Part shown: piece by piece, positions 1 through 43,367 of the stretch
Position numbering within the stretch: position 1 is the stretch's first letter
Layout of the letters: each line of letters begins with the position of its first letter
From: a virus
Lineage: Duplodnaviria > Heunggongvirae > Uroviricota > Caudoviricetes
Reading direction: 5' to 3' (one strand)
IMG/VR virus record: IMGVR_UViG_2579778784_000007
Span: 1 to 43,367 of that record
Length of the DNA stretch: 43,367 nucleotides
Program-made: the position numbers and the translations under genes
The notes under the pieces: model-generated
Told to the model about the DNA's origin: nothing
Database searches by the model: none
The model's input: the letters and a program-made list of their open reading frames with translations, nothing else

Positions 1-1284
1 CTACTTCTTCGCCTCTGCAACCACTTTGCTACCCACGCCGCGGTTATTGTATTCCCACATGCGGTTGTAGTTAGTGTCATTCAGATTGCGCTGTACTTCG
101 TCGTTATCATCAACGCTGCCGGTGTTACCCGCAAACGGACGATTAGAGATCACCGCATCAGCCCACGGTTTGGCTGTGTTAAAACCTTCGTTGATGGCGC
201 TATCACGGATCACTACCTGACCGTTGGTATTGGCATCAACATCCAGCGAGCGGCCCAGTTGCGCCACGCCATCACCGGAAGCATTGAAACGGCTGTTTAC
301 GGCGAGGAAACCGTAGTAAATGTTGGACAGCGTAGCCGGTGCAAACACATACGCTTCTTGCTGGGTACGGGAGTTCACCACGCGGAATTCGGTGTTATCG
401 AACACCACTGCGCCGCGACCAGAAACGATATCCACATCCCCTTCAATATAGCTGTTGGTCACCAGCGTACGCGGCTGACGATTCGTTTCCAGACGGTTCT
501 GCACACCGCTGTTGGTGACAAAGAAGGTGTTCTGACGACCGAGAATGTTAACGTTGTTAATCTGTACCTGGTCACCATCAGTACGCAGTGCCACCGCCGG
601 ATGGTTACCCGCATCTACGCTATCGCCCAGCGTGTTTTCGATGGTCAGGTTTTGCAGTTGCAGTCCATTGTTTTGTGACCAGAAGACCGCAGAGCAGAGA
701 ACGCCGATACTGTCGCTGCGTTTACTCTGGCAGCTATCGTACATATACCACGCCGGTTTACCTGGCATATATTTGCCGCGCGGGTTGACGTCGTGACGCC
801 AGTCGGCAGGGCTCATGCCACCATCAAGGGAAAGCCCAATCTTCACATCAATCGGTTTTTCACCTGTACCGTATAGAGTAATTCCACCCGGAGCGGCAGG
901 GACATACACCGTTCCCTGATACTCACCAGGCATCACGGCAATATACTGGCGCTTGTTGGTACGCTTGATAATTGCCGCATCTACCGCCGCCTGAATCGTG
1001 GTATGCGTTACACCTTGAGTACCCGCCGGGCCGACAACAAAGTCAGGTTGCGCAGGCAGGGTAATCGGGGAAGGATTCCACGCTGCCGCACCTGGTGTCA
1101 GGGATGCAAAATAGTGTTGAGCATCGAAATTCTGCGCTTCTTTTGCCGACAGAATCGGGCGAGAAGAGGTACCAGGCGCGGTTTGATCAGAAGGACGTTG
1201 ATCGGGCGGTGTTGAGCTACAGGCGGTCAGCGTCACGCCAAAAGCCAATGTCAGCGCCAGACGGGAAACTGAAAATGTGTTCAC
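1..1284 (-). CDS. ybhC: YbhC, outer-membrane lipoprotein of the pectinesterase/acyl-CoA thioesterase family (host gene, complete)
   Basis: 427-aa ORF with N-terminal lipoprotein signal (LTACSS); recalled as E. coli YbhC, which flanks attB-lambda. Stop codon at 1..3. Confidence 0.88.
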   Translation of the reverse strand: MNTFSVSRLALTLAFGVTLTACSSTPPDQRPSDQTAPGTSSRPILSAKEAQNFDAQHYFASLTPGAAAWNPSPITLPAQPDFVVGPAGTQGVTHTTIQAAVDAAIIKRTNKRQYIAVMPGEYQGTVYVPAAPGGITLYGTGEKPIDVKIGLSLDGGMSPADWRHDVNPRGKYMPGKPAWYMYDSCQSKRSDSIGVLCSAVFWSQNNGLQLQNLTIENTLGDSVDAGNHPAVALRTDGDQVQINNVNILGRQNTFFVTNSGVQNRLETNRQPRTLVTNSYIEGDVDIVSGRGAVVFDNTEFRVVNSRTQQEAYVFAPATLSNIYYGFLAVNSRFNASGDGVAQLGRSLDVDANTNGQVVIRDSAINEGFNTAKPWADAVISNRPFAGNTGSVDDNDEVQRNLNDTNYNRMWEYNNRGVGSKVVAEAKK

Positions 1285-1330
1285 AGGTTGCTCCGGGCTA
1301 TGAAATAGAAAAATGAATCCGTTGAAGCCT

Positions 1331-1345
1331 GCTTTTTTATACTAA
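1331..1345. other. attL: attL core (O) of lambda-type site-specific recombination
   Basis: GCTTTTTTATACTAA preceded by bacterial arm (TGAAGCCTGC) and followed by the lambda P' arm (GTTGGCATTATAAAAAAGCATTGCTTATCAATTTGTTGCAACGAACAGGTCACTATCAGTCAAAATAAAATCATTATTTG) containing arm-type Int sites. Confidence 0.92.
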
Positions 1346-1418
1346 GTTGGCATTATAAAAAAGCATTGCTTATCAATTTGTTGCAACGAACAGGTCACTA
1401 TCAGTCAAAATAAAATCA

Positions 1419-2489
1419 TTATTTGATTTCAATTTTGTCCCACTCCCTGCCTCTGTCATCACGATACTGTGATGCCATGGTGTCCGACTTATGCCCGAGA
1501 AGATGTTGAGCAAACTTATCGCTTATCTGCTTCTCATAGAGTCTTGCAGACAAACTGCGCAACTCGTGAAAGGTAGGCGGATCCCCTTCGAAGGAAAGAC
1601 CTGATGCTTTTCGTGCGCGCATAAAATACCTTGATACTGTGCCGGATGAAAGCGGTTCACGACGAGTAGATGCAATTATGGTTTCTCCGCCAAGAATCTC
1701 TTTGCATTTATCAAGTGTTTCCTTCATTGATATCCCGAGAGCATCAACATGCAATGTTGTAGGGATGGCAATTTTTACGCCCGTTTTGCTTTGCTCGACA
1801 TAAAGATATCCATCTACGATATCAGACCACTTCATTTCGCATAAATCACCAACTCGCTGCCCGGTAACAACAGCCAGTTCCATTGCAAGTCTTAGCCAAC
1901 ATGGTGATGATTCTGCTGCTTGATAAATTTTCAGGTATTCGTCAGCCGTAAGCCTTGATCTCCTTACCTCTGATTTTGCTGCGCGAGTGGCAGCGACCGG
2001 GTTTGTTGTTATATGGCCTTCAGCTATTGCCTCTCGGAATGCATCGCTCAGTGTTGATCTGATTAACTTGGCTGATGCCGCCTTGCCCTCGTCTATGTAT
2101 CCATTGAGCATTGCCGCAATTTCTTTTGTGGTGATGTCTTCAAGTGGAGCATCAGGCAGACCCCTCCTTATTGCTTTAATTTTGCTCATGTAATTTATGA
2201 GTGTCTTCTGCTTGATTCCTCTGCTGGCGAGTATTTTTTCGTAGCGATCAAGCCATGAATGTAACGTAACAGAATTATCACTGTTGATTCTTGCTGTCAG
2301 AGGCTTGTGTTTGTGTCCTGAGAATAACTCAATGTTTGCCTGTATTGCTTCAGTAATTGCTATCCTCCTGTCTCTGCCTAATCCGAACTCTTTACCCGTC
2401 CTTGGGTCCCTGTAGCAGTAATATCCATTGTTTCTTATATAAAGGTTAGGGGGTAAATCCCGGCGCTCATGACTTCGCCTTCTTCCCAT
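1419..2489 (-). CDS. int: Integrase (tyrosine recombinase), lambda Int
   Basis: 356-aa translation MGRRRSHERRDLPPNLYIRNNGYYCYRDPRTGKEF... matches my recollection of lambda Int essentially along its whole length; adjacent to attL P' arm. Confidence 0.97.
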   Translation of the reverse strand: MGRRRSHERRDLPPNLYIRNNGYYCYRDPRTGKEFGLGRDRRIAITEAIQANIELFSGHKHKPLTARINSDNSVTLHSWLDRYEKILASRGIKQKTLINYMSKIKAIRRGLPDAPLEDITTKEIAAMLNGYIDEGKAASAKLIRSTLSDAFREAIAEGHITTNPVAATRAAKSEVRRSRLTADEYLKIYQAAESSPCWLRLAMELAVVTGQRVGDLCEMKWSDIVDGYLYVEQSKTGVKIAIPTTLHVDALGISMKETLDKCKEILGGETIIASTRREPLSSGTVSRYFMRARKASGLSFEGDPPTFHELRSLSARLYEKQISDKFAQHLLGHKSDTMASQYRDDRGREWDKIEIK

Positions 2490-2685
2490 TTCTGATCCTC
2501 TTCAAAAGGCTACCTGTTATTGGTCGATTTAAGTCAACCTTTACCGCTGATTCGTGGAACAGATACTCTCTTCCATCCTTAACCGGAGGAGGGAATATCC
2601 TGCATTCGCGTACCCATCGACGAACTGTTTCAAGGCTTCTTGGGCGTCGCTGGCGTGCGTTCCACTCCTGAAGTGTCAAGTACAT
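2467..2685 (-). CDS. xis: Excisionase, lambda Xis
   Basis: 72-aa MYLTLQEWNARQRRPRSLETVRRWVRECRIFPPPVKDGREYLFHESAVKVDLNRP...; overlaps int start as in lambda. Confidence 0.95.
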   Translation of the reverse strand: MYLTLQEWNARQRRPRSLETVRRWVRECRIFPPPVKDGREYLFHESAVKVDLNRPITGSLLKRIRNGKKAKS

Positions 2686-2710
2686 CGCAAAGTCTCCGCA
2701 ATTACACGCA

Positions 2711-2734
2711 AGAAAAAACCGCCATCAGGCGGCT
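2711..2734 (-). terminator. Intrinsic terminator between the small ORF and xis (lambda tL3-like position)
   Basis: On minus strand: GCCGCC-tgat-GGCGG stem-loop followed by TTTTTTCTT, directly after the stop of the 55-aa ORF. Confidence 0.5.
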
Positions 2735-2892
2735 TGGTGTTCTTTCAGTTCTTCAATTCGAATATTGGTTACGTCTGCATGCGCTATCTGCGCCCATATC
2801 ATCCAGTGGTCATAGCAGTCATTGATGTTCTCTGCTTCGATAACTCTGTTGAATGGTTCTCCATTCCATGCACCTGTGACTCGGAAGTGCAT
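2725..2892 (-). CDS. Small hypothetical protein (55 aa), lambda orf55-like position
   Basis: Not in the supplied ORF track (<60 aa). ATG at 2892 preceded by GGAG; translation MHFRVTGAWNGEPFNRVIEAENINDCYDHWMIWAQIAHADVTNIRIEELKEHQAA; followed by terminator. Confidence 0.45.
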   Translation of the reverse strand: MHFRVTGAWNGEPFNRVIEAENINDCYDHWMIWAQIAHADVTNIRIEELKEHQAA

Positions 2893-3010
2893 TTATCATC
2901 TCCATAAAACAAAACCCGCCGTAGCGAGTTCAGATAAAAGAAATCCCCGCGAATGCGAGGATTGTTATTCATTGCTGATATTCACCCTTATCGCGAACAC
3001 CTTTACCGGT

Positions 3011-3253
3011 TTATCTCCTTTGCATGGCACGTAATTTTTTCAGATGGTTCTCCTGCTCTGTTTCAGCCAGGATCTGGTGATATTCTCTGTGATCAATGTG
3101 TTCGAATAAATTATTGAATTTTCTGATGCACACTCTTCCAGGATAGCCATCCATCCTCTTGAAGAACACTGAGTGATCAGTACTACGAATGATTTTTACT
3201 GGATAGCCAGCGCTATCGGTGTATATCTGACCACGTTGAATCAGAGAGAACAT
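3011..3253 (-). CDS. Hypothetical early-left protein
   Basis: 80-aa ORF in the leftward early operon; no recognisable motif. Confidence 0.5.
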   Translation of the reverse strand: MFSLIQRGQIYTDSAGYPVKIIRSTDHSVFFKRMDGYPGRVCIRKFNNLFEHIDHREYHQILAETEQENHLKKLRAMQRR

Positions 3254-3314
3254 TCGTTTATCCCCAGATAAAAATATAGCAATACCAATTACATAAAATA
3301 CTTCAGGCCAAGCA

Positions 3315-4265
3315 TCATTTCACCTCCTGCGGCGGTTCCGGTAGCGGCATCCAGTGAGTTGCTTGCTCAATACCATTACCCTGCTTAATCGTTGCATCTC
3401 CGCGCCGAAAGGTGCTTCCGGTATAGCGTGCGGAGCATATTAGCGGTTCAACCAGAGAGCTATCGAAATTCACTGAAATAAGCACGTTCTGGCCCTTTTC
3501 AGGCATTCGCTCACTACAGCTTATCCAACCATCCGGAGTTACCGGAGAGTTGCCGGGTTCTTTAATGTGCAAGCGAGGCTCACCATCTTTTGGCTCAGGC
3601 CACTGGCGCTCCATGTTGATCTTCAATTTATCTTCCATAGCAGCGGTAATTTCAGCATCGCTGATGCCAGCACGGCGCTGTGCATCCCACAACAGAAACT
3701 GCATATCAGCCCACTCGCTAAGATCGTCTGGTTCGGCTGCGGCTTCCAGTGCCTCTTTTGAGAGATGTTTCAGCGGGCCAACTGGACCAACACAGCCAAA
3801 CGTCTTATCTGACCATTCAGCATGGCGCTGCCGGATTAAATTGCGCAATTGAAGCGATGATCCGTTCTCCTCTGACAACTCTTCATGATTACTTGCAGGT
3901 TCGACACCCTGAAGCATGGCGGCGCGGCAGGCATTCCAGCCTCTCACCTCTGCAATAGCGGCAACAGCATCGACCGCGTACATTTTAAGAGGGTTGGGCA
4001 TTGGTTTTTCTTCAGGTACTACTGGCATTGGAGGGGCGGCGTATACTTCAATAATCCCATTATCAATAGGCCATTCTCCATCCTTGAGGTAGTCACTTGT
4101 GCCGTCAACTTGCTGTTTTGCAATGTGGAATGCACCTATTGGTTTTGCTTCCAGTGATGCCAGTGCAATTTCATAAGCACGGCGCTCAATATTGTCTCGA
4201 ACGTCCAGGCTGCCTATGCGCTCTTTGATTTCTTTAATCAGTTCTTTGTCGGTGAAAGTTGTCAT
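3315..4265 (-). CDS. Hypothetical protein with C-terminal DUF551-like domain
   Basis: 316-aa ORF; C-terminal segment ...WISCSERMPEKGQNVLI...ATHWMPLPEPP resembles the DUF551 domain common in enterobacterial prophage early regions; GAGGA SD 7 nt upstream. Confidence 0.6.
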   Translation of the reverse strand: MTTFTDKELIKEIKERIGSLDVRDNIERRAYEIALASLEAKPIGAFHIAKQQVDGTSDYLKDGEWPIDNGIIEVYAAPPMPVVPEEKPMPNPLKMYAVDAVAAIAEVRGWNACRAAMLQGVEPASNHEELSEENGSSLQLRNLIRQRHAEWSDKTFGCVGPVGPLKHLSKEALEAAAEPDDLSEWADMQFLLWDAQRRAGISDAEITAAMEDKLKINMERQWPEPKDGEPRLHIKEPGNSPVTPDGWISCSERMPEKGQNVLISVNFDSSLVEPLICSARYTGSTFRRGDATIKQGNGIEQATHWMPLPEPPQEVK

Positions 4266-4268
4266 ATG

Positions 4269-4556
4269 TTAGTCCTCATCCACTTCAACGCCATCTTTCA
4301 GCGTGATGCCGTGCCAATCATCAGCCCAACTGGTTAGCCCTGGCGCATCAATGCTAGGCATATAGACGCTTGCAGTGTGGTAGCCCTTATCGTTATCAAT
4401 GCTGGCAACGTGCTCGCCGTTGTATGCGCTCAGCGTGTCCAGGACGCTATAAAACTTTCCTCCGGCTGCCCTGAAATCCTTTACAGCCTTCACAAGGCGA
4501 TTCCACGCTTTTTCCTGTTCTGGCGTCAGGTCGATTAATTCCTGCAAAGTTGCCAT
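4269..4556 (-). CDS. Hypothetical protein (start moved to internal ATG)
   Basis: ORF-track ORF 4269..4655 overlaps the upstream gene by ~100 bp; ATG at 4556 has GGAGAG SD and an ATGA overlap with the upstream stop, giving 95 aa beginning MATLQELIDL. Confidence 0.5.
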   Translation of the reverse strand: MATLQELIDLTPEQEKAWNRLVKAVKDFRAAGGKFYSVLDTLSAYNGEHVASIDNDKGYHTASVYMPSIDAPGLTSWADDWHGITLKDGVEVDED

Positions 4557-4557
4557 A

Positions 4558-5097
4558 TCACTCTCCTTTGATGCGAATGCCAGCTGCGCTTGCTGATTCT
4601 TCATATGCGCGTTTAGCAGCGTTAAGGATTGCTGCCAGTGGCGTATAGCCGCCATCCATTCGGATTGTGTTGTGGATGCCAGCCATTGTGTCGCGCAATT
4701 TGCTGTGGCTAGCAGACAGTTCTGCTATGCACTTCTCTGCGGCTTCCAGCTCAACACGCAGTTTCCCTACCGTTAGCGCAATATCCTCGTTCTCCTGATC
4801 GCGGCGTTTTATGTATTGCTGGTTTCTTTCCCGTTCATCCAGCAGCGCCAGCACAGTAGCTGGACTGGCTGCGGCGATGAATTCAGCATTGGCCTGCTGT
4901 TCCATTTGGAAATCTTCATCGAAACCGCTTTCTGGATGCGCTCCTTCAATTCTGCAAATTGGAATATATCCAGCAGCCTCGCGATGAATTAGTGCATCAT
5001 CACCATCAAATCGGCCCTCTCCATATTCGAGCGACCACACACCACACGTTGCTTTCTCTGCCTTTTCACGCAGTACCTGATAGTCAATCTTGCTCAC
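4558..5097 (-). CDS. Hypothetical early-left protein
   Basis: 179-aa ORF, translationally coupled to neighbours; no confident family assignment. Confidence 0.55.
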   Translation of the reverse strand: MSKIDYQVLREKAEKATCGVWSLEYGEGRFDGDDALIHREAAGYIPICRIEGAHPESGFDEDFQMEQQANAEFIAAASPATVLALLDERERNQQYIKRRDQENEDIALTVGKLRVELEAAEKCIAELSASHSKLRDTMAGIHNTIRMDGGYTPLAAILNAAKRAYEESASAAGIRIKGE

Positions 5098-5492
5098 TGG
5101 CTGCCTCCTTTGCGAAGCTGGGCGGCTAACTCGTCACATATGTGCGTCAAAGAGCAAAGTTTGATTGATGGGTGTTCGCGCATCATCTCAACCCCCTGCG
5201 CCCGTACTTCAGCCAGGAAAGCGTCGGTGGCCGGGGTTTTGCAGGACATTTGAATTGCCTTCTCTGTGTATAAAACACCCGTTCGATTGGCGGTATACAT
5301 GATGGTGTTTACAGCATCTTGATGTGCTGATTTCACAGCCTCAACTTCAGCAGCCAGCGCCGCGCACTTGGCCTCCGCTTCAGCAAATTTACGCACCAGA
5401 TATTCAGCGTTTGTTTCGTTAACCTTTAAATCTCGTGGGATGCATTTGCCTTTCAGAAAACCATCCATCTCAATTAGTGTCATTTGTTTCAT
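5094..5492 (-). CDS. Hypothetical early-left protein
   Basis: 132-aa ORF; start overlaps upstream small ORF stop (ATGA). Confidence 0.55.
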
Positions 5493-5654
5493 TTCTTACC
5501 ACTCCGCCACATCGCATTCAGATATTTGTTTTGATTCACTGATGGAAAAGAATTTCTCTTAAGCAATTCCTCTCTCGATGGCATTGGCTTTACGCGTTGG
5601 CGAATAATCATTTCTGCCGGAAGAATGCCGGGATTGTATGCAAGTCCTCTCATG
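5489..5654 (-). CDS. Small hypothetical protein (54 aa)
   Basis: Not in ORF track. ATG at 5654 with AAAGAGGAA SD; [54 protein letters not shown]; stop overlaps next start. Confidence 0.35.
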
Positions 5655-5669
5655 GTAAATTCCTCTTTG

Positions 5670-5984
5670 TTAATTTATTCGTATGCCTGCTCTTTCTTCA
5701 TCGAGTTTTTTTAGCTTGTATCGCATAGCTCTTACTGAATAAATTGAGCGGCAGGTTGCAATTGCTATTTCTTCTGCGGAGAACTTACCGAAAAGTGATA
5801 CTTCGGCTCTTGTCCAGCGTCTTCCACGAAGTCGGCTAACAATGTCAGCTCCAATCCTTGTTGCTTTCGCCATTACTGCTTTTTCAGTCCTTTCCAGTTT
5901 TTCAGCGATAACTTCAACTGGCATTGTCGCCGCCACTTCGCGCAAGAAATCGACTTCCCATTTCTCCCATGGAGTCTTTTTCAT
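5670..5984 (-). CDS. Hypothetical protein, possible DNA-binding
   Basis: 104-aa ORF with two internally similar W-containing helical segments; function unknown. Confidence 0.5.
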
Positions 5985-5995
5985 AGGCGATACCG

Positions 5996-6478
5996 TTATT
6001 TGATAAGAAGTGAAGGTTTCCCAACTTTGAGTTGAGCGCCGGGGATATTTATTCCTGCTTTTAGTTGGTGTTTGATTGCCAGTTTGTCGGCTTTAATTGT
6101 CGTTTCAAACTCAACGTATTCAGGAGGAAGGGCGCTTGAGTCGATTATTTCTACAATTTCTGACGGTTTGCGGATTGTTACCTGGTGAATACCTGCTCGG
6201 ATATTTTTCTTGCCAACCATTTCAAGCGATGACGCTATATATGATTTGATGCTGTCAATCTTATTTTGAATTACTGCGGCTCGCTCATTCAGTGACTTTG
6301 CCTCTTCCTTGAGGCGTTCGGCATAACCAGATTCATTTTTAATGACGGAAAGTAGTTGCTCTATTTTATCGGTAAATTCTCCTTCCATACCTTCTATTGT
6401 GTCAGCAATCATCTCTGGTTCTAAATCTGAATCCATCAATTTTGCGTATTCATTGGCTATTTCATACAGTTTGCTCAC
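5996..6478 (-). CDS. Gp157-family protein (recombination-associated; putative host nuclease inhibitor)
   Basis: Acidic helical protein immediately downstream of recT, as is typical for Gp157-family genes. ORF-track start (6484) is TTG abutting the SD; GTG at 6478 lies 6 nt after GGAGG. Confidence 0.55.
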   Translation of the reverse strand: MSKLYEIANEYAKLMDSDLEPEMIADTIEGMEGEFTDKIEQLLSVIKNESGYAERLKEEAKSLNERAAVIQNKIDSIKSYIASSLEMVGKKNIRAGIHQVTIRKPSEIVEIIDSSALPPEYVEFETTIKADKLAIKHQLKAGINIPGAQLKVGKPSLLIK

Positions 6479-7373
6479 TGGCAACCTCCAGTTTCGCTTT
6501 GCATTCTATGTAAATGGCTTGTACGTTCTGCTGCAATTTCATTCCAGATGTCAGGCGATATGCTTCTGCAAAATATCGCTTCAAATCATCCATGTTTTCT
6601 GCCTGAGCCATTTCATCACAAAGAAGTTGTGCTTTATCCATTATTTCCTGCTGGCGTTTCCGTTCATCTTCGCGGATATCTTCCTCTGATTTGTGCGGCA
6701 TAACTGGTTCAGTCCACACACCTTCTTCTTCGTTTAGTACGTGAATAGCACTATCAAGACGTGATGCCTTAGGCCAATACTTGCTTGCACGCTTTACGAC
6801 CGTCTTTCGCGCCATCTCATTCCAGTGATTTACCCATGGTCCTTTATCGCTGAATGCTGCCTTGCTTGTTTTCCTTACAGCCTCAATTTCAGCCAGACTC
6901 ATCTCTTCCGTTAGATAATCACCTGCTGGCGTCTTAACTGTGCAGTAAACGCCAACAATATCACCACGATCACCGAAGGCGTTGTATTTATGGGTTGGTG
7001 CTTTATCAAGCCCGTTTGACTCATAGGTATCGTTAGCATGAACAAGTTTTGCCTGACCCCATGAGATAACACCAGACTCCATTGCAATATGGAGCAATCC
7101 CATATAACTGATATCAAGGCAAACCATGCCGTCGCGCGGAACCAGATAAGCCAGTTTGCTGGCCGGGTTTAAGGTGATGCCGATCGCCGCAACATTGATG
7201 ATGGCGTTCTGTGCACTGGTTGGATTTGCCAGTGCTGTTTTAGCCAGGTAATCATTTTTCTGGAAATACTGAATTGCAAACTGGCTTTCCTTAGCCCATG
7301 TCACCGTCTGTTCAGTCAATGCTCCGCAGAATAACTGCTCCTGCTGTTTAACGAATTCAACGATATTGCTCAT
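6462..7373 (-). CDS. recT: RecT-family single-strand annealing recombinase
   Basis: 303 aa; segment GPWVNHWNEMARKTVVKRASKYWP parallels the conserved RecT motif (GPWVTHWEEMAKKTAIRRLFKYLP in E. coli RecT); occupies the position of lambda bet. Confidence 0.8.
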   Translation of the reverse strand: MSNIVEFVKQQEQLFCGALTEQTVTWAKESQFAIQYFQKNDYLAKTALANPTSAQNAIINVAAIGITLNPASKLAYLVPRDGMVCLDISYMGLLHIAMESGVISWGQAKLVHANDTYESNGLDKAPTHKYNAFGDRGDIVGVYCTVKTPAGDYLTEEMSLAEIEAVRKTSKAAFSDKGPWVNHWNEMARKTVVKRASKYWPKASRLDSAIHVLNEEEGVWTEPVMPHKSEEDIREDERKRQQEIMDKAQLLCDEMAQAENMDDLKRYFAEAYRLTSGMKLQQNVQAIYIECKAKLEVASEQTV

Positions 7374-7681
7374 GCTGCTTCTCCATAAATGTGTCTGCGT
7401 TTGAATATTGCGAAGGCATATTCAGCCTTAACTCTTTCGGTTATTGCATCCCAGAACCATTCAGCGGCTTTTTCCTGATAGTTACAGTCATCATCTTCCA
7501 GCCAGTCGATAGCGTCCTTAGTGTGTTCATCTGGTTTATATGAGCGAAGCATTTCGCTTATTGGGTCGCAACGTTTGCAGAGGCGATCAACTTCACTGTT
7601 AATTCGTTCGTAATCTTCATCAGTAAAACTTGCGATTATTTGCGATATTTCACGCTTATCATTCAGAGTCAGAATCATCAT
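7370..7681 (-). CDS. Hypothetical early-left protein
   Basis: 103-aa ORF, AGGAG SD, ATGA coupling to recT. Confidence 0.5.
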   Translation of the reverse strand: MMILTLNDKREISQIIASFTDEDYERINSEVDRLCKRCDPISEMLRSYKPDEHTKDAIDWLEDDDCNYQEKAAEWFWDAITERVKAEYAFAIFKRRHIYGEAA

Positions 7682-7763
7682 CTTTCTCCTGTTCTTTGTG
7701 CTGATTGAGCATTTTGTTCATCTGACGAATGAATTCTTCGTCTGACCAGTTATCTGTAAAACT

Positions 7764-7916
7764 CATTTCCTGCGATACAACGGAAGGTTGATAGCTGATT
7801 TCATCGCTTTATTTGCTTCAAGCCACATTTTTGAATCACCAATAAATCTGGCTATTACTGCTTTGTTTTGTGCAGCACGAAGCATCTGGTGATTAATGGC
7901 TATTTCATTGCGCATA
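7764..7916 (-). CDS. Small protein in the kil position (Kil-like candidate, 50 aa)
   Basis: Not in ORF track. GGAGG SD then ATG at 7916; MRNEIAINHQMLRAAQNKAVIARFIGDSKMWLEANKAMKSAINLPLYRRK; overlaps the 3' end of the cIII-like ORF as kil overlaps cIII in lambda. Sequence assignment tentative. Confidence 0.3.
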
Positions 7917-8034
7917 ACGCCTCCAGTTGTTTCTTTGCTGCTCTGATTAATTGTTTAACTCGGCGTGATAATTCAGATTCGTGCGGGTAGAAAGCGGACA
8001 TGACGCCGCTACCCGCGAACTGAAAGTGCATCAT
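7900..8034 (-). CDS. cIII: cIII-like protein (FtsH inhibitor candidate, 44 aa)
   Basis: AAGGAG SD 5 nt before ATG at 8034; MMHFQFAGSGVMSAFYPHESELSRRVKQLIRAAKKQLEALCAMK contains an amphipathic-helix motif resembling lambda CIII (ESLLERITRKLRDGWKRLIDIL); position downstream of N matches. Confidence 0.45.
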   Translation of the reverse strand: MMHFQFAGSGVMSAFYPHESELSRRVKQLIRAAKKQLEALCAMK

Positions 8035-8100
8035 GGGTAACTCCTTCTGTTTGATTGCATAACGAAAATGCCTCGAGTGAAGCGTTATTGGTATGCATAT

Positions 8101-8124
8101 AAAAAGGCCCTCACACTGGAGGGC
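8101..8124 (-). terminator. Intrinsic terminator in the pL operon (tL1-like, N-suppressible by analogy)
   Basis: Minus strand GCCCTC-cagtgt-GAGGGC followed by CTTTTTAT; lies between the 156-aa gene and cIII-like ORF. A second 9-bp inverted repeat (GTGTATTCA...TGAATACAC) is at ~8190..8220. Confidence 0.45.
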
Positions 8125-8228
8125 AAAGAAGACTTCCAATAATCAGAACAAGTCGGCTCCTGTTTAGTTACGAGCGACATTGCTCCGTGTATTCACTCGT
8201 TGGAATGAATACACAGTGCTTACTCGTA

Positions 8229-8699
8229 CTAATAAAATACCCAATTTTCTGTTTCTTGGTTGTGCCCAAAGTTATATTCAATATCTGGTGTTGATGTATC
8301 AATATTCTTCATCCCATCAACAAGAGTTGATACAACAGCCAAATCTTGTTTGATTCTCATTAAATGGTATTTCTTCCGGCGCAATAAACTTTCAATGGCA
8401 AGTTTCTTCGTTGGGAATGCAAAAGATCTTTCTGCATTTTTTGCCACTTTCTTAATTGCATATCTATTTCTCTTTTGTTTCCATTCCTGTAACCACTGAT
8501 TTGGTGCTGGTTTAAAATTAACAATCCAATGCGCAGGAACCAACCATGCATAATGCTCTGTCTGATGAAAAGCTATATATTGAAGTGCGAATATTTTGAT
8601 CCCATCTTCTTCAACTGTCGCCTGGAATCTCCAGAAAACAGGCATTCCATCATGTTCAGTTTCTGATTCAGGAAAAGGTACGCTCCATGATTTTGTCAT
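8229..8699 (-). CDS. Hypothetical protein (156 aa), AT-rich accessory gene coupled to N
   Basis: ORF starts 8 nt after the N stop with GAGGTG SD; visibly AT-rich compared with neighbours; no recognisable domain; occupies the ral/sieB region of the lambda map. Confidence 0.6.
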   Translation of the reverse strand: MTKSWSVPFPESETEHDGMPVFWRFQATVEEDGIKIFALQYIAFHQTEHYAWLVPAHWIVNFKPAPNQWLQEWKQKRNRYAIKKVAKNAERSFAFPTKKLAIESLLRRKKYHLMRIKQDLAVVSTLVDGMKNIDTSTPDIEYNFGHNQETENWVFY

Positions 8700-8707
8700 A
8701 TCTCACC

Positions 8708-9034
8708 TCAAATAAGTGGTTTGCTGCCTAATTTCATTTTCTGGCGACCAACACAAGTCACACCCATTTCACTGCGTGGCTTGCTGTACCATGTGCGCTG
8801 ATTCTTGCGCTCAATACGTTGCAGGTTGCTTTCAATCTGTTCGTGGTATTCAGCCAGCACCGTGAGGTCTATCGGATTCAGTGCGCTTTCTACTCGTGAT
8901 TTCGGTTTGCGATTCAGCGAGAGAATAGGGCGGTTAACTGGTTTTGCGCTTACCCCAACCAACAGGGGATTTGCTGCTTTCCATTGAGCCTGTTTCTCTG
9001 CGCGACGTTCGCGGCGGCGTGTTTGTGCATCCAT
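8708..9034 (-). CDS. N: Antitermination protein N
   Basis: MDAQTRRRERRAEKQAQWKAANPLLVGVSAKPVNRPILSLNRKPKSRVESALNPIDLTVLAEYH... matches lambda N including the arginine-rich boxB-binding motif; AGGAG SD. Confidence 0.93.
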   Translation of the reverse strand: MDAQTRRRERRAEKQAQWKAANPLLVGVSAKPVNRPILSLNRKPKSRVESALNPIDLTVLAEYHEQIESNLQRIERKNQRTWYSKPRSEMGVTCVGRQKMKLGSKPLI

Positions 9035-9232
9035 CTGGATTCTCCTGTCAGTTAGCTTTGGTGATTGGATGGCCGGCGCTGAACCCCGGCTTACTGGTTA
9101 GAGCGCCCGCACTACCAGTGACGCTGTCTTGAGGCGCAGATTGGTTACTGCTTGCCATGAGCGCTGTTTATACATTGGTCGAGCATCAGCCTGCTCATTC
9201 ATCCAATCCCAAAGCCTTCTGCTTTGAATGCT

Positions 9233-9263
9233 GCCCTTCTTCAGGGCTAAATTTTTAAGAGCC
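9233..9263 (-). promoter_or_regulatory. nutL: nutL (boxA + boxB) N-utilisation site
   Basis: On minus strand: boxA GCTCTTAAAAA and boxB hairpin AGCCCTGAAGAAGGGCA, as in lambda nutL, between pL and N. Confidence 0.8.
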
Positions 9264-9303
9264 TCACCTTCAATGGTGGTCAGTGCGTCCTGCTGATGGC
9301 TAA

Positions 9304-9332
9304 ATAGTACGATTTGTACTTTATCGAGTCAA
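9304..9332 (-). promoter_or_regulatory. pL promoter with overlapping operator (oL)
   Basis: On minus strand: -35 TTGACT, 17-nt spacer, -10 TACTAT; palindrome AGTAC-N5-GTACT (plus 9306..9320) overlaps spacer and -10; the downstream leader resembles the lambda pL leader (ATCAGCAGGACGCACTGACCACC). Confidence 0.6.
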
Positions 9333-9396
9333 TACAAAATGTTCTAAATATAATTAGTTTTTTATAACGCTTTGTATTTAATGGGTTTATATTTTG

Positions 9397-9425
9397 GAAA
9401 AAGAAAACCCGGCGCTGAGGCCGGG
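9397..9425 (-). terminator. Intrinsic terminator after the cI-operon accessory gene (tIMM-like)
   Basis: Minus strand CCCGGC-ctcagc-GCCGGG perfect 6-bp stem followed by TTTTCTTTTT, 12 nt after the stop of the 348-aa gene. Confidence 0.65.
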
Positions 9426-9436
9426 TTTGGAGTGCA

Positions 9437-10483
9437 TCACTCTGGTTCGCTGGGGAATATATTTATCAATTGCCCTGTTGAAATGTGCCCATTTTCTACA
9501 ACCTCTAGATATGAAATTTCAACAGTTGATTCTTTGGCTACAGCATTCAAAAACTCAAGAAGCTCATCAGTAGATGTTATGTCGGCTGAGGTTTTTATGG
9601 TGAAAGATTCACCATTTGAAACCCTTATGACGTCAATATTTATGTCCTGATTTGTTTCTCCCGAGCGACGAACGCCCGTGACATAAAAGTTATCTCTTCT
9701 AGTTTCCTTTTTTCGATCAATTGATTGTCTTTGGTTTAAGGTATTCAACTGTTCTCTATTTACCACTCTCTGACCAATTGTTACCCTCTCAACTGACGAG
9801 TCTTGAGCAAGCTTTTTAAGCAACTTGCTTTTACCATCCTCGCCGTGAGCCAGAACCTCTCTGCTAATGTTTGTTTGACCGCTAATCAACAACTTGAGCA
9901 CATTGTCTTGTGCTTCGTTTACCGCTTTGGTGCTTTTTTCCACCAATTGCACCTGAGAATCTTGGTCATGTCGCTGTGTTTCGTAGTACTCATTGATCCA
10001 CTTATAGCCTACCGTGCTGGCAGCTAAGACGATAGCGGCGACGGCGCATAGTGCTTGCCTTCCTGTCATTTTGCCTATCGCTTGAGTAAACACTGTCACC
10101 ACTCCGTTTACAATCGGATCTGAGTCACCATCCGCTTGGCTTGAGCCTTCGCTTATTCGGTAGACAATATCCAGCAAACCTTTCTCTGCATCTTTTAGCT
10201 TCTGCCGATTATGAGTGCTGTGACTGACTACCGTAAATGCTTTTTGTATTTCATGCGTAAGCTCTGCCATACCAAAAAGCATTGACGCAGTCAATGAAGA
10301 ATTATATCTATTTGGATCGCCTTTTACATTAATATTGATCTTTGGCCATCCACTGAAAACTACGTTAGGGAATGTGAAGTCGCTTGAGTCGATGTCCTTC
10401 CTTCCGAGCATTTCTGTTACAAAAGATACAAAGTCGTCTTCTGACTTGATAACATATTGCGCAGGTTGATCAATCGCTGACAT
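9437..10483 (-). CDS. Unknown 348-aa protein in the rexA/rexB position downstream of cI (candidate prophage defence/exclusion gene)
   Basis: Starts 25 nt after the cI stop with AAGGA SD, same strand, followed by a strong terminator; central hydrophobic stretch ALCAVAAIVLAASTVGYKWI (about residues 143..162); appears AT-rich; no recognisable motif. Confidence 0.75.
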   Translation of the reverse strand: MSAIDQPAQYVIKSEDDFVSFVTEMLGRKDIDSSDFTFPNVVFSGWPKININVKGDPNRYNSSLTASMLFGMAELTHEIQKAFTVVSHSTHNRQKLKDAEKGLLDIVYRISEGSSQADGDSDPIVNGVVTVFTQAIGKMTGRQALCAVAAIVLAASTVGYKWINEYYETQRHDQDSQVQLVEKSTKAVNEAQDNVLKLLISGQTNISREVLAHGEDGKSKLLKKLAQDSSVERVTIGQRVVNREQLNTLNQRQSIDRKKETRRDNFYVTGVRRSGETNQDINIDVIRVSNGESFTIKTSADITSTDELLEFLNAVAKESTVEISYLEVVENGHISTGQLINIFPSEPE

Positions 10484-10508
10484 TCTTAATCCTTAACATC
10501 CATTCCTA

Positions 10509-11168
10509 TCACCCAAACGTCTCTTCTGGCCACTGGCTGGCGATAACTTTCCCTACAACGGAACAGCTATCATTGCATGGGATCATTGGATATTGCGGGT
10601 TTAGTGGTTGTAGGAACACCTGACCGCTATCCCTGATCAGTTTCTTGAAGGTAAACTCGTCACCACCAAGTCTGGCTATGCAGAAATCACCTGGCTCAAC
10701 AGCCTGCTCAGGGTCAACGAGAATTAACATCCCGTCAGGAAAGCTTGGCTTGGATCCTGTTGGTGCGGTCATGGAATTACCTTCAACTTCAAGCCAGAAC
10801 GCACAATCACTAGCTTTTTTGGTTGTGCTGACCCATCTCTCCGCATCACCTTTGGTAAAGGTTCTAAGCTCAGGCGAGAACATCCCGGCCTGAACATGAG
10901 AAAAAACAGGGTACTCATATTGTTTTTTAACGGGGGCAGATGAGTATTCGCCAACAGGTGAAAATGTACCGTCGTGGTTGAATGAGACGTTATCAATACC
11001 AAGGTATTTAAACACCACACCAATCTCGTCAAGAGATGGATGACGAGATCCGCGCAACCAGTGACCAATTCCACCCTGCGTCATACCAAGCTCTTCAGCT
11101 AACTTCTCTTGAGTTATGCCGAGCTCTTTCATTCTGGATCTAGCCAGTTCATACCATTTCATTTTCAT
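10509..11168 (-). CDS. cI: cI repressor (hybrid: non-lambda N-terminal HTH domain + lambda-like C-terminal S24 autopeptidase/dimerisation domain)
   Basis: C-terminal ~130 aa ([39 protein letters not shown]...[12 protein letters not shown]...FTFKKLIRD...) nearly match lambda CI as I recall it; the N-terminal ~80 aa are a different HTH_XRE domain. ORF-track start at 11210 is TTG; first ATG is 11168, and a better-spaced ATG lies at 11162. Confidence 0.9.
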
Positions 11169-11224
11169 ACCCTTATTATTACGCTCTGTACTAAAACCAT
11201 CCATGCACAAGATGTATTTTTTGT

Positions 11225-11253
11225 TTGCATTCTAAAAGTACATATCGTATTAT
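11225..11253 (+). promoter_or_regulatory. pR promoter with overlapping operator (oR)
   Basis: -35 TTGCAT (11225..11230), 17-nt spacer, -10 TATTAT (11248..11253); operator-like AGTACATATCGTATT (11238..11252) resembles the oL palindrome AGTACAAATCGTACT. Confidence 0.55.
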
Positions 11254-11279
11254 TGTTTCATGGTTACTATGGAGGGCAT

Positions 11280-11495
11280 ATGAGCAACCTACGAAAATAT
11301 CGAGAGTCACTGAATATCTCTCAAACAACACTTGCTAAGGCAGTTGGATGCACACAGGGAGCTATCGGACATTGGGAATCTGGTCGTCGCTTCCCAGACC
11401 TTAAAACATGCCGTGCTCTTGTTGAGTGCCTAAACAAGTTAGGCGCAAAAGTCAGTCTTGATGACGTGTTCCCGCCGGAACACAAAGCCGCTTAA
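11280..11495 (+). CDS. cro: Cro-like repressor (HTH_XRE)
   Basis: 71 aa from ATG at 11280 with GGAGGG SD; divergent from cI; recognition-helix region TQGAIGHW closely resembles the cI N-domain TQGGIGHW, consistent with shared operators. Confidence 0.8.
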   Translation: MSNLRKYRESLNISQTTLAKAVGCTQGAIGHWESGRRFPDLKTCRALVECLNKLGAKVSLDDVFPPEHKAA

Positions 11496-11503
11496 GACAT
11501 TCC

Positions 11504-11535
11504 CGCTCTTACACATCCCAGCCCTGAAAAAGGGC
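11504..11535 (+). promoter_or_regulatory. nutR: nutR (boxA CGCTCTTA + boxB GCCCTGAAAAAGGGC)
   Basis: CGCTCTTACACATCCCAGCCCTGAAAAAGGGC, essentially the lambda nutR sequence, between cro and cII. Confidence 0.85.
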
Positions 11536-11614
11536 ATCAAATTAAACCACACCTATGGTGTATGCATTTATTTGCATACATTCAATCAATTGTTATCTAA
11601 GGAAATACTTACAT

Positions 11615-11893
11615 ATGCAACTTACAAGTACTCGCAAGAAAGCGAATGCAATTACAAGCAACATCCTGAATCGAATTGCTGTACGTGGTCAGCGAAAGGT
11701 TGCTGACGCGTTAGGAATTAATGAATCGCAAATTTCGCGATGGAAAGACAGCTTCATCCCAAAAATGGGAATGCTTCTGGCTGTTCTTGAATGGGGTGTT
11801 GAAGACGAGGAGTTGGCGGAACTGGCTAAGAAAGTAGCCAGAATGCTGACAAAAGAAAAAGCCCCGAAGAACGGCGAATTCTTCGAGGCCTGA
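11615..11893 (+). CDS. cII: cII transcriptional activator
   Basis: 92 aa from ATG at 11615; SQISRWK...MLLAVLEWGV motif matches lambda CII; the leader resembles the lambda cII leader. Confidence 0.85.
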   Translation: MQLTSTRKKANAITSNILNRIAVRGQRKVADALGINESQISRWKDSFIPKMGMLLAVLEWGVEDEELAELAKKVARMLTKEKAPKNGEFFEA

Positions 11894-11927
11894 TGTAGAA
11901 AGACTGGATCAATCCACAGGAGTAATT

Positions 11928-12089
11928 ATGACAAAACGTCGTAAGAAATACCAGGAAAAAGAAGAGATTCGACACCCTGATTCACCTGAGGGATTAGTGG
12001 TAGCCGCAGCAAATAACAGGGCGTTCGCAGAGCGCCTTGTTGGTGTTTACAGACTAGCCAAAGCAGGAGTGAAACATGGGCGTCGTTAA
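11928..12089 (+). CDS. Small hypothetical protein (53 aa)
   Basis: Not in ORF track; ATG at 11928 with GGAG SD; basic N-terminus MTKRRKKYQEKEE.... Confidence 0.35.
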   Translation: MTKRRKKYQEKEEIRHPDSPEGLVVAAANNRAFAERLVGVYRLAKAGVKHGRR

Positions 12090-12138
12090 GTTAGCTGATT
12101 ACAGGCATAACCCTGTACAACATCAGGAGGCATCCAGT

Positions 12139-13032
12139 ATGGGGTATGTCTCTATACACCGCCAGTTTATGGACAGCAGGCTCTATAAGGACTCTCAGGC
12201 AGTACATCTTTGGCTTCACTTAATCCTCAAGGCTAATCACGAATCTACTGTCGTCAATACGGATATCGGTCCGATAACTGTTGATCGCGGTCAGATGATA
12301 ACTGGACGCCCGTCGCTGGTCAGAGAAACATTCATCCCCGACAACAAAGTTAGGAGCTTATTACGGACTTTTGAGTCGAAAGGGATGCTTAATATTTGCT
12401 CGATTGGGAAGAAATTTAGCCTGTTTACAATCGTTAAATATGACGATTTTCAGGCAAAAAATTGTCCAACGGTTGTCCAACGGTTGTCCAACGCAAACAC
12501 CAGTAATGGCGCGGCTCTCAGCGGAGATTGTCCAACGGTTGTCCAACGGTTGTCCAACGCAAACACCAGTAATGGCGCGGCTCTCAGCGGAGATTGTCCA
12601 ACGGTTGTCCAACGGTTGTCCATAAACAATAATATAAATAATATCTCTAATACTGACGTATTAGAGAGTGCCACAGCAGACAAAAAGTCTGACAAGAAAA
12701 AACCTTCCGTCAGCTGTCAGGATGTTGTCGATGCTTACCACGAAATCCTTCCTGAAGCGCCAAGAATCCGCGCACTGAATGACAAGCGTAAAAACCAGAT
12801 CCGAACGTTCTGGCGCAAAGCCGGAGTGATAACCCGCCAGCTTGACGGGCATGGGTTCACGATGCAGGACTGGAGAAATTATTTGAGCTACGTTGGCGAA
12901 AATTGCCGATGGATGTTCGAAGAGCGCCCAAACCATCAACGCGGAACCGTCTGGCACAAAAAGGGATTTGATTTCCTGCTTAACGACAATACCTACCTGA
13001 AAGTTCGTGAGGGTGAACACGATGACCGATAA
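12139..13032 (+). CDS. Replication initiator / replisome organiser (O-like, P22 gene 18 type) containing origin iterons
   Basis: Start chosen at ATG 12139 (AGGAGG SD, 8-nt spacing); N-terminal HTH-like domain, an iteron-encoded 22-aa tandem repeat, conserved C-terminal domain; immediately followed by a DnaB-like helicase. Confidence 0.72.
   Translation: MGYVSIHRQFMDSRLYKDSQAVHLWLHLILKANHESTVVNTDIGPITVDRGQMITGRPSLVRETFIPDNKVRSLLRTFESKGMLNICSIGKKFSLFTIVKYDDFQAKNCPTVVQRLSNANTSNGAALSGDCPTVVQRLSNANTSNGAALSGDCPTVVQRLSINNNINNISNTDVLESATADKKSDKKKPSVSCQDVVDAYHEILPEAPRIRALNDKRKNQIRTFWRKAGVITRQLDGHGFTMQDWRNYLSYVGENCRWMFEERPNHQRGTVWHKKGFDFLLNDNTYLKVREGEHDDR
12472..12625 (+). repeat. ori: Origin-like iteron array: 11-bp unit TTGTCCAACGG in a 66-bp higher-order tandem repeat, followed by an AT-rich stretch
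   Basis: Read directly: three 11-bp units + 33-bp spacer, repeated twice and partially a third time; adjacent AT-rich segment 12622..12670; embedded within the initiator gene as in lambda ori. Confidence 0.7.
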
Positions 13033-14458
13033 TTTTTATGCGCCGCCCCATAGCATCGAGGCAGAGCAGGCGGTGATTGGTGGATTGCTTCTGGATGATG
13101 ACAGCAGTGAGCGCGTCCGGAAAGTTCTGGCGATGCTGAAGCCTGATTCATTTTACAGCCGACCACACAAAATCCTTTTCGAAGAAATAACCAGAATGCA
13201 CCGGGAACAAAAGCCAGTAGATGGCCTGACGCTTTTCGATGAACTGGAGCGTAAATCGTTAACGGCGTCTGTTGGCGGTTTTGCTTATATCGCTGAGATC
13301 GCAAAGAACACGCCAAGCGCAGCAAACATCGTTGCCTATGCAATGCAGGTTCGTGAAACCGCAATGGAACGCTACGCCATCAACCGCATGACTGAAGCGA
13401 CGGAATTGCTCTATTCCCGCAACGGAATGACTGCAACGCAGAAGTACGAAGCTATTCAGGCGATTTTCACGCAACTGACAGACCATGCAAAAACCGGATC
13501 GCGTCGCGGCCTTCGCTCATTTGGTGAGGTCATGGAAGACTGGGTTAGCGACCTTGAGAAGCGATTTGACCCGTCAGGCGAACAACGAGGAATGAGCACG
13601 GGGATCCCATCGCTGGACAGGATGCTGTCACCGAAAGGTCTGGTGAAAGGCTCTCTGTTTGTCATTGGCGCTCGCCCTAAGATGGGGAAAACGACGCTAT
13701 ACAGCCAGATGGCAATCAACTGTGCAGTGCATGAGAAAAAGCCTGCTCTGATGTTCAGCCTTGAAATGCCAGGTGACCAGATACTGGAAAAACTGGTAGG
13801 GCAGAAGTCTGGTGTTAACCCGAATATTTTTTACCTTCCGGCGACAAATGACGCTGATGACGGCTATCAGGGTGATTACGATGGTGACTTCAACAGGGCG
13901 ATCGAAACAGCCAATCGCTTGAGTGAAATCGACATGCTTTACATCGACGACACGCCGGGATTATCTCTGGCTCAAATCGTCAGCGAAAGCCGTCGAATCA
14001 AGCGAGAAAAAGGATGTGTTGGCATGATTCTGGTCGATTACCTGACACTAATGACTGCTGAGAAGGCCGATCGCAACGACCTTGCTTACGGCATGATCAC
14101 CAAAGGACTGAAGAACCTTGCCAAAGAGCTTGATTGCGTTGTTGTGCTTCTGACACAGCTTAACCGCGCACTGGAAAGCCGAACCAATAAACGCCCATTA
14201 CCAAGTGACTCACGAGATACAGGGCAGATTGAACAGGATTGCGATTATTGGGTGGGGATCCATCGTGAAGGTGCTTTTGATGACAGTGTTCCTCCTGGTG
14301 AAACCGAACTAATCCTTCGTCTCAATCGTCATGGCAATACCGGCACGGTGTATTGCATTCAGGCAAATGGCGCTATTTATGACACAGACCAACAGTCTGC
14401 TGAAATGCGCCGACGTGAACGAGAGGAACCGCAGTCCAAGAAGAAAGGAGGATTCTGA
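13022..14458 (+). CDS. DnaB-family replicative helicase (P22 gene 12 type)
   Basis: 478 aa from ATG 13022; N-terminal DnaB-like domain (IEAEQAVIGGLL), Walker A GARPKMGKTT, Walker B region ILVDYLTLM. Confidence 0.85.
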   Translation: MTDNFYAPPHSIEAEQAVIGGLLLDDDSSERVRKVLAMLKPDSFYSRPHKILFEEITRMHREQKPVDGLTLFDELERKSLTASVGGFAYIAEIAKNTPSAANIVAYAMQVRETAMERYAINRMTEATELLYSRNGMTATQKYEAIQAIFTQLTDHAKTGSRRGLRSFGEVMEDWVSDLEKRFDPSGEQRGMSTGIPSLDRMLSPKGLVKGSLFVIGARPKMGKTTLYSQMAINCAVHEKKPALMFSLEMPGDQILEKLVGQKSGVNPNIFYLPATNDADDGYQGDYDGDFNRAIETANRLSEIDMLYIDDTPGLSLAQIVSESRRIKREKGCVGMILVDYLTLMTAEKADRNDLAYGMITKGLKNLAKELDCVVVLLTQLNRALESRTNKRPLPSDSRDTGQIEQDCDYWVGIHREGAFDDSVPPGETELILRLNRHGNTGTVYCIQANGAIYDTDQQSAEMRRREREEPQSKKKGGF

Positions 14459-14486
14459 TGACCATCTACATCACTGAGCTAATAAC

Positions 14487-14518
14487 AGGCCTGCTGGTAA
14501 TCGCAGGCCTTTTTATTT
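14487..14518 (+). terminator. Intrinsic terminator (lambda tR2-like)
   Basis: AGGCCTGC-tggtaatc-GCAGGCCT followed by TTTTTATTT between the helicase and ninB. Confidence 0.7.
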
Positions 14519-14534
14519 GGGGGAGAGGGAAGTC

Positions 14535-14975
14535 ATGAAAAAACTAACCTTTGAAATTCGATCTCCAGCACATCAGCAAAACGCTATTCACGCAGTACAG
14601 CAAATCCTTCCAGACCCAACCAAACCAATCGTAGTAACCATTCAGGAACGCAACCGCAGCTTAGACCAAAATAGGAAGCTATGGGCCTGCTTAGGTGACG
14701 TCTCTCGTCAGGTTGAATGGCATGGTCGCTGGCTGGATGCAGAAAGCTGGAAGTGTGTGTTTACCGCAGCATTAAAGCAGCAGGACGTTGTTCCTAACCT
14801 TGCCGGGAATGGCTTTGTGGTAATAGGCCAGTCAACCAGCAGGATGCGTGTAAGCGAATTTGCGGAGCTATTAGAGCTTATACAGGCATTCGGTACAGAG
14901 CGTGGCGTTAAGTGGTCAGACGAAGCGCGACTGGCTCTCGAATGGAAAGCGCGATGGGGAGATCGGGCTGCATGA
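14535..14975 (+). CDS. ninB: NinB (Orf-family recombination mediator)
   Basis: 146 aa MKKLTFEIRSPAHQQNAIHAVQQILPDPTKPIVVTIQERNRSLDQNRKLWACLGD... matches lambda NinB. Confidence 0.9.
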   Translation: MKKLTFEIRSPAHQQNAIHAVQQILPDPTKPIVVTIQERNRSLDQNRKLWACLGDVSRQVEWHGRWLDAESWKCVFTAALKQQDVVPNLAGNGFVVIGQSTSRMRVSEFAELLELIQAFGTERGVKWSDEARLALEWKARWGDRAA

Positions 14976-15499
14976 CTATCAAATCAAATACGCCAGCACA
15001 CGACAAGGACTGCTGGCAAACGCCGCTTTGGCTTTTTGATGCACTGGATATTGAGTTTGGATTCTGGCTGGATTCGGCAGCGAGCGACAAAAATGCTCTG
15101 TGCGCTCACTGGCTAACTGAGGCTGACGACGCGCTAAATTCTGAGTGGGTAAGCCACGGTGCAATCTGGAATAACCCACCGTACAGCAATATCAGGCCGT
15201 GGGTGGAAAAAGCCGCTGAGCAGTGTATACAACAGCGACAGACGGTAGTGATGCTTGTGCCAGAGGATATGTCTGTCGGATGGTTCAGCAAGGCTCTGGA
15301 GAGTGTTGACGAAGTTCGCATTATCACTGATGGACGGATTAATTTTATCGAACCATCGACAGGGCTGGAGAAGAAGGGAAACAGCAAAGGCTCCATGCTG
15401 CTGATTTGGCGACCGTTCATCAGTCCTCGACGGATGTTTACTACCGTATCCAAAGCGGCATTGATGGAGATCGGGCAGGGCGTCAGGAGGGCAGCATGA
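14972..15499 (+). CDS. Phage-type DNA N6-adenine methyltransferase (orphan, Dam-like)
   Basis: 175 aa from ATG 14972 (ATGA overlap with ninB stop); catalytic NPPY motif (WNNPPYSN); no adjacent restriction endonuclease gene. Confidence 0.8.
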
Positions 15500-15672
15500 G
15501 ACGACGGCGACGAAGTATCACCGACATCATCTGCGAAAACTGCAAATACCTTCCAACGAAACGCTCCAGAAATAAATCCAAGCCAATCCCAAAAGAATCT
15601 GACGTAAAAACCTTCAACTACACGGCTCACCTGTGGGATATCCGGTGGCTAAGAAATCGTGCGAGGAAATGA
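15496..15672 (+). CDS. Small nin-region protein (NinE/NinD-like, CxxC motif)
   Basis: 58 aa [27 protein letters not shown]...; AGGAGGG SD; ATGA coupling. Exact nin assignment (ninD vs ninE) uncertain from memory. Confidence 0.6.
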
Positions 15673-15674
15673 CA

Positions 15675-16076
15675 ATGCTTTTAATTCAACCTGGATTTGG
15701 ACTTAGCATCAAAAAAGGCCACATGTTTGGCGAGAAAGAGTCACAACGAAAAATGGTGTCTATCCGGTTGCCATTTATCAGTATTTATTGGCTAAACAGG
15801 GAGGCAACAAATTATTGGTATACATGCGCCAGAGCAGCATTTAACGACCCTGACTGGTTTGTGAAAAACCACCACGCAGTTCGTCAGGCAAAGAGAAAGG
15901 CCAACATGACATACATGAAGGCGTATCAAAAAGCATGGAAAGAACACCGCGATCGATACCAACAAGACATGGAAAAGCTTGAATCAGAAAACATGGAATT
16001 AAGACGAAAGCTCGGTGAAGCAAAACGAGACATTGATGCTTACAAGCGACTTTTTAATGGTGAAAGCCATGCTTAG
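15675..16076 (+). CDS. Hypothetical nin-region protein
   Basis: ORF 15633..16076; start placed at ATG 15675 (GAGGAA SD, 6-nt spacing); C-terminal coiled-coil-like segment. Confidence 0.45.
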   Translation: MLLIQPGFGLSIKKGHMFGEKESQRKMVSIRLPFISIYWLNREATNYWYTCARAAFNDPDWFVKNHHAVRQAKRKANMTYMKAYQKAWKEHRDRYQQDMEKLESENMELRRKLGEAKRDIDAYKRLFNGESHA

Positions 16077-16245
16077 CCCATCCCAATCCCTTCAATACCA
16101 GAAAGAAAGCGTCGAGCGAGCTTTAACGTGCGCTAACTGCGGTCAGAAGCTGCATGCGCTGGAAGTTCACGTGTGTGAGCACTGCTGCGCAGAACTGATG
16201 AGCGATCCGAATAGCTCAATGTACGAGGAAGAAGACGATGAGTGA
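16069..16245 (+). CDS. ninF: NinF
   Basis: MLSPSQSLQYQKESVERALTCANCGQKLHALEVHVCEHCCAELMSDPNSS... matches lambda NinF (Cys-rich). Confidence 0.75.
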   Translation: MLSPSQSLQYQKESVERALTCANCGQKLHALEVHVCEHCCAELMSDPNSSMYEEEDDE

Positions 16246-16450
16246 TTACATGAAATGGTATCTCTGCCACCGCTGGTTAATTAAGTTTGCTGTAAAAGAC
16301 TGGATGACAGCGGATGCCAACAAGCTTAAGCAACGAAAGGACTATTACTACGCCAGAATGAAGGAAAACTACTGCTCAATTCGCACTCGCATATTTATTA
16401 AAAAAGACCTTCAGTCAATTCTTCAATTGCGAGGGAAGGTAAATGGCTAA
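16238..16450 (+). CDS. Hypothetical nin-region protein (70 aa)
   Basis: ATGA-coupled to ninF; no recognisable motif. Confidence 0.45.
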   Translation: MSDYMKWYLCHRWLIKFAVKDWMTADANKLKQRKDYYYARMKENYCSIRTRIFIKKDLQSILQLRGKVNG

Positions 16451-16733
16451 CCTACGCAAAGAAGCACGCGGCAGAGAATGCCAGGTACGTATTTACGGCG
16501 TATGCAATGGTAATCCTGAAACTACAGTTCTGGCACATTACCGGATGGCTGGAATTTGCGGAACGGGAATGAAGCCTGACGACCTGATCGGCGCATGGGC
16601 TTGTAGCGCGTGTCACGATGAAATCGACCGACGCACCCATAACCTCGACAACAAAGACGCCAGACTTTACCACCTCGAAGGCGTGATCAGGACGCAGGCG
16701 ATACTGCTGAAGGAGGGGAAGATTAAGTCATGA
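16443..16733 (+). CDS. ybcO: YbcO-like DUF1364 protein (putative nuclease)
   Basis: MANLRKEARGRECQVRIYGVCNGNPETTVLAHYR...CSACHDEIDRR resembles DLP12 YbcO; sits before rusA as in DLP12. Confidence 0.72.
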   Translation: MANLRKEARGRECQVRIYGVCNGNPETTVLAHYRMAGICGTGMKPDDLIGAWACSACHDEIDRRTHNLDNKDARLYHLEGVIRTQAILLKEGKIKS

Positions 16734-26454: not shown

Positions 26455-27708
26455 ATGGCTAACCAATTAGCAAAAGACCTTGAAATCATGTTCGAAAACT
26501 ACGTTGAAGGCTTTGAGGCCGCCTGCGTAGTTTCCCGTAACGCTAAAAAATTCCGTCCCGGTGATACAGCAATGCAGCGAGCAGGTGATGTTCTGTATCG
26601 TCCGCAGCATTACCACATGAACATTGAGGAAGGCCTAGACCTCAGCGGCAAAACGCCAACAGCACTGGTTCAGCGCCTTGTTCCTTCTGTGTTCAAGGAG
26701 CCGAAAAACATTCTGTACACTCTGGATGCGCGTGAAATGCGTGACCCGGAACATAAAACTGAAGCTGGTCGCGCCGCAGGTATGCGCCTTGCTGCACAGA
26801 TTGACTCTGACCTGATTTCCATGGTCACGCAGCGTGCTACTAACGTGATCACAATGGCTGACTCAACCACTGGTTCACAGGGCCGTGATTTGTGGAACTG
26901 TGCGGCAGGTATTGATGCCACCATGACGGCGATTGGTGTACCACAGGGTATCAACCGCCGCTCTTTCTGGAACCCCTTCAACTACAAAGACCTTGCTGGC
27001 GAGCTTGGTCACCGTGCCTATGCTCAGGGCGCAACCCTGACAGCATACGAAAAAGCGCAGATCCCTCCGGTTGCGTCCTTCGATAGCTACAAGACCGATA
27101 TTTCTGGTCGTGTTCCGAAGGGTACAGCAACTTCCATTACGCTGGCAGCAGCACCTGCGCACAAGGTTGAAGCGAAAGATGCTAACGAAATGCCAGTGGA
27201 TAACCGACAGGGGACCATTACGGTATCTGCTGAAGGTTTGCAGGTTGGCGATGCGTTTACCATCGCAGGGGTGAATTCCGTACACCAGATCACCAAAGAT
27301 ACCACCGGGCAGCCGCAGGTATTCCGCGTTCTGGCAGTTAGCGGAACGACAGTAACTATCTCCCCGAAAATTCTGCCGCCTGACAACGCGGATGTCGCCA
27401 GCCGTCCATATGCAAACGTTGATGCTAATGCGGCAAGTAGCGCAGCAATCACCATTCTCAACAAAAATGCCGCACCGGCTAACCTGTTCTGGGCTGATGG
27501 TTCTGTTGAACTGATGTACGGCAAGCTGGCGTTCCCAACTGGTCAGGGTCCACAAGTAATGACAGCAACCACCGAGCAGGGCGCTACGCTGATCATGTCT
27601 TACGCCTTCGACCACATCAAAGGTGTAACCACTGCGCGTTTCACCACCCTGTACGGTTGCTCTGTACTTGTTCCTGAATATACGGGCATCGTTATTGCCG
27701 GGCAGTAA
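26455..27708 (+). CDS. Major capsid (coat) protein, P22 gp5-like
   Basis: 417 aa; C-terminal segment NLFWADGSVELMYGKL parallels P22 coat NVFWADDAIRIV; position after scaffold. Confidence 0.88.
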   Translation: MANQLAKDLEIMFENYVEGFEAACVVSRNAKKFRPGDTAMQRAGDVLYRPQHYHMNIEEGLDLSGKTPTALVQRLVPSVFKEPKNILYTLDAREMRDPEHKTEAGRAAGMRLAAQIDSDLISMVTQRATNVITMADSTTGSQGRDLWNCAAGIDATMTAIGVPQGINRRSFWNPFNYKDLAGELGHRAYAQGATLTAYEKAQIPPVASFDSYKTDISGRVPKGTATSITLAAAPAHKVEAKDANEMPVDNRQGTITVSAEGLQVGDAFTIAGVNSVHQITKDTTGQPQVFRVLAVSGTTVTISPKILPPDNADVASRPYANVDANAASSAAITILNKNAAPANLFWADGSVELMYGKLAFPTGQGPQVMTATTEQGATLIMSYAFDHIKGVTTARFTTLYGCSVLVPEYTGIVIAGQ

Positions 27709-27714
27709 TTTTGG

Positions 27715-27738
27715 TGGGGCTTCGGCCCCATTTTTATT
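27715..27738 (+). terminator. Intrinsic terminator (partial) after the coat gene
   Basis: TGGGGC-ttcg-GCCCCA followed by TTTTTATT. Confidence 0.6.
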
Positions 27739-27749
27739 GGGAGAAGACA

Positions 27750-27938
27750 ATGGCACGAACAATGCTCTATAAGCCGGGCAACATGATCACCTGTGGTCAG
27801 TTTGCTGTCGATTACATCATTGTTGATGACGAAGAAGTTAAATCTCACCTGGAAAAAGGCTGGGTAAAAACTCCTGAAGAAACCGCAACGAAGCAAAAAG
27901 TGGCTAAGGCGGAAGAAGATGGCGAAAACGAAGGGTGA
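27750..27938 (+). CDS. Hypothetical small virion-module protein
   Basis: 62 aa from ATG 27750 with GGGAGAAG SD. Confidence 0.4.
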   Translation: MARTMLYKPGNMITCGQFAVDYIIVDDEEVKSHLEKGWVKTPEETATKQKVAKAEEDGENEG

Positions 27939-28380
27939 TCTCGTTCTTAAGGCTTTACGAAAAGCCGGGCTGTATTCCAATGCCACGTTGACAGATGCCG
28001 ACCCTCAGGCAATTGAAGATGCCATTAATGACCTCGAAGACATGATGGCAGCATGGCAGGCGAAAGGTATCGAGCTTGGATATCAGTTTGCGGATACAGA
28101 AAACGGCATCATGCCGTTACCTGACGATGATTCAGGTATCCCTGCATGGGCAAATGATGGCGTCGCTTTGAAGCTCGCTGTGCAAGTGTGCATGGATAAC
28201 GTCATTCAGCCGTCAGACGCTCTCCTTGCCGCTGCTGACAGTGCATATCAGACAATCTGCATCGCTTTAACCAAAATACCACCACTTGAGCGGCGAAATG
28301 ACATGCCTCGCGGTAGTGGTAACAAAAGCGCGTTTACGTGGAATCGGTTTTACATCGAGAAAGATGATCCGAGTACGTGA
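27919..28380 (+). CDS. Head-completion / tail-adaptor protein (P22 gp4-like)
   Basis: 153 aa; N-terminal KTKGDLVLKALRKAGL...TLTDADPQAIEDAINDLEDMMAAW resembles P22 gp4. Confidence 0.78.
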   Translation: MAKTKGDLVLKALRKAGLYSNATLTDADPQAIEDAINDLEDMMAAWQAKGIELGYQFADTENGIMPLPDDDSGIPAWANDGVALKLAVQVCMDNVIQPSDALLAAADSAYQTICIALTKIPPLERRNDMPRGSGNKSAFTWNRFYIEKDDPST

Positions 28381-28389
28381 GGTGAATAA

Positions 28390-29808
28390 ATGCCGATTCA
28401 GCAACTTCCGCTCATGAAAGGTGTCGGCAAAGACTTCCGAAATGCCGACTATATCGACTATCTGCCAGTGAATATGCTGGCTACACCCAAAGAAATCCTG
28501 AACAGCAGCGGATATCTTCGCTCATTCCCGGGCATTGCCAAACGCTCTGATGTGAACGGTGTATCGCGCGGCGTCGAGTACAACATGGCGCAGAATGCTG
28601 TTTATCGTGTGTGTGGTGGGAAGCTCTACAAAGGAGAAAGTGAAGTCGGTGACGTCGCCGGAAGTGGTCGCGTATCAATGGCGCATGGTCGAACATCACA
28701 GGCTGTAGGCGTTAATGGTCAACTGGTCGAGTATCGTTATGATGGCACGGTTAAAACCGTCTCAAACTGGCCTACAGACAGTGGATTCACGCAGTATGAG
28801 TTAGGTTCAGTTCGCGACATTACTCGCTTACGTGGGCGTTATGCGTGGTCAAAAGATGGTACTGATTCATGGTTCATCACTGACCTTGAAGACGAATCAC
28901 ATCCTGACCGTTACAGCGCACAATATCGTGCTGAGTCTCAGCCTGACGGCATCATCGGCATCGGAACATGGCGAGACTTCATCGTCTGTTTTGGTTCATC
29001 GACGATTGAGTATTTTTCCCTGACTGGTGCAACCACCGTTGGTGCTGCTTTGTATGTCGCACAGCCATCGCTGATGGTGCAAAAAGGCATCGCCGGAACT
29101 TACTGCAAAACGCCGTTTGCTGATTCCTATGCGTTTATCAGCAATCCGGCAACAGGTGCGCCGTCTGTGTATATCATCGGCTCCGGTCAGGTATCACCAA
29201 TCGCCAGCGCGAGCATTGAGAAAATACTACGCTCCTACACTGCTGATGAACTGGCTGATGGCGTGATGGAATCGTTGCGGTTTGATGCGCATGAGTTGCT
29301 GATTATCCATCTTCCGCGTCACGTCCTCGTGTACGACGCATCTTCAAGTGCCAATGGTCCGCAATGGTGTGTGCTGAAAACAGGCCTGTATGACGATGTG
29401 TACCGCGCTATCGACTTCATTTACGAAGGCAATCAGATAACGTGCGGCGATAAGCTGGAGTCCGTGACCGGGAAATTGCAATTCGATATCAGCAGCCAGT
29501 ACGACAAGCAACAGGAACACCTGCTGTTTACTCCGTTGTTCAAAGCGGATAACGCCAGAGTTTTCGACCTTGAAGTTGAATCTTCAACTGGCGTTGCGCA
29601 GTATGCTGACCGCCTGTTCCTCTCTGCAACTACTGACGGCATCAATTACGGGCGTGAGCAGATGATTGAGCAGAATGAACCGTTCGTTTACGACAAACGC
29701 GTTTTGTGGAAGCGTGTCGGGCGAATCAGGAAAAATGTCGGCTTCAAATTGCGCGTTATCACGAAGTCACCTGTCACTCTGTCTGGCTGCCAGATAAGGA
29801 TTGAGTAA
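28390..29808 (+). CDS. Tail hub protein (P22 gp10-like)
   Basis: 472 aa, same length and position as P22 gp10. Confidence 0.75.
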
Positions 29809-30761
29809 TGGCTGATTCGAATCTCAATGAGCCGGTAATCATTCAGACTACACGACTCGACACATCAGTCCTTCCACGCAATATCTTCTCGCAGTCGTAT
29901 CTGCTTTACGTTATCGCACAGGGCACTGATGTTGGTAACGTGGCTAACAAGGCCAACGAAGCAGGGAAGGGGGCTTATGATGCACAGGTGAAGAATGATG
30001 AGCAGGATGTCACCCTTGCAGACCATGAATCCAGAATTGAAGCTGCTGAAGCAACTCTCATCAATCATGAAAATAGAATTGCAGCAGCGGAAAGCACTCT
30101 TGCAGATCATGAAACAAGGATTACGGCTGCTGAAACAGAGCTGGCTGATCACGAGACGCGAATTGCTGCCAATGAATCTGAGTTAGCAAAACATGATGCG
30201 CGCATAACTCAGAATACAACTGATATCGACGCACTTGATACCAGGCTCACAGCGGCAGAGGGAAGTATTTCGACGCTACAAAGCACAGTTGGTGATCACT
30301 CAACAAGAATATCTGCGCTTGAGTATGCCACCACGCGCAAGAAATCAGAGGTTGTTTACTCAGGAGTATCAGTAACCATTCCAACAGCGCCGACCAACCT
30401 TGTTAGCCTACTGAAAACGCTCACGCCGTCATCCGGCACGTTGGCACCATTCTTCGACACCGTTAACAACAAGATGGTTGTGTTCAACGAGAACAAAACC
30501 TTGTTCTTCAAGCTGGCGATCGTCGGGACGTGGCCCAGCGGAACAGCCAACAGGTCAATGCAGCTAACCTTTTCCGGCTCTGTTCCTGACACACTGGTAA
30601 GCAGCCGCAACTCGGCGACAACGACCGATAACATCCTGTTAGCTACGTTCTTCAGCGTGGATAAAGACGGCTTTCTTGCCACAAATGGCAGTACGTTAAC
30701 CATTCAGTCGAATGGTGCGGCGTTTACTGCCACAACCATCAAAATCATTGCGGAGCAGTGA
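29808..30761 (+). CDS. Tail needle (P22 gp26-like) with coiled-coil repeats and C-terminal knob
   Basis: N-terminus [45 protein letters not shown] matches P22 gp26; 14-aa repeats ([14 protein letters not shown]-like) at ~30010..30200; extended C-terminal knob as in Sf6/HK620. Confidence 0.85.
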
Positions 30762-31240
30762 TGGAAATAAAGCTCATCGATAATCCGGTGAAGCTTGCAG
30801 AATTCCTCAACAACCCGGCAAACACGGGAAATATCGTAGACAGTGGAGATAAATACTACATCAAGCCTGATGCGGTATATCTCGGCATCTACGAAGGATT
30901 AGTGCTGGCTGGGGTTCATGAAGTGCGTAACTTCTGGCATAGCGTTGTTGAATGCCATGCTGTGTACGACCCCGGATTCCGAGGCGAATATGCACTGCAA
31001 GGGCATCGATTATTCTGCAAATGGCTTCTCGAAAACTCACCATTCCTTAACAGCATCACCATGGTTCCTGACATCACCAAATACGGACGGGCAATTATCC
31101 GTTTGCTTGGCGCTACCCGTGTTGGTCACCTTGATGATGCTTATACCAGCAATGGAAAGCCTGTAGGCATCACGATTTATCAGTTACCGCGCTCAAAATA
31201 CGAGGAGCTAAAGAATGTTAATTTTCCAGATTGCCAATAA
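30761..31240 (+). CDS. Virion assembly protein (P22 gp14-like position)
   Basis: 159 aa after the needle gene, ATGA-type coupling; assignment by order and size. Confidence 0.55.
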   Translation: MEIKLIDNPVKLAEFLNNPANTGNIVDSGDKYYIKPDAVYLGIYEGLVLAGVHEVRNFWHSVVECHAVYDPGFRGEYALQGHRLFCKWLLENSPFLNSITMVPDITKYGRAIIRLLGATRVGHLDDAYTSNGKPVGITIYQLPRSKYEELKNVNFPDCQ

Positions 31241-31868
31241 GCACCTCAGCAAAGCTGTTTACTGCAAAGGCGGCAGCGACTCCGGATCTAAAGCCCAGGC
31301 GCGCGCAACTGAAAAGGGCATCGAACTGCAACGTGAAATGTGGCAGACGAACATGCAGAACCTTGCACCGTTCACGCCACTCGCTCAGCAGTACGTATCA
31401 CAGTTGCAAAATCTTTCCTCTCTTCAGGGGCAAGGTCAGGCGCTTAACCAGTATTACAACTCCCAGCAGTACAAAGACCTTGCTGGTCAGGCGCGTTACC
31501 AGAGTCTGGCAGCAGCAGAGGCAACGGGTGGATTAGGCTCTACAGCAACAGGAAACCAGTTGGCAGCAATCGCACCTACACTCGGTCAAAACTGGCTGTC
31601 AGGTCAGATGAACAACTACAACAATCTGGCAAATATCGGCCTTGGTGCTCTTACCGGTCAGGCAAACGCCGGACAGAACTACGCTAACAACGTCAGCCAA
31701 TTGTATCAACAGCAGGCGGCAGCATCTGCGGCTAATGCGAATAAACCATCAGGATTTCAGAGCGCCTTGGGTGGAGCGGCAGCAGGTGCAGCTGCAGGTA
31801 CTGCAATCATGCCTGGTTGGGGTACAGCAATTGGTGCTGGCGTCGGTCTTCTTGGTTCACTTTTTTAA
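31215..31868 (+). CDS. Ejection (internal virion) protein, P22 gp7-like
   Basis: 217 aa, Gln/Ala/Gly-rich low-complexity protein; assignment by order and composition. Confidence 0.6.
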   Translation: MLIFQIANKHLSKAVYCKGGSDSGSKAQARATEKGIELQREMWQTNMQNLAPFTPLAQQYVSQLQNLSSLQGQGQALNQYYNSQQYKDLAGQARYQSLAAAEATGGLGSTATGNQLAAIAPTLGQNWLSGQMNNYNNLANIGLGALTGQANAGQNYANNVSQLYQQQAAASAANANKPSGFQSALGGAAAGAAAGTAIMPGWGTAIGAGVGLLGSLF

Positions 31869-31880
31869 TGGAGGTGTCTC

Positions 31881-33263
31881 TTGGCTACATGGCAACAGGC
31901 TGGTAATTCAGGCGCGCTTCTTGCCGGGTTAGGCGGCATGAACTCCAACGCTCCAAGAGCAAGTGATGCAGACGCCACGCTTGCATACATTCGCCAGAAC
32001 AACGAAATGGAGCGTTCAGGTCGCAATAACATCGGCCTTCAGGCGTTGCAGGGACTGGGTAGTGTCGCTCAAACATATCAAGCCGCAAAGCAACAGGAAG
32101 CGGATGCTGCATTCCAAAAAGAATATGCGGCAGCCATCCAGTCAGGTGATCGGCAGCAGGTTCGAGATCTGATGACCAAATATCCTGGTCAATTAGAGAA
32201 GATTCAGTCTGGTATGAAGTGGGCAGACGAAGACCAGCGCAATTCTATAGGCACCTTAGCGGCTGGCGCACGCCTTGCGGCCTCGTCTCCAGAAGCAATG
32301 CAATCATGGCTGCAAAACAACGCCAAGGAACTGACTCGCGTCGGTGTTGACCCTAATAACGTTGCTCAGATGTATCAGCAGAATCCTTCAGGATTTGGTG
32401 AGTTTGTTGATCACCTTGGAATGTCAGCGCTTGGTCCTAATGATTATTTCAATGTTCAGGACAAGATGGCTGGTCGTGAGATTGACCGAGGCAGGCTGGC
32501 AGAGACAATCCGCAGCAATCAGGCTGGCGAGGCACTTCAGGCGAGAGGGCAAAACCTTTCCTATCAGTCAGCAATGACTGGACACGGACTTGCAGCAGAA
32601 AGACTGGCACTTGATAAGCAGAAATTCGGTTTTGAAGTACAACAGGCACAAAAGAAGGCCGATGAACTTATTAATGCTGCGCCAAAACTATCCGTGAACA
32701 TGGAAAAGGCTATAGAAAAATCAGCAGGTGATGCGGCAGCTAGTCGTAATGCTGCCGATTCAATGACAACGCTTGCTGACACGCTTGAGAAGGAGAAGCC
32801 AACTCCTGGTTTGTTCGGTAACGCTGAAAATATGTTCACTAAGCTTACGGGGCAAGATAACTACCTCCGAGATATGCGGATTAGATTCAACCAACTAGCC
32901 AATGCGCAGGCAACAAAGCTTCTCCCTCCCGGCCCTGCATCAGATAAGGATATTGAGTTTGCAAGGAAAGGCATTCCAAGCGAAACGGATAATCCAATGG
33001 TCATGGCTCGATGGTTAAGGGGTATGGCAAAAATGGAAAGTAATAACGCGAAGTTCAACGAGTTTAGGTCAGAGTGGATGAGTGCAAATGGCAGCCCAGG
33101 ACAATCTGATCGCAACCGAAACATCATGGGGATGGATGTTAAGAAGGGTGAATCATTGAACTCTGCGGCAAAACGTTTTCTTTCCTCAAGTTATGGCGAT
33201 AGCCAACCTCAACAGCAATTGTCCGATGACGAATTAATTAGCAAATATCTCGGAGGGCAGTAA
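31881..33263 (+). CDS. Ejection protein, P22 gp20-like (TTG start)
   Basis: 460 aa; the frame opens after the gp7-like stop and the only start is TTG at 31881, 4 nt after GGAGGTG. Confidence 0.6.
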
Positions 33264-35386
33264 TGGCCTATAGTCGTGAACAGTTGATGACGGCGTTAAG
33301 GAATGCTGATGCTGCCGGCGATACTGAGGGAGCACGTCGCATTGCTCAGATGCTGTCTTCTGGTGATCAATCCACTCAAAACCAATCGCAGCCAGAAGAA
33401 CAATCTCTGGTGGGAAAAGCTACTGACTGGCTCACTGGTGGTCAAAGTGCAGGGCAAATTGCAGAACAGGCTGGTCGTGGTCTGGTAAACATACCATTTG
33501 ACGTATTGCAGGGTGGCGCAAGTCTGATTAATGCAATCAGTCAGGGGCTTGGTGGCCCCAAGGTTTTGGATGATGTTTATCGCCCTGTCGATCGACCGAC
33601 AGACCCTTACGCGCAAGCCGGTGAAACAATTGGTGGGTATCTCCTGCCAATTGGCACAGCGGCAAAAGCTGCTGGAGCGCCAGCAAAGCTCGCTGAAGAT
33701 ATCGGTTCCGCAGGAAACATGATTGCAGGTTCTCTTGCTGATGCTGCAAATCAGGAGGGCGACTTTGCACAAAATGCTGCCATTAACGGTGGTATCAATA
33801 TTGGTGCTCAGGGGATACTTTCTGGGGCTGGAAGGATCTTAACCTCTAAATCACCTCAAGCTCTTGGTGGCGGGGCAATAAATTCCGCTGCTGATGTTTC
33901 GAAAATGGCAAAGTCTGGTACAGGAAGAGAGATTATTGCCAGACAGTCAGCTAACGTGTCAGACGAAATAGCAAAAGCAGCAGATACTGCTGGAATAGAT
34001 ATCAACGCATTAACTCCTGGCATGAGATCAGGTAGTCGTGGTCTTGCTCAGGCGGAGGGGATTCTGGCGTCAAAGCCCGGAATTACACAGGATGCACATA
34101 CCAAAGCATTCAGTGAAATAGAGTCGAAATTTAACTCAGCATTGGATGAGTTTGGGGCTGAAGCAGGAACTGCATCAGAAAAAAGTGCAGCCATAAAACA
34201 AAGGGTTTTGGCAAGTATTGATAAAATGAAAAATTCAGAAAAGGCCGCATGGGATAGCGTCCGCTCCACGATGCCTGACGCAAAGGCCAGAATGTCAAAT
34301 CTGAACGCTACAATTCAGGGTGATATTTTGGCTGGCATGCCGCTAACTCCTGAGATGAAACAATTCGCATCTGCTTATGCTAAAACTGGTAAAAAAGGAA
34401 TCACGTTTGATGCCATGAAGGCATGGCGAAGTAAACTTGCTGACGCAGAGCAGAAGTATATAAGGTCTGGTGAGGCAAATACGGCAAGGCGCATGGCTGA
34501 GCTTCGTGATGCAGCAACGGAAGATATGCGCATAATGGCTCAAAATGGCGGTTTTCTTGATGACTGGCAAAAAGCTAATGATCTGTCAAAGGCAAGATTT
34601 ACAGCACAAGAACAGGCTGAAGCAGCGTTTGGTAGAGACCTTGCAACTGATCAGTTGGTAACTAATGGCTCTAAGGCGTTACAGGGTTCAGCAAAAAGTG
34701 GAACAGGTCAGTTCCATAAAATAATAAGCGCCCTACCTGAGTCGGAACGCGCGCCAGCAATTGCGTCAATATTACAAGATGCAATGTCGCAAGGGGTACG
34801 CGGAGGTAAGTCTGAAGAGGCTGGAATTAAGCATATCGCGACTATTCTTACCCCACAAAACGTGAAGGCAATTAGTCGATATTCTCCAGAACTTGGCAGG
34901 ATTACAAGTTCATACGGAGAACTTGCACGAGCAGCAACAAAGCCACTTCGATATGTTGAACAGACAGGGCGATCTATGCCAGCCATTAGCACTCTTGAGA
35001 ATGGCCTTCATCCAGTTTTAGAGAGCGTATTGTCTGGCGCTTTTCCAACCGCTGGCGCTATCGCAGGGTTCTCTGGAGGAGGTGTTATTGGAGCAATAGT
35101 GGGTGGCGCTGCAGGTGGAGCAATTGATGCAATAGCAAAAGGATCGATAGCGAAATTATCCGCAACCAGAAGCGGTCGTTACGCTATTGAAAAGGCTGTT
35201 CAAGAGGCAACAAAGGCCGTTAAGGTTGGGGCAAGTGATGGTGCATTAGCGGCGGCTGAACGCAGATTTATGGCAAATAAAGCCGCCGTAAAAGCAATAC
35301 GCGATGCTATTGGTAGCGATGAATTCAATCGCTTGTCGAGAGTTGGTATTGTCGCCTCGTTAAGCGGTATGAATGAATATGAATAG
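33263..35386 (+). CDS. Ejection protein, P22 gp16-like
   Basis: 707 aa, Ala/Gly-rich; TAATG overlap with preceding gene; last gene of the ejection-protein trio. Confidence 0.6.
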
Positions 35387-35388
35387 CT

Positions 35389-35874
35389 TTATCTAATGTT
35401 GCTGCTACTGTTGCATGTGACGGTATTTCCAAATCCTGAATTGCAGTTTGTATAGGTGTCAACACGCGTTGGGTAAGGTTGAGTTATAACAGGCTGTCTC
35501 GCTTTTTGCTCGATCGCTTGCATTGTGTTTACAGCCTGATAATTCAATAAAGCCTGCTGGAATGCTTGGCTTTGTGCTATTTGTTGGGCTTGTTCTTGGC
35601 TTTGTAATTGAACATAAAGATTCTGAAGCTCAAGTCTTGCCTGTGCGTCACTTATCTTGCCTTCATCGACACCTTGCCCGAGCATCTTCGCAGCAAGGAC
35701 ATACAGCTTAGGTGTTGGTGCTGATGCCATGCGTGAGTCGTTCTTCACGCTGGCATCAAGGCAATTAGCCATATCACTAAGCTTTGGATAGCGTTGTTCG
35801 CAACTTGCCTGATAGTCGCTTACTTTTGCGCACCCAGCCAGCAGAAGCGGGATAATTAACAGTGATTTTTTCAT
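35389..35874 (-). CDS. Predicted lipoprotein (candidate superinfection-exclusion factor)
   Basis: 161 aa; signal peptide with lipobox LLAGC; AAGGAGAG SD; encoded antisense to the virion genes in the position of P22 sieA. Confidence 0.7.
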   Translation of the reverse strand: MKKSLLIIPLLLAGCAKVSDYQASCEQRYPKLSDMANCLDASVKNDSRMASAPTPKLYVLAAKMLGQGVDEGKISDAQARLELQNLYVQLQSQEQAQQIAQSQAFQQALLNYQAVNTMQAIEQKARQPVITQPYPTRVDTYTNCNSGFGNTVTCNSSSNIR

Positions 35875-35931
35875 ATAATTAACTCTCCTTAGTTTTGTGC
35901 ATGACGAAATTAACCAGCCATCAGGCTGGTA

Positions 35932-36114
35932 TTAGTCACATTCTATTTCTTTTGTCGACGTCCATACATAAGGGTCTGAGCAAACAACCTCTCCATTTAT
36001 CATGACGTCATAGCCCATTAGATATGAGTTACCACCAACAATCTGAGCGGCGATGACGCTAATGCTGGCGGCGCAGGCTGCACCAAAAACGAAACCAATT
36101 AATATATTTTTCAT
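35932..36114 (-). CDS. Small predicted membrane/secreted protein (60 aa)
   Basis: N-terminal hydrophobic segment [23 protein letters not shown]; immediately upstream of the lipoprotein gene on the same strand; weak SD. Confidence 0.45.
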
Positions 36115-36145
36115 TTTGATTCCAAATAGTTATAGGATGAAAGTT

Positions 36146-36331
36146 ATGACCATAGAAGAACGCCTGAACAACATTGAGTTGAATCAAACCCTGCTTGACC
36201 AGCGACTTTCAGATCTTGAGCTTAAAGATTTGGATGCGCAAATATTAGAAGCAGAGGCCAAGCTCTCCAGCTTAAACCACCGCAAGAAGCAAATCCGCAA
36301 CAGAATTACTCAGGGACGCGGAAGCTGTTGA
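36146..36331 (+). CDS. Hypothetical coiled-coil protein (61 aa)
   Basis: ATG 36146 with AGGA 8 nt upstream; overlaps by 26 bp the 3' end of the minus-strand ORF 36306..36515, so one of the two may be spurious. Confidence 0.3.
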   Translation: MTIEERLNNIELNQTLLDQRLSDLELKDLDAQILEAEAKLSSLNHRKKQIRNRITQGRGSC

Positions 36332-36515
36332 GGTGGGATGCTAGGTCTCTATCGTTAAAATCAAGGCTGCTAATCATTTCATTGTAAATAGCGTTTTTAT
36401 CTTCCATTGGCAGTCTTGAGTAAACCAGACACAGAGCATATTTCAGGGAGTTTAGCTCTTTCTCTAGCTCTTCCTTGCTTGATGTTTTTGACTTAATAAA
36501 CTGTTTTTTATTCAT
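36306..36515 (-). CDS. Hypothetical protein downstream of mnt
   Basis: 69-aa ORF coupled (ATGA-type) to the Mnt-like gene. Confidence 0.4.
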   Translation of the reverse strand: MNKKQFIKSKTSSKEELEKELNSLKYALCLVYSRLPMEDKNAIYNEMISSLDFNDRDLASHLNSFRVPE

Positions 36516-36748
36516 TTTGCATCCTTACCATACATGGTTTTCAGTGTTTCAATCAGCGCATCCCTGAATTTGTCAGCCTCTTTCTGAGCAAATTCATTGC
36601 TATTAAGCGATCTACCACAAACAGCATCTTCGATAATCTGTATTATTTCAGCATTCATGGAACGCTTGTTATGTTGCGCCCTGGCTTTAACCTTTGCCTT
36701 TAACTCTTTGGAAATCCTGATATTTATTTGCGGCTCTTCGCGTGACAT
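36512..36748 (-). CDS. mnt: Mnt-like ribbon-helix-helix repressor
   Basis: EPQINIRISKELKAKVKARAQHNKRSMNAEIIQIIEDAV parallels P22 Mnt DPHFNFRMPMEVREKLKFRAEANGRSMNSELLQIVQDAL; divergent from arc-ant. Confidence 0.75.
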   Translation of the reverse strand: MSREEPQINIRISKELKAKVKARAQHNKRSMNAEIIQIIEDAVCGRSLNSNEFAQKEADKFRDALIETLKTMYGKDAK

Positions 36749-36801
36749 ACCACCTCCATAGCATTTTGGTGATATTACTATTGCATCACTGCGATTACAA
36801 T

Positions 36802-36818
36802 GGTATAACGGTTATACC
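36802..36818. promoter_or_regulatory. 17-bp perfect palindromic operator between mnt and arc
   Basis: GGTATAACgGTTATACC in the 88-bp divergent intergenic region. Confidence 0.6.
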
Positions 36819-36836
36819 AAATTGATTGGAGGTAAT

Positions 36837-37010
36837 ATGATAGTCAAGTCAGACGCACCAAAGTACCCTTTGCGCATCCCATTAGAGGTTAAGTTAGCAA
36901 TCGAGAAGTCAGCGAAAGAAAATGGTCGCTCAATAAATACCGAGATGGTAATGCGGTTAGTGGATAGTTTAAGGCGGGATAGTTCTAAAGGTAATCTAGC
37001 AAAAAGTTGA
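36837..37010 (+). CDS. arc: Arc-like ribbon-helix-helix repressor
   Basis: 57 aa from ATG 36837 (GGAGG SD); PKYPLRIPLEVKLAIEKSAKENGRSINTEMVMRLV parallels P22 Arc PQFNLRWPREVLDLVRKVAEENGRSVNSEIYQRVM. Confidence 0.75.
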   Translation: MIVKSDAPKYPLRIPLEVKLAIEKSAKENGRSINTEMVMRLVDSLRRDSSKGNLAKS

Positions 37011-37072
37011 AGCCCCAACTGCGGTAACAGTCAGGGCTTCGTTATCAACAAATCGGCTTAGGAAATATTGAC

Positions 37073-37951
37073 ATGAAAAGTATAGCAAAGGCACAAAACG
37101 ATTTCACCATCTTCAAATTCGGCGACAGTGAAATCCGCGTCATCAACAAGTGCGGTGAGCCGTGGTTTGTAGCTAAAGATGTTTGTGATGCTTTAGCTTT
37201 GACTAACTCACGCAAGGCGCTTACTGCACTTGATGACGATGAAAAGGGAGTAACTTTAAGTTACACCCTTGGTGGTGAGCAGAATCTAAGCATTGTTAGC
37301 GAATCAGGTATGTATACATTGGTTCTGCGCTGCCGCGATGCTGTCAATAAAGGTTCGGTCCCGCACAAATTCCGCAAGTGGGTAACAGCAGAAGTTCTAC
37401 CTTCAATTCGCAAACATGGCGAGTATGTGAAAGGCAAGAAAACCACTGTTGAGGAAAGAACGCCGCTACGCGATGCAGTAAACATGCTGGTAGGAAAGAA
37501 AGGACTTCGCTATGACGATGCATACAATATGGTTCATCAGCGTTTTGGTATTGACAGCATTGATGAACTTTCAATTGAACAAATCCCGCTTGCCGTAGAG
37601 TACATCCACAGGGTAGTGCTTGAAGGTGAGTTCATTGGCAAACAAGAGAAGAAGACCAACGAGCTTTCTGCAAAAGAAGCAAACAGTCTTGTATGGTTAT
37701 GGGATTATGCCAACCGTTCACAGGCATTATTCCGCGAACTGTATCCGGCATTAAAACAAATTCAATCGAACTATTCCGGCAGATGCTACGACTACGGTCA
37801 TGAATTCTCGTATGTTATCGGAATGGCGAGAGACGTTTTAATAAACCACACACGAGATGTTGATATTAATGAGCCAGACGGACCAGCGAATCTTTCCGCA
37901 TGGATGAGACTTAAGAATAAAGAATTACCTCCTTCAGTACATAACTACTGA
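37073..37951 (+). CDS. ant: Antirepressor Ant (Bro-N domain)
   Basis: 292 aa; N-terminal Bro-N-like domain ([28 protein letters not shown]...); downstream of arc as in P22 immI. Confidence 0.82.
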
Positions 37952-37970
37952 CAGATAACCAACGCAACGA

Positions 37971-37993
37971 CCCAGCTTCGGCTGGGTTTTTTT
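37971..37993 (+). terminator. Intrinsic terminator after ant
   Basis: CCCAGC-ttcg-GCTGGG followed by TTTTTTT. Confidence 0.65.
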
Positions 37994-38061
37994 ATGCCCA
38001 AAATTCACCGTAGCCACGCTGCGGCGATTCCTTGTATCTGGAGCAAATTAAATGACAGACA

Positions 38062-38562
38062 TTACCTACTCAACAGATGGTCAGCAACCATGTTTGCTGC
38101 CTTATAAGCTATAGCCGCTTCATCAATGGTGTTGAATCTCCCAAGGGTTATGTTTTTACCTGAGACATTTATCTGAGCTTGCCATTGATTTCTGGCTTGA
38201 CAGAAAGTTACCCCCTTGATTCCAGCATTGCTATTTCGAGGTCCGACATTTAATGCATTTACGACTCTGCTGACATCCCTAAGGTTTGAGATTGCGTTAT
38301 TTCTTCTGTTTCTATCAATGTGGTCAATCTCTTGTTTGGGCCATTCGCCATATACATACAGCCAGGCAAGTCTATGTGCAAAATATCTTACGCCATCAAT
38401 ATTAATTGCGTTATATCCATAAGAAATTGTGCCAGCAACTTTCCCAACAGCACCTCTGGCGCTTAATTTCTTTTTCCAAGTGAAAATTCCTGTTTCTTTA
38501 TTGTAATCGAGAACCTCCATAAGGCGCTCCCGAGTTACTACCTCGTGACGTCTCTTACTCAT
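38062..38562 (-). CDS. HNH homing endonuclease with AP2-like domain (copy 2)
   Basis: 166 aa from ATG 38562 (GGAG SD; ORF-track start 38604); HNH motif [19 protein letters not shown]; [13 protein letters not shown] segment parallels copy 1; encoded antisense at the tailspike 5' end. Confidence 0.7.
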
Positions 38563-38575
38563 TATTTTCTCCGGA

Positions 38576-41059
38576 ATGTTTATTATGCCAGAACAATTAT
38601 ACAACGTAGTTGTTTCACAACCAAGTCAGTTATTTACTTTAGCTCGCTCGTTTAAAGCAAATGCCAATGGCAAAATTTATATCGGTAAAATTGACACTGA
38701 CCCGGTAAATCCAGAAAACCAGATTCAGGTTTATGTAGAGAACGAAGACGGCTCTCACGTTCCTGTTTCGCAACCAATCATCATTAACGCTGCCGGATAT
38801 CCGGTATATAACGGACAGATTGCCAAATTCGTTACCGTGCAAGGCCATTCTATGGCTGTTTATGATGCGTATGGTGCGCAGCAGTTTTATTTTCCCAATG
38901 TGCTGAAGTATGACCCCGATCAGCTACGGCAGCAATTAGAAGATCCAGATGGCGCTAAAAAATATCCTGAGTTGCAGATAGCACGATGGAGAGATTGTGG
39001 AGATGTTAGAGGTTGGGGAGCAAAAATAGATGGGGTAACAGATGATTCAGATGCTTTTATTAAAGCTTTAAACTCTGGAAGGTCGGTTATAACAATTCCT
39101 GAAGGAATATGCATCATCAAGAAGAATATTAACATTCCTGAAGGGTGTTCACTGGTTGGATCTGGCATTGATTATTGGGATACATATAGACCAGCGCCTG
39201 AAAGATTATTAAAAAGTTGGAGTAAAGGAACCCATCTTGTATTTACTGGTGATGGAGAAAAAAACAAATATTTTTTTAACATCTCTAATGAAAGACCGGT
39301 TAAAATTGTTGAAGGGATATCTTGTAAGTTCACTGAGTTTACGAATGAAGATTCTGTAGGTGTTACTCCTGCTACACCAAAAGCCATGAGCGTAGCTGTT
39401 AGTATCAACAGGGCATCACAGTTACGCAATCTGAGAATAATGGTAAGTAAAAATGGTATTGAAGGATACAATAACCCTGATTCTTATTCATTGGGTGATA
39501 ACTGGGATATAGGGTTGCATGTATACGATAGCTGTGATTCAGTTATTGATAACGTACAGATTGTCGGCTATTGGAGGGTAAAAGGACTACTACTGACAGA
39601 AAATGACGGGAGCCTTTCAATGAAGGGAAATCCTGAAAAAACGCACTTTAATAACGTTTATGTACAGTCAGGAATCGCGATAAGGAATAGCCCTCAGATT
39701 GATCTTGTAAGTAATACTGAAAGCTCAGTGACATTTAAACATAAAAAGTCGATGAGAATAACTTCAGTTAAACAGTTTAAAATTGCTGGCAGTGAATCAG
39801 TATATACGTATTCAGATGCATCATTTGATGGAACTAATATCACACTATCTGGTATTTCTCCTGAAATACAAGGTTCAATAAGTGTAATCAGGTTTCCGTC
39901 AATTGGTAATAATTTTAGTGGGACTGTTTTTGAGAATACAGTAGCCACTACTCTTGATCATACATCAGGTAAGCCATCAGAATACTTTGGCCTTCCTGCA
40001 TCCTTTGCATTAGAGATTGATGGTTTCCCTGTTCGTAATTTAAGGCTTGATAAATTCAAAGCTCAAACTACCTTTGATAAAGGAAATTGCATTTTTGGTG
40101 ATTGCCGTGATGTTAAAATCACATCATCTGAGTTTGAAAATGGAATTATGATTGCGTATAACCTGACCGAGACTCAGGGTTATACAGGAAATCTTAGATT
40201 TTTTGCTTCTGATCTTCAGAGCAGCGTTAACACAAGCGAGTTTAAACCAAGAGACGCATTTGTAGACAATAGACAAATAAAAACGGAGTTTACTGATGGT
40301 TCTTTCATTATAAAGAACTGGAGGCCTACAGATACAAAAATACAATGGTCGTCTGGAGTGGATGCTATTGTTCTTAGAGAGTCACCTGACGAACAATCAA
40401 ACGGAAATATTTACGGGTATCACATTGATGGTAAAAGATGGATTAATGTTAGTGGATATAACAAAGATATAAATATTTCATCAAGAAACTTAAGCGTAAA
40501 AAACCATAGTGATGACTCCGCAGTTATTAATATATTCGGCGACTCTGGAAATATTGCCATTAAAGGTAATTTTTCACCAATTGTTGATAACAGCAAATCT
40601 CTTGGTGCACCATCATTTAGATGGGCTCAGATTTATTCTGCATCTGGGACTATAAGCACATCAGATGAAACACTTAAAACAATATATGACATTACTCAGG
40701 CAGAGCGTGATGCTGCGCTGGAAATAAAGGGAATTATATGCAAGTTCAGGTTTAATGAGTCGATTAATTTTAAAGGATTGGAGTTATCAAGGTATCATTT
40801 TGGAGTTGGCGCTCAAACCGTAGGGGATATTCTTAGAAAGCATGGTTTAAACCCTGAGCAATATGCTTTTTGGTGTTACGATGAATGGCCAGACGTATGG
40901 GATGAAGAGGTGATAACTGAAGAGAGCACAGATCCTGATACAGGTGAGAAAATTTATTCTCAATATAAAACAGGAAATATGATTCTTGTAAAAAAAGCAG
41001 GTGGACGCTACGGAATTCGTTATGACGAATTGGCTATGTTTATATTAATGGCAATGTAG
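38576..41059 (+). CDS. Tailspike: P22 gp9-like N-terminal head-binding domain, divergent central receptor-binding domain, C-terminal intramolecular chaperone (S74-like) domain
   Basis: N-terminus [53 protein letters not shown]...[12 protein letters not shown]...VLKYDPDQ aligns with P22 gp9 residues ~7..120; C-terminal ~130 aa resemble the auto-cleaving chaperone domain of endosialidase/K5 lyase/T5 fibre, with an S-x4-K dyad at SDETLK (Ser codon 40661..40663). Confidence 0.88.
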
Positions 41060-41078
41060 TTGCAATAAATGCAGTATA

Positions 41079-41107
41079 TCCCGCATGAAAACTGCGGGAT
41101 TGTTTTT
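41079..41107 (+). terminator. Intrinsic terminator after the tailspike gene
   Basis: TCCCGCA-tgaaaac-TGCGGGA followed by TTGTTTTTA. Confidence 0.6.
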
Positions 41108-41358
41108 ATCTAGTGTATTTGTGAGTTTTAAATAAAATTTGGTATGGATTCTTGCATCGTAGTGAACGCAGGATTACCTATGAAACAAAACTGAGACACA
41201 CAAAGCTTTGCACTGGATTGCAAGGCTTTGTGTCATTCGATAGTTAAGGTGGATCACTCCACCTTTTCATCAAGACAATCCGCCCACCACTGCATCATGT
41301 CTCTGCGATTATCGAGATACTGAGCATGGTTGTAAATTCAACTAACCCAGTGAGTTGG

Positions 41359-41400
41359 CAAAAAATTAGCGCAAGAGGACAAAAAATCACCTTGCGCTAA
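41359..41400 (-). terminator. sib: sib/tI-like hairpin terminator in the attP P arm (retroregulation element of int)
   Basis: 10-bp stem TTAGCGCAAG / CTTGCGCTAA with T-tract on the minus strand; surrounding sequence resembles the lambda P arm, including arm-type Int sites (CAGGTCACTAAT, AGTGACTGG). Confidence 0.5.
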
Positions 41401-41546
41401 TGCTCTGTTACAGGTCACTAATGCCATCTAAGTGTTTGATTCATAGTGACTGGATATGTTGTGATTTGTAGCATTATGCAGTCTATTTTTTAGACTAAAG
41501 ATATTATAACACATTGATATTAATGGTTTTTAATGTTTCATGTTCA

Positions 41547-41561
41547 GCTTTTTTATACTAA
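41547..41561. other. attR: attR core (O)
   Basis: GCTTTTTTATACTAA followed by bacterial B' arm CTTGAGCGAAACGGGAAGG; identical core to attL. Confidence 0.92.
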
Positions 41562-41651
41562 CTTGAGCGAAACGGGAAGGTAAAAAGACAAAAAGTTGTT
41601 TTTAATACCTTTAAGTGATACCAGATGGCATTGCGCCATCTGGCAGAGTGA

Positions 41652-42128
41652 TTAACTAAACATCGCAGTAATCGAGGCACTCGCCAGAGAGTGAAAATGA
41701 ACGTTAAACCCGACCATCGTGCCGCTGGCACCTTCATCGACATCAATACGTTCTACATCCAGCGCGTGAACGGTAAAAATGTAGCGATGGGTTTCGCCTT
41801 TCGGCGGCGCTGCGCCATCGTATCCGGTTTTACCAAAGTCGGTACGCGTCTGCAAAACGCCGTCTGGCATTGCTACCAGACCAGAGCCAAACCCTTGCGG
41901 TAATACGCGGGTATCAGCGGGTAAATTAACAACTACCCAGTGCCACCAGCCGGAGCCGGTTGGCGCATCCGGGTCGTAGCAGGTGACAACAAAACTTTTC
42001 GTTCCCACAGGAACATCATCCCACGCCAGATGCGGTGAAATATTATCGCCATCGTAACCCATGCCGTTAAAGACATGACGATGCGGCAGCTTATCGCCAT
42101 CGCGCAGATCGTTACTGATGAGTTTCAT
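41652..42128 (-). CDS. ybhB: YbhB, PEBP/RKIP-family protein (host gene)
   Basis: 158 aa MKLISNDLRDGDKLPHRHVFNGMGYDGDNISPHLAWDDVP... recalled as E. coli YbhB, the right-hand neighbour of attB-lambda. Confidence 0.88.
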   Translation of the reverse strand: MKLISNDLRDGDKLPHRHVFNGMGYDGDNISPHLAWDDVPVGTKSFVVTCYDPDAPTGSGWWHWVVVNLPADTRVLPQGFGSGLVAMPDGVLQTRTDFGKTGYDGAAPPKGETHRYIFTVHALDVERIDVDEGASGTMVGFNVHFHSLASASITAMFS

Positions 42129-42236
42129 TAGAATGCCTCCGGGAAACCTCGGCCTTCAGACCGGGGAGGAAAGGAGGCGGTTTTCCGACTAACTGTACTT
42201 TGCATAATCACATTTTCCTCTTTAGTATGTGAACAC

Positions 42237-43367
42237 ATGAAACGCGCATATAAATACCGGTTTTACCCGACAACTGAGCAGGCTGAGCTTTTAGCTCAGA
42301 CGTTTGGCTGTGTGCGCTTCGTCTACAATTCCATCCTTCGTTGGCGTACCGATGCGTACTACGAGCGAAAAGAAAAGATCGGTTATCTACAGGCCAACGC
42401 TCGCCTTACGGCGCTCAAAAAAGAGCCTGAATACATATGGCTGAATGATGTTTCCTGCGTTCCCCTCCAGCAGTCGTTGCGCCACCAACAAGCCGCCTTT
42501 GCTAACTTCTTTGCTGGACGAGTTGCATATCCGGCTTTCAAAAGCAAACGGCACAAACAGGTGGCTGAGTTCACTGCCAGCGCGTTTAAACACCGTGACG
42601 GCGAGTTGTATATAGCAAAGAGCAAGTCGCCGCTGGATGTTCGCTGGAGTCGAGAATTACCATCTGCGCCGTCAACCGTTACCATTTCCAGAGATAGCGC
42701 TGGCAGGTACTTTGTTTCCTGCCTGTGTGAGTTTGAACCTGTATCAATGCCTGTTACCGCTAAAACGGTCGGCATTGATGTGGGCTTAAAAGATTTATTC
42801 GTCACCGATACCGGATTCAAAACCGACAATCCCCGCCACACCGCTAAATATGCGAAGCGATTAACGCTGCTACAGCGACGTTTAAGCAGGAAGCAAAAAG
42901 GCTCAAGAAACCGTATTAAAGCCCGCTTAAAGGTCGCCCGACTCCACGCGAAAATCGCCGATTGCCGGATGGACAATCTGCACAAGTTGTCCCGCAAACT
43001 GATTAACGAAAACCAAGTTGTTTGCGTCGAATCCCTCAAGGTGAAAAACATGATCCGCAACCCGAAGCTGTCTAAAGCAATAGCTGACGCAGGCTGGAGC
43101 GAACTTGTTCGCCAGCTCCAGTACAAAGGCAAATGGGCCGGGCGGTCAGTGGTCGCCATTGACCAGTATTTACCGTCCTCAAAATGCTGTAGTTGCTGCG
43201 GTTTCACCATGCAAAAAATGCCTCTTAATGTTCGTAAATGGCACTGCCCTGAATGCGGCGCAGACCATGATCGCGACATTAACGCGGCACGTAATATTAA
43301 AGCTGCCGGGCTGGCAGTGTTAGCCCACGGAGAGCCTGTAAACCCTGAATCGCAGCACGCGGCTTAG
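42237..43367 (+). CDS. tnpB: TnpB (IS200/IS605-family RuvC-like, RNA-guided nuclease type)
   Basis: 376 aa ending at the window edge with TAG; RuvC-like motifs (GIDVGLKDL; VCVESLKVKNM; HDRDINAARNI) and zinc finger CCSCC...HCPECG; no tnpA in window. Confidence 0.85.
   Translation: MKRAYKYRFYPTTEQAELLAQTFGCVRFVYNSILRWRTDAYYERKEKIGYLQANARLTALKKEPEYIWLNDVSCVPLQQSLRHQQAAFANFFAGRVAYPAFKSKRHKQVAEFTASAFKHRDGELYIAKSKSPLDVRWSRELPSAPSTVTISRDSAGRYFVSCLCEFEPVSMPVTAKTVGIDVGLKDLFVTDTGFKTDNPRHTAKYAKRLTLLQRRLSRKQKGSRNRIKARLKVARLHAKIADCRMDNLHKLSRKLINENQVVCVESLKVKNMIRNPKLSKAIADAGWSELVRQLQYKGKWAGRSVVAIDQYLPSSKCCSCCGFTMQKMPLNVRKWHCPECGADHDRDINAARNIKAAGLAVLAHGEPVNPESQHAA

Follow-up and report, generated by a model that had tools for sequence, protein, structure and literature searches.

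Integration site and early-left genes

The window (the whole stretch of DNA analysed, 43,367 nucleotides) contains a 40,216-bp element at 1331-41561 with exactly defined ends, which agree with the coordinates given in the earlier note. Two copies, and no more, of the 15-bp lambda att core, GCTTTTTTATACTAA, are present in the window, at 1331-1345 and 41547-41561, against an expectation of zero. The first copy, the same as the lambda att core, forms attL (the B-O-P' junction). The second closes attR (41356-41561), where alignment revealed a lambda-type P arm that is 84.8% identical to lambda 27534-27742 and retains both arm sites, P1 and P2. The element is flanked by the host genes ybhC (1-1284) and ybhB (41652-42128), with bioA beyond the latter, and the insertion site is the phage lambda attachment site of the Escherichia coli chromosome. 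Between the att cores lie approximately 62 uninterrupted genes in canonical lambdoid order. These boundaries, the gene content, the intact reading frames and the similarities of each module were observed directly.

The leftmost genes, on the minus strand, encode a lambda-type tyrosine integrase (1419-2489; Pfam Phage_integrase and lambda Arm-DNA-bind_1) with 99% amino acid identity to lambda Int and 100% to that of phages Huey and 720R6, followed by an excisionase (2467-2685; Pfam Exc; 97% to lambda Xis). The DNA of int, xis and the P' side of att shares 97.6% identity with lambda. An earlier note on this DNA had called int, xis and att lambda-like, and these values and the retained arm sites bear that out. 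Int, Xis and host factors would recombine the identical 15-bp cores.

Next on the same strand is a set of accessory 'ea' genes (2725-5984; Pfam and PHROG), namely orf55, DUF4222, a dATP/dGTP pyrophosphohydrolase-DUF551 fusion, orf95, an Ead/Ea22-like gene, orf132, DUF2737 and orf104. This is the most finely mosaic part of the element. In lambda, the 'ea' genes are dispensable. The fusion and the Ea22-like gene are recombinant or truncated in appearance, and homologous stretches in the prophage of E. coli ECE170 are marked partial by PGAP. They are followed, also on the minus strand, by genes for a Sipho_Gp157 family protein (5996-6478; PF05565) and a RecT single-strand annealing protein (6462-7373; PF03837, E 4e-32), by orf103 and by kil and cIII (7763-8034; Pfam Lambda_Kil and cIII), a block with 98% nucleotide identity to phage Kapi1. 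RecT is 98-99% identical in amino acids to its counterparts in Kapi1 and 683R2 and had no match in lambda, P22 or Sf6. Pfam and PHROG searches detected no exonuclease family in any early-left ORF, which agrees with the original description of RecT plus a Gp157-like gene and no exonuclease partner. Recombination would then use RecT, Gp157, NinB and RusA, without a phage exonuclease.

Regulation, replication and lysis

The lambda-type N antiterminator gene (8708-9034, minus; Pfam N36) encodes a protein with 91% amino acid identity to lambda N. Upstream of it, within 9233-9332 on the minus strand, are the nutL boxB (9233-9247) and a pL-like promoter (9304-9332) placed by scan and sequence. The boxB of nutL and that of nutR (11521-11535) are exact lambda sequences, so that N and the nut sites are lambda-like as proposed, and a lambda-type N would act at nut sites of the lambda type to antiterminate the transcripts from pL and pR.

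The cI repressor (10509-11162, minus; Pfam HTH_3 and Peptidase_S24) is 100% identical to those of 683R2, 720R6 and phi458. Its C-terminal half (10495-10919) matches lambda at 93.6% identity, in line with the lambda-like C-domain described earlier, but the whole protein reaches only 71% and the N-terminal half is not lambda-like. Lysogeny would be held by this LexA-like cI, which combines a lambda-like cleavage/oligomerisation half with a non-lambda DNA-binding half. At the position of rexAB, orf348 (9437-10483, minus) encodes a 348-aa single-pass membrane protein; it lies on the strand of cI, begins 25 nt past the stop of that gene, and is followed by a terminator (9405-9428). It is 100% identical in amino acids to phi458 Orf11, is missing from 683R2 and 720R6 despite their identical cI, and had no match in Pfam, PADLOC, NCBIfam or the PDB. 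Rightward, the cro gene (XRE-type HTH, 71 aa; Pfam HTH_3) and the nutR boxB (together 11280-11535, plus) precede a cII-family activator of the Sf6/P22 c1 type (11615-11893, plus; Pfam Phage_CII). The latter had been labelled lambda-like, a label contradicted by its amino acid identities of 99% to Sf6, 86% to P22 c1 and 53% to lambda.

The replication genes, both on the plus strand, encode an O-like initiator (12076-13032; phrog_345; 92% amino acid identity to Sf6 gp43) and a phage-encoded DnaB-type replicative helicase (13022-14458; Pfam DnaB and DnaB_C). The origin lies inside the O-like gene and consists of three 66-bp units (12461-12658), each with three copies of TTGTCCAACGG, which is one unit more than in Sf6 gp43. 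Helicase identities of 99% to Sf6 gp44 and 31% to P22 gp12 place it, judged by sequence, in the Sf6/HK022 type, and the entire stretch 11484-14533 (cII, orf53, O and helicase) is 98.8-99.1% identical in nucleotides to Sf6. Replication had been described as P22-type, which is accurate for the presence of an O-like initiator and a DnaB-like helicase but not for the helicase sequence. The initiator would bind the nine iterons in its own gene and recruit the helicase. The nin region (14535-17277, plus; Pfam) comprises ninB, Dam, ninE, orf133, ninF, orf70, YbcO, RusA and ninH, with the Dam methyltransferase (14972-15499, plus; Pfam) 98% identical in amino acids to that of Sf6. Both ninB and ninH had been considered lambda-like; this applies to ninB (99%) but not to ninH (only 54%).

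The Q antiterminator (17274-17792, plus; PDB 6jnx and 6p18, E ~1e-91) is of the phage 21 type, with 85% amino acid identity to phage 21 Q and 98% to both Sf6 gp59 and CUS-3; of the earlier designation '21/82-type', only the first half is retained. The late region was read against phage 21, in which QBE, SDPE, pinholin and SAR endolysin are annotated. The late promoter pR' (17770-17799, plus; promoter match 11/12), the top promoter match in a scan of the window, has a direct repeat ATTAGCCA/TTTAGCCA between -35 and -10, placed where the annotation of phage 21 has the Q21 binding element (QBE reference description, bioRxiv 10.1101/651190). Phage 21 has other Q-binding repeats, ATTGAGCA/AATGAGCA. 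Immediately after the -10 element, HNH cassette 1 (17800-18504, plus) is inserted and splits the 21-like late leader. The cassette brings a leader of its own with a -10-like TATGCT, a pause element, a terminator (17840-17866) and a gene for an HNH_3+AP2 endonuclease (17987-18499, plus; Pfam); it is missing from Sf6, 683R2, CUS-3 and 720R6 and found in ECE170 and HK629. Downstream, alignment and RNA folding identified the orphaned 21/Sf6-type late leader with its tR' terminator (18500-18550, plus), now promoterless, whose hairpin (-20.7 kcal/mol) is the same as in phage 21. The late leader had been attributed to lambda; pR', the Q-binding repeats and the leader are instead phage 21/Sf6-like, and lambda-like sequence near it is confined to 18739-18986, just upstream of the holin. 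A phage-21-type Q would load at pR' and read through the two terminators flanking the inserted HNH gene, although we only assume this late-gene control because the HNH cassette has replaced the initial transcribed region.

The lysis cassette (18991-20103, plus; Pfam) encodes a 67-aa holin with two transmembrane domains (18991-19194), a SAR endolysin (19172-19669; PDB 3hde, 3hdf and 4zpu, E ~1e-106) and Rz (19666-20103) with an embedded Rz1 (19865-20050). Salmonella phage Emek has the same cassette at 97.6% identity, and PS34 and BTP1 carry it too. The proposed pinholin/SAR lysis stands as regards the endolysin, which is of the phage 21 type (94% to R21), but the holin showed no similarity to S21 in the comparison with phage 21. 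Because it is no S21 homologue, a pinholin mechanism is putative. Lysis would involve this small holin, the SAR endolysin and an Rz/Rz1 spanin.

Virion genes, immI and tailspike

The rightward genes continue with a KilA-N protein and a DUF2560 protein (20306-21335, plus; Pfam), followed by the small (Sf6_terminase family) and large (Terminase_3) terminase subunits (21415-23252, plus; Pfam). TerS is 91% and TerL 100% identical in amino acids to Sf6, the TerL figure applying to the 96% of its length that aligned. Head genes of the CUS-3 procapsid and completion type (portal, scaffold, coat, orf62, gp4 and gp10; 23254-29808, plus; Pfam and PHROG) come next, and 21752-30037 is 95.8% identical in nucleotides to CUS-3. 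The portal is 100% identical to CUS-3, 56% to Sf6 and 35% to P22; the coat protein is 95% identical to CUS-3 and 29% to P22, with no match to Sf6. The virion had been read as Sf6/P22-type, and the genes are indeed P22-like with an Sf6-type terminase, but the procapsid subtype is that of CUS-3. Sf6 packages its DNA by headful (PMC5630979). The Sf6-type terminase of the element would presumably also package by headful, filling a CUS-3-type T=7 head; we infer this, as we do viability and every activity, from sequence.

Also on the plus strand are the tail needle with an Sf6-type knob (PF16532, E 5e-108) and a gp14 homologue (DUF2824), together at 29808-31240, and the ejection proteins gp7, gp20 and gp16 (31215-35386; Pfam and PHROG), with the gp16 part closest to CurroJimenez, 611R6 and HK620 (95-97% nucleotide identity). 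At the sieA position, orf161 (35389-35874, minus) encodes a predicted lipoprotein with a LAGC lipobox; it gave no alignment with P22 SieA and is 99% identical in amino acids in 720R6 and ECE170. A P22-type immI region follows (35932-37951, both strands; Pfam Arc, Bro-N and P22_AR_C), with orf60, orf69, Mnt-like (36512-36748, minus), Arc (36837-37010, plus; Pfam Arc), the sar antisense RNA (37005-37071, minus; Rfam sar, 70.1 bits) and the Ant antirepressor (37073-37951, plus; Pfam Bro-N and P22_AR_C). It is 98.6% identical in nucleotides to Kapi1 and would provide a second layer of lysogeny (mnt, arc, sar and ant) backing cI. HNH cassette 2 (HNH_3+AP2; 38062-38562, minus; Pfam) appears as an alignment gap against CUS-3, an insertion of approximately 530 bp at 38066-38632, and its protein is 41% identical in amino acids to HNH1. 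The first reading had missed this second HNH cassette as well as the immI region with its sar RNA, Dam, and orf348 next to cI.

The tailspike (38585-41059, plus; Pfam) has a P22-type head-binding domain, a divergent receptor-binding part and a weak C-terminal match to the Peptidase_S74 chaperone. The sole match of the receptor-binding part among phage records was Phi05_1387 B (97.7% over 57%); the protein is 99% identical in amino acids in ECE170. For adsorption and injection the phage would rely on a tail machine of the P22 type, its needle ending in an Sf6-type knob, and on a tailspike whose ancestry is separate.

Relatives and mosaic ancestry

With CUS-3 (CP000711; P22-like, from E. coli K1) the element shares TerL through gp10 (TerL 100%, scaffold 99% and gp4 99% in amino acids, besides portal and coat), Q, ninB, YbcO, RusA, ninH and Rz/Rz1, and its genome length is nearly that of CUS-3 (40,207 bp). 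CUS-3 differs in its integrase and site, Erf recombinase, immunity, helicase type (32%), lambda-type S/R lysis, N-terminal TerS, needle, gp14, gp20, gp16, ant and endosialidase tailspike, and lacks HNH cassettes. Sf6 (NC_005344) shares cII, orf53, O, helicase, Dam, Q, the terminase, gp10 and the needle-knob family, but has another integrase, Erf recombination, 434-type immunity, lambda-type lysis, a more distant portal, a coat without detectable similarity, and another tailspike and conversion genes. Huey (PQ850609), an isolated phage, and vB_EcoP-720R6 (ON470605), whose record carries the ybhB/bioA flank, are both P22-like, with Xis 97-99% and CUS-3-type head genes 98-100% identical in amino acids to those here. 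Additionally, 720R6 has the same cI/cro immunity (100%), and Huey has N, orf156, cII, O and helicase in common. Both differ in Erf/Abc2-type recombination (RecT/Gp157 here), lambda-type S/R lysis and tailspike receptor-binding domains, and neither has HNH cassettes or orf348.

Lambda (NC_001416) has in common with it int, xis, att, orf55, N, the boxB of both nut sites, the C-terminal half of cI, ninB, ninE and the stretch upstream of the holin, but the element lacks lambda Red, rexAB, O/P, Q, S/R, cos, and head and tail genes. Phage 21 (OL657228) is similar in Q, in the SAR endolysin and in how pR', the direct-repeat Q-binding site, the sigma-dependent pause element and the terminator are arranged. 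It has no HNH cassette after the -10, and no tRNA genes follow tR' in the window, unlike in phage 21; its remaining parts are unrelated or just lambda-like. Two siphoviruses with lambda-like heads and tails and otherwise different modules share single segments, namely HK629 (NC_019711; identical arrangement of Q, pR', HNH1 cassette and orphan leader, 98.4% nucleotide identity) and phi458 (OP434518; identical cI and orf348 pair, 99.6%).

We consider it very probable that the element is one apparently intact temperate P22-like phage genome (a Lederbergvirus-like podovirus of the CUS-3 procapsid subtype), which a lambda-type Int integrated into the lambda attachment site. That it might be a defective or cryptic remnant, complete only in appearance, is suggested by the two early-left accessory ORFs that seem to be fusions or truncations and by the HNH cassette interrupting the late leader. 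We deem this unlikely, as all essential P22-like and lambdoid genes are full length and 95-100% identical to those of the plaque-forming Huey, Kapi1, CUS-3 and Sf6, both att sites are intact, the genome size is close to that of CUS-3, and the viable HK629 has the same HNH-in-leader arrangement.

The closest relative overall is the prophage of E. coli ECE170 (NZ_CP196906) at the same site, with 69% coverage at >=95% identity. It shares the left arm (1-8096, 99.8%), the nin-Q-HNH1-lysis-KilA-N stretch (15481-20990, 99.7%), the head genes, orf161, the tailspike and also a TnpB gene in the host flank, but has other immunity (cI 35%), other replication genes (helicase 32%, no O match), another ninB, no Dam, another gp16 and a reduced immI without ant or HNH2. 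Kapi1 (vB_EcoP_Kapi1, MT813197; PMC8787464) shares the Gp157-to-cIII block, the head genes and immI-HNH2-tailspike N-terminus (98.6%) but sits at argW with another integrase, and has other immunity, replication genes and Q, its own lambda-type lysis and another tailspike receptor-binding part. These two genomes bear on the prospect of an assembly chimera, in which the assembly linked reads from at least two lambdoid prophages of one strain where they share boundary sequences. Lambdoid prophages do have near-identical stretches of 100-500 bp in common, at which short-read assemblers can switch, and the exact combination occurs in no database genome. However, 1-8096 and 15481-20990 are contiguous in the finished ECE170 genome, as are 21409-30115 and 35885-38925 in Kapi1; each gene is present in a single set without duplications, no reading frame is broken, and both att cores lie in the host flanks where they are expected. 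A chimera is, accordingly, very improbable.

An intact P22-like prophage could also be a copy of one already described phage, since single modules are 95-100% identical to named phages. This seems hardly credible. DNA painting gave at least 45 segments with differing best donors among eight phages, and the best single phage covered 50% of the element at any identity (Huey 50%, 720R6 49%, Kapi1 47%, Sf6 34%, P22 16% and lambda 11%). None of 50,697 phage records and none of 5,426 complete E. coli genomes covered 80% of either half; the best genomes, strain 317 for the left half (74%) and ECE170 for the right (75%), were different strains. The central claim of the earlier note, a mosaic lambdoid prophage at attB-lambda not colinear with one described phage, is therefore upheld, even if about one third of its module ancestries were mis-assigned (cII, ninH, late leader, replication sequence type, '82-type' Q, holin and virion subtype).

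Of 79 junction clusters, 52% lay within 30 bp of a gene boundary, where random positions gave 14%. A strong terminator (13 were considered) lay within 75 bp of 14% of the clusters but of only 5% of random positions (p ~0.001). Junctions had been said to coincide with HNH genes and terminators. They bound both HNH cassettes and are enriched at terminators, but only some lie near the latter. The patchwork arose as is usual in lambdoid phages, by exchange of modules at gene boundaries and conserved boundary sequences, to which two discrete insertions of HNH genes were added. The suggestion that this combination at attB-lambda is especially informative was not sustained, given that Huey and 720R6 are P22-like with lambda int/xis (97-100% in amino acids) and that at least 9 of the 15 best-matching complete E. 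coli genomes have P22-like structural genes contiguous with the same ybhB/bioA flank. Pervasive mosaicism is the textbook state of this group of phages (discussed in PMC10883804 and PMC10408124). The patchwork ancestry of this prophage is thus real yet normal for lambdoid phages, and the databases already contain P22-like phages that carry a lambda int.

Boundaries, gene content and mosaicism of the prophage

The lambda att core GCTTTTTTATACTAA was found in exactly two exact copies in the window, at 1331-1345 and 41547-41561, when none is expected by chance, and these copies mark the limits (1331-41561) that an earlier note, made from the sequence alone, had proposed for the element. The same 15-bp core is carried by both prophage ends, with gal-side ybhC (1-1284) in the left host flank and bio-side ybhB (41652-42128) in the right one. 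Subtraction of one core gives a unit genome of 40,216 bp, compared with 40,207 bp for phage CUS-3. The integration module is lambda-like, as the note had held: Int and Xis (Pfam families Arm-DNA-bind_1, Phage_integrase, and Exc) are 99% and 97% identical to those of lambda at the amino acid level, and alignment with lambda revealed that the arm-type Int sites P1 (CAGGTCACTAAT) and P2 (CATAGTGACTG) are kept in the P arm, which lies upstream of the right core and is 84.8% identical to lambda overall. The right host flank also holds a TnpB/InsQ-family gene (42237-43367, + strand) that runs past the end of the window. This gene for an RNA-guided endonuclease sits between ybhB and bioA, is so annotated in E. 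coli ECE170 (a strain with an unnamed prophage at the same site), and is missing from the equivalent host flank in the record of vB_EcoP-720R6 (hereafter 720R6).

About 62 genes were called from the ORF list on the basis of start codon and Shine-Dalgarno context and related annotation, and were scanned with Pfam, PHROGs, PADLOC, and NCBIfam; for ten unknown proteins NCBIfam gave nothing above cutoff. The gene order is canonical lambdoid. The leftward genes (- strand, 1419-11162) are int, xis, an "ea" block, Gp157, RecT, kil, cIII, orf156 (beside N), N, orf348 (beside cI), and cI. The rightward genes (+ strand, 11280-35386) start with cro, cII, an O-like initiator, and a DnaB-like helicase, followed by the nin region (ninB, Dam methylase, ninE, ninF, YbcO, RusA, ninH), by Q, an HNH gene, holin, endolysin, Rz/Rz1, KilA-N, and DUF2560, and by TerS, TerL, portal, scaffold, coat, gp4, gp10, needle, gp14, gp7, gp20, and gp16. 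At the right end (35389-41059) lie a lipoprotein gene (- strand), the immI block with the sar RNA, a second HNH gene (- strand), and the tailspike gene. None of the essential genes is interrupted, and matches to related proteins are full-length.

Megablast was used to compare both halves with phage records (50,697) and with complete genomes of E. coli (5,426), using a criterion of 80% coverage. In neither collection was a single phage or genome colinear with at least 80% of either half. The best phage records were 683R2 for the left half (53%) and vB_EcoP_Kapi1 (Kapi1) for the right half (66%), and the best complete genomes were those of strain 317 (74% of the left half and 59% of the right) and ECE170 (68% and 75%). 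Next to this, the prophage was painted by local blastn with lambda, P22, Sf6, Kapi1, 683R2, phi458, Huey, 720R6, CUS-3, phage 21, and the ECE170 prophage. At any identity, 1331-41561 was covered to 50% by Huey, 49% by 720R6, 47% by Kapi1, 44% by 683R2, 34% by Sf6, 16% by P22, 12% by phi458, and 11% by lambda, and to 69% by the ECE170 prophage. At 95% identity or higher, Huey, 720R6, and Kapi1 covered 39%, 46%, and 40%, these values being coverage by blastn matches and not intergenomic similarity. The map of best donors changes label at least 45 times. Colinearity with one described phage, which the earlier note had named as the result that would speak against its reading, can therefore be rejected, since no record reached 80% coverage and the best phage covers 50%; the highly mosaic prophage described in that note is real.

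We defined junctions as clustered ends of blastn matches with identities of 88% or higher and lengths of 150 bp or more, which yielded 79 positions. Of these, 52% are no more than 30 bp from the start or stop of a gene, compared with 14% of random positions. For 14%, compared with 5% of random positions (p about 0.001), one of 13 strong intrinsic terminators is no more than 75 bp away. A junction was found near seven of the 13 terminators, including a tL2-like (8107-8124), a tR2-like (14487-14510), and one after Rz, and each of the two HNH cassettes is delimited by junctions. The proposed coincidence of junctions with HNH genes and terminators thus has statistical support, with gene boundaries as the dominant rule.

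The further suggestion that such a combination at attB-lambda would be especially informative found no support. The isolated phage Huey and the prophage record 720R6, which includes a flank with ybhB and bioA, are both P22-like with lambda Int/Xis at 97-100% amino acid identity, and among the 15 complete E. coli genomes that match best, nine or more have P22-like structural genes contiguous with the same host flank. Every module is 88-100% identical to one in some record and, judged by these comparisons, the combination of modules is not unusual. The element, apparently intact, is a P22-like prophage at attB-lambda that belongs to the CUS-3 subtype; its mosaicism is ordinary, and it is a new combination of known modules. 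The overall picture drawn in the earlier note stands, with several of its module labels in need of correction.

Recombination, regulation and replication genes

The early-left region encodes a RecT single-strand annealing protein (PF03837) and a Sipho_Gp157 protein. Pfam, PHROG, and PADLOC detected no exonuclease of the lambda Exo/YqaJ or RecE families beside RecT in any ORF of 2725-8699, and tblastn against the exo genes of lambda and phage 21 gave no matches, in line with the reading of RecT plus a Gp157-like gene with no visible exonuclease partner. A two-component recombinase of the Red or RecET kind was accordingly rejected: the annealase is present, and an adjacent 5'-3' exonuclease was not detected by these searches. 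The Erf/Abc system of P22, which has no exonuclease of its own and uses modified host RecBCD, provides a precedent for an annealase that lacks a phage nuclease. Kapi1 and 683R2 share the Gp157-RecT block at 98% identity, and genes annotated as RecT are also present in Louie, Dewey, HK140, and Gally; going by these matches, the block is a common module and not peculiar to this prophage. Gp157 carries the PHROG label "Mu Gam-like end protection" (Mu Gam / Ku-like), for which structure comparison gave no confirmation, and a literature search on a Gp157-RecT module found nothing relevant. Two nearby genes on the - strand have unusual structures. At 3315-4265, a DUF551-like N-terminal fragment is joined to dATP/dGTP pyrophosphohydrolase and DUF551, resembling an in-frame recombinant fusion, and at 4558-5097 an Ea22-like gene without its usual C-terminus appears truncated. 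The stretches homologous to both in ECE170 were flagged as partial by PGAP.

The regulatory region is a mixture of ancestries and not plain lambda. N and its nut sites are lambda-like as proposed (N is 91% identical, and both boxB sequences are exactly those of lambda), and so is the C-terminal domain of cI. The repressor is a hybrid: DNA of the C-terminal half (10495-10919) is 93.6% identical to lambda, the whole protein just 71%. The protein is 100% identical in 683R2, 720R6, and phi458, so that its immunity specificity is theirs, and cro, encoding an XRE-type HTH protein, is common to the same three. The lambda-like label for cII was wrong, as this protein is 53% identical to that of lambda, compared with 99% to Sf6 and 86% to P22 c1.

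In the position of rexAB lies orf348 (9437-10483, - strand), encoding a 348-aa single-pass membrane protein. It shares the strand of cI, starting 25 nt past the cI stop, and the terminator of the immunity region (9405-9428) comes after it. Relative to 683R2 and 720R6, both of which have an identical cI, orf348 is a clean insertion of 1.09 kb; it is identical in phage phi458. No matches were found in Pfam, PADLOC, NCBIfam, or PDB. One transmembrane helix is predicted, and a moderate AF2 model contains an OB-like C-terminal barrel. The family comprises 56 clusters, exclusively from Enterobacterales and each annotated "hypothetical", and homologues in Enterobacter, Lelliottia, and Xenorhabdus lie at prophage ends, adjoining int or tail-fibre genes. 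From this distribution, the family appears always to occupy "moron" positions, in Enterobacterales prophages only. These positions, the co-orientation with cI, the membrane helix, and the OB-like barrel make a role in exclusion or defence plausible. That the orf348 product is expressed from the prophage and works in exclusion or abortive infection, as a functional analogue of rexAB, is a tentative idea that we consider rather unlikely to be correct.

Replication had been called P22-type, which is right for the architecture of initiator plus DnaB-type helicase and wrong for the sequence type, which is Sf6/HK022, as the helicase shows 99% identity to Sf6 gp44 compared with 31% to P22 gp12. A predicted origin inside the O gene (12461-12658) consists of three tandem 66-bp units with three TTGTCCAACGG iterons apiece. 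The Sf6 origin has one 66-bp unit fewer, so the extra unit here amounts to an in-frame duplication of 22 aa in the initiator. Identity to lambda in the nin region falls from 99% for ninB and 93% for ninE to 87% over 75% of the length for ninF and 54% for ninH; of the three genes labelled lambda-like (ninB/F/H), the label therefore fits ninB, fits ninF in part, and fails for ninH. An ORF in this region (14972-15499, + strand) was considered as an HNH gene and rejected, as it encodes a Dam-family N6-adenine methyltransferase. Among the compared reference phages it is shared by Sf6 alone (98% amino acid identity), and PADLOC scores its product as an orphan methyltransferase.

Late promoter, HNH cassettes and lysis

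Q matches the solved Q21 structures (PDB 6jnx and 6p18, E about 1e-91), and its amino acid identity to Q of phage 21 is 85%. The 21-type half of the earlier 21/82-type label is thus confirmed and no 82-type label is needed, Q82 being a family separate from Q21. The late promoter pR' (17770-17799) is the top promoter match in the window. Between its -35 and -10 elements lies a direct repeat, ATTAGCCA/TTTAGCCA (17780-17795), whose halves are putative Q-binding subsites. Two Q-binding subsites are annotated at the matching promoter position in the phage 21 record, with a repeat sequence that differs from the one here. According to Yin et al., the Q-binding element (QBE) comprises two 8-bp subsites in direct repeat; the template of their loaded complex covered promoter positions -40 to -1 only (bioRxiv 10.1101/651190). 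The phage 21-type layout is present, with the repeat between -35 and -10, a -10-like putative pause element just after the start site, and then a terminator.

Directly after the -10 element, 705 bp (17800-18504, the HNH1 cassette) diverge from Sf6, 683R2, CUS-3, and phage 21. The leader of this inserted piece contains a -10-like TATGCT located 7 nt after CATAAT, a spacing equal to that of the pause element TAAGCT in Sf6, followed by a terminator that belongs to the cassette (17840-17866) and then, at 17987-18499, by a gene for an endonuclease of the HNH_3+AP2 type. At 18500-18550, the leader and tR' hairpin of the original 21/Sf6 type persist and are now promoterless. The identical arrangement of late promoter, HNH cassette, and orphan leader is found at 98.4% identity in the published phage HK629, so the arrangement is compatible with viability. 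A second, smaller possibility, next to that raised for orf348, is that the HNH1 cassette acts as a homing element whose target is the start of transcription at late promoters of the 21 type, and that the substitute pause element and terminator which it carries let Q control survive the insertion. The late leader had been called lambda-like. This was incorrect, since the lambda-like part is limited to 18739-18986, which matches lambda 44936-45181, the stretch just upstream of S. ARAGORN found no tRNA gene in the window; such genes follow tR' in phage 21, Sf6, and Kapi1, and other sequence occupies their place here.

The second HNH cassette (HNH2, 38066-38632; gene at 38062-38562, - strand) also encodes an HNH+AP2 endonuclease, 41% identical to that of HNH1 at the amino acid level. 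Compared with CUS-3, it adds about 530 bp between the ant terminator and the tailspike start, and it is shared with Kapi1.

The lysis module had been described as of pinholin/SAR type, and the SAR part is secure: the endolysin is 94% identical to the SAR endolysin of phage 21 at the amino acid level, matches PDB 3hde, 3hdf, and 4zpu from end to end, and carries a Gly/Ala-rich N-terminal anchor. The 67-aa holin has no detectable similarity to the S21 pinholin (zero tblastn matches to phage 21 at E <= 0.01). Its top Pfam family is Phage_holin_2_3 (HP1 type), and its score against the P21 holin family is below threshold (19.5 bits, cutoff 26). Pinholins of the phage 21 kind have two transmembrane domains (TMDs), the first of them releasable and rich in Gly/Ala, and make small holes that do no more than depolarise the membrane. 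The single hydrophobic stretch of 29 residues in the present holin might be two TMDs, and the protein probably has two; together with the adjacent SAR endolysin, this makes it reasonable to infer that it acts as a pinholin. The entire lysis cassette recurs with 97.6% identity in Emek, a P22-like phage of Salmonella, and is also found in PS34, BTP1, and a Klebsiella phage.

Virion, packaging and the right end

The P22-family portal, coat, gp4, gp10, needle, gp14, gp7, gp20, and gp16 genes occur in P22 order (Pfam P22_portal, P22_CoatProtein, P22_Tail-4, Phage_stabilise, Phage_tail_NK, DUF2824, and P22_gp7; gp20 and gp16 by PHROG). The region 21752-30037 has 95.8% DNA identity to CUS-3. Portal, scaffold, and coat proteins are 100%, 99%, and 95% identical to those of CUS-3, compared with 35%, no match, and 29% for P22, and with 56%, 33%, and no match for Sf6. 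On these identities, the virion is of the P22-like family, of Lederbergvirus type, with the CUS-3 procapsid subtype. The Sf6/P22 label given earlier is therefore right for the family and for the terminase, and wrong for the procapsid. TerS and TerL (PF20901 and PF04466) are 91% and 100% identical to those of Sf6 at the amino acid level. Since Sf6 is a headful packager (PMC5630979), headful packaging is the expected mode here, by homology of the terminase. The needle bears an Sf6 knob. The gp7, gp20, and gp16 genes are mosaic in their turn, with the gp16 portion nearest to CurroJimenez, 611R6, and HK620, which agrees with the published view that E-proteins count among the regions of P22-like phages with the most variation and mosaicism (PMC10883804).

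Downstream of the ejection genes, in the position of sieA, lies orf161 (35389-35874, - strand), whose product of 161 aa is predicted to be a lipoprotein (lipobox LAGC). Homology of orf161 to SieA was rejected, as the two proteins do not align and differ in kind, SieA being polytopic and located in the inner membrane (PMC10883804). The orf161 product is 99% identical in 720R6 and ECE170 and is a candidate for a prophage-expressed surface or exclusion factor. The immI region (mnt, arc, sar RNA, ant) is located between the ejection genes and the tailspike. Its block of orf60, orf69, mnt-like, arc, and ant genes, between the lipoprotein gene and HNH2, includes two Arc-family genes and a Bro-N/P22_AR_C antirepressor, and the sar antisense RNA (37005-37071, 70.1 bits) was the sole Rfam match in the whole window.

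The tailspike starts with the P22 head-binding domain (PF09008, E 2e-64, residues 1-113). For the receptor-binding part (38926-41195), the sole close match among phage records is the partial prophage record Phi05_1387 B (97.7% over 57%); the tailspike is 99% identical in the ECE170 prophage. At the DNA level, the receptor-binding part is distantly similar (67%) to a "head binding protein" gene of phage SD2, which is 149 kb in size, and Pfam gave weak matches to Peptidase_S74, the C-terminal chaperone of endosialidase.

The prophage is thus one further combination drawn from the well-documented pool of lambdoid and P22-like modules, and its value lies mostly in cataloguing and, in practice, in correct annotation. 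The proper label is a P22-like phage of the CUS-3 type that carries lambda Int, a Q and a SAR endolysin of the 21 type, and an Sf6-type terminase. Two side leads emerge from it, namely the membrane protein orf348, presumably cotranscribed with cI, and the HNH cassette that replaces the leader of the late promoter. Here again, the sites of exchange were gene boundaries and conserved boundary sequences with terminators, and free-standing HNH genes served as a further route.

Follow-up and report, generated by a model that had tools for sequence, protein, structure and literature searches.

The recT-gp157 pair and its surroundings

The window, by which we mean the whole stretch of 43,367 nucleotides analysed, holds a prophage whose att sites are intact and whose gene set is full. 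Its boundaries are marked by two copies of the lambda att core, an exact 15-mer (GCTTTTTTATACTAA) found twice against 0 occurrences expected by chance. The virion module of this prophage is P22/Sf6-like. The leftward operon runs in the order N, orf156, cIII, kil, orf103, recT, gp157, orf104, and the interval 5996-7373 comprises exactly two minus-strand genes, recT and gp157, RecT occupying the bet slot of lambda and Gp157 the exo slot. The following features were located:

1331..1345, plus strand: lambda att core, left copy, prophage boundary
4558-5097 and 5094-5492: mosaic Ead/Ea22-type proteins, from Pfam and PHROG scans
5670..5984, minus strand: orf104, basic D5-like helix-turn-helix protein directly downstream of gp157 (PHROG 323 and 11492, weak HTH_12)
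5996..6478, minus strand: gp157, 160 aa, Siphovirus Gp157 family
6462..7373, minus strand: recT, 303 aa, RecT-family single-strand annealing protein (Pfam PF03837, PHROG 148)
6474..6725, minus strand: C-terminal tail of RecT (residues ~217-300), conserved and helical-looking, outside the Pfam RecT domain, probable docking domain for Gp157
6485..6489, minus strand: GGAGG, ribosome-binding site of gp157 as read from the sequence, within the recT coding sequence
7370..7681, minus strand: orf103, acidic 103-aa protein in the lambda gam slot (PHROG 3486)
41547..41561, plus strand: lambda att core, right copy, same 15-mer, prophage boundary

RecT scored well above the cut-offs of Pfam PF03837 (E 3.7e-32, 111.9 bits vs. 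24) and NCBIfam TIGR00616 (82.4 bits vs. 52.65) and matched PHROG 148 with E 5.9e-92; the match to the Listeria RecT structure 7UB2 was weak (E 0.0044). The core annealing domain extended approximately from residue 31 to residue 217, and ssDNA annealing is the activity predicted for this family member. Gp157 matched Pfam Sipho_Gp157 (PF05565) over profile positions 1-162 of 162 (E 2.4e-37, 128.9 bits vs. a cut-off of 28.6) as well as PHROG 253, described as 'Mu Gam-like end protection' (E 5e-54). Gene order and family matches thus agreed with the first-pass annotation, which had placed a RecT annealase and a Gp157-like gene in the bet/exo position. The mechanically called ORF of gp157 covers 5996-6484; translation most likely begins at the GTG at 6478, which lies 6 nt past the GGAGG and yields the 160 aa found in nearly all homologues. 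This GTG start overlaps the final 17 nt of recT, and the stop codon of orf103 overlaps the recT ATG (ATGA). An overlap or abutment of recT and gp157 (-3 to -33 nt) was present in nearly all of the ~99 loci compared.

Both genes are intact, translationally coupled and near-identical to the copies carried by plaque-forming phages. Module DNA was 96-98% identical in mEpX1, HK140, Kapi1, Gally, Dewey, and Louie; RecT shared 100% identity with the mEpX1 protein and 99% with HK140 gp41, and Gp157 shared 97% with HK140 gp40. The pair occurred in 301 of 5426 complete E. coli genomes. It was also found, with tight gene junctions and no nuclease, in five other genera, and distant modules in Aeromonas, Vibrio, Pseudomonas, and Pantoea retained only RecT and Gp157.

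In the slot upstream of recT, orf103 was present in 80 loci and homologues of lambda Gam in seven. The orf103 protein (pI 4.65) is rare, with only 27 clusters in 5.8 billion proteins, and its AF2 model, built on a 10-sequence alignment, was all-helical and of low confidence (pLDDT 53). No Gam match was obtained for it in Pfam or PHROG, and the hhalign comparison with lambda Gam (E 0.004, probability 8%, only 24 columns) fell short of homology. From its position, we infer that orf103 is a candidate host-nuclease inhibitor. On the other side, orf104 was present downstream of gp157 in 86 of ~99 loci, being conserved together with the module, and was weakly similar to Mu gp9, a neighbour of Mu gam.

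Gp157, Mu Gam and the C-terminal tail of RecT

Mu Gam is a Ku-like DNA-end binder assigned to a Pfam family (PF07352, Phage_Mu_Gam) different from that of Gp157. That profile was also matched by 38 of 145 diverse Gp157 members (best E 5.3e-6); the Gp157 of the window itself gave no match to it even at E <= 1. When 143 diverse Gp157 representatives were aligned by hhalign with the Mu Gam profile, remote similarity was detected over the C-terminal domain (E 3e-4, probability 39%), the Mu Gam profile being of low diversity (120 homologues listed, all at least 72% identical). A low-diversity Gp157 alignment compared with the single Mu Gam sequence gave a weak result (E 0.053). The AF2 model of Gp157 (pLDDT 83) consisted of a 67-residue helix and a small beta domain of ~65 residues, and this architecture of long helix plus small beta domain is common to Mu Gam. 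In phage Mu a D5-like small ORF adjoins gam, as orf104 adjoins gp157 here, but no annealing protein does so, unlike the arrangement of recT and gp157. Judged by these comparisons, Gp157, a family without conserved catalytic-type residues, is probably a distant homologue of Mu Gam, and by analogy end binding and blocking of RecBCD may be its functions.

The tail of RecT, of ~85 residues, displayed the motif LCxxMxxAxxxxxLKxxFxxAYxxTxGxxLQxNVQxIYxxxKxKLE and seems to behave as a portable domain of ~50-85 residues. It was present in 26 phage records, and every record examined had Gp157 directly downstream. In Pantoea phage PdC23 the same tail was attached to an ERF-core protein, again with Gp157 directly downstream, whereas RecT homologues without the tail were followed by a YqaJ-type exonuclease; RecT-core relatives with 50-76% identity in other phages carry such an adjoining exonuclease. 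The correlation between tail and partner comes from ~13 distinct tail-bearing phages and five tail-less ones, and the ERF case of PdC23 is its sole independent evidence, because linked genes are co-inherited anyway. Docking of a C-terminal domain onto a partner has a precedent (PMC6393309). Since the tail strictly accompanies Gp157, even on ERF, and tail-less RecT pairs with an exonuclease, the tail is probably a docking domain for Gp157. This co-occurrence and the alternation of orf103 with lambda Gam appear as two modest new leads.

Search for an exonuclease and alternative readings

No nuclease domain was detected in any early-left ORF by Pfam, PHROGs, NCBIfam, and PADLOC scans, RecT being the sole match of NCBIfam and PADLOC in these ORFs. 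When lambda Exo, four other YqaJ-type exonucleases, and the C-terminal half of RecE were used as tblastn and phmmer queries, no match was obtained in the window, and a lambda-Exo/YqaJ or RecE nuclease was absent beside recT and gp157, in the rest of the window, and in ~110 related loci. Thus, the 5'-3' dsDNA exonuclease beside an SSAP that defines a SynExo was found neither here nor in those loci. The statement of the first-pass annotation that none of the adjacent ORFs resembles a RecE or lambda-Exo-type nuclease was borne out by these searches. Its title, which described a recombinase without an obvious partner exonuclease, was right about the exonuclease, yet it overlooked that RecT has an assignable partner of another kind, Gp157, which from its probable remote homology to Mu Gam is a predicted DNA-end binder and RecBCD blocker. 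Its suggestion that the prophage may rely on host nucleases coincides with the accepted reading of nuclease-less Rec modules (PMC12315714).

A further suggestion, that one of the neighbouring small ORFs could be a novel exonuclease partnering RecT, was not supported. The candidates (orf103, orf104, and the ORFs at 5094-5492, 4558-5097, and 4269-4655) lack an assigned function, and orf103 is translationally coupled to recT and its model is of low confidence, which speaks for such an activity. However, all of them are of 180 aa or less, and no nuclease signature appeared for 7370..7681, 5670..5984, 5094..5492, and 4558..5097 in the four profile libraries or in PDB sequence searches, where the orf103 profile, orf104, orf132, and orf179 returned only coiled-coil noise. 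Besides, orf103, predicted to be all-helical, gives way to homologues of lambda Gam in sister modules, orf104 is a basic helix-turn-helix protein, the Ead/Ea22-type ORFs vary freely among otherwise identical modules, unlike a required partner, and the modules of Aeromonas, Vibrio, Pseudomonas, and Pantoea do without any of them. We consider a nuclease hidden among these ORFs very improbable. Much the same probability was assigned to the idea that the nuclease sought is Gp157, which would then be a small exonuclease of a new kind resecting ends for RecT. Gp157 occupies the exact lambda exo position, is translationally coupled to recT, and co-varies with the RecT tail as Exo does with other tails. 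Foldseek matches of its model in BFVD, mostly to unnamed proteins, also included weak resemblance to parts of two actinophage PD-(D/E)XK/RecB-like proteins (E 6e-3 and 0.12), but the TM-scores of 0.28-0.46 may reflect the long helix only. Against the PDB the same model gave nothing below E 0.66, the elongated monomer model being a poor query, and PDB sequence searches with Gp157, either as a single sequence or as a 145-sequence profile, produced only coiled-coil noise; nuclease matches were equally lacking in Pfam, NCBIfam, and PADLOC. The near-invariant residues among the 145 diverse members were only L6, K40, Y82, K134, G144, and G149, and the lack of any conserved Asp, Glu or His argues against a hidden nuclease. 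In addition, the long helix with its ~65-residue beta domain is too small for known nuclease folds, and the family is probably related to a non-catalytic end binder.

The existence of RecT-core relatives with an adjoining YqaJ exonuclease could also point to a decayed lambda-Red or RecET module whose exonuclease was lost in a defective prophage. This reading is the hardest to sustain, as the same nuclease-less pair is present in the plaque-forming phages mEpX1, HK140, Kapi1, Dewey, and Gally, is kept with tight junctions in the five other genera, and shows no exo remnant by tblastn within a prophage that is otherwise complete. On the evidence given, we rejected all three readings: a nuclease concealed in one of the small ORFs, nuclease activity of Gp157, and loss of exo through decay. 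A less remote, though still unlikely, alternative is that RecT works essentially alone on ssDNA at replication forks, gp157 being adjacent by chance and serving, independently of RecT, in anti-defence or 'phage resistance'. Single-strand annealing proteins are by themselves sufficient for oligonucleotide recombination (see PMC8093625). The Pfam description of Gp157 concerns phage resistance, and Mu-Gam-type proteins interact with defence systems, e.g., Gabija (PMC12407980). In contrast, adjacency in overlapping frames is strict across genera, the tail of RecT or ERF co-occurs with Gp157 only, and the Erf and Sak4 annealing proteins of Firmicutes phages likewise have Gp157 or Mu Gam genes beside them (PMC8093625).

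Known relatives and proposed mode of action

Taken together, the locus is best read, with a probability of about three in four, as a lambdoid Rec module of the HK140/mEpX1 type, with a core of recT and Mu-Gam-like gp157 and no phage exonuclease. Gene content, order, and sequence types were those of the HK140 module, catalogued as having SAP-4 and a "MuGam" anti-RecBCD protein but neither nuclease nor SSB (Zheng, Casjens, Davidson, Amundsen & Smith, Genome Res 2025, PMC12315714), the 'MuGam' gene of HK140 being equated here with Gp157 from the RefSeq annotation and our alignments. HK140 and mEpX1 present the identical order of orf103, recT, gp157, and D5-like ORF and show no material difference; what varies are the flanking Ead/Ea22-type accessory ORFs and the virion module, as expected for mosaic lambdoid phages. 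The nuclease-less pair of RecT and predicted end binder is therefore real, but already known and ordinary. As stated it matters little: the exact module is catalogued, and Rec modules of this sort are common, 84 of 246 lambdoid ones having no nuclease (PMC12315714).

Comparison with other systems placed the module among known types. PMC12315714 puts phage P22 (Erf, Arf, Abc1, Abc2) into the same functional class, with an annealing protein, an anti-RecBCD function, reliance on host enzymes, and no phage nuclease; its proteins are, however, non-homologous to those found here, its annealing protein is of the ERF family, and the target of Abc2 is RecC, not DNA ends. The SynExo systems lambda Red (Gam, Beta, Exo) and Rac RecET share the early-left operon position after cIII and kil, and likewise have an SSAP whose C-terminal partner domain is separate, but in them the exonuclease half is present, whereas here the exo slot holds a predicted end binder resembling Mu Gam. 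In Firmicutes phages, Gp157, Mu Gam, DUF1351, and DUF2483 genes flank Erf, Sak4, and RecT with the same pairing logic, the gene lying usually upstream of the SSAP, with an SSB coming after (PMC8093625), in contrast with the downstream position overlapping recT in our window.

Outside the Rec module, the prophage carries other recombination genes, of which NinB/Orf and RusA had gone unmentioned in the first-pass annotation:

14517..14975, plus strand: ninB (lambda Orf family), recombination mediator in the nin region (Pfam NinB PF05772, E 1.3e-54)
16443-16733: YbcO putative nuclease, just upstream of rusA (Pfam YbcO, E 1.8e-44)
16730..17092, plus strand: rusA, Holliday-junction resolvase (Pfam RusA, E 2.3e-16)

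Chi sites were 0 in the 40 kb of the prophage vs. ~1 expected, a value not statistically distinguishable from chance and compatible with the low-Chi pattern published for phages having a Rec module and an anti-RecBCD gene (PMC12315714).

In the mechanism that we propose, Gp157 dimers would cap the dsDNA ends of phage DNA and exclude RecBCD, like Mu Gam. RecT would anneal ssDNA exposed at replication forks or by host enzymes such as RecJ acting with RecQ, and phage DNA could thereby circularise, form concatemers, and undergo exchange with other prophages. In these steps NinB/Orf and RusA would presumably aid loading and resolution. The C-terminal tail of RecT would probably dock on Gp157, delivering the annealing protein at protected ends, and orf103, in the gam slot, may act as a second anti-nuclease or host-takeover factor. 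A more specific version is tentative, and we hold it to be somewhat doubtful: Gp157 would be the physical partner of RecT through the portable tail, forming a 'synaptase plus end-binder' complex that replaces the synaptase-exonuclease one, with resection left to the host, and orf103 would be a new substitute for lambda Gam, unrelated to it in sequence.

If true, docking by the tail would show that end protection can be coupled to loading of the annealing protein in phages with no exonuclease of their own. It would also explain why SSAP cores are able to be shuffled among Exo, RecE, and MuGam partners, an analysis explicitly left open by PMC12315714, and RecT plus Gp157 might serve as a compact cassette for recombineering with dsDNA in recBCD+ hosts. 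The two genes are routinely annotated side by side as 'RecT' and 'siphovirus Gp157 family protein'.

The recT/gp157 module and its prophage setting

A lambdoid prophage of about 40.2 kb, integrated at att-lambda, is delimited by the lambda att core GCTTTTTTATACTAA, which occurs without mismatch at 1331-1345 and again at 41547-41561. The left flank (1-1284) is presumably a ybhC-like gene and the right-flank ORFs were taken as ybhB/bioA, in both cases by ORF size, position and translation. Since the sole Chi site of the window (41943-41950) falls in the host flank, the prophage is Chi-free, with about one site expected by chance.

Genes of the leftward early operon
10509-11210, minus strand, cI
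9437-10483, minus strand, 348-aa ORF
8708-9034, minus strand, N
8229-8699, minus strand, orf156
7900-8139, minus strand, cIII
7763-7915, minus strand, kil
7370-7681, minus strand, orf103
6462-7373, minus strand, recT
5996-6478, minus strand, gp157
5670-5984, minus strand, orf104
5489-5653, minus strand, DUF2737
5094-5492, minus strand, orf132
4558-5097, minus strand, Ead/Ea22
4269-4655, minus strand, orf128
3315-4265, minus strand, dATP/dGTP pyrophosphohydrolase-DUF551 fusion
3011-3253, minus strand, DUF4222
2467-2685, minus strand, xis
1419-2489, minus strand, int

Compared with the lambda order cIII, kil, gam, bet, exo, orf103 occupies the gam slot, recT the bet slot and gp157 the exo slot. 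Judged by sequence, RecT clearly belongs to the RecT family (PF03837, E 3.7e-32; PHROG 148, E 5.9e-92; TIGR00616, score over the cut-off), and its match to the solved RecT structure 7UB2 was weak. Gp157 matched PF05565 over the whole profile length (E 2.4e-37) and falls in PHROG 253, labelled 'Mu Gam-like end protection'. The TTG start at 6484 of the ORF list was set aside for the GTG at 6478, which lies 6 nt behind a GGAGG (6489-6485) and gives a product of 160 aa, the length of nearly all homologues and of HK140 gp40. The gp157 start overlaps the final 17 nt of recT, and the orf103 stop and the recT start overlap as ATGA; as read from these junctions, orf103, recT and gp157 are translationally coupled.

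Module DNA was 96-98% identical in mEpX1, HK140, Kapi1, Gally, Dewey and Louie, RecT being 100% identical to that of mEpX1 and 99% to HK140 gp41, and Gp157 97% identical to HK140 gp40. Because the same DNA sits in sequenced phages, the absence of an exonuclease is not peculiar to the window copy. Among 5426 complete E. coli genomes, 301 carried the pair, whose members PGAP labels 'recombinase RecT' and 'siphovirus Gp157 family protein'. In the 316-aa product of 3315-4265, an N-terminal part of unknown function precedes a dATP/dGTP pyrophosphohydrolase domain (PF04447, E 4.9e-43), with DUF551 at the C-terminus.

Search for a partner exonuclease

The first-pass annotation had seen no exonuclease beside recT and gp157, and the searches bore this out: profile scans of the early-left ORFs (Pfam, PHROGs, NCBIfam and PADLOC) gave no nuclease signature, and the window yielded no match to lambda Exo, four other YqaJ-type exonucleases or the C-terminal half of RecE. 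Other DNA-processing genes occur in the prophage (NinB/Orf, YbcO, RusA and an HNH-AP2 homing-type endonuclease), none of which is a resection exonuclease. For comparison, the Gp157 profile was used to fetch 80 loci from IMG/VR and 29 from species-level genomes. recT and gp157 were adjacent in the approximately 99 loci holding both, usually overlapping by 3-33 nt, and no lambda-Exo or RecE-nuclease homologue was found in any of these. From 17 species-diverse loci, 100 ORFs on the same strand and 130 aa or longer were also scanned against Pfam; the 25 families listed include integrases, repressors, HNH_3, DUF551, Dam and others of this kind, and contain neither YqaJ nor RecE.

Two explanations had been offered for this arrangement. 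A novel exonuclease among the early-left ORFs gained nothing from the signature scans, and neither orf103, orf104 nor the Ead/Ea22-type ORFs are credible candidates: orf104 is basic (pI 10), falls in a D5-like regulator PHROG and is kept downstream of gp157 in 86 of the ~99 loci, and the Ead/Ea22-type ORFs differ among otherwise identical modules. Reliance on host nucleases, the other explanation, is reasonable.

This type of module has been catalogued before and occurs in well-known phages; the exonuclease-less recT/gp157 arrangement is known from the literature (PMC12315714; PMC8093625). Zheng, Casjens, Davidson, Amundsen and Smith (Genome Res 2025, PMC12315714), who surveyed Rec modules in 325 lambdoid phages, enter HK140 with MuGam, find no nuclease gene in 84 of 246 Rec modules, and count 46 members in the P22 functional class, which combines an anti-RecBCD function with an annealing protein (SAP) and lacks both nuclease and SSB. 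Most phages that combine a Rec module with an anti-RecBCD gene have no Chi sites (PMC12315714), a pattern with which the Chi-free prophage is consistent. In Firmicutes phages, Gp157, Mu Gam, DUF1351 and DUF2483 genes share a position beside Erf and Sak4 genes (PMC8093625).

HNH_3(-AP2) homing-type endonuclease genes were recurrent (downstream of Q in the window, 17987-18499; relatives' loci L085, 5537-6004, and L116, 3147-3611; phage Louie), and in some relatives such a gene sits, as an insertion, precisely between the gene for the annealing protein and gp157.

Gp157 and the slot upstream of recT

Gp157 is best assigned as a probable remote Mu Gam homologue and DNA-end binder, the window protein itself giving no match to PF07352 (Phage_Mu_Gam), on the basis of family matches, profile alignment, predicted structure and conserved residues. 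The family is very large, with 12,959 representatives of 50%-identity clusters at E <= 1e-3; of the 150 top-scoring ones listed, almost every one had a length of about 160 aa. PF07352 was matched by 38 of 145 diverse members (best E 5.3e-6), and hhalign of a 143-member Gp157 profile against the Mu Gam profile (E 3e-4, probability 39% only) aligned the C-terminal domain (residues 102-155 with Mu Gam 100-159). The AF2 model (pLDDT 83) has two helices, one short and one of 67 residues, besides a small beta domain, and Foldseek matched it to no solved structure. Only L6, K40, Y82, K134, G144 and G149 were near-invariant in the diverse alignment; the lack of Asp, Glu and His among them speaks against a nuclease that depends on metal ions. 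Mu Gam, as a dimer, binds to the ends of DNA and blocks RecBCD (PMC12315714; PMC12407980).

In BFVD, the weak partial matches of the Gp157 model included a 398-aa PD-(D/E)XK protein from Tsukamurella phage TIN4 (E 6e-3) and a RecB-like exonuclease from Arthrobacter phage KellEzio; these matches may reflect nucleases with a fused Gp157-like domain, or similarity of the long helix only. Distant Gp157 homologues (31-35% identity) were preceded by a large ORF other than RecT, of 654-658 aa with no Pfam match in four Proteus loci (L104-L106 and L111), and of 737 and 513 aa in E. whittamii (L107) and C. murliniae (L108), respectively; a short stretch of the 513-aa ORF resembles the non-nuclease part of RecE.

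Among syntenic modules, 80 loci have orf103 in the slot directly upstream of recT and 7 have a lambda Gam homologue (phage Dewey, L083, L088, L090 and L100 included); in HK639 and KO-TP1 the gene at this position is 'gam-like'. The slot thus alternates between orf103 and Gam-type genes, and therefore some phages, for instance Dewey and HK639, have a Gam-type plus a Mu-Gam-type gene around recT. By analogy of position, this alternation suggests that orf103 may be an anti-nuclease or host-takeover factor. Its relatives formed 27 clusters only, all from E. coli-like sources; the protein is acidic (pI 4.65), its low-confidence AF2 model (pLDDT 53) is made up of helices alone, and it had no match in Pfam, PHROG-function, NCBIfam, PADLOC or PDB searches. 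Aligned with Gam by hhalign, it stayed below significance (24 columns, E 0.004, probability 8%).

The alternation was noted for the window together with L002, L083, L088, L090, L100, L120 and L121. Three further loci, L084, L092 and L101, have an ORF of 92-94 aa in this slot; that of L092 was the only one matching lambda Gam by tblastn, weakly (E 7.6e-4), and those of L084 and L101 resemble the Gam N-terminus by eye. An ORF of ~31 aa (MSFTDNWSDEEFIRQMNKMLNQHKEQEKDDD) lies between kil and orf103 (about 7670-7764), and the database protein P0025 looks like this peptide fused to the C-terminal half of orf103. As in phage Mu (gp9), a small D5-like HTH ORF adjoins the Gam-type gene in the window (5670-5984), the likeness of orf104 to Mu gp9 (L112, 1983-2282) being weak (pairwise E 5e-5).

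The RecT tail and a proposed mode of action

With RecT as tblastn query, many relatives aligned over residues 1-218 or 1-233 only (50-76% identity). The last 87 residues alone retrieved 26 phage records. A Gp157 gene lay directly downstream in every tail-bearing record opened (mEpX1, HK140, Dewey, Pantoea PA-1, HK639, Klebsiella KO-TP1, Pseudomonas 15b, Aeromonas phiA005, Aeromonas 4_L372X, Vibrio 1.247.A and, after an HNH insertion, Pantoea PdC23). The five tail-less RecT-core relatives opened (PA2, PhiR12_3, Vibrio 1.119.O, Yersinia vB_YenM_12 and Cronobacter ENT47670) were each followed by a YqaJ/lambda-Exo-type exonuclease and had no Gp157. The conserved tail motif is LCxxMxxAxxxxxLKxxFxxAYxxTxGxxLQxNVQxIYxxxKxKLE. 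In PdC23 the tail-bearing protein belongs to the ERF family (PF04404, E 6e-44), not to RecT, and is followed by a PF05565 protein; the window tail (6474-6725, RecT residues ~217-300) was 56% identical to it over 46 aa (L116, 2941-3147). Because the sample is small and linked genes are co-inherited, only this ERF protein supports in a truly independent way a coupling of tail and Gp157, a lead that goes beyond the published description. This coupling and the alternation of orf103 and Gam are two modest, testable leads.

Most likely, Gp157 would cap DNA ends and RecT would anneal single-stranded DNA arising from host-supplied resection or replication forks, with NinB and RusA assisting.

Elsewhere in the early region, the 348-aa ORF (9437-10483; PHROG 6191) lies between cI and N, where lambda has rexAB; it had no match in Pfam, NCBIfam or PADLOC and may serve in exclusion or defence. 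A perfect 66-bp tandem repeat of 2.5 copies (12461-12622), each unit with about three copies of the 11-mer TTGTCCAACGG, is located within a replication-initiator-like gene (12076-13032), in whose product it duplicates a 22-aa peptide; these repeats are probably origin iterons.

Follow-up and report, generated by a model that had tools for sequence, protein, structure and literature searches.

Two short overlapping genes of a P22-like Escherichia coli prophage are probably cIII and kil of the HK022 allele class

The closest described counterparts of the genes considered here are cIII and kil of phages HK022 and lambda, and the CIII proteins of lambda, HK022 and P22 were reportedly compared by Kornitzer et al. 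in 1991. Lambda CIII is a competitive inhibitor of FtsH that stabilises CII and sigma32 (PMC1838920). According to the statement in PMC1838920 that cites Kornitzer 1991, the amphipathic helix formed by lambda CIII residues 14-37 is both essential and sufficient for activity. Among the known CIII proteins two classes, lambda and HK022, have been distinguished (Kobiler et al. 2007, PMC1838920), and the region matching lambda CIII 14-37 is the one most conserved among CIII proteins (PMC1838920). Lambda Kil acts via ZipA to block FtsZ assembly (PMC3961180); a ZipA-dependent block of the FtsZ ring with filamentation is established for the Kil proteins of lambda and HK629 (PMC3961180, PMC11762379). 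Lambda Kil has been modelled as a helix-turn-helix hairpin, with helices at residues 4-18 and 21-38 and a turn at G19-D20 (Naha et al. 2025, PMC11762379). A C-terminal RSK/RSSK motif is said to occur in nearly every homologue of lambda Kil, its functional meaning being put forward as a hypothesis (PMC11762379).

The DNA analysed here, referred to as the window, is the whole 43,367-nt stretch of virus record IMGVR_UViG_2579778784_000007, and represents an E. coli prophage or phage mosaic of P22-like (Lederbergvirus) type whose early region is lambdoid. We listed the open reading frames of at least 20 aa on both strands over positions 7400-8400 and confirmed their geometry by script; feature coordinates are collected in Table 1. 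As the earlier note had claimed, and as both the sequence reading and the script confirm, two small minus-strand ORFs lie here in different frames, each with a Shine-Dalgarno site. The 44-aa product is MMHFQFAGSGVMSAFYPHESELSRRVKQLIRAAKKQLEALCAMK, which includes the motif ESELSRRVKQLIRAAKKQL quoted in that note, and the 50-aa product is MRNEIAINHQMLRAAQNKAVIARFIGDSKMWLEANKAMKSAINLPLYRRK. Two measurements in the earlier note need correction: the overlap, given as 17 bp, is 16 nt (7915..7900), and the boundary placed at 7764 is off by one, with the kil stop codon ending at 7763. The cIII and kil reading frames are offset by 2. Because the kil Shine-Dalgarno site falls inside the last cIII codons, translation of the two genes is likely to be linked. 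In the HK022 record X16093, putative ribosome-binding sites are annotated at the positions equivalent to both Shine-Dalgarno sites. Two plus-strand ORFs in the same region, 7788..7892 (34 aa) and 7868..7990 (40 aa), were treated as chance antisense frames.

Table 1. Positions in the window of cIII, kil and associated features
Feature	Positions	Strand	Basis and remarks
Probable cIII, HK022 class	7900..8034	minus	44 aa + TAG stop; read from sequence, script-confirmed
Probable kil, HK022 class	7763..7915	minus	50 aa + TGA stop; read from sequence, script-confirmed
cIII/kil overlap	7900..7915	minus	16 nt, ATGCGCAATGAAATAG, counting the cIII stop codon; read from sequence
Shine-Dalgarno of cIII, AAGGAG	8041..8046	minus	6 nt 5' of the cIII ATG; direct reading
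Shine-Dalgarno of kil, GGAGG	7920..7924	minus	4 nt 5' of the kil ATG, within the cIII coding sequence
35-aa ORF, MSFTDNWSDEEFIRQMNKMLNQHKEQEKDDDSDSE	7659..7766	minus	start codon overlaps the kil stop (ATGA); follows kil in the operon; phrog_17766, E=5e-16
Intrinsic terminator-like hairpin, GCCCTC-CAGTGT-GAGGGC then CTTTTTAT	8097..8124	minus	Just 5' of cIII, in the tL1 position; pattern scan
N antiterminator gene, lambda type	8708..9034	minus	Pfam N36 PF11438, E=1.5e-26
nutL boxB hairpin, GCCCTGAAGAAGGGC	9233..9247	minus	Sequence reading; the pattern scan caught the hairpin on the opposite strand
pL-like promoter candidate, TTGACT-17-TACTAT	9304..9332	minus	Consensus scan only; position 5' of nutL and N fits pL
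cII	11555..11893	plus	Pfam Phage_CII PF05269, E=3.6e-42, ORF residues 21-111

Profile searches assign both products to known families. In Pfam, where the curated cut-offs are 25 bits for cIII (PF08134) and 27.6 bits for Lambda_Kil (PF06301), the 44-aa product scored 101.9 bits against cIII (E=1.5e-29, profile positions 1-37 of 37) and the 50-aa product 72.6 bits against Lambda_Kil (E=1.7e-20, profile positions 1-31 of 31). In PHROGs, they matched phrog_550 "CIII" (E=6.6e-13) and phrog_2055 "Kil protein for bacterial septation inhibition" (E=2e-34; 2.2e-34), respectively. Protein alignments with HK022 left one difference in each case: L6F in CIII, where 43/44 residues are the same, and W46L in Kil, where 49/50 are the same. 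The suggestion that the first ORF encodes CIII and the second Kil is upheld by the Pfam matches and these alignments, and we put the probability that the two ORFs are cIII and kil of the HK022 allele class, carried by a P22-like/lambdoid E. coli prophage, at a little over nine in ten.

The segment is widely recorded. A megablast search with positions 7600-8250 against GenBank phages matched 329 records; relatives at 97-98% identity include HK97, H-19B, HK022, mEp235, HK106 and Kapi1, with "kil" and "cIII" annotated beneath the match. The segment was also found in 1262 of 5426 complete E. coli genomes. Stx2a phages LC645441 and LC645440 carry the F6 allele of CIII at 100% identity, and Stx2c phage LC645426 likewise carries the L46 allele of Kil. 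The 1989 HK022 record X16093.1 annotates a "cIII gene product (AA 1-44)" and a "kil gene product (AA 1-50)" with two putative ribosome-binding sites and the same geometry. Going by these entries, HK022-class cIII and kil are already known: sequences of this allele class entered GenBank in 1989, and both exact alleles are present in public phage records.

Products of only 44 and 50 aa invite the objection that their frames are open by chance, lie in non-coding or antisense DNA and yield no peptides, and numerous ORFs of 20-60 aa do arise by chance on both strands of this region. Diverged homologues bear on this point. The pair in Enterobacter phage vB_Ecl_MII_001 has 66% (cIII) and 65% (kil) amino acid identity to that of the window, and consists of a 44-aa cIII beginning MMH and a 48-aa kil, with a 16-nt overlap and GGAGG before kil; the 16-nt overlap and GGAGG are also kept in phage Dewey. 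Nei-Gojobori comparison of the window with vB_Ecl_MII_001 gave pN 0.29 and pS 0.63 for cIII (dN/dS ~0.26) and pN 0.28 and pS 0.79 for kil, and comparison with Dewey gave pN 0.15 and pS 0.42 for kil. Both alternative frames across the cIII stretch are interrupted by stops. These substitution patterns indicate purifying selection on both peptides. Retention of length, overlap and Shine-Dalgarno sites at 65% amino acid identity, a dN far lower than dS and the stops that interrupt the other frames all argue against chance; so do the Pfam E-values (~1e-29 and ~1e-20), the proper positioning of the Shine-Dalgarno sites and the genetically defined functions of the lambda homologues (PMC1838920, PMC3961180). 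On the strength of the profile scores, together with the pattern of selection, we exclude chance frames as an explanation, at a residual probability that is close to nil.

The start of cIII can also be questioned, since the maximal ORF spans 7900..8139 and Kapi1_016 is annotated at 61 aa: the true product could be N-terminally extended, either to 79 aa from a TTG at 8139 or to 61 aa in the Kapi1 style. Both forms were rejected because they span the terminator hairpin (8124..8107) and have no Shine-Dalgarno site, because the Kapi1 start is not conserved (its ATG is absent, the window reading ...TLHSRHF... where Kapi1 reads MLHERHF) and because the diverged homologues start MMH. In addition, AAGGAG sits 6 nt 5' of the ATG at 8034, the 44-aa form with an MMH start is favoured by HK022, Dewey and the Enterobacter phage alike, and the Pfam model starts at residue 2 of that form. 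An extended product is thus very improbable, and in what follows CIII means the 44-aa peptide.

Residues 17-40 of the window CIII align to lambda CIII 14-37, with P17, E19, S20, L22, R24, L29, K34 and L40 invariant, and the motif ESELSRRVKQLIRAAKKQL falls within this segment. The helical hydrophobic moment of the motif is 0.63 versus a shuffle mean of 0.27, with 1% of shuffles as high; across CIII, the moment peaks at 0.72 over residues 21-38, the value for lambda 14-37 being 0.67. A single-sequence AlphaFold2 model predicts a disordered N-terminus followed by a helix at residues 17-42, with pLDDT of 94-97 over residues 21-40. The CIII-like amphipathic helix that the earlier note proposed is borne out by the alignment to lambda 14-37 and by the hydrophobic moment.

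For Kil, the equivalent single-sequence AlphaFold2 model (mean pLDDT 85) has a helix at residues 2-25, a turn at G26-D27 and a second helix at residues 28-42, a predicted fold that matches the helix-turn-helix model of lambda Kil (PMC11762379). Alignment with lambda Kil shows F24, I25, G26, D27, K29 and M30 to be invariant. The C-terminus of the window Kil, YRRK, is basic, with R48 aligned to a lambda R, and has no serine. It could be that the two genes are true homologues but that HK022-class Kil acts differently, through another divisome target or independently of ZipA, or that L6F and W46L alter or abolish activity. The window protein is just 47% identical to lambda Kil, is extended by 7 residues at its N-terminus and ends in YRRK instead of RSSK (motif from PMC11762379), and the literature searched yielded no direct functional test of an HK022-class Kil. 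Nonetheless, the helix-turn-helix core is kept, as is the GD turn, the predicted fold is the same and the tail is still strongly basic; as for the substitutions, L6F and W46L lie outside the regions essential in lambda (CIII 14-37; Kil core ~6-36), and each exact allele recurs in phage records. We regard this explanation as decidedly improbable, and keep to CIII and Kil with presumably lambda-like activities. HK022-class Kil is a reasonable extra test case in work on Kil peptides as FtsZ inhibitors.

A comparison with phage vB_EcoP-683R2 (L007, ON470594.1, 785-1053) revealed a break in identity located exactly at the kil ATG. Leftward from the kil start (kil, orf35, orf103 and recT), 683R2 is ~100% identical to the window; immediately upstream the two are unrelated. 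The cIII of 683R2 is a lambda-like allele (…ESLLERITRKLRDGWKR…), yet it ends in LCAMK, an ending that it keeps because those codons overlap kil. Among phage records, HK022-class Kil is found in 65 versus only 26 for HK022-class CIII. As judged from these alignments, the 16-nt cIII/kil overlap is a mosaic recombination junction. Two separate proposals would go further: cIII alleles would swap exactly at the 16-nt overlap, which may be a conserved recombination linker, and HK022-class Kil could inhibit division via a partner or dependency other than the ZipA-dependent mechanism of lambda Kil. Taken together, these are unlikely. Were the overlap to act as a recombination linker, cIII alleles would reassort independently of kil.

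We also considered RNA structure around the cIII start. A search of positions 7500-9400 against Rfam at E<=1 returned nothing at cIII/kil, the matches to mir-15 and RSV_RNA at E ~1 being chance. The cIII initiation region (-36..+80) folds no better than shuffles (MFE z=-1.1), and the initiation folds of the window, the Enterobacter phage and lambda are not alike. Since there is no Rfam match, the z-score is of this size and the folds are unlike one another, RNA-structure control of cIII translation of the lambda type is not detectably conserved. A GC-rich hairpin (GCGGGUAG…CUACCCGC) occurs at 7975-8025 on the minus strand, within cIII codons 4-20, and a partly similar stem is present in the Enterobacter phage; given the z-score of the overall fold, it may reflect codon content only.

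The surroundings of the pair are those of a lambdoid early region. Read leftward along the minus strand, the region consists of a candidate pL-like promoter, boxB, N, a 156-aa ORF, the terminator-like hairpin, cIII, kil, the 35-aa ORF, a 103-aa ORF and recT, in that order; to the right there are genes for a LexA-like cI repressor, for Cro and for CII. The cIII locus is therefore placed in an N-type pL operon, directly 5' of and overlapping kil, with cII encoded in the window. We take the hairpin GCCCTGAAGAAGGGC at 9247..9233 to be the lambda nutL boxB sequence. The terminator-like hairpin (8124..8097), which is followed by a T-tract, has a predicted fold of -10.7 kcal/mol (z=-2.2), and the HK97 and HK106 records have a 'terminator' annotated beneath the match. 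The true start of cII is probably an internal ATG near 11615.

We infer transcription and antitermination of cIII and kil from homology and synteny. The two would be delayed-early genes of the leftward pL operon, in which transcription from pL would cross nutL and N; N-modified RNA polymerase would then pass the hairpin at ~8124..8097 and continue into cIII, kil, orf35, orf103 and recT. Each peptide would be translated from its own Shine-Dalgarno site. By homology to lambda, the amphipathic helix of CIII (~17-42) would competitively inhibit the membrane protease FtsH and would itself be one of its substrates, and FtsH inhibition would transiently stabilise the CII activator encoded in the window, favouring lysogeny. 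On the same grounds, the helix-turn-helix hairpin of Kil would impose a ZipA-dependent block on FtsZ-ring assembly, leading to filamentation during lytic growth or induction.

Several other features of the window were noted in passing. The 35-aa ORF (7659-7766) overlaps the 103-aa ORF (7370..7681), and its family, phrog_17766, is of unknown function; it is a CDS (hypothetical) in Kapi1 and 683R2 and was not called by PGAP in NZ_CP035498. The 156-aa ORF at 8229-8699 on the minus strand, between N and the tL1-like terminator, matches phrog_1636 (unknown function) over its full length (E=5e-112) and has no match in Pfam; its position is approximately that of lambda sieB, ral and ea10. A 348-aa ORF (9437-10483, minus) lies between the cI repressor and pL, i.e. 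in the position of lambda rexAB, and has its own strong terminator at 9405-9428 on the minus strand. It matches phrog_6191 (unknown function), had no Pfam or PADLOC match, and is a candidate for a moron or exclusion gene expressed in lysogens. When the whole window was searched against Rfam at the gathering threshold, the sole real match was sar RNA (RF00262) at 37005-37071 on the minus strand (70 bits, E=1e-12); sar, the antisense RNA that regulates ant in immI of P22, fits a P22-like late and immI region. Finally, the ORF of a 318-aa O-like replication protein (12076..13032, plus) contains a tandem peptide, (D/N)CPTVVQRLSNANTSNGAALSG, in ~2.5 copies at ~12400-12620; the DNA repeats that encode it probably represent iterons of the origin, lying within the replication gene.

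The expectation that automated annotation would miss these genes is half right: gene calling is usually fine, both in phage records and by PGAP, while naming is patchy and some pipelines fail. Both genes are annotated in HK022, HK97, H-19B, Kapi1 and RefSeq phage records. In the RefSeq genome that we inspected (NZ_CP035498.1), PGAP places both CDSs at the same coordinates, naming kil "host cell division inhibitory peptide Kil" and calling the 135-nt cIII CDS correctly (2701-2835) under the name "hypothetical protein"; these two product names recur in the top 30 E. coli genome matches. Neither CIII nor Kil is represented by an HMM in NCBIfam, and the PGAP name for kil must therefore come from another rule type. 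Elsewhere, RAST placed a wrong-frame ORF where cIII should be (PQ039552.1, 1140-1335), the extended 61-aa cIII is annotated in Kapi1 (MT813197.1, 2799-2984), and several Stx phage records carry no features at all. Beyond correct annotation, the importance of the pair is slight, these being textbook lambdoid early genes. Since HK022-class cIII goes under "hypothetical protein" in the PGAP annotation of about a thousand E. coli genomes, a fix to name propagation would be useful.

The locus can be set against three described systems. SpoVM of Bacillus is also a short amphipathic helical inhibitor of FtsH that is degraded by FtsH (PMC1838920); it belongs to a different organism and a different process, sporulation, and no sequence homology to CIII is claimed. 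HK022 (X16093.1, AF069308; Oberto, Weisberg & Gottesman 1989) likewise has products of 44 and 50 aa, a 16-nt overlap and the same Shine-Dalgarno positions, and its cIII/kil DNA is 97.5% identical to that of the window; HK97 and H-19B carry genes identical to HK022 cIII and kil. Apart from CIII L6F and Kil W46L, the window differs from HK022 by three synonymous changes in kil, and the phage around it is a P22-like Lederbergvirus mosaic with a lambda-type N, whereas HK022 has Nun.

Lambda is more distant. The formal alignment that had been proposed as a check found similarity to the lambda as well as the HK022 proteins: the window CIII is 32% identical to lambda CIII (54 aa) and the window Kil 47% identical to lambda Kil (47 aa). 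The likeness to the arrangement in lambda also holds, in that lambda cIII (33299..33463) and kil (33187..33330) overlap in different frames, although by 32 nt compared with 16 nt in the window. The window CIII is without the 13-residue C-terminal tail of lambda CIII, and the window Kil has 7 extra N-terminal residues and ends in YRRK, whereas the tail of lambda Kil is RSSKSIH. Downstream (3') of kil there are orf35, orf103 and recT in the window, in contrast to gam and bet in lambda. What the two phages have in common is the order of the operon (pL, N, terminator, cIII, kil), a central amphipathic helix in CIII in which P, ES, L, R, L, K and L are kept, and a helix-turn-helix core in Kil with the motif FIGD.KM.

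Follow-up and report, generated by a model that had tools for sequence, protein, structure and literature searches.

Between the antiterminator gene N and cIII, the early left (pL) operon of lambdoid phages houses accessory genes, which in lambda include anti-restriction and exclusion functions. Ral, the restriction alleviation protein, is small (66 aa) and soluble and is encoded as an early accessory gene of the pL operon. SieB (superinfection exclusion B, 184 aa in the record used) adjoins the N stop on the opposite strand; it has hydrophobic segments of the membrane type and works in the lysogen, in which pL is repressed. P22-type gp17, Ea10 and orf184 are interchangeable single-gene modules of the same interval. 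T7 Ocr and plasmid ArdA are encoded among the first genes transcribed from an early promoter on entering DNA, and both are strongly acidic DNA mimics. Known anti-defence proteins of the inhibitor type are typically small, have no match to an enzyme family and adopt a novel fold, and genes engaged in an arms race often diversify rapidly. Other early phage proteins, such as Kil, T4 Ndd and T7 Gp2, act in host takeover. The accessory region with ral also holds orf184, which triggers the gop-beta-cII abortive system and has been described as widely distributed (Silas et al., bioRxiv 10.1101/2023.04.06.535777).

We analyzed a stretch of 43,367 nt, referred to here as the window, from a tailed phage genome (IMG/VR record IMGVR_UViG_2579778784_000007). 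The source genome belongs to the P22-like (Lederbergvirus-type) class of lambdoid phages and its closest DNA matches are phages Dewey, Huey and vB_EcoP-683R2 (PMC12243541). The features of its early left operon are collected in Table 1. The pL-like promoter sits in the region of segments 9208-9298/9400-9427, which is homologous to the lambda pL/nutL region by BLAST; segment 9208-9298 is 96.7% identical to lambda 35494-35583, a span that includes the annotated NutL at 35518-35534. Over window 8733-9063, the N gene shares 93.7% DNA identity with lambda N. The terminator in the table is recorded as a "putative terminator" in the HK97 entry, and its lambda copy lies at L012 1232-1253. Beyond the cIII-like gene, kil-like and recombination genes follow on the minus strand.

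Table 1. Features of the early left operon in the window and the basis for each.
Feature	Position	Strand	Basis
pL-like promoter, TTGACT-17-TACTAT; would drive N and ORF156	9304..9332	-	pattern scan
nutL boxB, GCCCTGAAGAAGGGC on transcript	9232..9248	-	inverted repeat and lambda homology
N, lambda-type antiterminator gene, 108 aa	8708..9034	-	ORF list; BLAST to lambda
Shine-Dalgarno GAGGTGA of ORF156, overlapping the N stop codon	8703..8709	-	read from sequence
ORF156, 156 aa, HK97 gp45 / phrog_1636 family	8229..8699	-	ORF list, homologues, AlphaFold2
Segment without lambda counterpart, replacing lambda 34046-35061	8220..8732		BLAST and lambda annotation
Strong 3' UTR hairpin, 12-14 bp	8185..8216	-	RNA fold; alignment with lambda, HK97 and 933W
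Intrinsic terminator, GCCCTC-6-GAGGGC (8107-8124) and T-run	8097..8124	-	pattern scan
cIII-like gene, 44 aa, HK022/HK97 type; next in operon	7900..8035	-	ORF list; HK97 and H-19B annotations

Two observations concern the immunity region on the other side of pL. The cI gene (10509..11210, minus strand) is a hybrid. Over the C-terminal half (10495-10919) it shares 94% identity with lambda/HK97 cI, and its N-terminal DNA-binding part has no lambda match, which implies that a common cleavage/dimerisation domain is paired here with a different immunity specificity. Between cI and pL/N, in the position of lambda rexA-rexB, lies a 348-aa ORF (9437..10483, minus strand) followed by a terminator (9405..9428, minus strand) identical to lambda 35799-35826. 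Its sole match is phrog_6191 (function unknown), and neither Pfam nor PADLOC matched it. The ORF is placed for co-transcription with cI in the lysogen and is a candidate prophage defence gene.

The initial annotation had described ORF156 as an AT-rich gene without a recognisable domain that starts 8 nt past the N stop and is followed by a hairpin, an intrinsic terminator and a cIII-like gene, and this description was borne out. Exactly 8 nt (8700-8707) separate the N stop codon TGA (8708-8710) from the ATG. A windowed check gave a GC content of 36.3% (GC3 29%) as compared with 47.0% for the window and 50.2% for N, and only 2.4% of the 471-nt windows are as AT-rich, most of them in one other block at 39.0-41.1 kb. 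That block (38990-41100, GC down to 34%), the sole other large AT-rich one, is inside an 827-aa late ORF in the tailspike position (38576..41059, plus strand) and is consistent with a horizontally exchanged receptor-binding domain. ORF156 is a real gene under strong selection, because the dN/dS among its Pectobacterium/Brenneria homologues is 0.07-0.09, 22 full-length homologues with 55-99% identity could be aligned, and its AlphaFold2 model is confident.

The expression signals place ORF156 behind N. Translational coupling of the two genes, as initially proposed, is suggested by the 8-nt spacing; strict coupling is less certain, since ORF156 has its own strong Shine-Dalgarno sequence and the local RNA around the junction folds no better than shuffled sequence (z = +0.5). 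The 3' UTR of ORF156, on the other hand, folds with z = -3.9, and an Rfam search of 7600-9600 returned nothing credible. A crude consensus scan of the minus strand over 8700-9300 found no sigma-70-like site besides pL, and in a pattern scan the first terminator-like element past the N stop on this strand was the one downstream of ORF156. ORF156 would then be transcribed from pL on the message of N, ahead of the first intrinsic terminator, in which case its synthesis would begin as soon as infection or induction does, and would not take place while the prophage is repressed.

The flanks define the position of the gene to the nucleotide. Window 8097-8219 is 96.7% identical by BLAST to lambda 33923-34045, the untranslated ral-ea10 segment. 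Because this flank and the upstream flank at 8733-9063 both match lambda, ORF156 with its ribosome-binding site precisely replaces ral, orf28 and sieB. The initial annotation had placed the gene in the ral/sieB position, and BLAST together with the lambda annotation puts it exactly over those three genes. The hairpin and the terminator, which had been taken as belonging to ORF156, are base-for-base the lambda DNA downstream of ral when aligned with lambda, HK97 and 933W; they are therefore part of the conserved lambda backbone and not cargo of ORF156. The lambda segment with these elements is presumably the tL2 region.

Two junctions near the gene record past recombination. At window 8096/8097, lambda 33522 is joined to 33923 and ea10 (ssb) is removed; window 8058-8096 matches lambda 33483-33522, between ea10 and cIII, by BLAST. 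In 933W and many prophages ea10 is kept at this point. On the other side, HK97, 933W and H-19B carry a 58-nt spacer between N and the gp45 gene, and this spacer is homologous to the last ~54 nt of the lambda-type N of the window (window 8700..8761; HK97 L001 3701-3762; 933W L003 3439-3500). The spacer is what remains of an exchange of N genes by recombination within the 3' end of N. As a remnant of a lambda-type N it suggests that the 8-nt arrangement of the window is older than that in HK97, 933W and H-19B.

The sequence of ORF156 has long been catalogued and is not new as a sequence. It matches PHROG phrog_1636 (function unknown) over residues 1-156 of 156 with E = 5.4e-112. ORF156 has the very sequence of an ORF left unannotated in H-19B (100% identity), shares 99.4% identity with 933W ST933Wp19 (NP_049479), with Stx2-86 orf57 and with proteins from BP-4795, Min27 and other phages, and shares 98.7% with HK97 gp45. 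With such identity over the full length and the same position after N, the proteins of HK97, 933W, Stx2-86 and H-19B are the same protein. The difference lies upstream, where HK97, 933W and H-19B have an N of the H-19B type and the long spacer, in contrast to the 8-nt gap of the window. All named records of this HK97 gp45 family are annotated as "hypothetical", as are the PGAP annotations in E. coli, and a search of the available library of papers, including work on restriction alleviation in HK97 or 933W, found no functional study of it.

The gene is common in one species and sparse elsewhere. The identical ORF156 sequence occurs on more than 1000 contigs. The gene is present in 598 of 5426 complete E. 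coli genomes (11%), with up to 4 copies in a genome and at least 95% DNA identity among copies, and only 7 loci of the family were found among 185,579 species-representative genomes. Salmonella phage NX263 and coliphage Bas81 carry homologues with 55-85% identity, as do prophages of Pectobacterium, Brenneria, Rosenbergiella and Cronobacter.

To see how the gene is inserted, we compared the breakpoints and neighbours of 80 IMG/VR prophage loci with copies at least 99% identical. In about 43-45 of 81 loci the gene immediately upstream is of the N type, at a distance of 8 or 58 nt: 22-23 loci have an H-19B-type N and the 58-nt spacer, and 21 have an N that ends in ...KPLI, 8 nt away. A dozen other genes occupy this place in the remaining loci. 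Downstream, too, the neighbours vary: ea10, cIII, a P22-gp17-like gene and genes for a 322-aa coiled-coil protein or a 98-aa protein are among them. On the downstream side, the stop codon itself (8229) marks the end of homology in 14 loci, and in 40 the homology continues past the terminator (8097-8101). Upstream, breakpoints fall at 8715, 8727-8731, 8760/8761 or 8788, and are 16-32 nt before the ATG in 20 loci; a right-hand breakpoint at 8715 is seen in 13 of 80 loci and one nearer the ATG (8699-8701) in only 2. The Shine-Dalgarno sequence is kept in nearly all mosaic contexts. The conserved DNA upstream of ORF156 amounts to only 16-90 nt, which is too short and too variable for the module to carry a promoter. 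When the neighbours from 14 unrelated contexts were compared all against all by BLASTP, no conserved partner gene emerged, and the ORF156 homologues were AT-richer than their flanks in 10 of 10 contexts examined. ORF156 moves as a single-gene module that lacks a terminator and a partner of its own and in which the consensus scan found no promoter.

These breakpoints bear on whether ORF156 is a classical moron in the sense of Juhala and Hendrix, that is, an autonomous promoter-gene-terminator cassette that confers a fitness trait on the host. The atypical composition and the terminator directly downstream are as expected of a moron. The terminator with its hairpin is backbone DNA, however, homology stops at the stop codon in those 14 loci, and no promoter was found. 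The classical moron reading is largely refuted and we give it very little credence.

The same loci show which genes share the slot. The lambda-type sieB is absent from 81 of 81 loci and ral is present in one, L052 (5077-5277, plus strand), in which the order is N-ral-207aa-ORF156 homologue-cIII. Since ral and the homologue stand in one operon there, they are not simple alternatives. Ea10 co-occurs with ORF156 in 27 of 81 loci and gp17 in 9 of 81; with such frequent company these two are neighbours and not alternatives. A 107-aa ORF (L031 3003-3326, plus strand) whose N-terminus equals that of orf184 lies 63 nt upstream of another homologue. Together, L031 and L052 indicate that the slot can hold several accessory genes in series.

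We next asked whether ORF156 is related to any of the known occupants. An hhalign comparison of its profile with Ral, SieB, P22-type gp17 and Ea10 gave probabilities of 0.1-1.4%. ORF156 resembles Ral in its place between N and cIII and in being a small, soluble early accessory product, and both are basic (pI 8.8 against 9.05). In contrast to this likeness, ORF156 is 2.4 times longer than Ral and the hhalign probability is 0.13% with 5 aligned columns. Gp17, Ea10 and orf184 directly adjoin ORF156 in various prophages and behave as modules of the same kind, whereas gp17 and Ea10 are unrelated to it in sequence. Identity of ORF156 with the orf184 of Silas et al. was considered and rejected; the AlphaFold file of orf184 starts MEALVVERSEDGYWT. 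The ORF156 sequence was not found in supplementary text of the Silas et al. preprint or of its published successor.

The comparison with SieB is the one that the initial annotation had raised when it suggested an exclusion role. ORF156 takes the place next to the N stop that SieB has in lambda. A SieB- or Rex-like exclusion or defence gene, expressed in the prophage to shield the lysogen from other phages, would suit a slot that holds sieB in lambda and a gene that is AT-rich, horizontally mobile and very common in prophages. ORF156 differs from SieB, however, in being co-directional with N and in having no hydrophobic segment: its maximum Kyte-Doolittle value (window 19) is 0.56, with none above 1.6, as compared with 1.73 for lambda SieB, and the hhalign probability for the pair is 0.44%. 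The exclusion reading is also at odds with the lack of a PADLOC match and with the repression of pL in lysogens. Because no promoter-like site was found upstream of the gene, within its short conserved stretch, and relatives occur in virulent phages, SieB-like exclusion in the lysogen is improbable. The SieB-like and moron readings are those most clearly weakened by the data. The positional part of the initial annotation is correct and can now be stated exactly; by sequence comparison ORF156 seems to belong to neither the Ral nor the SieB family.

The virulent relatives came from a wider superfamily. A profile search of 1.8 billion representative proteins gave 87 matches. Apart from artefacts and fragments of the core family, these are proteins of 125-170 residues aligned over about positions 20-140; P0059 and P0080 were rejected as members because they are low-complexity repeat artefacts. 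Searches with tblastn and Foldseek found relatives in Vibrio, Pseudomonas, Pantoea, Sinorhizobium and Rhodobacter phages, in N4-like Delftia and Achromobacter phages, in the Ackermannviridae phage phiEa2809 and in Cellulophaga and Tenacibaculum phages, of which the N4-like and Ackermannviridae phages are virulent. All are uncharacterised and located in early or accessory gene clusters. The superfamily is phage-restricted and has no solved structural relative.

The gene contexts of the relatives were read where possible, the metagenomic contigs of the distant ones being mostly too short. In Vibrio phage PvVp04 the relative follows a Cro-like HTH gene and precedes a Rha-like gene, and those of NX263 and Bas81 open an operon and are followed by a ParB-like gene. 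The prophages of Pectobacterium and Brenneria have it as the final gene ahead of xis-int. Three non-lambdoid contexts (Medea1, Nafs113 and a Pectobacterium prophage) have DNA methyltransferase genes within a few kb. As a separate observation, an unannotated 262-aa ORF in Medea1 (L009 4426-5214, plus strand) begins at the stop codon of the family member. Relatives of this ORF occur 3 kb upstream of the ORF156 homologue in Pectobacterium/Brenneria prophages (L006 1376-1981, L098 2575-3237); it has no Pfam match and is the only neighbour seen in three contexts.

Neither domain searches nor structure searches connected ORF156 to a characterised protein. Pfam, NCBIfam and PADLOC returned no domain for ORF156, and Pfam searches of 70 superfamily members at E <= 0.01 and at E <= 5 found no recurring family. 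The best PADLOC hit, Cas1_II (E = 0.0097, 13 bits, a 46-residue stretch), is at chance level. Sequence and profile searches of the PDB gave nothing below E = 0.1. AlphaFold2 performed only moderately with 22 close homologues as input (pLDDT 72). With 70 diverse members, the pLDDT rose to 94.9 with a pTM of 0.81, and the result is a confident predicted model of an unmatched fold for the HK97 gp45 family: a structure search of the PDB found no solved neighbour, and the matches in BFVD are uncharacterised phage proteins only. The model has long beta strands at 19-30, 33-46 and 50-55, two short helices, a fourth strand at 83-86 and a 33-residue helix at 98-130, followed by an ordered C-terminal tail that ends in the conserved NFGHNxETExWxF motif. 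G33, T47, K87 and A101 are near-invariant.

Twelve alignment columns are at least 60% Lys/Arg (24, 75, 76, 79, 83, 84, 87, 92, 98, 108, 109 and 117 in window numbering), the pI is above 8 in 91% of the members with a median of 8.9, and in ORF156 region 61-130 has a pI of 10.7. ORF156 is a soluble, basic, single-domain protein. A conserved basic surface would point to a ligand that is a nucleic acid or an acidic protein that handles nucleic acids. One reading of this charge is that ORF156 is a sequence- or structure-specific nucleic-acid-binding protein for the programme of the phage itself, either a regulator or an accessory of replication or recombination. The conserved Lys/Arg columns with the high pI of region 61-130 suit such a protein, as do the small HTH regulators, ParB-like and Rha-like genes that adjoin the gene in several phages and a 19-residue local resemblance to an AP2-type strand-helix motif. 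An AP2/Int-arm DNA-binding domain as such was tried and rejected; the resemblance of residues 82-101 to the strand-helix core is not significant and hhalign was negative. We regard a binder for the phage's own programme as rather unlikely. A host-takeover factor, which would bind host nucleic acid or RNA polymerase, the nucleoid or the replication/repair machinery and redirect or shut off the host instead of disarming immunity, as the analogues named at the outset do, is a little easier to credit and still unlikely.

The reading that we favour, tentatively and at less than even confidence, is that ORF156 is a stand-alone, host-directed early accessory protein, probably serving in counter-defence and not as a DNA mimic. 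An anti-restriction or other counter-defence role, as first suggested for this gene, is plausible. ORF156 would act alone, on a target supplied by the host and not by the phage, as an inhibitor or decoy for a component of host or resident-prophage immunity that handles nucleic acid, and it would do so via its conserved basic surface with no DNA mimicry. A lone module that occurs in unrelated backbones of temperate and virulent phages suggests a target that is host-supplied or generic.

Several lines of evidence are in keeping with counter-defence. ORF156 occupies the exact ral-orf28-sieB slot, and the slot of its relatives holds ea10, gp17-like genes and an orf184 homologue. It is a gene-sized mosaic module with diverse neighbours. 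Its position after N is that of an early lytic-cycle gene, the contexts in PvVp04, NX263 and Bas81 are of the early type, and virulent phages carry relatives. The gene is AT-rich and has the patchy distribution of an accessory gene. The nearby methyltransferase genes are a weak association. The protein is small, matches no enzyme family and is confidently predicted to have a fold without a solved neighbour, and it is Lys/Arg-rich throughout the family. Like Ocr and ArdA, ORF156 would be among the first proteins made from an early promoter on entering DNA; unlike these acidic proteins its family is basic, and the PDB search gave no structural match to them.

Other findings weigh against counter-defence. 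Searches of Pfam, PHROG, PADLOC, NCBIfam and PDB and the hhalign comparisons gave no similarity to any characterised anti-defence protein, and ORF156 was not found in supplementary text of the two accessory-gene screens mentioned above. In Pectobacterium and Brenneria, the gene is the last before xis-int and not the first after an early promoter. The near-identity of the E. coli copies is unlike the behaviour of fast-diversifying arms-race genes, and a basic charge fits a regulatory or DNA-metabolism role equally well. We reserve the remaining probability for functions outside the readings weighed here.

Counter-defence could take a further form, which we consider doubtful but worth stating. 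The gp45 family may be the founder of a structurally unprecedented class of counter-defence proteins that blocks a widespread nucleic-acid-sensing or -cutting immunity without DNA mimicry. Such a protein would work through a basic small-barrel-plus-long-helix domain, and its spread would run from lambdoid and Stx phages, in every major lineage of the latter, to N4-like phages, Ackermannviridae and marine Bacteroidota phages.

New here are the exact replacement of ral and sieB, the finding that the gene behaves as a module on its own, the extent of the superfamily and the confident model of an unmatched fold. The ORF156 gene is among the commonest uncharacterised prophage genes of E. coli, and its carriers include 933W, H-19B, BP-4795, Min27, many other Stx1 and Stx2 phages and HK97. 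Tests would be inexpensive, since the gene is present in HK97, lambda hybrids and the BASEL phages Huey, Dewey and Bas106. For the Stx phages, which matter medically, ORF156 is a clearly defined candidate that is easy to test and well suited to screening, and it is no surprise. Should it disarm a host or prophage immunity system, it would help to account for the passage of Stx phages from strain to strain, and the anti-defence repertoire would gain a new fold. As a host-takeover factor, it would instead give this model phage group a new early effector.

Follow-up and report, generated by a model that had tools for sequence, protein, structure and literature searches.

A lambdoid immunity module, very probably of the VT2-Sakai/Stx2-II type, whose repressor joins a non-lambda DNA-binding domain to a lambda-type C-domain

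Introduction

Which repressor specificity governs a lambdoid locus whose cI gene is nearly that of lambda in its C-terminal part only, and did the hybrid arise in the genome in which it is found? The question is raised by a stretch of 43,367 nucleotides from a virus of the Caudoviricetes (IMG/VR record IMGVR_UViG_2579778784_000007), hereafter called the window. The initial annotation proposed that a different DNA-binding domain is fused to the lambda-like C-domain, that matching non-lambda operators lie at pL and pR, and that domain swapping created a distinct immunity specificity.

Positions 9299-11495 of the window in all likelihood hold the full immunity module of a lambdoid phage, of the VT2-Sakai / Stx2-II / Stx1-converting-phage type; the surrounding DNA is that of a P22-like prophage whose N-nutL ... 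nutR-cII-leader backbone is lambda-like. The lysis/lysogeny switch is intact, and the module is an ordinary one whose type is already described in Shiga-toxin phages. Both the module and the hybrid nature of its repressor are already published and annotated, and are not new. The type is called 'CI2c' / 'cro4' by Smith et al. 2012 (PMC3430580), who noted a lambda C-terminus with a different N-terminus in the CI2c repressor, and its CI belongs to 'Clade I', 61% identical to lambda CI, in a 2022 BMC Genomics survey (PMC8951638).

Results

Repressor and Cro

The features of the locus are listed in Table 1. The cI product is a LexA/CI-type (Peptidase S24) repressor, with an HTH_3 domain, a C-terminal Peptidase_S24 domain, an Ala-Gly site and a Ser/Lys dyad. 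Its last 136 residues (YEYPVF to the end) are identical to lambda CI at 134 positions (98.5%), the two changes being S139C and E217D in mature lambda numbering, and the early description of some 130 C-terminal residues as nearly lambda CI is accurate. The sequences QAG/MF, GNSMT and FKKL are identical to the contexts of A111-G112, S149 and K192 in lambda, and the Ala-Gly bond and the Ser and Lys residues are retained. At the DNA level, the C-terminal part is about 94% identical to lambda (93.6% over 425 bp at 10495-10919; 25 differences in 414 nt).

The first 83 or so residues are different. On formal alignment they match the lambda N-domain merely as a remote HTH relative (phmmer E 7e-4 to 1LLI), as expected from the proposal that this domain is not lambda's, and their matches to the DNA-binding domains of 434 and P22 C2 are weak and marginal (E 0.006-0.4). 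The same domain is 96-100% identical in phi458, a Stx1-converting phage and 2B8, and 95% identical in VT2-Sakai. The whole repressor is identical to that of AP005153 at 212 of 218 residues (97%); the N-domain carries three substitutions relative to the Stx-group repressor, all of them outside the helix TQGGIGHW, which is unchanged.

The initial annotation had seen the same helix signature in Cro. The signature TQG(G/A)IGHW is indeed common to both proteins, as TQGGIGHW in cI and TQGAIGHW in Cro, and Cro is paralogous to the cI N-domain (35% identity over 62 residues, E 5e-13). Cro is identical to the 'putative cro' product of AP005153 at 70 of 71 residues (99%), and a BLASTP comparison with lambda Cro gives no match up to an E value of 10.

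Table 1. Features of the immunity region and its flanks (window positions).
Feature	Positions	Strand	Basis or remark
N, lambda-like antiterminator gene	8708-9034	-	Pfam N36, E 1.5e-26; intact ORF
N-leader hairpin cassette	9056-9216	-	non-lambda sequence, architecture same as lambda's
nutL (boxB 9233-9247, boxA 9256-9264)	9233-9264	-	boxB identical to lambda, its stem-loop found by a scan; boxA one base changed
pL, TTGACT-17-TACTAT	9304-9332	-	consensus scan
oL1, TAGTACGATTTGTACTT	9305-9321		overlaps pL spacer and -10; homologous AP005153 position annotated 'putative operator'
oL2, CAATACAAAATGTTCTA	9330-9346		overlaps pL -35; annotated in AP005153
oL3, TATAACGCTTTGTATTT	9363-9379		PWM and conserved offset; annotated in AP005153
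Intrinsic terminator ending the cI operon	9405-9428	-	terminator scan; 28/28 nt identical to lambda terminator downstream of rexB
Uncharacterised gene, 348 aa	9437-10483	-	ORF listing; position of lambda rexA-rexB
cI	10509-11168	-	219 aa; intact ORF
cI C-terminal part (hinge, cleavage site, Peptidase_S24 oligomerisation domain), lambda-type	10509-10919	-	Pfam PF00717, E 8.8e-29
cI N-terminal HTH_3 DNA-binding domain, non-lambda, TQGGIGHW	10920-11168	-	Pfam HTH_3, E 8.3e-11, residues 10-57
oR3, TATTACGCTCTGTACTA	11177-11193		overlaps inferred pRM -10 and spacer; annotated in AP005153
oR2, ATGCACAAGATGTATTT	11203-11219		abuts inferred pRM -35 (11198-11203); annotated in AP005153
pR, TTTGCA-18-TATTAT (or TTGCAT-17-TATTAT)	11224-11253	+	consensus scan
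oR1, AAGTACATATCGTATTA	11236-11252		overlaps pR spacer and -10; annotated in AP005153
cro, all-alpha HTH_3 type protein	11280-11495	+	Pfam HTH_3, E 1.4e-12
nutR (boxA 11504-11511, boxB 11521-11535)	11504-11535	+	lambda-like; start of tR1/cII leader
cII, diverged allele	11615-11893	+	Pfam Phage_CII, E 2e-42; 53% aa identity to lambda cII; intact ORF

Operator sites

Two copies of a palindromic motif had been reported, one at each early promoter. The first, AGTACGATTTGTACT, is at 9306-9320 as given, whereas the second, AGTACATATCGTATT, is at 11237-11251 and not at 11238-11252. Both are real and both overlap the spacer and the -10 element of promoter-like pL and pR found by the consensus scan, but they are not the whole set. 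Six 17-bp operator-like sites, three in each control region, occupy the places that the lambda operators have with respect to pL, pR and pRM: oL1 and oL2 overlap pL, and oR1 overlaps pR. The promoter pRM was not recovered by the consensus scan and was placed by eye and from the AP005153 annotation. The half-site consensus is (T/A)A(G/A)TAC(A/G), with a core of TAC(A/G)-N3-(T/C)GTA.

The enrichment and dyad symmetry of the motif, its positional conservation and its overlap with promoters are observed directly. With at most one mismatch, AGTAC-N5-GTACT occurs four times in the window against 0.37 expected, and three of the four are in the two control regions. Position weight matrices (PWMs) were trained on the oL sites alone or the oR sites alone and cross-validated on the other side, because putting all six into one training set would have made the test circular. 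The site oL1 is the top-scoring one in the window with either matrix. With the oL-trained PWM, the best non-training sites in the 43 kb are oR1, which is the best, and oR3; with the oR-trained PWM, oL1 comes first overall, followed by oL2 and oL3 among the non-training sites.

Comparison with other loci gives the same picture. The GenBank annotation of AP005153, the basis of our operator comparison with the Stx type, marks six features as 'putative operator' and also pRM and pR elements; their positions map one-to-one onto the sites in the window, and the half-site cores are conserved. In seven phage loci, the six sites recur with spacings that are nearly the same from locus to locus (25 and 33 bp in oL, 26 and 32-33 bp in oR), though the inter-operator spacers differ. 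In three diverged relatives, whose helices are altered to TQGALSHW, TKGAVSHW and TNGAMGHW, the cI-cro intergenic region is 109-110 bp long. It contains three dyad sites with the core TACA...TGTA and with the offsets kept in two of these relatives, while in the third only the two outer sites are clear.

The two copies first reported might instead be chance likenesses of AT-rich promoter DNA, with the real operators elsewhere. Such a reading gains something from the bare motif, which is only marginally enriched at two mismatches (15 observed, 9.4 expected), and from oR2, the weakest of the six sites, whose rank of 9 in the window with the oL-trained PWM is a point against the operator model. It is nonetheless very improbable, judging from the excess of near-perfect copies and their concentration in the control regions, from the mutual prediction of the oL and oR sites, from site positions that are kept while the intervening spacers diverge, and from the dyads at the same offsets in the diverged relatives. 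Within the cI-cro spacer, no other repeated dyad was conspicuous. Operators of lambda type (TATCACCGC...GGTGATA) are found nowhere in the window at up to three mismatches, in agreement with the claim that lambda oL/oR sequences have been replaced.

Two further candidates were rejected. An additional PWM match, AAATACAATTGGTTATG, recurs beyond oL3 in the Stx-type loci. It is not an operator of this system: the sequence is lambda-like, stands downstream of rexB in lambda as well, and does not occur in the window. The repressor of Stx phage BAA2326, for which footprints have been published and which is also 61% identical to lambda CI, is not the same protein. Its operators (ATAACTGTGCGTAATG and others) are unrelated to those of the window, and its DNA-binding domain is highly similar to lambda's according to the authors (Chakraborty et al. 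2018).

A literature search found no experiment in which this repressor was bound to these operators and no affinity measurement. The sole EMSAs found on VT2-Sakai operators used lambda CI, which bound weakly (3.7-6.4 uM, as against 0.2-3 uM on lambda's own sites).

Mosaic boundaries and age of the fusion

The boundaries with lambda-like DNA are sharp. One is located at the pL -10 element (~9298/9299), another coincides with the beginning of the cI hinge (10919/10920), and a third follows closely on the cro stop codon (11495/11502). Outside them, nutL, nutR, N and the cII leader are all lambda-like, as had been stated. The stretch proximal to nutL and pL (9208-9298) is 96.7% identical to lambda, nutR with the cII leader (11502-11617) is 99.1% identical, and N is 90.7% identical at the amino acid level and 93.7% at the nucleotide level (8733-9063).

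The statement does not extend to the N leader between nutL and N, where 9064-9207 matches neither lambda nor phi458. The predicted RNA fold of this cassette has a long closing stem (-73.8 kcal/mol, z -5.85), and the lambda N leader has the same fold and the same flanking stem sequences. The cassette is also found upstream of N in phage Gally and is present in 144 E. coli genomes. A search of 8600-11950 against Rfam was negative.

Sharp junctions could point to a recent recombinant of this genome, with a newly created immunity specificity. The distribution of the module makes this extremely unlikely. Dozens of sequenced phages and 776 of 5426 complete E. coli genomes (~1 in 7) carry a module at least 90% identical over the N-domain, oR and cro. 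The passage from the non-lambda N-domain to the lambda-type hinge and C-domain falls at the same point in each of the five cI genes compared. Moreover, when the C-domains from the window, the Stx lineage and lambda are compared in pairs, the distance is about the same each time (92.5-94% nucleotide identity; 6-7.5% differences, almost all synonymous, with 2-3 amino acid changes). The common junction and the near-equal distances indicate that the fusion is older than these lineages. The domain swap is therefore real but is not an event of this genome, the junction being shared with Stx phages and hundreds of E. coli prophages.

The module might also be a decayed, non-functional remnant, as proposed for VT2-Sakai, in which cI is truncated by a stop codon (Smith et al. 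2012, PMC3430580). For the window this is very improbable. Here cI, cro, N and cII are all intact ORFs, and the C-domain differs from lambda by 25 nt but by merely 2-3 amino acids, a pattern expected from purifying selection. In addition, the region is 99.3% identical to that of the window in phi458, an isolated phage that was propagated on E. coli MC1061; it is a prophage called spontaneously induced in the title of its paper.

The gene between cI and oL

The 348-aa gene has no Pfam, PADLOC or PDB match and corresponds to phrog_6191, labelled as function unknown. Its homologues form 56 clusters, all from Enterobacterales; they are cargo genes, present in single copy at other variable positions of prophages. 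In presumably homoimmune phages, the slot between cI and oL is filled by different genes, one of them with an NYN nuclease domain. Since the gene lies between cI and the lambda-identical terminator, it is probably expressed with the repressor in lysogens, presumably by co-transcription with cI.

It is conceivable, though we regard it as doubtful, that the product is a new single-gene superinfection-exclusion or abortive-infection factor. Mixed repressor dimers are a secondary suggestion, put forward just as tentatively: the lambda and VT2-Sakai groups, both of them abundant, have almost identical oligomerisation domains, so such dimers could couple the stability of prophages of the two types in polylysogens.

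Discussion

Proposed mechanism and immunity

We infer repressor binding, cooperativity, pRM activation, cleavage and the immunity phenotype from these features as follows. The repressor dimer would bind the six dyad sites through the non-lambda HTH_3 N-domain with its TQGGIGHW helix. Occupancy of oL1 and oL2 would turn off pL, and that of oR1 and oR2 would turn off pR. The centre of oR2 is at -43 relative to the inferred, leaderless start of pRM, and repressor bound there probably stimulates this promoter, while occupancy of oR3 would turn it off. Cro, as a paralogue of the N-domain with a nearly equal helix signature, is likely to compete for the same six sites.

The lambda-type C-domain would give dimerisation and pairwise cooperativity, possibly with oL-oR looping over 1.9 kb. 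RecA-stimulated self-cleavage, predicted from the 98.5% identity to the lambda C-domain, would take place at Ala94-Gly95.

Because the reading head and the sites are unlike lambda's, heteroimmunity to lambda is predicted for the phage, and homoimmunity with phages of the Stx group. The latter is likely, as far as sequence can tell, for the VT2-Sakai/Stx2-II group, from which the window departs at three N-domain residues and at a few bases of the operators. Taken together, the sharp boundaries, the absence of lambda operators and a Cro unlike lambda Cro support a separate immunity specificity made from exchangeable modules, as proposed in the initial annotation.

The appropriate label for the region is that of a VT2-Sakai/Stx2-II-type immunity module, predicted to be heteroimmune to lambda; the six operators should be marked, and the cI start belongs at the methionine of MKMKW. 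Beyond correct annotation the locus has little import. Its practical relevance is that the induction of several Stx phages is controlled by this immunity type.

Comparison with known systems

The same immunity module is found in the Stx phages VT2-Sakai, Stx2-II, the Stx1-converting phage (AP005153/AP005154), Nil2, 2851, 1717 and YYZ-2008. In this group the six operators are homologous position for position, and the junction with the lambda-type C-domain is the same. The DNA is ~93.5% identical to that of the window, and a few bases are changed at the centres of the operators and beside them. From oR2 to oR1 the distance is 33 bp in the window and 32 bp in the Stx type, and the gene between cI and oL is different. 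The backbone also differs: that of the window has lambda-like N and nut sites and P22-like virion genes, and its closest phage matches include no Stx phage.

Lambda has the same layout, N-nutL-pL/oL ... cI-oR-cro-nutR-cII, with three operators on each side. Measured from the inferred starts of pL, pR and pRM, the sites oL1, oR1, oR2 and oR3 of the window lie within 1-2 bp of where lambda has them. The centre-to-centre spacings are wider (25/33 and 26/33 bp, as against 24/20 and 23/24 in lambda), a point against the model as regards pairwise cooperativity. The N-domain, the operator sequence and the Cro family are different, and rexAB is replaced by the unrelated 348-aa gene. The locus is not of the imm-lambda type, since no lambda-type N-domain, operators or Cro are found in the window.

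In immunity of the 434 and P22 types, one set of dyad operators is read by two paralogous all-alpha HTH proteins, Cro and the N-domain of the repressor. That the imm region can be exchanged as a cassette was shown in classical work with the imm434 and imm21 hybrids of lambda. The window is similar in both respects: its Cro and cI N-domain are homologous with a common helix signature, and the substituted block, from pL/oL to the end of cro, resembles the classical imm substitutions. Unlike the 434 and P22 repressors, the repressor of the window has the C-domain of lambda. One conserved cleavage and oligomerisation domain is found joined to at least three unrelated DNA-binding heads across Enterobacterales, and the present locus is a clean textbook case of modular exchange in lambdoid repressors.

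Organization of the early-control region

The region at 8700-11900 of the window has the canonical lambdoid early-control arrangement, and the sequence alternates between lambda-like and unrelated segments. N, nutL, nutR, and the cII leader are all close to lambda (93.7-99.1% nucleotide identity), as proposed in the initial annotation. The virion genes are P22/HK620/CUS-3-like.

Features of the early-control region and the adjacent replication genes, with the relation of the compared segments to lambda
Feature	Position	Strand	Compared segment and relation to lambda
N	8708-9034	minus	8733-9063, 93.7% nt identity
Structured N leader	between N and nutL		9064-9207, unrelated
nutL	9233-9264		9208-9298 (nutL to pL start), 96.7%
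oL1 (pL)	9305-9321		9299-9399 (operators), unrelated
oL2 (pL)	9330-9346		as oL1
oL3 (pL)	9363-9379		as oL1
Intrinsic terminator	9405-9428	minus	9400-9427, 100%
348-aa ORF	9437-10483	minus	9437-10483, in place of rexAB
cI	10509-11168	minus	10495-10919 (hinge, C-domain), 93.6%; 10920-11501 (N-domain, oR, cro), unrelated
oR3	11177-11193		within 10920-11501
oR2	11203-11219		within 10920-11501
oR1	11236-11252		within 10920-11501
cro	11280-11495	plus	within 10920-11501
nutR and cII leader	11502-11617		11502-11617, 99.1%
cII	11615-11893		53% aa identity
O-like replication initiator	12076-13032	plus	
DnaB-type helicase	13007-14458		

The N leader (9056-9216, minus strand) is a cassette of about 160 nucleotides that is missing from phage phi458 and whose fold is a hairpin with a long stem (−73.8 kcal/mol, z −5.85). 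The hairpin in the lambda N leader is an RNase III site; although the cassette is unrelated to it in sequence, both hairpins have the same long-stemmed form and the same outer stem and flank sequences. The cassette is also found upstream of N in phage Gally, in IME10 and Stx2c phages, and in 144 of 5426 E. coli genomes. The O-like ORF contains a tandem 22-residue repeat, CPTVVQRLSNANTSNGAALSGD, in about 2.5 copies, probably corresponding to an intragenic ori iteron array. The next gene encodes a DnaB-type helicase, in contrast to the P-type loader of lambda.

Repressor and Cro

In the repressor, an HTH_3 domain precedes a Peptidase_S24 domain. From YEYPVF to the C terminus, 134 of 136 residues are identical to lambda CI, whereas the first ~83 residues are at most remotely related to the lambda N-domain, in agreement with the fusion that had been proposed. 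In the C-domain, the Ala-Gly cleavage site is intact, as are the motifs with Ser and Lys. A decayed remnant is a weak explanation of the module. Cro, also an HTH_3 protein, has no detectable similarity to lambda Cro. It shares the helix signature TQG(G/A)IGHW with the cI N-domain (35% identity, E 5e-13), as noticed initially. Cro also matches over its full length a solved 82-residue chain, "lambda repressor-like protein" (entry 28tn, E 2.4e-16), and a close structural template therefore exists for the Cro family.

Between any two of lambda, the Stx lineage, and the window, the C-domains diverge by 6-7.5% at the nucleotide level yet by only 2-3 residues; hence the fusion is old, and the C-domain is under strong purifying selection. 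In proteins with C-domains 77-100% identical to that of the window, the N-domains belong to three or more unrelated families, and a fourth is found on a protein with a more diverged C-domain (71%). The families are the lambda type, the present type with its diverged sub-types, a MKTMHEIIGERIK... type, and a MTEKDIQIAERL... type. In Salmonella, Escherichia, and other enterobacteria, the proteins P0003, P0042, and P0073 have the lambda-type C-domain joined to two or more other, unrelated N-domains. In the E. coli protein P0042, the domain junction is further downstream, so the exchange points are not unique.

Operator-like sites and promoters

Of the two motif copies in the initial annotation, the first stands at 9306-9320 as reported, and the second lies at 11237-11251, one base from the reported position. 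Both copies are real, but the control regions hold six operator-like sites. Per region there are three dyads of 17 bp, whose half-sites follow the consensus (T/A)A(G/A)TAC(A/G). No lambda-type operator is present in the window. Chance is a weak explanation of the motif copies: AGTAC-N5-GTACT with at most one mismatch occurs four times against 0.37 expected, and three of the four copies are inside the control regions. To avoid circularity, half-site PWMs were trained on the sites of one side alone. With the oL-only PWM, oR1 and oR3 score highest of all sites outside the training set across the 43-kb window, and oR2 is weaker (rank 9). With the oR-only PWM, oL1 is first overall, and oL2 and oL3 come next among non-training sites.

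The six sites recur in seven related phage loci at near-constant spacings (oL, 25 + 33 bp; oR, 26 + 32-33 bp), although the DNA between them varies. Three diverged relatives have the recognition helices TQGALSHW, TKGAVSHW, and TNGAMGHW and cI-cro spacers of 109-110 bp. Two of them have three dyads with the same TACA...TGTA core at unchanged offsets; in the third, only the two outer dyads are clear.

The pL promoter is TTGACT-17-TACTAT, in which oL1 overlaps the spacer and −10 and oL2 overlaps the −35. In pR (TTTGCA-18-TATTAT), oR1 covers part of the spacer and −10. pRM was placed by inspection, in agreement with the annotation of the Stx1-converting phage AP005153, at TGGATG (11203-11198) and AATAAT (11180-11175) with a 17-bp spacer. 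We infer that pRM starts at the A of the first cI ATG (11168, MKMKW), giving a leaderless mRNA as in lambda. Database annotations put the cI start 12-14 codons upstream (231-residue proteins, MDG...; window 11169-11210, compared locus L001 3159-3194), an extension that passes through oR3 to oR2. Given such a start, this longer annotation is probably wrong for the lysogenic transcript.

Gene in the rexAB position

The 348-residue ORF lies between cI and the lambda-identical terminator. Its product has no match in Pfam, PADLOC, or PDB and belongs to phrog_6191 (annotated function unknown). All 56 clusters of its homologues are from Enterobacterales, and homologues elsewhere are lone cargo genes in variable prophage positions, beside tail-fibre or int/xis genes. 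In the AlphaFold model (pLDDT 64), a hydrophobic helix occupies the centre and an OB-like barrel the C terminus. The ORF is a candidate for an exclusion or defence function expressed in lysogens.

Phages that share the repressor and operators have differing genes in this slot (compared loci L001 1476-1997, L005 2022-2879, and L006 2063-2914; no gene in L007). The products are a 285-residue protein with an NYN nuclease domain (2B8 and E212), a 283-residue protein (2G7b), and a 173-residue protein (the Stx1-converting phage and VT2-Sakai); Louie has no gene. The oL-oR distance therefore spans about 0.9 to 2.4 kb.

Comparison with known systems

The immunity feature has been described before and is very widespread. 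The region shares 99.3% identity with phi458, and cI-cro shares 93-94% with many coliphages, Stx phages among them; the N-domain/oR/cro block is found at ≥90% identity in 776 of 5426 complete E. coli genomes. A new recombinant specific to this genome is hence a weak reading of the hybrid. Compared with AP005153, 212 of 218 repressor residues and 70 of 71 Cro residues are identical, and its annotated "putative operators", three each at pL and at pR/pRM, and promoter elements map one-to-one onto the window sites. Smith et al. 2012 (PMC3430580) noted that this CI has the C terminus of lambda CI and described its amino terminus as unique, implying different DNA binding. A 2022 BMC Genomics survey (PMC8951638) assigned this CI to Clade I, with 61% identity to lambda CI. 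In EMSAs, the VT2-Sakai operators were combined only with lambda CI, which bound weakly.

The observation of a distinct immunity module is confirmed and its interpretation supported. The best-supported reading, very probably correct, is a bistable switch of the lambda kind in which another head reads the operators; repressor binding, cooperativity, pRM activation, and cleavage would be its steps. From the module, heteroimmunity of the phage to lambda and homoimmunity with the VT2-Sakai group are expected.

The oR2-oR1 centre-to-centre distance (window 11203-11252, L001 3193-3241) is 33 bp in the window, phi458, and Louie, and 32 bp in the Stx1-converting phage, VT2-Sakai, 2B8, 2G7b, and E212, much wider than the 24 bp of lambda. 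The spacings in the window are 25 + 33 bp (oL) and 26 + 33 bp (oR), against 24 + 20 and 23 + 24 bp in lambda. On the inferred pRM, the centres of oR2 and oR3 would be at −43 and −17, compared with −42 and −19 from the lambda coordinates. For oR1 and oL1, the centre lies 16-17 bp upstream of the likely start of pR or pL, respectively, the same as in lambda.

What the first reader, a model, noticed from the sequence alone, without database searches (positions are those of the whole stretch)
9397..10508. Unrecognisable 348-aa gene in the rexAB immunity-region slot, co-transcribed with cI: candidate novel prophage defence/exclusion system
In lambda, rexA-rexB sit directly downstream of cI in the pRM transcript, and this slot is a known hotspot for prophage-encoded anti-phage cargo in lambdoid phages. 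Here the slot holds a single 348-aa ORF (9437..10483), 25 nt after the cI stop with its own SD and closed off by a strong terminator (9397..9425). The protein has no motif I can recognise, a central ~20-residue hydrophobic stretch (possible single membrane anchor) and basic/coiled-coil-like C-terminal region; the DNA looks AT-rich relative to its neighbours. Expression from the lysogen's repressor operon and a membrane-associated architecture fit an abortive-infection or exclusion effector, but the function is inference.
Basis: partly seen in the sequence, partly recalled or inferred. Interest (0 to 1): 0.85.

Follow-up and report, generated by a model that had tools for sequence, protein, structure and literature searches.

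The report
Unknown membrane gene beside prophage repressor
A P22-like E. coli prophage carries, right behind its repressor gene, a 348-residue membrane protein from a large uncharacterised family that always sits in prophage cargo slots and is probably, though not provably here, an anti-phage protein.

Summary
Window 9437..10483 (-) is a 348-aa gene 25 nt after the cI stop. It has a Shine-Dalgarno site and is followed by a strong terminator, inside the OL/pL-to-OR immunity region, where lambda carries rexAB.

A sibling phage has the same cI and the same terminator but no gene. The gene is therefore a clean 1.09-kb insertion.

The protein has no Pfam, NCBIfam, PADLOC or PDB relative. It belongs to PHROG 6191 ("unknown function"), which has 932 representatives in an exhaustive search.

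The predicted architecture is a conserved N-domain with no known fold, one hydrophobic helix, a variable helical linker and a C-terminal OB-fold barrel.

Relatives lie behind at least ten different S24 repressors. Others sit at prophage ends beside att sites, integrases or tail-fibre genes. One identical Yersinia protein occupies both kinds of slot. dN/dS is about 0.04.

The exact protein (WP_001272876.1) is listed as an untested "predicted novel defense gene" in DefensePredictor Table S10.

The GenBank label "T2SS GspM" on distant relatives is not supported.

Best reading: a lysogen-expressed, membrane-anchored, single-gene anti-phage cargo gene (a "moron"), probably blocking phage entry. Function and topology remain inferred.

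The parts
9437..10483 (-). 348-aa gene: member of PHROG 6191, identical to RefSeq WP_001272876.1 and to phage phi458 Orf11
   Evidence: dN/dS is 0.04 against the 87%-identical copy in L018.
10064..10483 (-). Residues 1-140: conserved alpha/beta N-domain. Motifs are F-x-GWP, INVKG, RYxSSLT, LDIVYxISEGSS, and KMTGRQ just before the helix. Predicted cytoplasmic.
9995..10063 (-). Residues 141-163: single hydrophobic helix, predicted membrane anchor
   Evidence: Kyte-Doolittle 1.72. Position is conserved but sequence is not: it starts at about residue 131 in distant members, which have no second hydrophobic segment. Flanking charges favour N-in/C-out in 26 of 26 Enterobacterales members but are ambiguous in distant members.
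9716..9994 (-). Residues 164-256: low-confidence linker, two long helices (182-227), then a beta-hairpin and a short helix. This is the most variable part.
   Evidence: highest dN, 0.117.
9455..9715 (-). Residues 257-343: C-terminal OB-fold beta-barrel, acidic (pI 4.7)
10490..10494 (-). Shine-Dalgarno AAGGA, 6 nt upstream of the ATG, inside the 25-nt gap after cI
   Evidence: Read directly from the sequence.
9395..9428 (-). Intrinsic terminator closing the cI operon (stem 9405-9428, T-run 9395-9404). It belongs to the phage backbone, not to the inserted gene.
   Evidence: It is shared with the gene-less sibling phage vB_EcoP-683R2, with one compensatory G-C to A-T change, and is 90% identical in HK544.
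9428..10514 (.). 1087-nt inserted cassette relative to sibling phage vB_EcoP-683R2, which has 36 unrelated nt between the cI stop and the terminator
   Evidence: Homology to ON470594 stops at window 9427 and resumes at 10515.
10509..11168 (-). cI-type repressor (HTH plus S24 peptidase); start codon uncertain. Presumed source of transcription (pRM) for the 348-aa gene.
   Evidence: phrog_4 transcriptional repressor, 7e-62. RefSeq calls it 'LexA family protein'.
9303..9332 (-). pL-like promoter (TTGACT-17-TACTAT) overlapping an OL operator. The operator's partner is at OR, 11235-11254.
   Evidence: (inverted repeat I4).
9229..9248 (-). nutL boxB hairpin (partner nutR boxB at 11520-11539), marking the start of the pL/N operon just beyond the cassette
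   Evidence: I3, 90% complementary. N gene at 8708..9034.

Best explanation
The gene is a self-contained prophage cargo gene (a 'moron') inserted between the repressor gene cI and the operon's terminator. It is therefore transcribed with cI from pRM in every lysogenic cell. This step is inferred from geometry.

Its product is a single-pass membrane protein. For this clade the likely topology is a conserved ~140-residue N-domain in the cytoplasm, with a variable helical stalk and an acidic OB-fold barrel in the periplasm. This comes from prediction, not experiment.

The most likely job is single-gene protection of the lysogen against other phages. The favoured mechanism acts at the envelope. 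The periplasmic stalk and barrel would interfere with an incoming phage's genome-delivery apparatus, or with the host component that apparatus uses. The conserved N-domain would anchor, oligomerise or couple the protein to an inner-membrane partner. This is inference by analogy with P22 SieA, HK97 gp15 and SNIPE.

What is shown: the gene is real and under strong purifying selection. It moves among prophage cargo slots as one gene. It matches no known family.
For: Operon geometry:
- 25-nt gap after cI, a Shine-Dalgarno site, and no terminator until the shared one.

Clean presence or absence:
- vB_EcoP-683R2 has cI at 99% identity and the pL/terminator region at 95%, but 36 nt where this phage has 1087 nt. 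HK544 has a different two-gene cargo before the same terminator.

Slot conservation:
- Relatives sit directly behind different S24 or lambda-type repressors in L018, L027, L034, L043, PhiR12_2, mEp332, L049, L062 and L061. L061 is so distant that it matches only through the N-half.
- Other relatives sit at prophage ends next to att sites, integrase, DinI or tail-fibre genes.
- An identical Yersinia protein occupies both kinds of slot.
- Carriers include podo-, sipho- and myo-type prophages.

Selection and variability:
- dN/dS is 0.04.
- The C-terminal part is far more variable than the N-domain. It is unrecognisable in 38 of 135 distant full-length members.

Literature:
- The cI-to-N interval is a recognised hotspot that holds rexAB and bstA (PMC8585504).
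- A validated membrane defence gene, DS-34, also sits behind a cI gene (PMC13092281).
- DefensePredictor lists this exact protein as 'Predicted novel defense gene', log-odds 6.86 against a cut-off of 4. The reported validation rate is 45% of 94 tested units.
Against: - There is no phenotype, no expression data and no localisation data.
- No homology to any defence family: PADLOC gave 0 hits for the protein and only scattered single weak hits among 40 relatives.
- The DefensePredictor score is mid-range. The model also sees neighbouring genes, so it is not independent of the context argument.
- The most conserved part is the N-domain, which a purely periplasmic blocker would not need.
- The positive-inside signal is ambiguous outside Enterobacterales, so the periplasmic placement of the OB domain is not secure.
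- The prophage-end slots also host virulence and fitness cargo.
- AlphaFold2 confidence is only moderate (mean pLDDT 66-68).
Confidence: 0.4

Rival explanations
1. Abortive-infection effector. The protein sits inertly in the inner membrane. When the conserved cytoplasmic N-domain senses a phage product, the protein oligomerises through its helical region and depolarises or permeabilises the membrane. The infected cell dies before the phage matures. This would be a one-protein equivalent of RexA/RexB or AbiZ.
For: It occupies the same slot as rexAB and bstA, both abortive systems. DS-34, a validated AbiZ-like membrane protein, also lies behind a cI gene. The N-domain is conserved and probably cytoplasmic, and there is a single hydrophobic helix plus long helices that could oligomerise.
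Against: About half of the protein is a folded domain beyond the helix, which a pore-former does not need. There is only one moderately hydrophobic helix (KD 1.72). No similarity to RexB, AbiZ or DS-34 was found. No toxicity hint or antitoxin partner is present in the window.
Confidence: 0.15
2. Lysogenic-conversion factor unrelated to phages. The envelope protein would change host physiology, for example stress or antibiotic tolerance, surface properties, colonisation or biofilm. It would benefit the lysogen in its niche, as Bor, Lom or prophage-borne effectors do.
For: Many copies sit in the tail-fibre-to-att end slot, which typically carries such cargo. Periplasmic OB folds such as CusF/SilF, YgiW and toxin B subunits bind metals or glycans rather than phage parts. 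Deleting prophage phi458, which carries the identical gene, changed biofilm and virulence of an avian E. coli, though no gene was singled out (PMC9701743).
Against: The recurrent position behind the repressor, across many repressor types and great sequence distance, is the signature of the known immunity-region defence genes. The family is spread over many hosts and niches, including Shewanella, Pasteurella and metagenomes. The machine-learning call is 'defence'.
Confidence: 0.25
3. A function in the phage's own life cycle. For example, it could tune maintenance or induction of lysogeny from the membrane, as proposed for RexA/RexB in the lysogenic-to-lytic transition. Or it could protect the lysogen from its own lysis or ejection proteins.
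For: It is co-expressed with the repressor. Lambda RexAB has such a secondary role (bioRxiv 10.1101/2021.04.19.439022, listed).
Against: Sibling phages with the same immunity region lack the gene and are viable isolated phages. The gene also sits far from any repressor, and in phages with unrelated switches and virion types. An acidic membrane protein is unlikely to act on the switch DNA.
Confidence: 0.08
4. A type II secretion or pilus assembly component (GspM-like), as the GenBank records PV340541-PV340554 label the distant relatives in mEp332 and PhiR12 phages.
For: The GenBank product name is 'T2SS GspM containing protein'. Both are bitopic proteins with one transmembrane helix.
Against: Profile comparison of the family with E. 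coli GspM gives probability 1%, and only the hydrophobic helix aligns. Against GspL it gives 0.15%. No Pfam T2SSM hit appears in any of about 50 members scanned. No secretion genes are nearby.
Confidence: 0.02

Closest known systems
Lambda RexA/RexB (immunity-region abortive-infection system)
   Same: It uses the same genomic slot, between cI and the OL/pL region, on the pRM transcript and closed by a terminator. It is expressed in lysogens, dispensable for the phage, and includes a membrane component.
   Different: Rex is two genes, and RexB has four transmembrane helices. Here there is one gene with one helix. PADLOC and PHROG searches found no sequence similarity.
BstA of Salmonella prophage BTP1 (PMC8585504)
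   Same: It is a single gene directly downstream of the prophage repressor, with conserved synteny across diverse Gram-negative prophages, and it is terminator-closed.
   Different: BstA is a soluble DNA-replication-site protein with a KilA-N domain and a DNA self-immunity element, aba. No KilA-N or other Pfam hit was found here, and this protein is membrane-anchored.
P22 SieA and HK97 gp15 (inner-membrane superinfection-exclusion proteins)
   Same: They are single prophage-expressed inner-membrane proteins that block DNA entry. This is the mechanism favoured here. The carrier here is itself a P22-like phage.
   Different: SieA is 162-164 aa with three transmembrane helices and the motif FxRYPxEAxxFNK (PMC10883804). 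It lies near the ejection-protein genes, not behind the repressor. The present protein is 348 aa with one helix, two folded domains and no such motif. Its role as a membrane exclusion protein is from general knowledge, and no annotated exclusion family in PHROGs matched the present protein.
DS-34 (cI plus AbiZ-like membrane protein; DefensePredictor, PMC13092281)
   Same: It is an experimentally validated defence gene immediately downstream of a prophage cI gene, of similar length (323 aa), with a coiled-coil and a membrane segment.
   Different: The sequences are unrelated (hhalign probability 0.16%). DS-34 has its coiled-coil at the N-terminus and its membrane segment at 184-237, and it resembles AbiZ/DUF6161.
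SNIPE / PD-lambda-1 (PMC13190303)
   Same: It is a single-pass inner-membrane, single-gene direct defence that acts at the site of phage genome injection.
   Different: [quoted passage not shown] No nuclease or DUF4041 signal was found here, and the domain order and fold differ.
PHROG 6191
   Same: The protein and all 40 divergent relatives tested match this family over their full length.
   Different: The family carries no function or name, so membership says only that it is a recurrent phage-borne protein.

Membership tests
PHROG 6191 (phage protein family, unknown function) | Full-length match to the family profile | tested here: met
   E = 5.8e-36 over residues 7-342 of 348. All 40 divergent relatives match, best 1.2e-106.
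Lambda RexAB | Location in the cI (pRM) operon between cI and OL/pL | tested here: met
Lambda RexAB | Two-gene system with sequence homology to RexA and to RexB (a multi-pass membrane protein) | tested here: not met
   There is a single gene. PADLOC gave no hits for the window protein or the family, on the assumption that PADLOC includes Rex models. There is one hydrophobic segment only.
BstA | KilA-N-type domain; gene downstream of the repressor | tested here: not met
   The position criterion is met, but no Pfam domain appears at E <= 1 apart from two non-significant hits. The aba element was not examined.
P22-type SieA | About 160-200 aa, three or four predicted transmembrane helices, motif FxRYPxEAxxFNK (PMC10883804) | tested here: not met
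   348 aa, one hydrophobic helix. The motif is absent from the translated sequence.
T2SS GspM (Pfam T2SSM); the label used in GenBank for distant relatives | Profile similarity to GspM beyond the transmembrane helix | tested here: not met
   hhalign probability is 1% with 19 aligned columns, all in the helix. No Pfam hit in any member.
AbiZ-like DS-34 | Sequence or profile similarity to DS-34 (WP_000377448.1) | tested here: not met
   hhalign probability 0.16%.
SNIPE (PD-lambda-1) | N-terminal transmembrane helix plus DUF4041 plus GIY-YIG nuclease | tested here: not met
   Neither domain was detected. The hydrophobic helix here is central, not N-terminal.
OB fold (C-terminal domain only) | Five-stranded closed beta-barrel superposable on known OB domains | tested here: met
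Moron (Hendrix-type prophage cargo unit) | Present or absent between otherwise near-identical phages; base composition differs from the flanks | tested here: met
   A 1087-nt insertion against vB_EcoP-683R2. G+C is 42.0% against 47.0%.
Moron (Hendrix-type prophage cargo unit) | Own promoter and own terminator | tested here: inconclusive
   In the window the gene borrows pRM and the backbone terminator. In end-slot copies a terminator follows the gene (L050) but no convincing sigma-70 consensus lies upstream.
Anti-phage defence gene (functional class) | Reduces phage plating or plaque size when expressed | not testable with these tools
   Only a prediction exists: DefensePredictor Table S10, log-odds 6.86. 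The protein is not among the 94 tested units, and no family motif occurs in the tested sequences.
Anti-phage defence gene (functional class) | Enrichment next to known defence genes (defence islands) | tested here: inconclusive
   Nearly all of about 60 contexts are prophage cargo slots rather than defence islands. One Shewanella copy lies near a TIR_2/WD40 pair and a DUF2726 gene.

The most novel reading that the evidence does not exclude
The protein founds a large, unnamed class of single-gene transmembrane immune receptors. A hypervariable periplasmic stalk and OB module would recognise an incoming phage's tail-tip or ejection proteins, or the envelope damage they cause, while the genome is still outside the cytoplasm. 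A conserved cytoplasmic domain of novel fold would then execute or relay the response. That would be outside-in sensing of phage entry across the inner membrane. No characterised single-protein defence system does this with such an architecture.
Probability: 0.12. Interest if true: 0.85.

Novelty: new variant of a known kind. Interest (0 to 1): 0.6.

Why it matters
[quoted passage not shown] It has already yielded RexAB, BstA and DS-34.

This gene fills that slot in about 0.3% of complete E. coli genomes (18 of 5426). Its family has over 900 clusters at 50% identity across Gammaproteobacteria and metagenomes. It has no Pfam model, no name, no structure and no experiment.

If it is an anti-phage protein, it adds a widespread single-gene system with a new fold. 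It would also matter for predicting the host range of therapeutic phages. Its architecture, a conserved inner domain with a variable outer domain, would be an easily tested case of recognition at the envelope.

If it is not defensive, it is still a common lysogenic-conversion envelope protein whose role is unknown. The test is cheap: one 1.1-kb clone and a phage panel.

Tried and rejected
Domain and structure searches that found nothing:
- Pfam, NCBIfam and PADLOC on the protein found nothing significant.
- Pfam on 9 and then 40 divergent relatives found no shared family.
- PADLOC on the 40 relatives gave only isolated weak hits.
- PDB sequence-profile searches with two alignments found nothing meaningful.
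- Foldseek against the PDB on the full model gave nothing at E <= 0.001, only weak OB-fold and other matches.
- The AlphaFold-database Foldseek library was unavailable.

Labels and weak hits rejected:
- The GspM/GspL label was tested and rejected.
- DS-34 was tested and found unrelated.
- The weak Pfam hits FtsH_ext and fvmX3-analog (E 0.16-0.9) were treated as noise.

Literature searches:
- Searches for mEp332, phi458, PhiR12, GspM with lambdoid, and the accession found no study of the gene.
- The phi458 paper does not mention it.
- The Genome Research lambdoid paper does not cover it.
- The Brenes and Laub 2025 prophage-defence paper could not be read. A test of a family member there cannot be excluded.

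Other ideas dropped:
- I took the 161-aa ORF at the P22 sieA position to be SieA. It is a lipoprotein instead.
- I considered that the OB domain binds DNA in the cytoplasm. This is disfavoured by its acidity and by the topology prediction for this clade, but it is not excluded.
- I considered the DUF2767 small ORF as an obligatory partner. It is rejected for this window because it is absent here and in most loci.

Full report
**What is in the sequence**

The window is a P22-like (Lederbergvirus-type) E. coli prophage. It has an integrase at 1419-2489 (-), an anti-repressor at 37073-37951 and a tailspike at 38576-41059.

Its immunity region, read on the minus strand, runs in this order:
- OR/pRM (operator 11235-11254);
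- cI (10509 to about 11168);
- a 25-nt gap;
- a 348-codon ORF (10483 down to 9437);
- a hairpin terminator (stem 9428-9405 plus T-run);
- OL and a pL-like promoter (9332-9304);
- nutL boxB (9229-9248);
- N (9034-8708).

The gap carries AAGGA 6 nt before the ATG. The terminator folds at -19.9 kcal/mol, z = -5.2.

G+C of the ORF is 42.0%, against 47.0% for cI and for the whole window.

**The gene is an insertion into a cargo slot**

Phage vB_EcoP-683R2 has the same cI (99% identity) and the same pL/terminator region (95% identity). Homology stops at window 9427 and resumes at 10515. In between, that phage has 36 unrelated bases where this one has 1087.

The terminator is therefore part of the backbone. 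It differs from the sibling's copy by one compensatory G-C to A-T pair, which argues that the hairpin is functional.

HK544 keeps a 90%-identical terminator but carries two other unknown genes in the slot. Phage 2B8 has an NYN-domain gene there.

Published work already calls the cI-to-N interval a mosaic hotspot that houses rexAB and bstA (PMC8585504).

**What the protein is**

Database searches:
- Pfam, NCBIfam and PADLOC give nothing significant.
- The only family match is PHROG 6191, 'unknown function', over the full length.
- PDB sequence profiles give nothing.

An AlphaFold2 model built from 26 relatives (mean pLDDT 66) shows four parts:
- an alpha/beta N-domain, residues 8-138;
- a hydrophobic helix, 141-163;
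- a poorly predicted linker followed by two long helices, 182-227;
- a confident beta-barrel, 257-343, pLDDT 82-89.

Distant relatives in mEp332 and the PhiR12 phages are labelled 'T2SS GspM containing protein' in GenBank. Profile comparison with E. coli GspM aligns only the hydrophobic helix (probability 1%), and comparison with GspL aligns nothing. That label should be dropped.

**Topology**

All 26 Enterobacterales members have 2-3 Lys/Arg and 0-1 acidic residues just before the helix. Just after it they have about 1 Lys/Arg and 3-4 acidic residues, plus an aromatic belt. There is no signal peptide.

This predicts a cytoplasmic N-domain with a periplasmic stalk and barrel.

In 135 distant full-length representatives the hydrophobic segment is always single and always near residue 131. 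The charge bias there is ambiguous, however. I treat the topology as likely for this clade, not as settled.

**The family and where it lives**

The word-indexed search found 56 relatives, all 'hypothetical', across Enterobacterales. The exhaustive profile search found 932 cluster representatives at E <= 0.001 and 573 at E <= 1e-10. Almost all are 310-400 aa, and those checked carry no name beyond 'hypothetical protein'. They extend to Shewanella, a Pasteurella phage and metagenomes. All 40 divergent members tested fall in PHROG 6191.

The N-domain is detectable in 147 of 148 top representatives. The C-terminal part is detectable in 97 of 135 full-length ones, and the helical linker in 16. The family is therefore a conserved N-domain and helix joined to a fast-evolving or replaceable C-terminal part.

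About 60 genomic contexts were examined. They fall into four groups:
1. Directly behind an S24 or lambda-type repressor and divergent from cro. This covers the window and its identical copies, L018, L027, L034, L043, PhiR12_2, mEp332, L049, L062, and the very distant L061.
2. At a prophage end, between host genes or an att site and tail-fibre, DinI or invertase genes.
3. Between a host gene and the integrase.
4. Inside a baseplate module, or in small chromosomal islands.

One identical Yersinia protein occurs both behind cI and at a prophage end.

Carriers include podo-, sipho- and myo-type prophages, so the function is not tied to a virion type. The gene is always alone. A small convergent DUF2767 ORF follows it in 8 loci but not here.

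Comparison of the window gene with an 87%-identical copy gives dN/dS of about 0.04, with the highest dN in the linker. A few copies are frameshifted or cut by an IS element.

In complete E. coli genomes, 18 of 5426 carry the gene at >= 99% identity.

**Prior knowledge about this very protein**

RefSeq names it WP_001272876.1, 'hypothetical protein'. No paper in the searchable library mentions the accession in its text.

It does appear in Table S10 of DefensePredictor (Science 2026, PMC13092281). It is listed as 'Predicted novel defense gene', with mean log-odds 6.86 against a cut-off of 4 and no homology to known defence proteins.

It was not among the 94 units tested, and no family motif occurs in the tested sequences. 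That study validated 45% of tested units, and the validation rate rose with score.

Its DS-34 is a validated membrane defence gene behind a cI gene. It is unrelated in sequence.

**Interpretation**

Shown:
- It is a real gene under purifying selection.
- It is horizontally mobile as a single gene.
- It was inserted into the repressor operon of this prophage.
- It belongs to a large unnamed family.
- It has a novel N-domain, one hydrophobic helix and a C-terminal OB fold.

Inferred:
- It is co-transcribed with cI, on geometry alone.
- It is located in the inner membrane with an N-in/C-out topology.
- It has an anti-phage function.

Within 'anti-phage', I favour interference with genome entry at the envelope. 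Half of the protein is a folded, rapidly diverging domain predicted to face the periplasm, and the known single-gene membrane factors of temperate phages work there (SieA, gp15, SNIPE).

An abortive membrane effector, a phage-unrelated envelope conversion factor, and a role in the phage's own cycle all remain open. Their weights are given in the rivals section.

**Novelty**

The kind of thing is well known: defence or exclusion cargo in the repressor operon. The protein family is not. It has no fold, domain or sequence link to any characterised system, apart from the generic OB fold of its C-terminal domain. The only published mention found is one line in a supplementary prediction table. I rate it a new variant of a known kind, of moderate-to-high interest, with a cheap decisive experiment.

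Noticed in passing
window 35389-35874 (-): A 161-aa ORF with a classical lipoprotein signal (MKKSLLIIPLLLAGC), PHROG 6067 'unknown function'. It lies between the ejection-protein genes and ant, where P22 carries sieA. It is not SieA-like (no three transmembrane helices) and may be another lysogen-expressed envelope cargo gene.
   Followed up: partly
window 38062-38604 (-): An HNH endonuclease ORF (phrog_99, 1e-63) between ant and the tailspike gene. Its coordinates overlap the tailspike start (38576) on the opposite strand. It may be a homing endonuclease insertion.
   Followed up: no
window 12076-13032 (+), repeats at roughly 12450-12640: The O-like replication protein contains three tandem copies of a ~22-residue unit (…CPTVVQRLSNANTSNGAALSGD…). 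These are presumably the origin iterons embedded in the gene, as in lambda O.
   Followed up: no
L018 2513-2839, L020 1807-2013, L025 4064-4354, L027 5166-5372, L043 5082-5288, L049/L051 7074-7361, L062 8055-8270 (all minus strand in locus orientation): A small ORF (annotated at about 68-71 aa; longest reading frames up to about 108 aa), convergent with the family gene, lies directly downstream of it in 8 related loci. The L062 copy carries Pfam DUF2767; the other seven were linked to it by sequence similarity. Seven of the loci are repressor slots and one is a prophage-end slot. The ORF is absent from the window. It is unclear whether it is a partner or just backbone.
   Followed up: partly
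L049/L051 versus L050 (Yersinia enterocolitica genomes): The identical 340-aa family protein P0059 sits behind a cI/S24 repressor in one prophage and at a prophage end beside two DinI genes and the tail-tip J gene in another. This is direct evidence of recent movement between cargo slots.
   Followed up: yes
window 9405-9428 versus L047 (vB_EcoP-683R2) about 2278-2301: The operon terminator differs between the two phages by a compensatory pair (arm GGC/GCC versus GAC/GTC), which preserves the hairpin.
   Followed up: yes
L048 (HK544) 1423-2262: HK544 carries two different unknown genes in the same cI-to-terminator slot: HK544_040 (phrog_12602, unknown) and HK544_041. Phage 2B8 carries an NYN-domain gene there. 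The slot's cargo is diverse and mostly uncharacterised.
   Followed up: partly
L056 (Shewanella mesophila CP080421) 5966-14864: A distant family member stands alone in a chromosomal variable region. A DUF2726 gene is next to it, and a TIR_2 plus WD40/beta-propeller gene pair lies about 4 kb away. This was the only defence-island-like context seen.
   Followed up: no
window 8229-8699 (-): A 156-aa ORF just downstream of N in the pL operon, PHROG 1636 'unknown function', shared with sibling phages.
   Followed up: no
L025 3060-4108 and L040 1270-2300; L026 20-352 and 1580-2416: Some family copies are decayed. Two are split by frameshifts. One lacks its N-terminus and lies downstream of an IS3-type transposase fragment. 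This matches several 279-281-aa database entries that start at the internal Met68.
   Followed up: partly

Follow-up and report, generated by a model that had tools for sequence, protein, structure and literature searches.

A rare, recurrent and frame-preserving copy-number polymorphism in the putative in-gene replication origin of a P22-like prophage

The stretch of DNA analysed here (43,367 nucleotides, hereafter the window) is a mosaic P22-like prophage of the E. coli type, with portal, tailspike and gp10-type genes and a sar RNA. It contains an array of short direct repeats, which is very probably the replication-origin iteron array of this Lederbergvirus-type, lambdoid prophage, located inside the prophage's own initiator gene. 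Origins of this type are already known and have been annotated as putative. What is new is a rare, recurrent and frame-preserving copy-number polymorphism of the array, of which the window is one example. An earlier note on this DNA, made from the sequence alone, had proposed a comparison of iteron number in related prophages, and this comparison revealed six iterons in nearly all of them versus nine in the window.

The anatomy of the array is directly visible in the DNA. Tandem Repeats Finder reported positions 12461-12622 as a repeat with a period of 66, 2.5 copies, 100% matches and a score of 324, in line with the two and a half copies of a 66-bp unit described in the earlier note. Three period-11 arrays with the consensus TTGTCCAACGG are nested within the 66-bp array, in agreement with a separate repeat search, and each 66-bp unit is composed of three contiguous 11-bp TTGTCCAACGG repeats and a 33-bp spacer. 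On the plus strand, iteron triple 1 (12462-12494) reads TTGTCCAACGG, TTGTCCAACGG, TTGTCCAACGC and is followed by spacer 1 (12495-12527, AAACACCAGTAATGGCGCGGCTCTCAGCGGAGA), which in relatives is variable in sequence and always 33 bp in length. Triple 2 (12528-12560) and spacer 2 (12561-12593) have the same sequences as triple 1 and spacer 1, and the origin-proximal triple 3 (12594-12626) consists of TTGTCCAACGG, TTGTCCAACGG and TTGTCCAtaaa. Units 1 and 2 have the same sequence, so either of them could be the "extra" copy.

Among the nine iteron positions, six are exact (starts at 12462, 12473, 12528, 12539, 12594 and 12605), and two (12484 and 12550, always the third of a triple) are TTGTCCAACGC, which differs in the last base only, with C for G. 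The iteron at 12616 keeps the first 7 nt (TTGTCCA) and then continues into AT-rich DNA, and this truncated last iteron was found in all relatives too. The 11-bp repeats had been recognized in the earlier note, but their number was given there as about eight, and the interval proposed (12472-12670) extends far enough to cover the AT-rich stretch and the palindrome but starts ~10 nt late, with the array running from 12461/12462. No further iteron copy with one mismatch or fewer was found anywhere in the 43-kb window, where two-mismatch matches occur at chance level (13 in total versus 11.1 expected, with 5 outside the array). The repeat search found no inverted repeat within the array, the iterons being 11-bp direct repeats without an internal dyad, and no Rfam family matched the array region. 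Other ORFs across the array, on the minus strand or in alternative frames (12361-12612, 12371-12625 and 12450-12695), are by-products of the stop-free repeat, and the minus-strand promoter-like matches within each triple are bare consensus matches recurring with the repeated DNA.

The copy-number difference between the window and its relatives was observed directly. All 26 full-length phage matches (891 or 892 bp) contain 1.5 units with six iterons, and the same 1.5 units are present in eight of eight homologues from other genera and in ~136 of the 144 complete E. coli genomes with the gene. Expanded arrays, with a contiguous spacer-triple-spacer and at least 2.5 units, were found in seven of the 144 genomes (5%), and a contracted array with a three-iteron junction (0.5 unit) in one. 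The 957-bp gene is present with intact ORFs in EC190329, GPEC79-13-647, NMBU_W05E18 and M2021-10044802, and in ETEC1739 the gene measures 1089 bp and comprises 4.5 units with 15 iterons, again with an intact ORF. In IMG/VR, among the matches listed, six iterons were found in 111 of the 123 arrays counted, the window and five reference loci being part of this total. Two further arrays among the matches listed have three iterons and an intact 825-bp ORF, and another four show 11-bp slips, with 2, 4 or 5 iterons and a truncated ORF; there was no expanded array among the matches listed. The protein database contains 22 distinct 318-aa sequences, together with many of 296 aa and about ten of 274 aa. 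Initiators of 274, 296, 318 and 362 aa form a length series that reflects iteron number, not different genes.

The repeat count of the window comes from assembled sequence, and assembly errors can occur at tandem repeats this long. Perfectly identical 66-bp tandem units are difficult for short-read assemblers, and exact-pattern scans of IMG/VR, metagenome contigs and species-representative genomes did not find the expanded junction, as would be the case if the extra unit were an assembly artefact and the true sequence had the usual 1.5 units. Assemblers, however, commonly collapse such repeats rather than expand them, and the missing junctions in IMG/VR and metagenome contigs may in part be due to short-read repeat collapse. 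In addition, the 957-bp allele was recovered from several complete E. coli genomes that are independent of each other, and the 1089-bp allele from one more, and one of the 22 distinct 318-aa database proteins is 100% identical to that of the window. An artefact is therefore very unlikely. The locus represents a small VNTR, whose array may be collapsed in short-read assemblies.

The expanded alleles differ in their backgrounds and in private changes shared by their own units. Allele L004 has a private SNP, with CACCGG in both spacers, L134 has the private variant AGTAACGG in both spacers, and L133 has a private SNP, with both distal triples reading CTGTCC. In the sequence flanking the array, the window allele is nearest to a six-iteron allele, with 2 differences, and L005 and L004/L134 are also nearest to a six-iteron allele, with 0 differences. 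Other expanded alleles are 5-12 flank differences away, with the exception of L004 and L134, whose flanks are identical to each other. The different backgrounds and the private SNPs in both duplicated units indicate that the gains were recent and recurrent, and these comparisons suggest at least three independent gains, plausibly six. Because the six-iteron state is conserved across genera, the expansions are young, minor variants. The arrangement of three iterons, a 33-bp spacer and three iterons is ancestral, and the recent gain comprises one 66-bp unit only (three iterons, 22 aa). Thus, the recent change in iteron copy number suggested in the earlier note is borne out by relatives that have exactly 66 bp less, but it applies to a single unit, with 1.5 units being ancestral. 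As the relatives are exactly 66 bp shorter, the comparison did not reveal the same repeat count together with an origin mapped elsewhere.

The extra unit was most likely generated by slipped-strand misalignment or unequal recombination between the ~30-bp identical triples, which are located 66 bp apart. Misalignment of one triple with another predicts both gains (9 and 15 iterons) and loss (3 iterons), and both were seen. Slips within a triple would be of 11 or 22 bp only, so that the frame would be broken, and such alleles were seen with truncated genes. With a period of 11 and three iterons equal to 11 codons, only whole 66-bp changes keep the initiator in frame. This illustrates how a gene-embedded origin is constrained, since only changes of a whole unit are retained and a slip of one iteron leaves the initiator truncated. 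A bolder reading of the same alleles is that the array is a hypermutable, contingency-like prophage locus, in which 66-bp slips would tune origin strength and linker length (3, 6, 9 or 15 iterons), whereas 11-bp slips would frameshift the initiator and switch replication competence off, possibly in a reversible manner. Lysogens would then be heterogeneous in the ability of the prophage to replicate and in the vigour of its replication, and additional iterons could sequester the initiator of a superinfecting phage of the same replication type. We regard this reading as quite unlikely.

The gene that contains the array (12076-13032, plus strand, 957 bp) encodes a 318-aa O-like replication initiator of the Sf6 gene 43/phage L gene 18 type, as identified from its ORF, phrog_345 and DNA identity. 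Its membership in this family is directly evident from a full-length match to phrog_345 ("replication initiation O-like", E 1.9e-85) and from DNA identity of 98.6-99.3%, bar the 66-bp indel, to the genes of Sf6 (gene 43, 99% identity), HK106, mEp234, HK75, HK629, IME10 and others, in agreement with the O-like initiator named as the host gene in the earlier note. Searches of Pfam, NCBIfam and PDB sequences, using both the single sequence and a profile, gave no significant match to the initiator, Pfam remaining without a hit up to E 10, and a Foldseek search of the PDB was likewise without a significant result. The gene order comprises a minus-strand S24-peptidase/HTH (cI-like) repressor, an ORF in the cro position, a CII-family gene, a 53-aa ORF (phrog_1331), the initiator and a DnaB-type helicase. 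The helicase gene (13022-14458, plus strand) is of the P22 gene 12/Sf6 gene 44 type (Pfam DnaB_C, 2.8e-60; DnaB N-terminal domain, 4.8e-31) and overlaps the initiator gene by 11 nt, as in Sf6. Its ATG at 13022 was assigned from the 11-nt overlap of Sf6 genes 43 and 44, and the ORF listing begins at an upstream GTG (13007).

The 66-bp unit corresponds to 22 codons and the reading frame is therefore kept, leaving an intact 318-aa ORF, as anticipated in the earlier note. In the translation, CPTVVQRLSNANTSNGAALSGD occurs twice and is followed by CPTVVQRLSI. An AlphaFold2 model of the initiator, built from a shallow alignment of 24 sequences, suggests an N-terminal domain (~aa 1-128), a linker (~aa 121-213) and a C-terminal domain (~aa 214-313). 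The C-terminal domain (214-313) was modelled as helical with pLDDT mostly 76-86, and the N-terminal region as helix-helix-strand-strand-helix-strand-strand at low confidence (pLDDT 42-59). Residues 121-213 were modelled without secondary structure (pLDDT 26-38), and this segment includes a Lys-rich stretch as well as the parts encoded by the repeats and by the AT-rich DNA (the Asn/Ile-rich peptide). Since the repeats lie within this predicted disordered segment, the extra 22 residues would extend a predicted flexible linker, which agrees with the lengthening of the linker proposed before. The Foldseek hits to winged-helix proteins were weak (E 0.3 or worse), derive from a low-confidence model of the N-terminal domain and do not constitute evidence.

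Downstream, the array adjoins the AT-rich stretch ATAAACAATAATATAAATAATA (12622-12643, plus strand), 22 nt with a single C, which is presumed to be a DNA-unwinding element. Over the 40 nt from 12620 to 12659 the GC content is 0.225 versus ~0.45-0.6 elsewhere in the initiator gene, consistent with the AT-rich stretch that the earlier note had placed after the array. It encodes the Asn/Ile-rich peptide INNNINNI, and its position is conserved across all homologues. Next to it is a perfect palindrome, TCTCTAATAC-TGAC-GTATTAGAGA (12644-12667, plus strand), with 10-bp arms (12644-12653 and 12658-12667) and a 4-nt loop. As single-stranded DNA, its hairpin has a predicted energy of -9.7 kcal/mol (z -4.0). 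The arms covary across genera, with compensatory changes in eight of the ten pairs, and 87% of the cells are paired despite one misaligned row, a level reached in none of 500 shuffles and compared with 29-50% in slid controls. Together with a T-rich run, the palindrome also scores as a weak minus-strand terminator, so an origin role is not exclusive.

The same organization was observed in eight homologous loci from Edwardsiella, Citrobacter, Escherichia sp., Ewingella, Biostraticola, Dryocola, an Enterobacterales MAG and one contig labelled Chryseobacterium, whose proteins share 36-89% sequence identity with that of the window. All eight keep two sets of three 11-bp repeats, separated by exactly 33 bp and with the very last repeat truncated, followed by the AT-rich stretch and the palindrome, with variable spacer sequences and the palindrome loops TAAC, TGAC or AAAG. 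The iteron core shifts with initiator lineage (TGTCCAAC, AATCCAA, GCCAA), and the encoded peptide shifts too. As 11 bp do not make up whole codons, successive iterons fall in three frames, and those of triple 1 are translated as CPT, VQR and LSN. This conservation, observed directly at the DNA level, provides evidence for selection on DNA rather than peptide at the repeats, and the shift of the core with initiator lineage is as expected of sites that would co-evolve with a phage-encoded DNA-binding domain. Among close relatives, nucleotide diversity at third codon positions amounted to 0.004-0.007 in the iterons, below the 0.035 of the spacer and the 0.020-0.043 of the domains, but these values are partly an ascertainment artefact, with loci picked by a pattern and anchors in the region, and were set aside.

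The repeats could instead be a feature of the protein, with the 22-residue linker repeat selected for its effect on the initiator and the DNA repeats having no function of their own. The repeats are translated in frame, and CPTxVQRxSN is well conserved in homologues with at least 64% identity. A period driven by the peptide would, however, be divisible by three, whereas the 11-bp period gives three different tripeptides per triple. Furthermore, the peptides of Ewingella, Biostraticola and the MAG differ (NPKEIQGKSN, RPIKSQETAN), while the three repeats, the 33-bp spacer and the three repeats stay, with a new core. The region is also predicted to be disordered, and neither the AT-rich stretch nor the covarying palindrome has a rationale at the peptide level. 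These observations make selection on the linker peptide highly improbable and favour an array of DNA sites.

The origin module itself has been described in related phages. In the Sf6 record (AF547987), the same repeat block is annotated as a rep_origin ([quoted passage not shown]), the phage L record (MW013502) has a "putative origin of replication" at the equivalent place, and the block has been called a likely origin (PMC8022706). No experimental mapping of this origin family was found in the literature searched, where the wording is "putative" or "likely". Shigella phage Sf6, coliphage HK620 and the Salmonella phages L and ST64T have in common with the window the initiator, the 11-bp iteron TGTCCAACGG, the spacer, the AT-rich stretch, the palindrome and the downstream DnaB-type helicase gene. 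They differ in having 1.5 units, six iterons and initiators of 296-299 aa, compared with 2.5 units, nine iterons and 318 aa in the window, and the iterons of Sf6 and L are imprecise, whereas those of the window are perfect copies. An identical plan, with TGTCCAACGG triples and a 33-bp spacer in the middle of the gene followed by the AT-rich stretch and palindrome, was found in Sf6, phage L and eight genome loci. For annotation, the array marks the probable origin of a very common P22-like prophage family of E. coli, Shigella and Salmonella.

Based on its anatomy, comparative conservation and analogy with lambda, the region is likely to function as an origin. In a mechanism modelled on ori-lambda and iteron plasmids, the initiator would use its N-terminal domain to bind the 11-bp direct repeats TTGTCCAACGG, presented in clusters of three with cluster starts 66 bp apart. 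The nucleoprotein complex may then strain and open the adjoining AT-rich stretch, and the C-terminal domain may recruit the phage-encoded DnaB-type helicase from the next gene. The conserved palindrome beyond the AT-rich stretch would serve as a structural element of the origin.

Alternatively, the array may be a titration or autoregulatory site for the initiator or for a host factor (DnaA, for example), or act as a recombination "boundary", with the true origin elsewhere. The origin function is putative, and the array coincides with a mosaic junction, with homology to the Salmonella ST64T/L type beginning within it and the Dryocola homologue turning to an unrelated C-terminus just past it. 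The core TTGTCCAAC also matches the DnaA box TTATCCACA at 6/9 positions. On the other side, a lambda-like tripartite anatomy is kept across genera, and there is no second cluster of TTGTCCAACGG-type repeats in the window. The core varies with initiator lineage within one bacterial order, which is unexpected for sites of the universal host DnaA, and the DnaA-box idea was rejected on this variation and the match of only 6/9. In addition, phage L genetics (Hilliker 1981, cited in PMC8022706) put the specificity determinants, and by implication the origin, in the replication-gene region. Thus, a non-origin role appears unlikely, and the replication origin is the preferred assignment.

The origin of phage lambda resembles that of the window in its location in the middle of the initiator gene (O) and in its iterons, ~40-bp AT-rich stretch and inverted repeat with a 4-nt loop (PMC5043065, PMC3349717), as well as in the gene order cII - initiator - helicase function. 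Examined with the same tools, the lambda origin showed four iterons, an AT-rich stretch and then an inverted repeat with 12-bp arms and a 4-nt loop. In contrast to those of the window, the four lambda iterons are 18-19 bp long, lie at a spacing of 20-24 bp and are inverted repeats, with one O dimer bound per iteron. The lambda iterons have clear internal dyads, whereas those of the window are 11-bp, direct and contiguous, are grouped in threes and have no internal dyad. An 11-bp direct repeat fits better with monomer-type binding than with lambda-type dimer binding. The helicase step also differs, since lambda P recruits the host DnaB and the module of the window encodes its own DnaB-type helicase. 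Alignment of the initiator family with lambda O by hhalign gave a probability of 0.3% (no homology detected), residues 16-169 in the N-terminal part of lambda O match the phrog_345 profile (E 5.2e-17), and L gp18 has been described, in comparison with lambda O, as "a distant homolog... 15% identical" (PMC8022706). Homology of the initiator to lambda O would be remote at best.

The closest precedent for the copy-number change is found in Stx phages, where a change of iteron number in an in-gene origin likewise lengthens the initiator in frame. Phages 933W and P27 have six iterons compared with four in lambda, and their O is 13 residues longer as a result; good binding in vitro was seen for only four of the iterons, yet plasmid establishment required the extra two (PMC7466680). 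The initiator and iteron family of these phages are different, and their iteron number is a fixed, functionally tested difference between groups of phages, whereas the change in the window is described here at the sequence level, as a rare polymorphism of otherwise nearly identical alleles. The natural series of 3, 6, 9 and 15 iterons in near-identical backgrounds, with linker length changing in step, offers a ready test of the influence of both variables on origin-complex assembly, and the question of iteron number has likewise been raised for Stx phages versus lambda (PMC7466680).

Plasmid iteron origins (P1, F, RK2, pSC101 and R6K) share with the window direct repeats without a dyad, helical phasing and an adjoining AT-rich unwinding region (PMC5043065). 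Their iterons, however, are ~17-22 bp long and located outside the rep gene, and their Rep proteins belong to other families, so the resemblance, as an analogy, is in logic only. The origin in P22 gene 18 has the same genome position as that of the window and a DnaB-type helicase partner (gene 12). It contains four ~20-bp repeats of different sequence, and the P22 protein is only 25% identical to L gp18 (PMC8022706).

The spacer between the iteron triples is exactly 33 bp long in every lineage represented by the homologous loci (L001, L002 and L125-L132), despite free divergence of its sequence among them. The 66-bp distance from one iteron cluster to the next therefore appears to be constrained. 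Slips of 11 bp are present in four IMG/VR contigs, which carry two (L057 and L114), four (L090) or five (L032) iterons. In all of these alleles the initiator ORF is truncated, with the longest frame across the site covering 465-651 nt versus the usual 891, and they are explained either by errors of assembly or by prophage replication genes that are dead.

As judged by sequence comparison, the putative origin and a mosaic joint are located at one place. In megablast searches, the 92-93% match to the Salmonella phages of the ST64T, L and SE1 type starts at query position 452, corresponding to position 12527 of the window, which falls within the iteron array (12461-12622). The part of the initiator gene coding for the N-domain is too divergent from these phages to produce a megablast match. 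In the homologous locus from Dryocola (L131, approximately positions 2343-2470), the N-domain is present together with the iterons, AT-rich stretch and palindrome, and the C-terminal sequence beyond them is unrelated. Perfect TTGTCCAACGG iterons were also found in CACSKA010000001.1 (L126), a 799-kb contig labelled Chryseobacterium sp. 18061, by its label a Bacteroidota genome. This contig bears an initiator gene of enterobacterial type (80% amino acid identity), which probably reflects mislabelling or contamination of the record.

The initiator gene start overlaps by 14 nt with a 53-aa ORF on the plus strand (11928-12089; phrog_1331, a family of unknown function), which is homologous to Sf6 gene 42 and HK97 gp53, occupies the position of orf48 in P22 and is kept in all close relatives. 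On the minus strand, a strong terminator-like hairpin (11859-11891, 14 pairs followed by a T run) overlaps the cII-like gene at its 3' end, which is where lambda-like phages have the terminator of the oop RNA. Each iteron triple within 12461-12622 also contains a bare minus-strand match to the sigma-70-like consensus (TGGACA-18-GACAAT, 9/12), found three times only because the array DNA is repeated. The sar antisense RNA, the hallmark of a P22-type immI (ant) region, was identified on the minus strand at 37005-37071 (RF00262 in Rfam; bit score 70.1, gathering threshold 43).

Follow-up and report, generated by a model that had tools for sequence, protein, structure and literature searches.

The gene under study occupies positions 14972-15499 of the plus strand in the window, i.e. 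the whole analysed stretch of 43,367 nucleotides. It encodes an orphan phage N6-adenine DNA methyltransferase of 175 aa (528 bp) that falls into the PF05869/TIGR01712 family. Upstream of it lies ninB (orf; 14535-14975, plus strand), which encodes a recombination mediator (PF05772 NinB, 1.1e-54; ORF list and sequence), and downstream lies ninE (15496-15672, plus strand; PF05322 NinE, 1.1e-41). In the six-frame ORF list and in the sequence, the methyltransferase start codon ATG (14972-14974) overlaps the ninB stop codon TGA (14973-14975) as ATGA, and a second ATGA is formed by the ninE start codon ATG (15496-15498) and the methyltransferase stop codon TGA (15497-15499). The methyltransferase is translationally coupled to ninB and ninE through these overlaps; the earlier note, which described an ATGA-coupled gene between ninB and the small nin genes, was right for both ends. 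A Shine-Dalgarno-like GGGGAG (14956-14961, plus strand), read from the sequence and ending 10 nt 5' of the ATG, is the putative ribosome-binding site of the gene.

An upstream in-frame GTG at 14912 could lengthen the ORF to 195 aa. The start at 14972 is favoured over this codon because the database homologues are 175 aa long and begin with MTIKSNTP. The open frame, the start at 14972 and the HMM E-values given below agree that the ORF 14972-15499, as proposed earlier, is real.

The window is a complete lambdoid prophage of a non-Stx type with a P22/Sf6-type late region. It carries the genes of a lambda-type integrase, RecT, N, a cI-like repressor, cII, an O-like initiator and a DnaB-type helicase, followed by the nin region, Q and the lysis genes. 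Downstream of ninE, an unknown ORF of 135 aa, a NinF-like protein, YbcO, RusA and Q are found. The segment from replication to lysis (9000-21000) shows mosaic matches to HK629, HK542, mEpX2 and Sf6, each covering it by about half.

Scans with Pfam, PADLOC and PHROGs, which covered the early-region ORFs plus three functionally unassigned ORFs close to the tail end, detected no restriction endonuclease. The only HNH protein (HNH/AP2; 17987-18499) received the score of a homing endonuclease, and the best PADLOC matches of the methyltransferase itself are 'orphan methyltransferase' models. The enzyme is considered an orphan because no restriction endonuclease was detected in the scanned ORFs of the prophage. 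It had been stated before that no cognate endonuclease lies nearby, and this agrees with the neighbours being NinB and NinE and with the scanned ORFs yielding neither an endonuclease nor a defence model.

The slot between ninB and ninE

From 14457 to 14975 the window corresponds to lambda 40566-41084 at 98.1% identity, a stretch that spans tR2 and the whole of ninB with the stop codon. The next homologous stretch begins at 15503 (lambda 42097), inside ninE. In the comparison with the window, no DNA match was obtained for lambda 41084-42097, and the lambda genes between these breakpoints are ninC and ninD. Since the homology stops at the ninB stop codon and resumes in ninE, the methyltransferase cassette replaces ninC plus ninD. 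The earlier note had spoken of a gene 'replacing ninC'; the slot between ninB and ninE was named correctly, but relative to lambda both genes are replaced. Such mosaic junctions at ATGA gene boundaries are a textbook lambdoid mosaic joint. Lambda NinC and NinD occupy the same slot, also with mosaic junctions at gene boundaries, yet the equivalence is positional only: NinC is a 290-aa protein of the PAPS-reductase family, unrelated to the methyltransferase, which shows no sequence homology to it and belongs to a different Pfam family. A link or fusion of a NinC-type PAPS reductase with the methyltransferase via Klebsiella phage PIN1_0035 was considered and rejected; PIN1_0035 is a stand-alone protein of 242 aa that matches the methyltransferase family, and its PAPS-reductase label is probably wrong.

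The 528-bp gene is present in 244 phage records at 95-99% nucleotide identity, including those of 434, mEp043, mEp213, SfI, Sf101 and many Stx1- and Stx2-converting phages, and it is flanked by NinB and NinE in every annotated match among those listed. Of 5426 complete E. coli genomes, 1562 (~29%) carry it as well, Nissle 1917 and the type strain included; PGAP names the product there 'phage N-6-adenine-methyltransferase', and the immediate neighbours are NinB and NinE in every E. coli record listed. At the protein level, the family extends to 1950 phage records, with T1-like, HP1/HP2 and Vibrio phages included. Truncated and fused versions of the methyltransferase occur in the databases as well.

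Lambda-type ninC of at least 80% length was found in 149 of the 5426 E. coli genomes vs 1540 for the methyltransferase, and in 17 phage records vs 244. By the ratio of 1540 to 149, the methyltransferase is about 10 times as frequent as lambda-type ninC in E. coli genomes and is the commoner occupant of the slot. The wording 'replacing ninC' is a lambda-centric view of what is the commoner allele.

Family, conserved motifs and predicted fold

Pfam PF05869 'DNA N-6-adenine-methyltransferase (Dam)' matches the protein at 2.3e-65 and 219.8 bits (cut-off 28.1 bits) over profile positions 1-167 of 169. The NCBIfam equivalog TIGR01712 'phage N-6-adenine-methyltransferase' matches it at 5e-79 and 263.5 bits (cut-off 97.05 bits) over positions 1-165 of 165, and in PHROGs the match is phrog_111 'DNA methyltransferase' (1e-87). 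HMM E-values of 2e-65 (Pfam) and 5e-79 (NCBIfam) rule out a chance match. The protein belongs to the small family of HP1 Dam, T1 Dam and M.EcoVT2Dam, which is devoid of a separate target-recognition domain.

Catalytic motif IV, NPPY (residues 68-71; 15173-15184, plus strand), comes directly after strand beta4, modelled at residues 64-68. A motif I-like LDSAAS (residues 33-38; 15068-15085, plus strand) stands at the end of strand beta1, modelled at 31-36, and its probable role in SAM binding is deduced from the topology of class I methyltransferases. In an 11-sequence alignment covering E. coli, Pectobacterium, Edwardsiella, Providencia, Yersinia, Serratia, Shimwellia, Enterobacter, HP2 Dam and T1 Dam, the residues T17-P18, L33-D34, A37 and W66-x-N68-P69-P70-Y71-S72 are invariant, T1 and HP2 Dam included. 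In a second alignment, D34, A36, N68, P69, P70 and S72 are invariant among 70 close homologues, and E50, W66 and Y71 are conserved in at least 90% of them. A loss of catalytic residues on alignment, named earlier as the observation that would speak against the enzyme, was not seen: none of these residues is lost, and the NPPY and SAM-binding motifs are intact. With the full-length matches to PF05869 and TIGR01712 and motif IV kept, the original description as an NPPY-motif N6-adenine methyltransferase stands.

The AlphaFold2 model built from the 70-sequence alignment reached a mean pLDDT of 87.5 and a pTM of 0.86. It consists of a single methyltransferase domain with strands 31-36, 46-48, 64-68, 92-97 and 114-119 in a Rossmann-type order, in which D34 follows beta1, E50 follows beta2 and NPPY comes right after beta4. 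Neither the alignment nor the model revealed a recognisable separate target-recognition domain in the 175-aa protein. The sole internal stretch of lower confidence is the hairpin region around residues 121-140, which adjoins the site of a 14-residue insertion in T1 Dam and may contact DNA.

A PDB sequence search with the methyltransferase returned noise only (best E 0.24). In the Foldseek comparison with the PDB, the top matches and closest solved folds were the methyltransferase domains of PCIF1/CAPAM (PDB 6irv-6is0; probability 1.0, E 4e-5, TMq ~0.6 with a range of 0.55-0.62), a cap-specific adenosine N6-methyltransferase. This eukaryotic enzyme acts on the cap-adjacent adenosine of mRNA and is 13-16% identical to the phage protein; its crystallised constructs of ~480 residues include regions without a counterpart in the 175-aa enzyme. 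Further matches comprised CamA, TrmM, KsgA/DIMT1 and M.BseCI, i.e. N6-adenine enzymes with rRNA and tRNA methyltransferases among them, and the METTL3-14 folds were matched at a Foldseek probability of no more than 0.3.

T1 Dam (M.EcoT1Dam) and the Dam proteins of HP1/HP2 also belong to this family. Their catalytic core is 33-38% identical to that of the enzyme, the TP, LDxxA and NPPYS motifs are common to all of them, and they are orphans too. Unlike the enzyme described here, T1 Dam possesses a 45-residue N-terminal extension and the 14-residue insertion, which precedes the beta-hairpin, and the genes of the T1 and HP2 homologues do not adjoin ninB. The alpha-class Dam enzymes of E. coli and T4 (PF02086) resemble the nin-region enzyme in their cofactor, in a (D/N)PPY motif and in the product reported for them, m6A in GATC. 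However, E. coli Dam has ~278 aa vs 175 aa, and its inserted DNA-recognition domain is missing from the phage enzyme. PF02086 gave no match, PF05869 alone being reported by Pfam at E <= 0.01, and E. coli Dam structures matched the model weakly in Foldseek (E 0.02-0.1, TMq 0.29-0.36). The methyltransferase is outside the classical Dam family, and the homology is limited to the generic methyltransferase core; it represents an N6-adenine methyltransferase core and is no family-level homologue of host Dam. The earlier designation 'Dam-like' is therefore apt for the reported specificity but not for the family (PF05869, no PF02086 match, weak fold match to E. coli Dam), and the 'Dam' label is to be understood as activity, not as homology to the host enzyme.

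Other prophage enzymes were compared as well. M.EcoGV / M.EcoPA8orf6770P is a lambdoid-prophage 'Dam homolog' for which GATC methylation was reported on over-expression. It is an MT-A70 protein with a DPPW motif, gp5 of phiPA8, which together with its partner PNB-2 methylates 16S rRNA (PMC10810198). The possibility that the methyltransferase is this Stx-prophage Dam homolog reassigned to 16S rRNA was rejected, since that enzyme is the MT-A70/DPPW protein gp5 of phiPA8, whose gene is distinct from that of the nin region. No MT-A70 match was obtained for the methyltransferase in Pfam, its motif being NPPY, not DPPW, and the scan of early-region ORFs in the window yielded no M.EcoGV-type gene. 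M.EcoGII, Hia5 and M.EcoGIX, which are non-specific or ssDNA methyltransferases, were likewise rejected as relatives because they belong to different families: Hia5 has DPPY and FxGxG motifs and a divergent target-recognition domain, M.EcoGII is a class beta methyltransferase and M.EcoGIX is plasmid-borne.

Relation to M.EcoVT2Dam and reported GATC specificity

The protein is identical to VT2-Sakai orf32 (NP_050531) in 174 of 175 residues. The single difference, E166 here vs A166 in orf32, lies in the C-terminal helix, outside the conserved core. In the VT2-Sakai annotation orf32 is the only methyltransferase; orf4 is no methyltransferase but DUF551. The Phi15 prophage of strain 95NR1 has one methyltransferase, an identical copy of M.EcoVT2Dam, which is 'known to target 5'-GATC-3'' (PMC6602927). 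The only intact methyltransferase inside Phi15, as located by the coordinates of PMC6602927 and the 95NR1 annotation, is the 175-aa gene between NinB and NinE, which identifies M.EcoVT2Dam as the nin-region gene. Going by the annotations of VT2-Sakai and of Phi15 in 95NR1, the methyltransferase can be regarded as in effect an allele of M.EcoVT2Dam. Both have the same 528-bp length, family, position in the order ninB-methyltransferase-ninE and ATGA junctions, whereas M.EcoVT2Dam comes from an Stx2 phage and the gene here from a non-Stx prophage with a P22/Sf6-type late region. The HK97 homologue stands at 99% to M.EcoVT2Dam.

GATC adenine methylation is presumed for the enzyme from its 174/175 identity to M.EcoVT2Dam and from secondary citations in which the latter is called experimentally GATC-specific. 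The primary paper on M.EcoVT2Dam is reportedly that of Radlinska & Bujnicki 2001, its GATC specificity being known through citations. T1 Dam and HP1 Dam are also cited as GATC enzymes, and M.Btr190III, a relative of T1 Dam, methylates GATC with substantial off-target activity. Specificity assays of the M.EcoVT2Dam type, in which a dam- host over-expresses the enzyme and the DNA is then digested with DpnI/MboI, can report off-target activity; this argument was made for a different Stx-phage methyltransferase (PMC10810198). A 4-bp specificity is hard to account for structurally in a protein devoid of a recognisable target-recognition domain.

The 'dam' clone CM2 of phage Phi24B (CDS 17559-18086, 528 bp), which matches VT2-Sakai NP_050531 at 100% identity, was picked up in an expression screen with lysogen-specific antiserum, and prophage induction significantly alters its expression (PMC3342100). 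The methyltransferase is an already known one: a one-residue variant was cloned and assigned to GATC, and annotated copies of the gene are present in hundreds of phage records.

Expression, role and alternative readings

Upstream of ninB, the terminator scan detected an intrinsic terminator equivalent to lambda tR2, composed of a hairpin and a T-run (14487-14520, plus strand; AGGCCTGCTGGTAATCGCAGGCCT then TTTTATTTGG). This hairpin is taken to be tR2, and its dependence on N is assumed from established lambda biology. In lambda, transcription from pR reaches the genes beyond tR2 only once N has brought about antitermination. Since the methyltransferase lies downstream of the conserved tR2, its N-dependent delayed-early expression is expected. 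By analogy with lambda, the enzyme of this prophage would be made from the pR operon, past tR2, as a delayed-early protein in lytic growth after N antitermination, and no appreciable production would take place in the repressed prophage.

Taken together, the gene probably encodes a functional orphan phage SAM-dependent DNA N6-adenine methyltransferase that acts on GATC, is made delayed-early and would top up methylation. A specificity broader than GATC, near-cognate or near non-specific, would turn an active DNA m6A enzyme into a means of general anti-restriction modification; this is unlikely. Such relaxation would suit a bare catalytic core of 175 aa that has no separate target-recognition domain, and both the off-target activity of the T1-Dam relative M.Btr190III and the frequent promiscuity of prophage and plasmid methyltransferases (PMC4659465) point in this direction. 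It is opposed by the near-identical M.EcoVT2Dam being listed as GATC-specific and by the relatives T1 Dam and HP1 Dam being cited as Dam-type enzymes, and the family is unrelated to the known non-specific Hia5 and M.EcoGII. The closest solved folds being those of an mRNA cap m6Am enzyme, PCIF1/CAPAM, with rRNA and tRNA adenine methyltransferases also matched, could suggest that under physiological conditions the enzyme modifies RNA or ssDNA, possibly together with a partner protein, and that GATC methylation is an over-expression artefact. There is a precedent in the prophage 'Dam homolog' M.EcoPA8orf6770P / M.EcoGV reassigned to 16S rRNA (PMC10810198), and the methyltransferase is tightly translationally coupled to NinB, an ssDNA-binding protein. 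Yet this reading appears quite improbable, since the enzyme (NPPY, PF05869) and M.EcoGV (DPPW, MT-A70) represent different families, the T1 and HP2 homologues are not located next to ninB, so that no conserved partner is evident, and a Foldseek likeness at 13-16% identity reflects the common N6-adenine methyltransferase core, not the substrate. The T1 DNA methyltransferase has reportedly undergone 'identification, purification, and characterization', in the words of the title of Scherzer et al. 1987, and this is counted against an RNA or ssDNA substrate too. Because of the invariable coupling to NinB and the likeness to the RNA-cap methyltransferase fold, a non-duplex substrate is still granted a slim chance; in vivo the enzyme, perhaps aided by a phage partner, would then target RNA, single-stranded DNA or DNA intermediates of recombination or replication, and the GATC methylation seen in over-expression assays would be a side activity. 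No functional link between NinB and a methyltransferase was described in the Orf/NinB literature searched.

It is highly improbable that the methyltransferase is half of a restriction-modification system whose endonuclease went unrecognised. The 348-aa ORF at 9437-10483 could be proposed for this part, as Pfam and PADLOC gave no match for it and its sole assignment is to a PHROG of unknown function, but it is situated 4.5 kb from the methyltransferase, on the opposite strand and in another operon, between N and cI. Furthermore, NinB and NinE are the neighbours of the methyltransferase in every record listed from the 244 phage records and 1562 E. coli genomes, and cleavage of GATC would kill only dam- hosts and serve no purpose in dam+ E. 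coli. That the gene is an inactive relic or a mis-called ORF is scarcely conceivable. Nin-region genes are dispensable, and truncated and fused versions exist in databases, which would be in keeping with decay. Nevertheless, the gene has full length and all invariant residues, its nucleotide sequence is conserved at 95-99% across hundreds of phages, and the protein is one residue from M.EcoVT2Dam, an enzyme reported to be active. The Phi24B protein, identical to VT2-Sakai NP_050531, was moreover picked up by the lysogen-specific antiserum in the expression screen. As judged from the sequence data, decay or mis-annotation is effectively refuted.

For the GATC methyltransferase, the most likely role is a top-up of GATC methylation. 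With SAM at D34 and E50 and with the NPPY loop, the enzyme would methylate N6 of a flipped adenine in GATC. Replication of the phage would outpace host Dam, and the phage enzyme would complete the GATC methylation of phage DNA. Virion DNA of lambda and P22 is under-methylated by host Dam (PMC8022706). The progeny DNA, fully m6A-modified, would be protected from methylation-sensitive GATC-cutting restriction enzymes and from nicking by MutH, and phage DNA would stay methylated where the host makes little Dam. Methylome studies of lysogens should reckon with the methyltransferase as a second, concealed contributor to GATC methylation after prophage induction.

It is puzzling that many lambdoid phages carry a GATC methylase although the host has Dam and the phages avoid GATC. 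The nin genes are non-essential, and their dispensability, like the scarcity of GATC in the prophage, makes a benefit of the methyltransferase less certain. The prophage itself is GATC-depleted, with 98 sites observed vs 168 expected from base composition and 202 from the Markov model.

Gene content next to the methyltransferase and Q

Downstream of the methyltransferase, a 135-aa ORF (15669-16076, + strand) has its own ATG overlapping the ninE stop codon as a further ATGA junction. The product matches phrog_1511, a family of unknown function, and its Pfam matches are weak and of the coiled-coil type. This ORF is missing from lambda, in which ninE is directly followed by ninF; lambda homology restarts after it at window position 16103, within ninF. 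The position of lambda NinG/Rap is held in the window by the genes for YbcO (PF07102), a putative nuclease, and RusA (PF05866), a Holliday-junction resolvase, both on the + strand at 16443-17092. This pair is one more alternative cassette of the nin region. Directly downstream of Q, a protein combining HNH_3 and AP2 domains is encoded at 17987-18499 (+). It was scored by PADLOC as a homing endonuclease; its gene is therefore a probable mobile homing-endonuclease insertion, with Q on one side and the lysis genes on the other.

Relatives and remnants of the methyltransferase in other records

In Klebsiella phage PIN1 (PQ803402.1, 2438-3166), a 242-aa CDS is annotated as "phosphoadenosine phosphosulfate reductase". 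This label looks wrong, because tblastn matched the CDS to the methyltransferase family with 28% identity across residues 9-168. Among the protein database homologues, P0002, P0005, P0011 and P0084 present the methyltransferase fused to NinE, CII, RusA or Q domains; each such fusion is probably a frameshift, a mis-assembly or a recombinant joint formed at an ATGA junction. In prophage Phi15 of E. coli 95NR1, 114 bp of a "site-specific DNA-methyltransferase" gene persist as a pseudogene fragment (21742-21855), located just downstream of Q and upstream of the tRNAs and stx2. In Stx phages, this fragment is the leftover of a second methylase cassette.

Early region genes

The O-like replication initiator (12076-13032, +) contains three tandem copies of a unit of about 22 aa (CPTVVQRLSNANTSNGAALSGD) at about 12480-12620; these presumably correspond to the iterons of the origin, which lie inside the O gene. 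In the early-left region, a 316-aa ORF (3315-4265, - strand) encodes DUF551 together with a domain of the dATP/dGTP pyrophosphohydrolase family (PF04447). A 348-aa ORF (9437-10483, -) lies between N (8708-9034) and the gene for the cI-like repressor (10509-11210). It occupies the classic "moron" slot, the site of exclusion or defence genes in lambdoid prophages. The Pfam and PADLOC scans returned no match for this ORF, its sole match being phrog_6191, of unknown function.

Site counts

Across the whole window, CTAG is strongly under-represented, with 14 occurrences against 46-168 expected. GATC occurs 98 times, which is fewer than the 168 expected from base composition or the 202 expected under a second-order model. 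The scarcity of GATC deserves attention, since the prophage itself encodes a GATC methylase.
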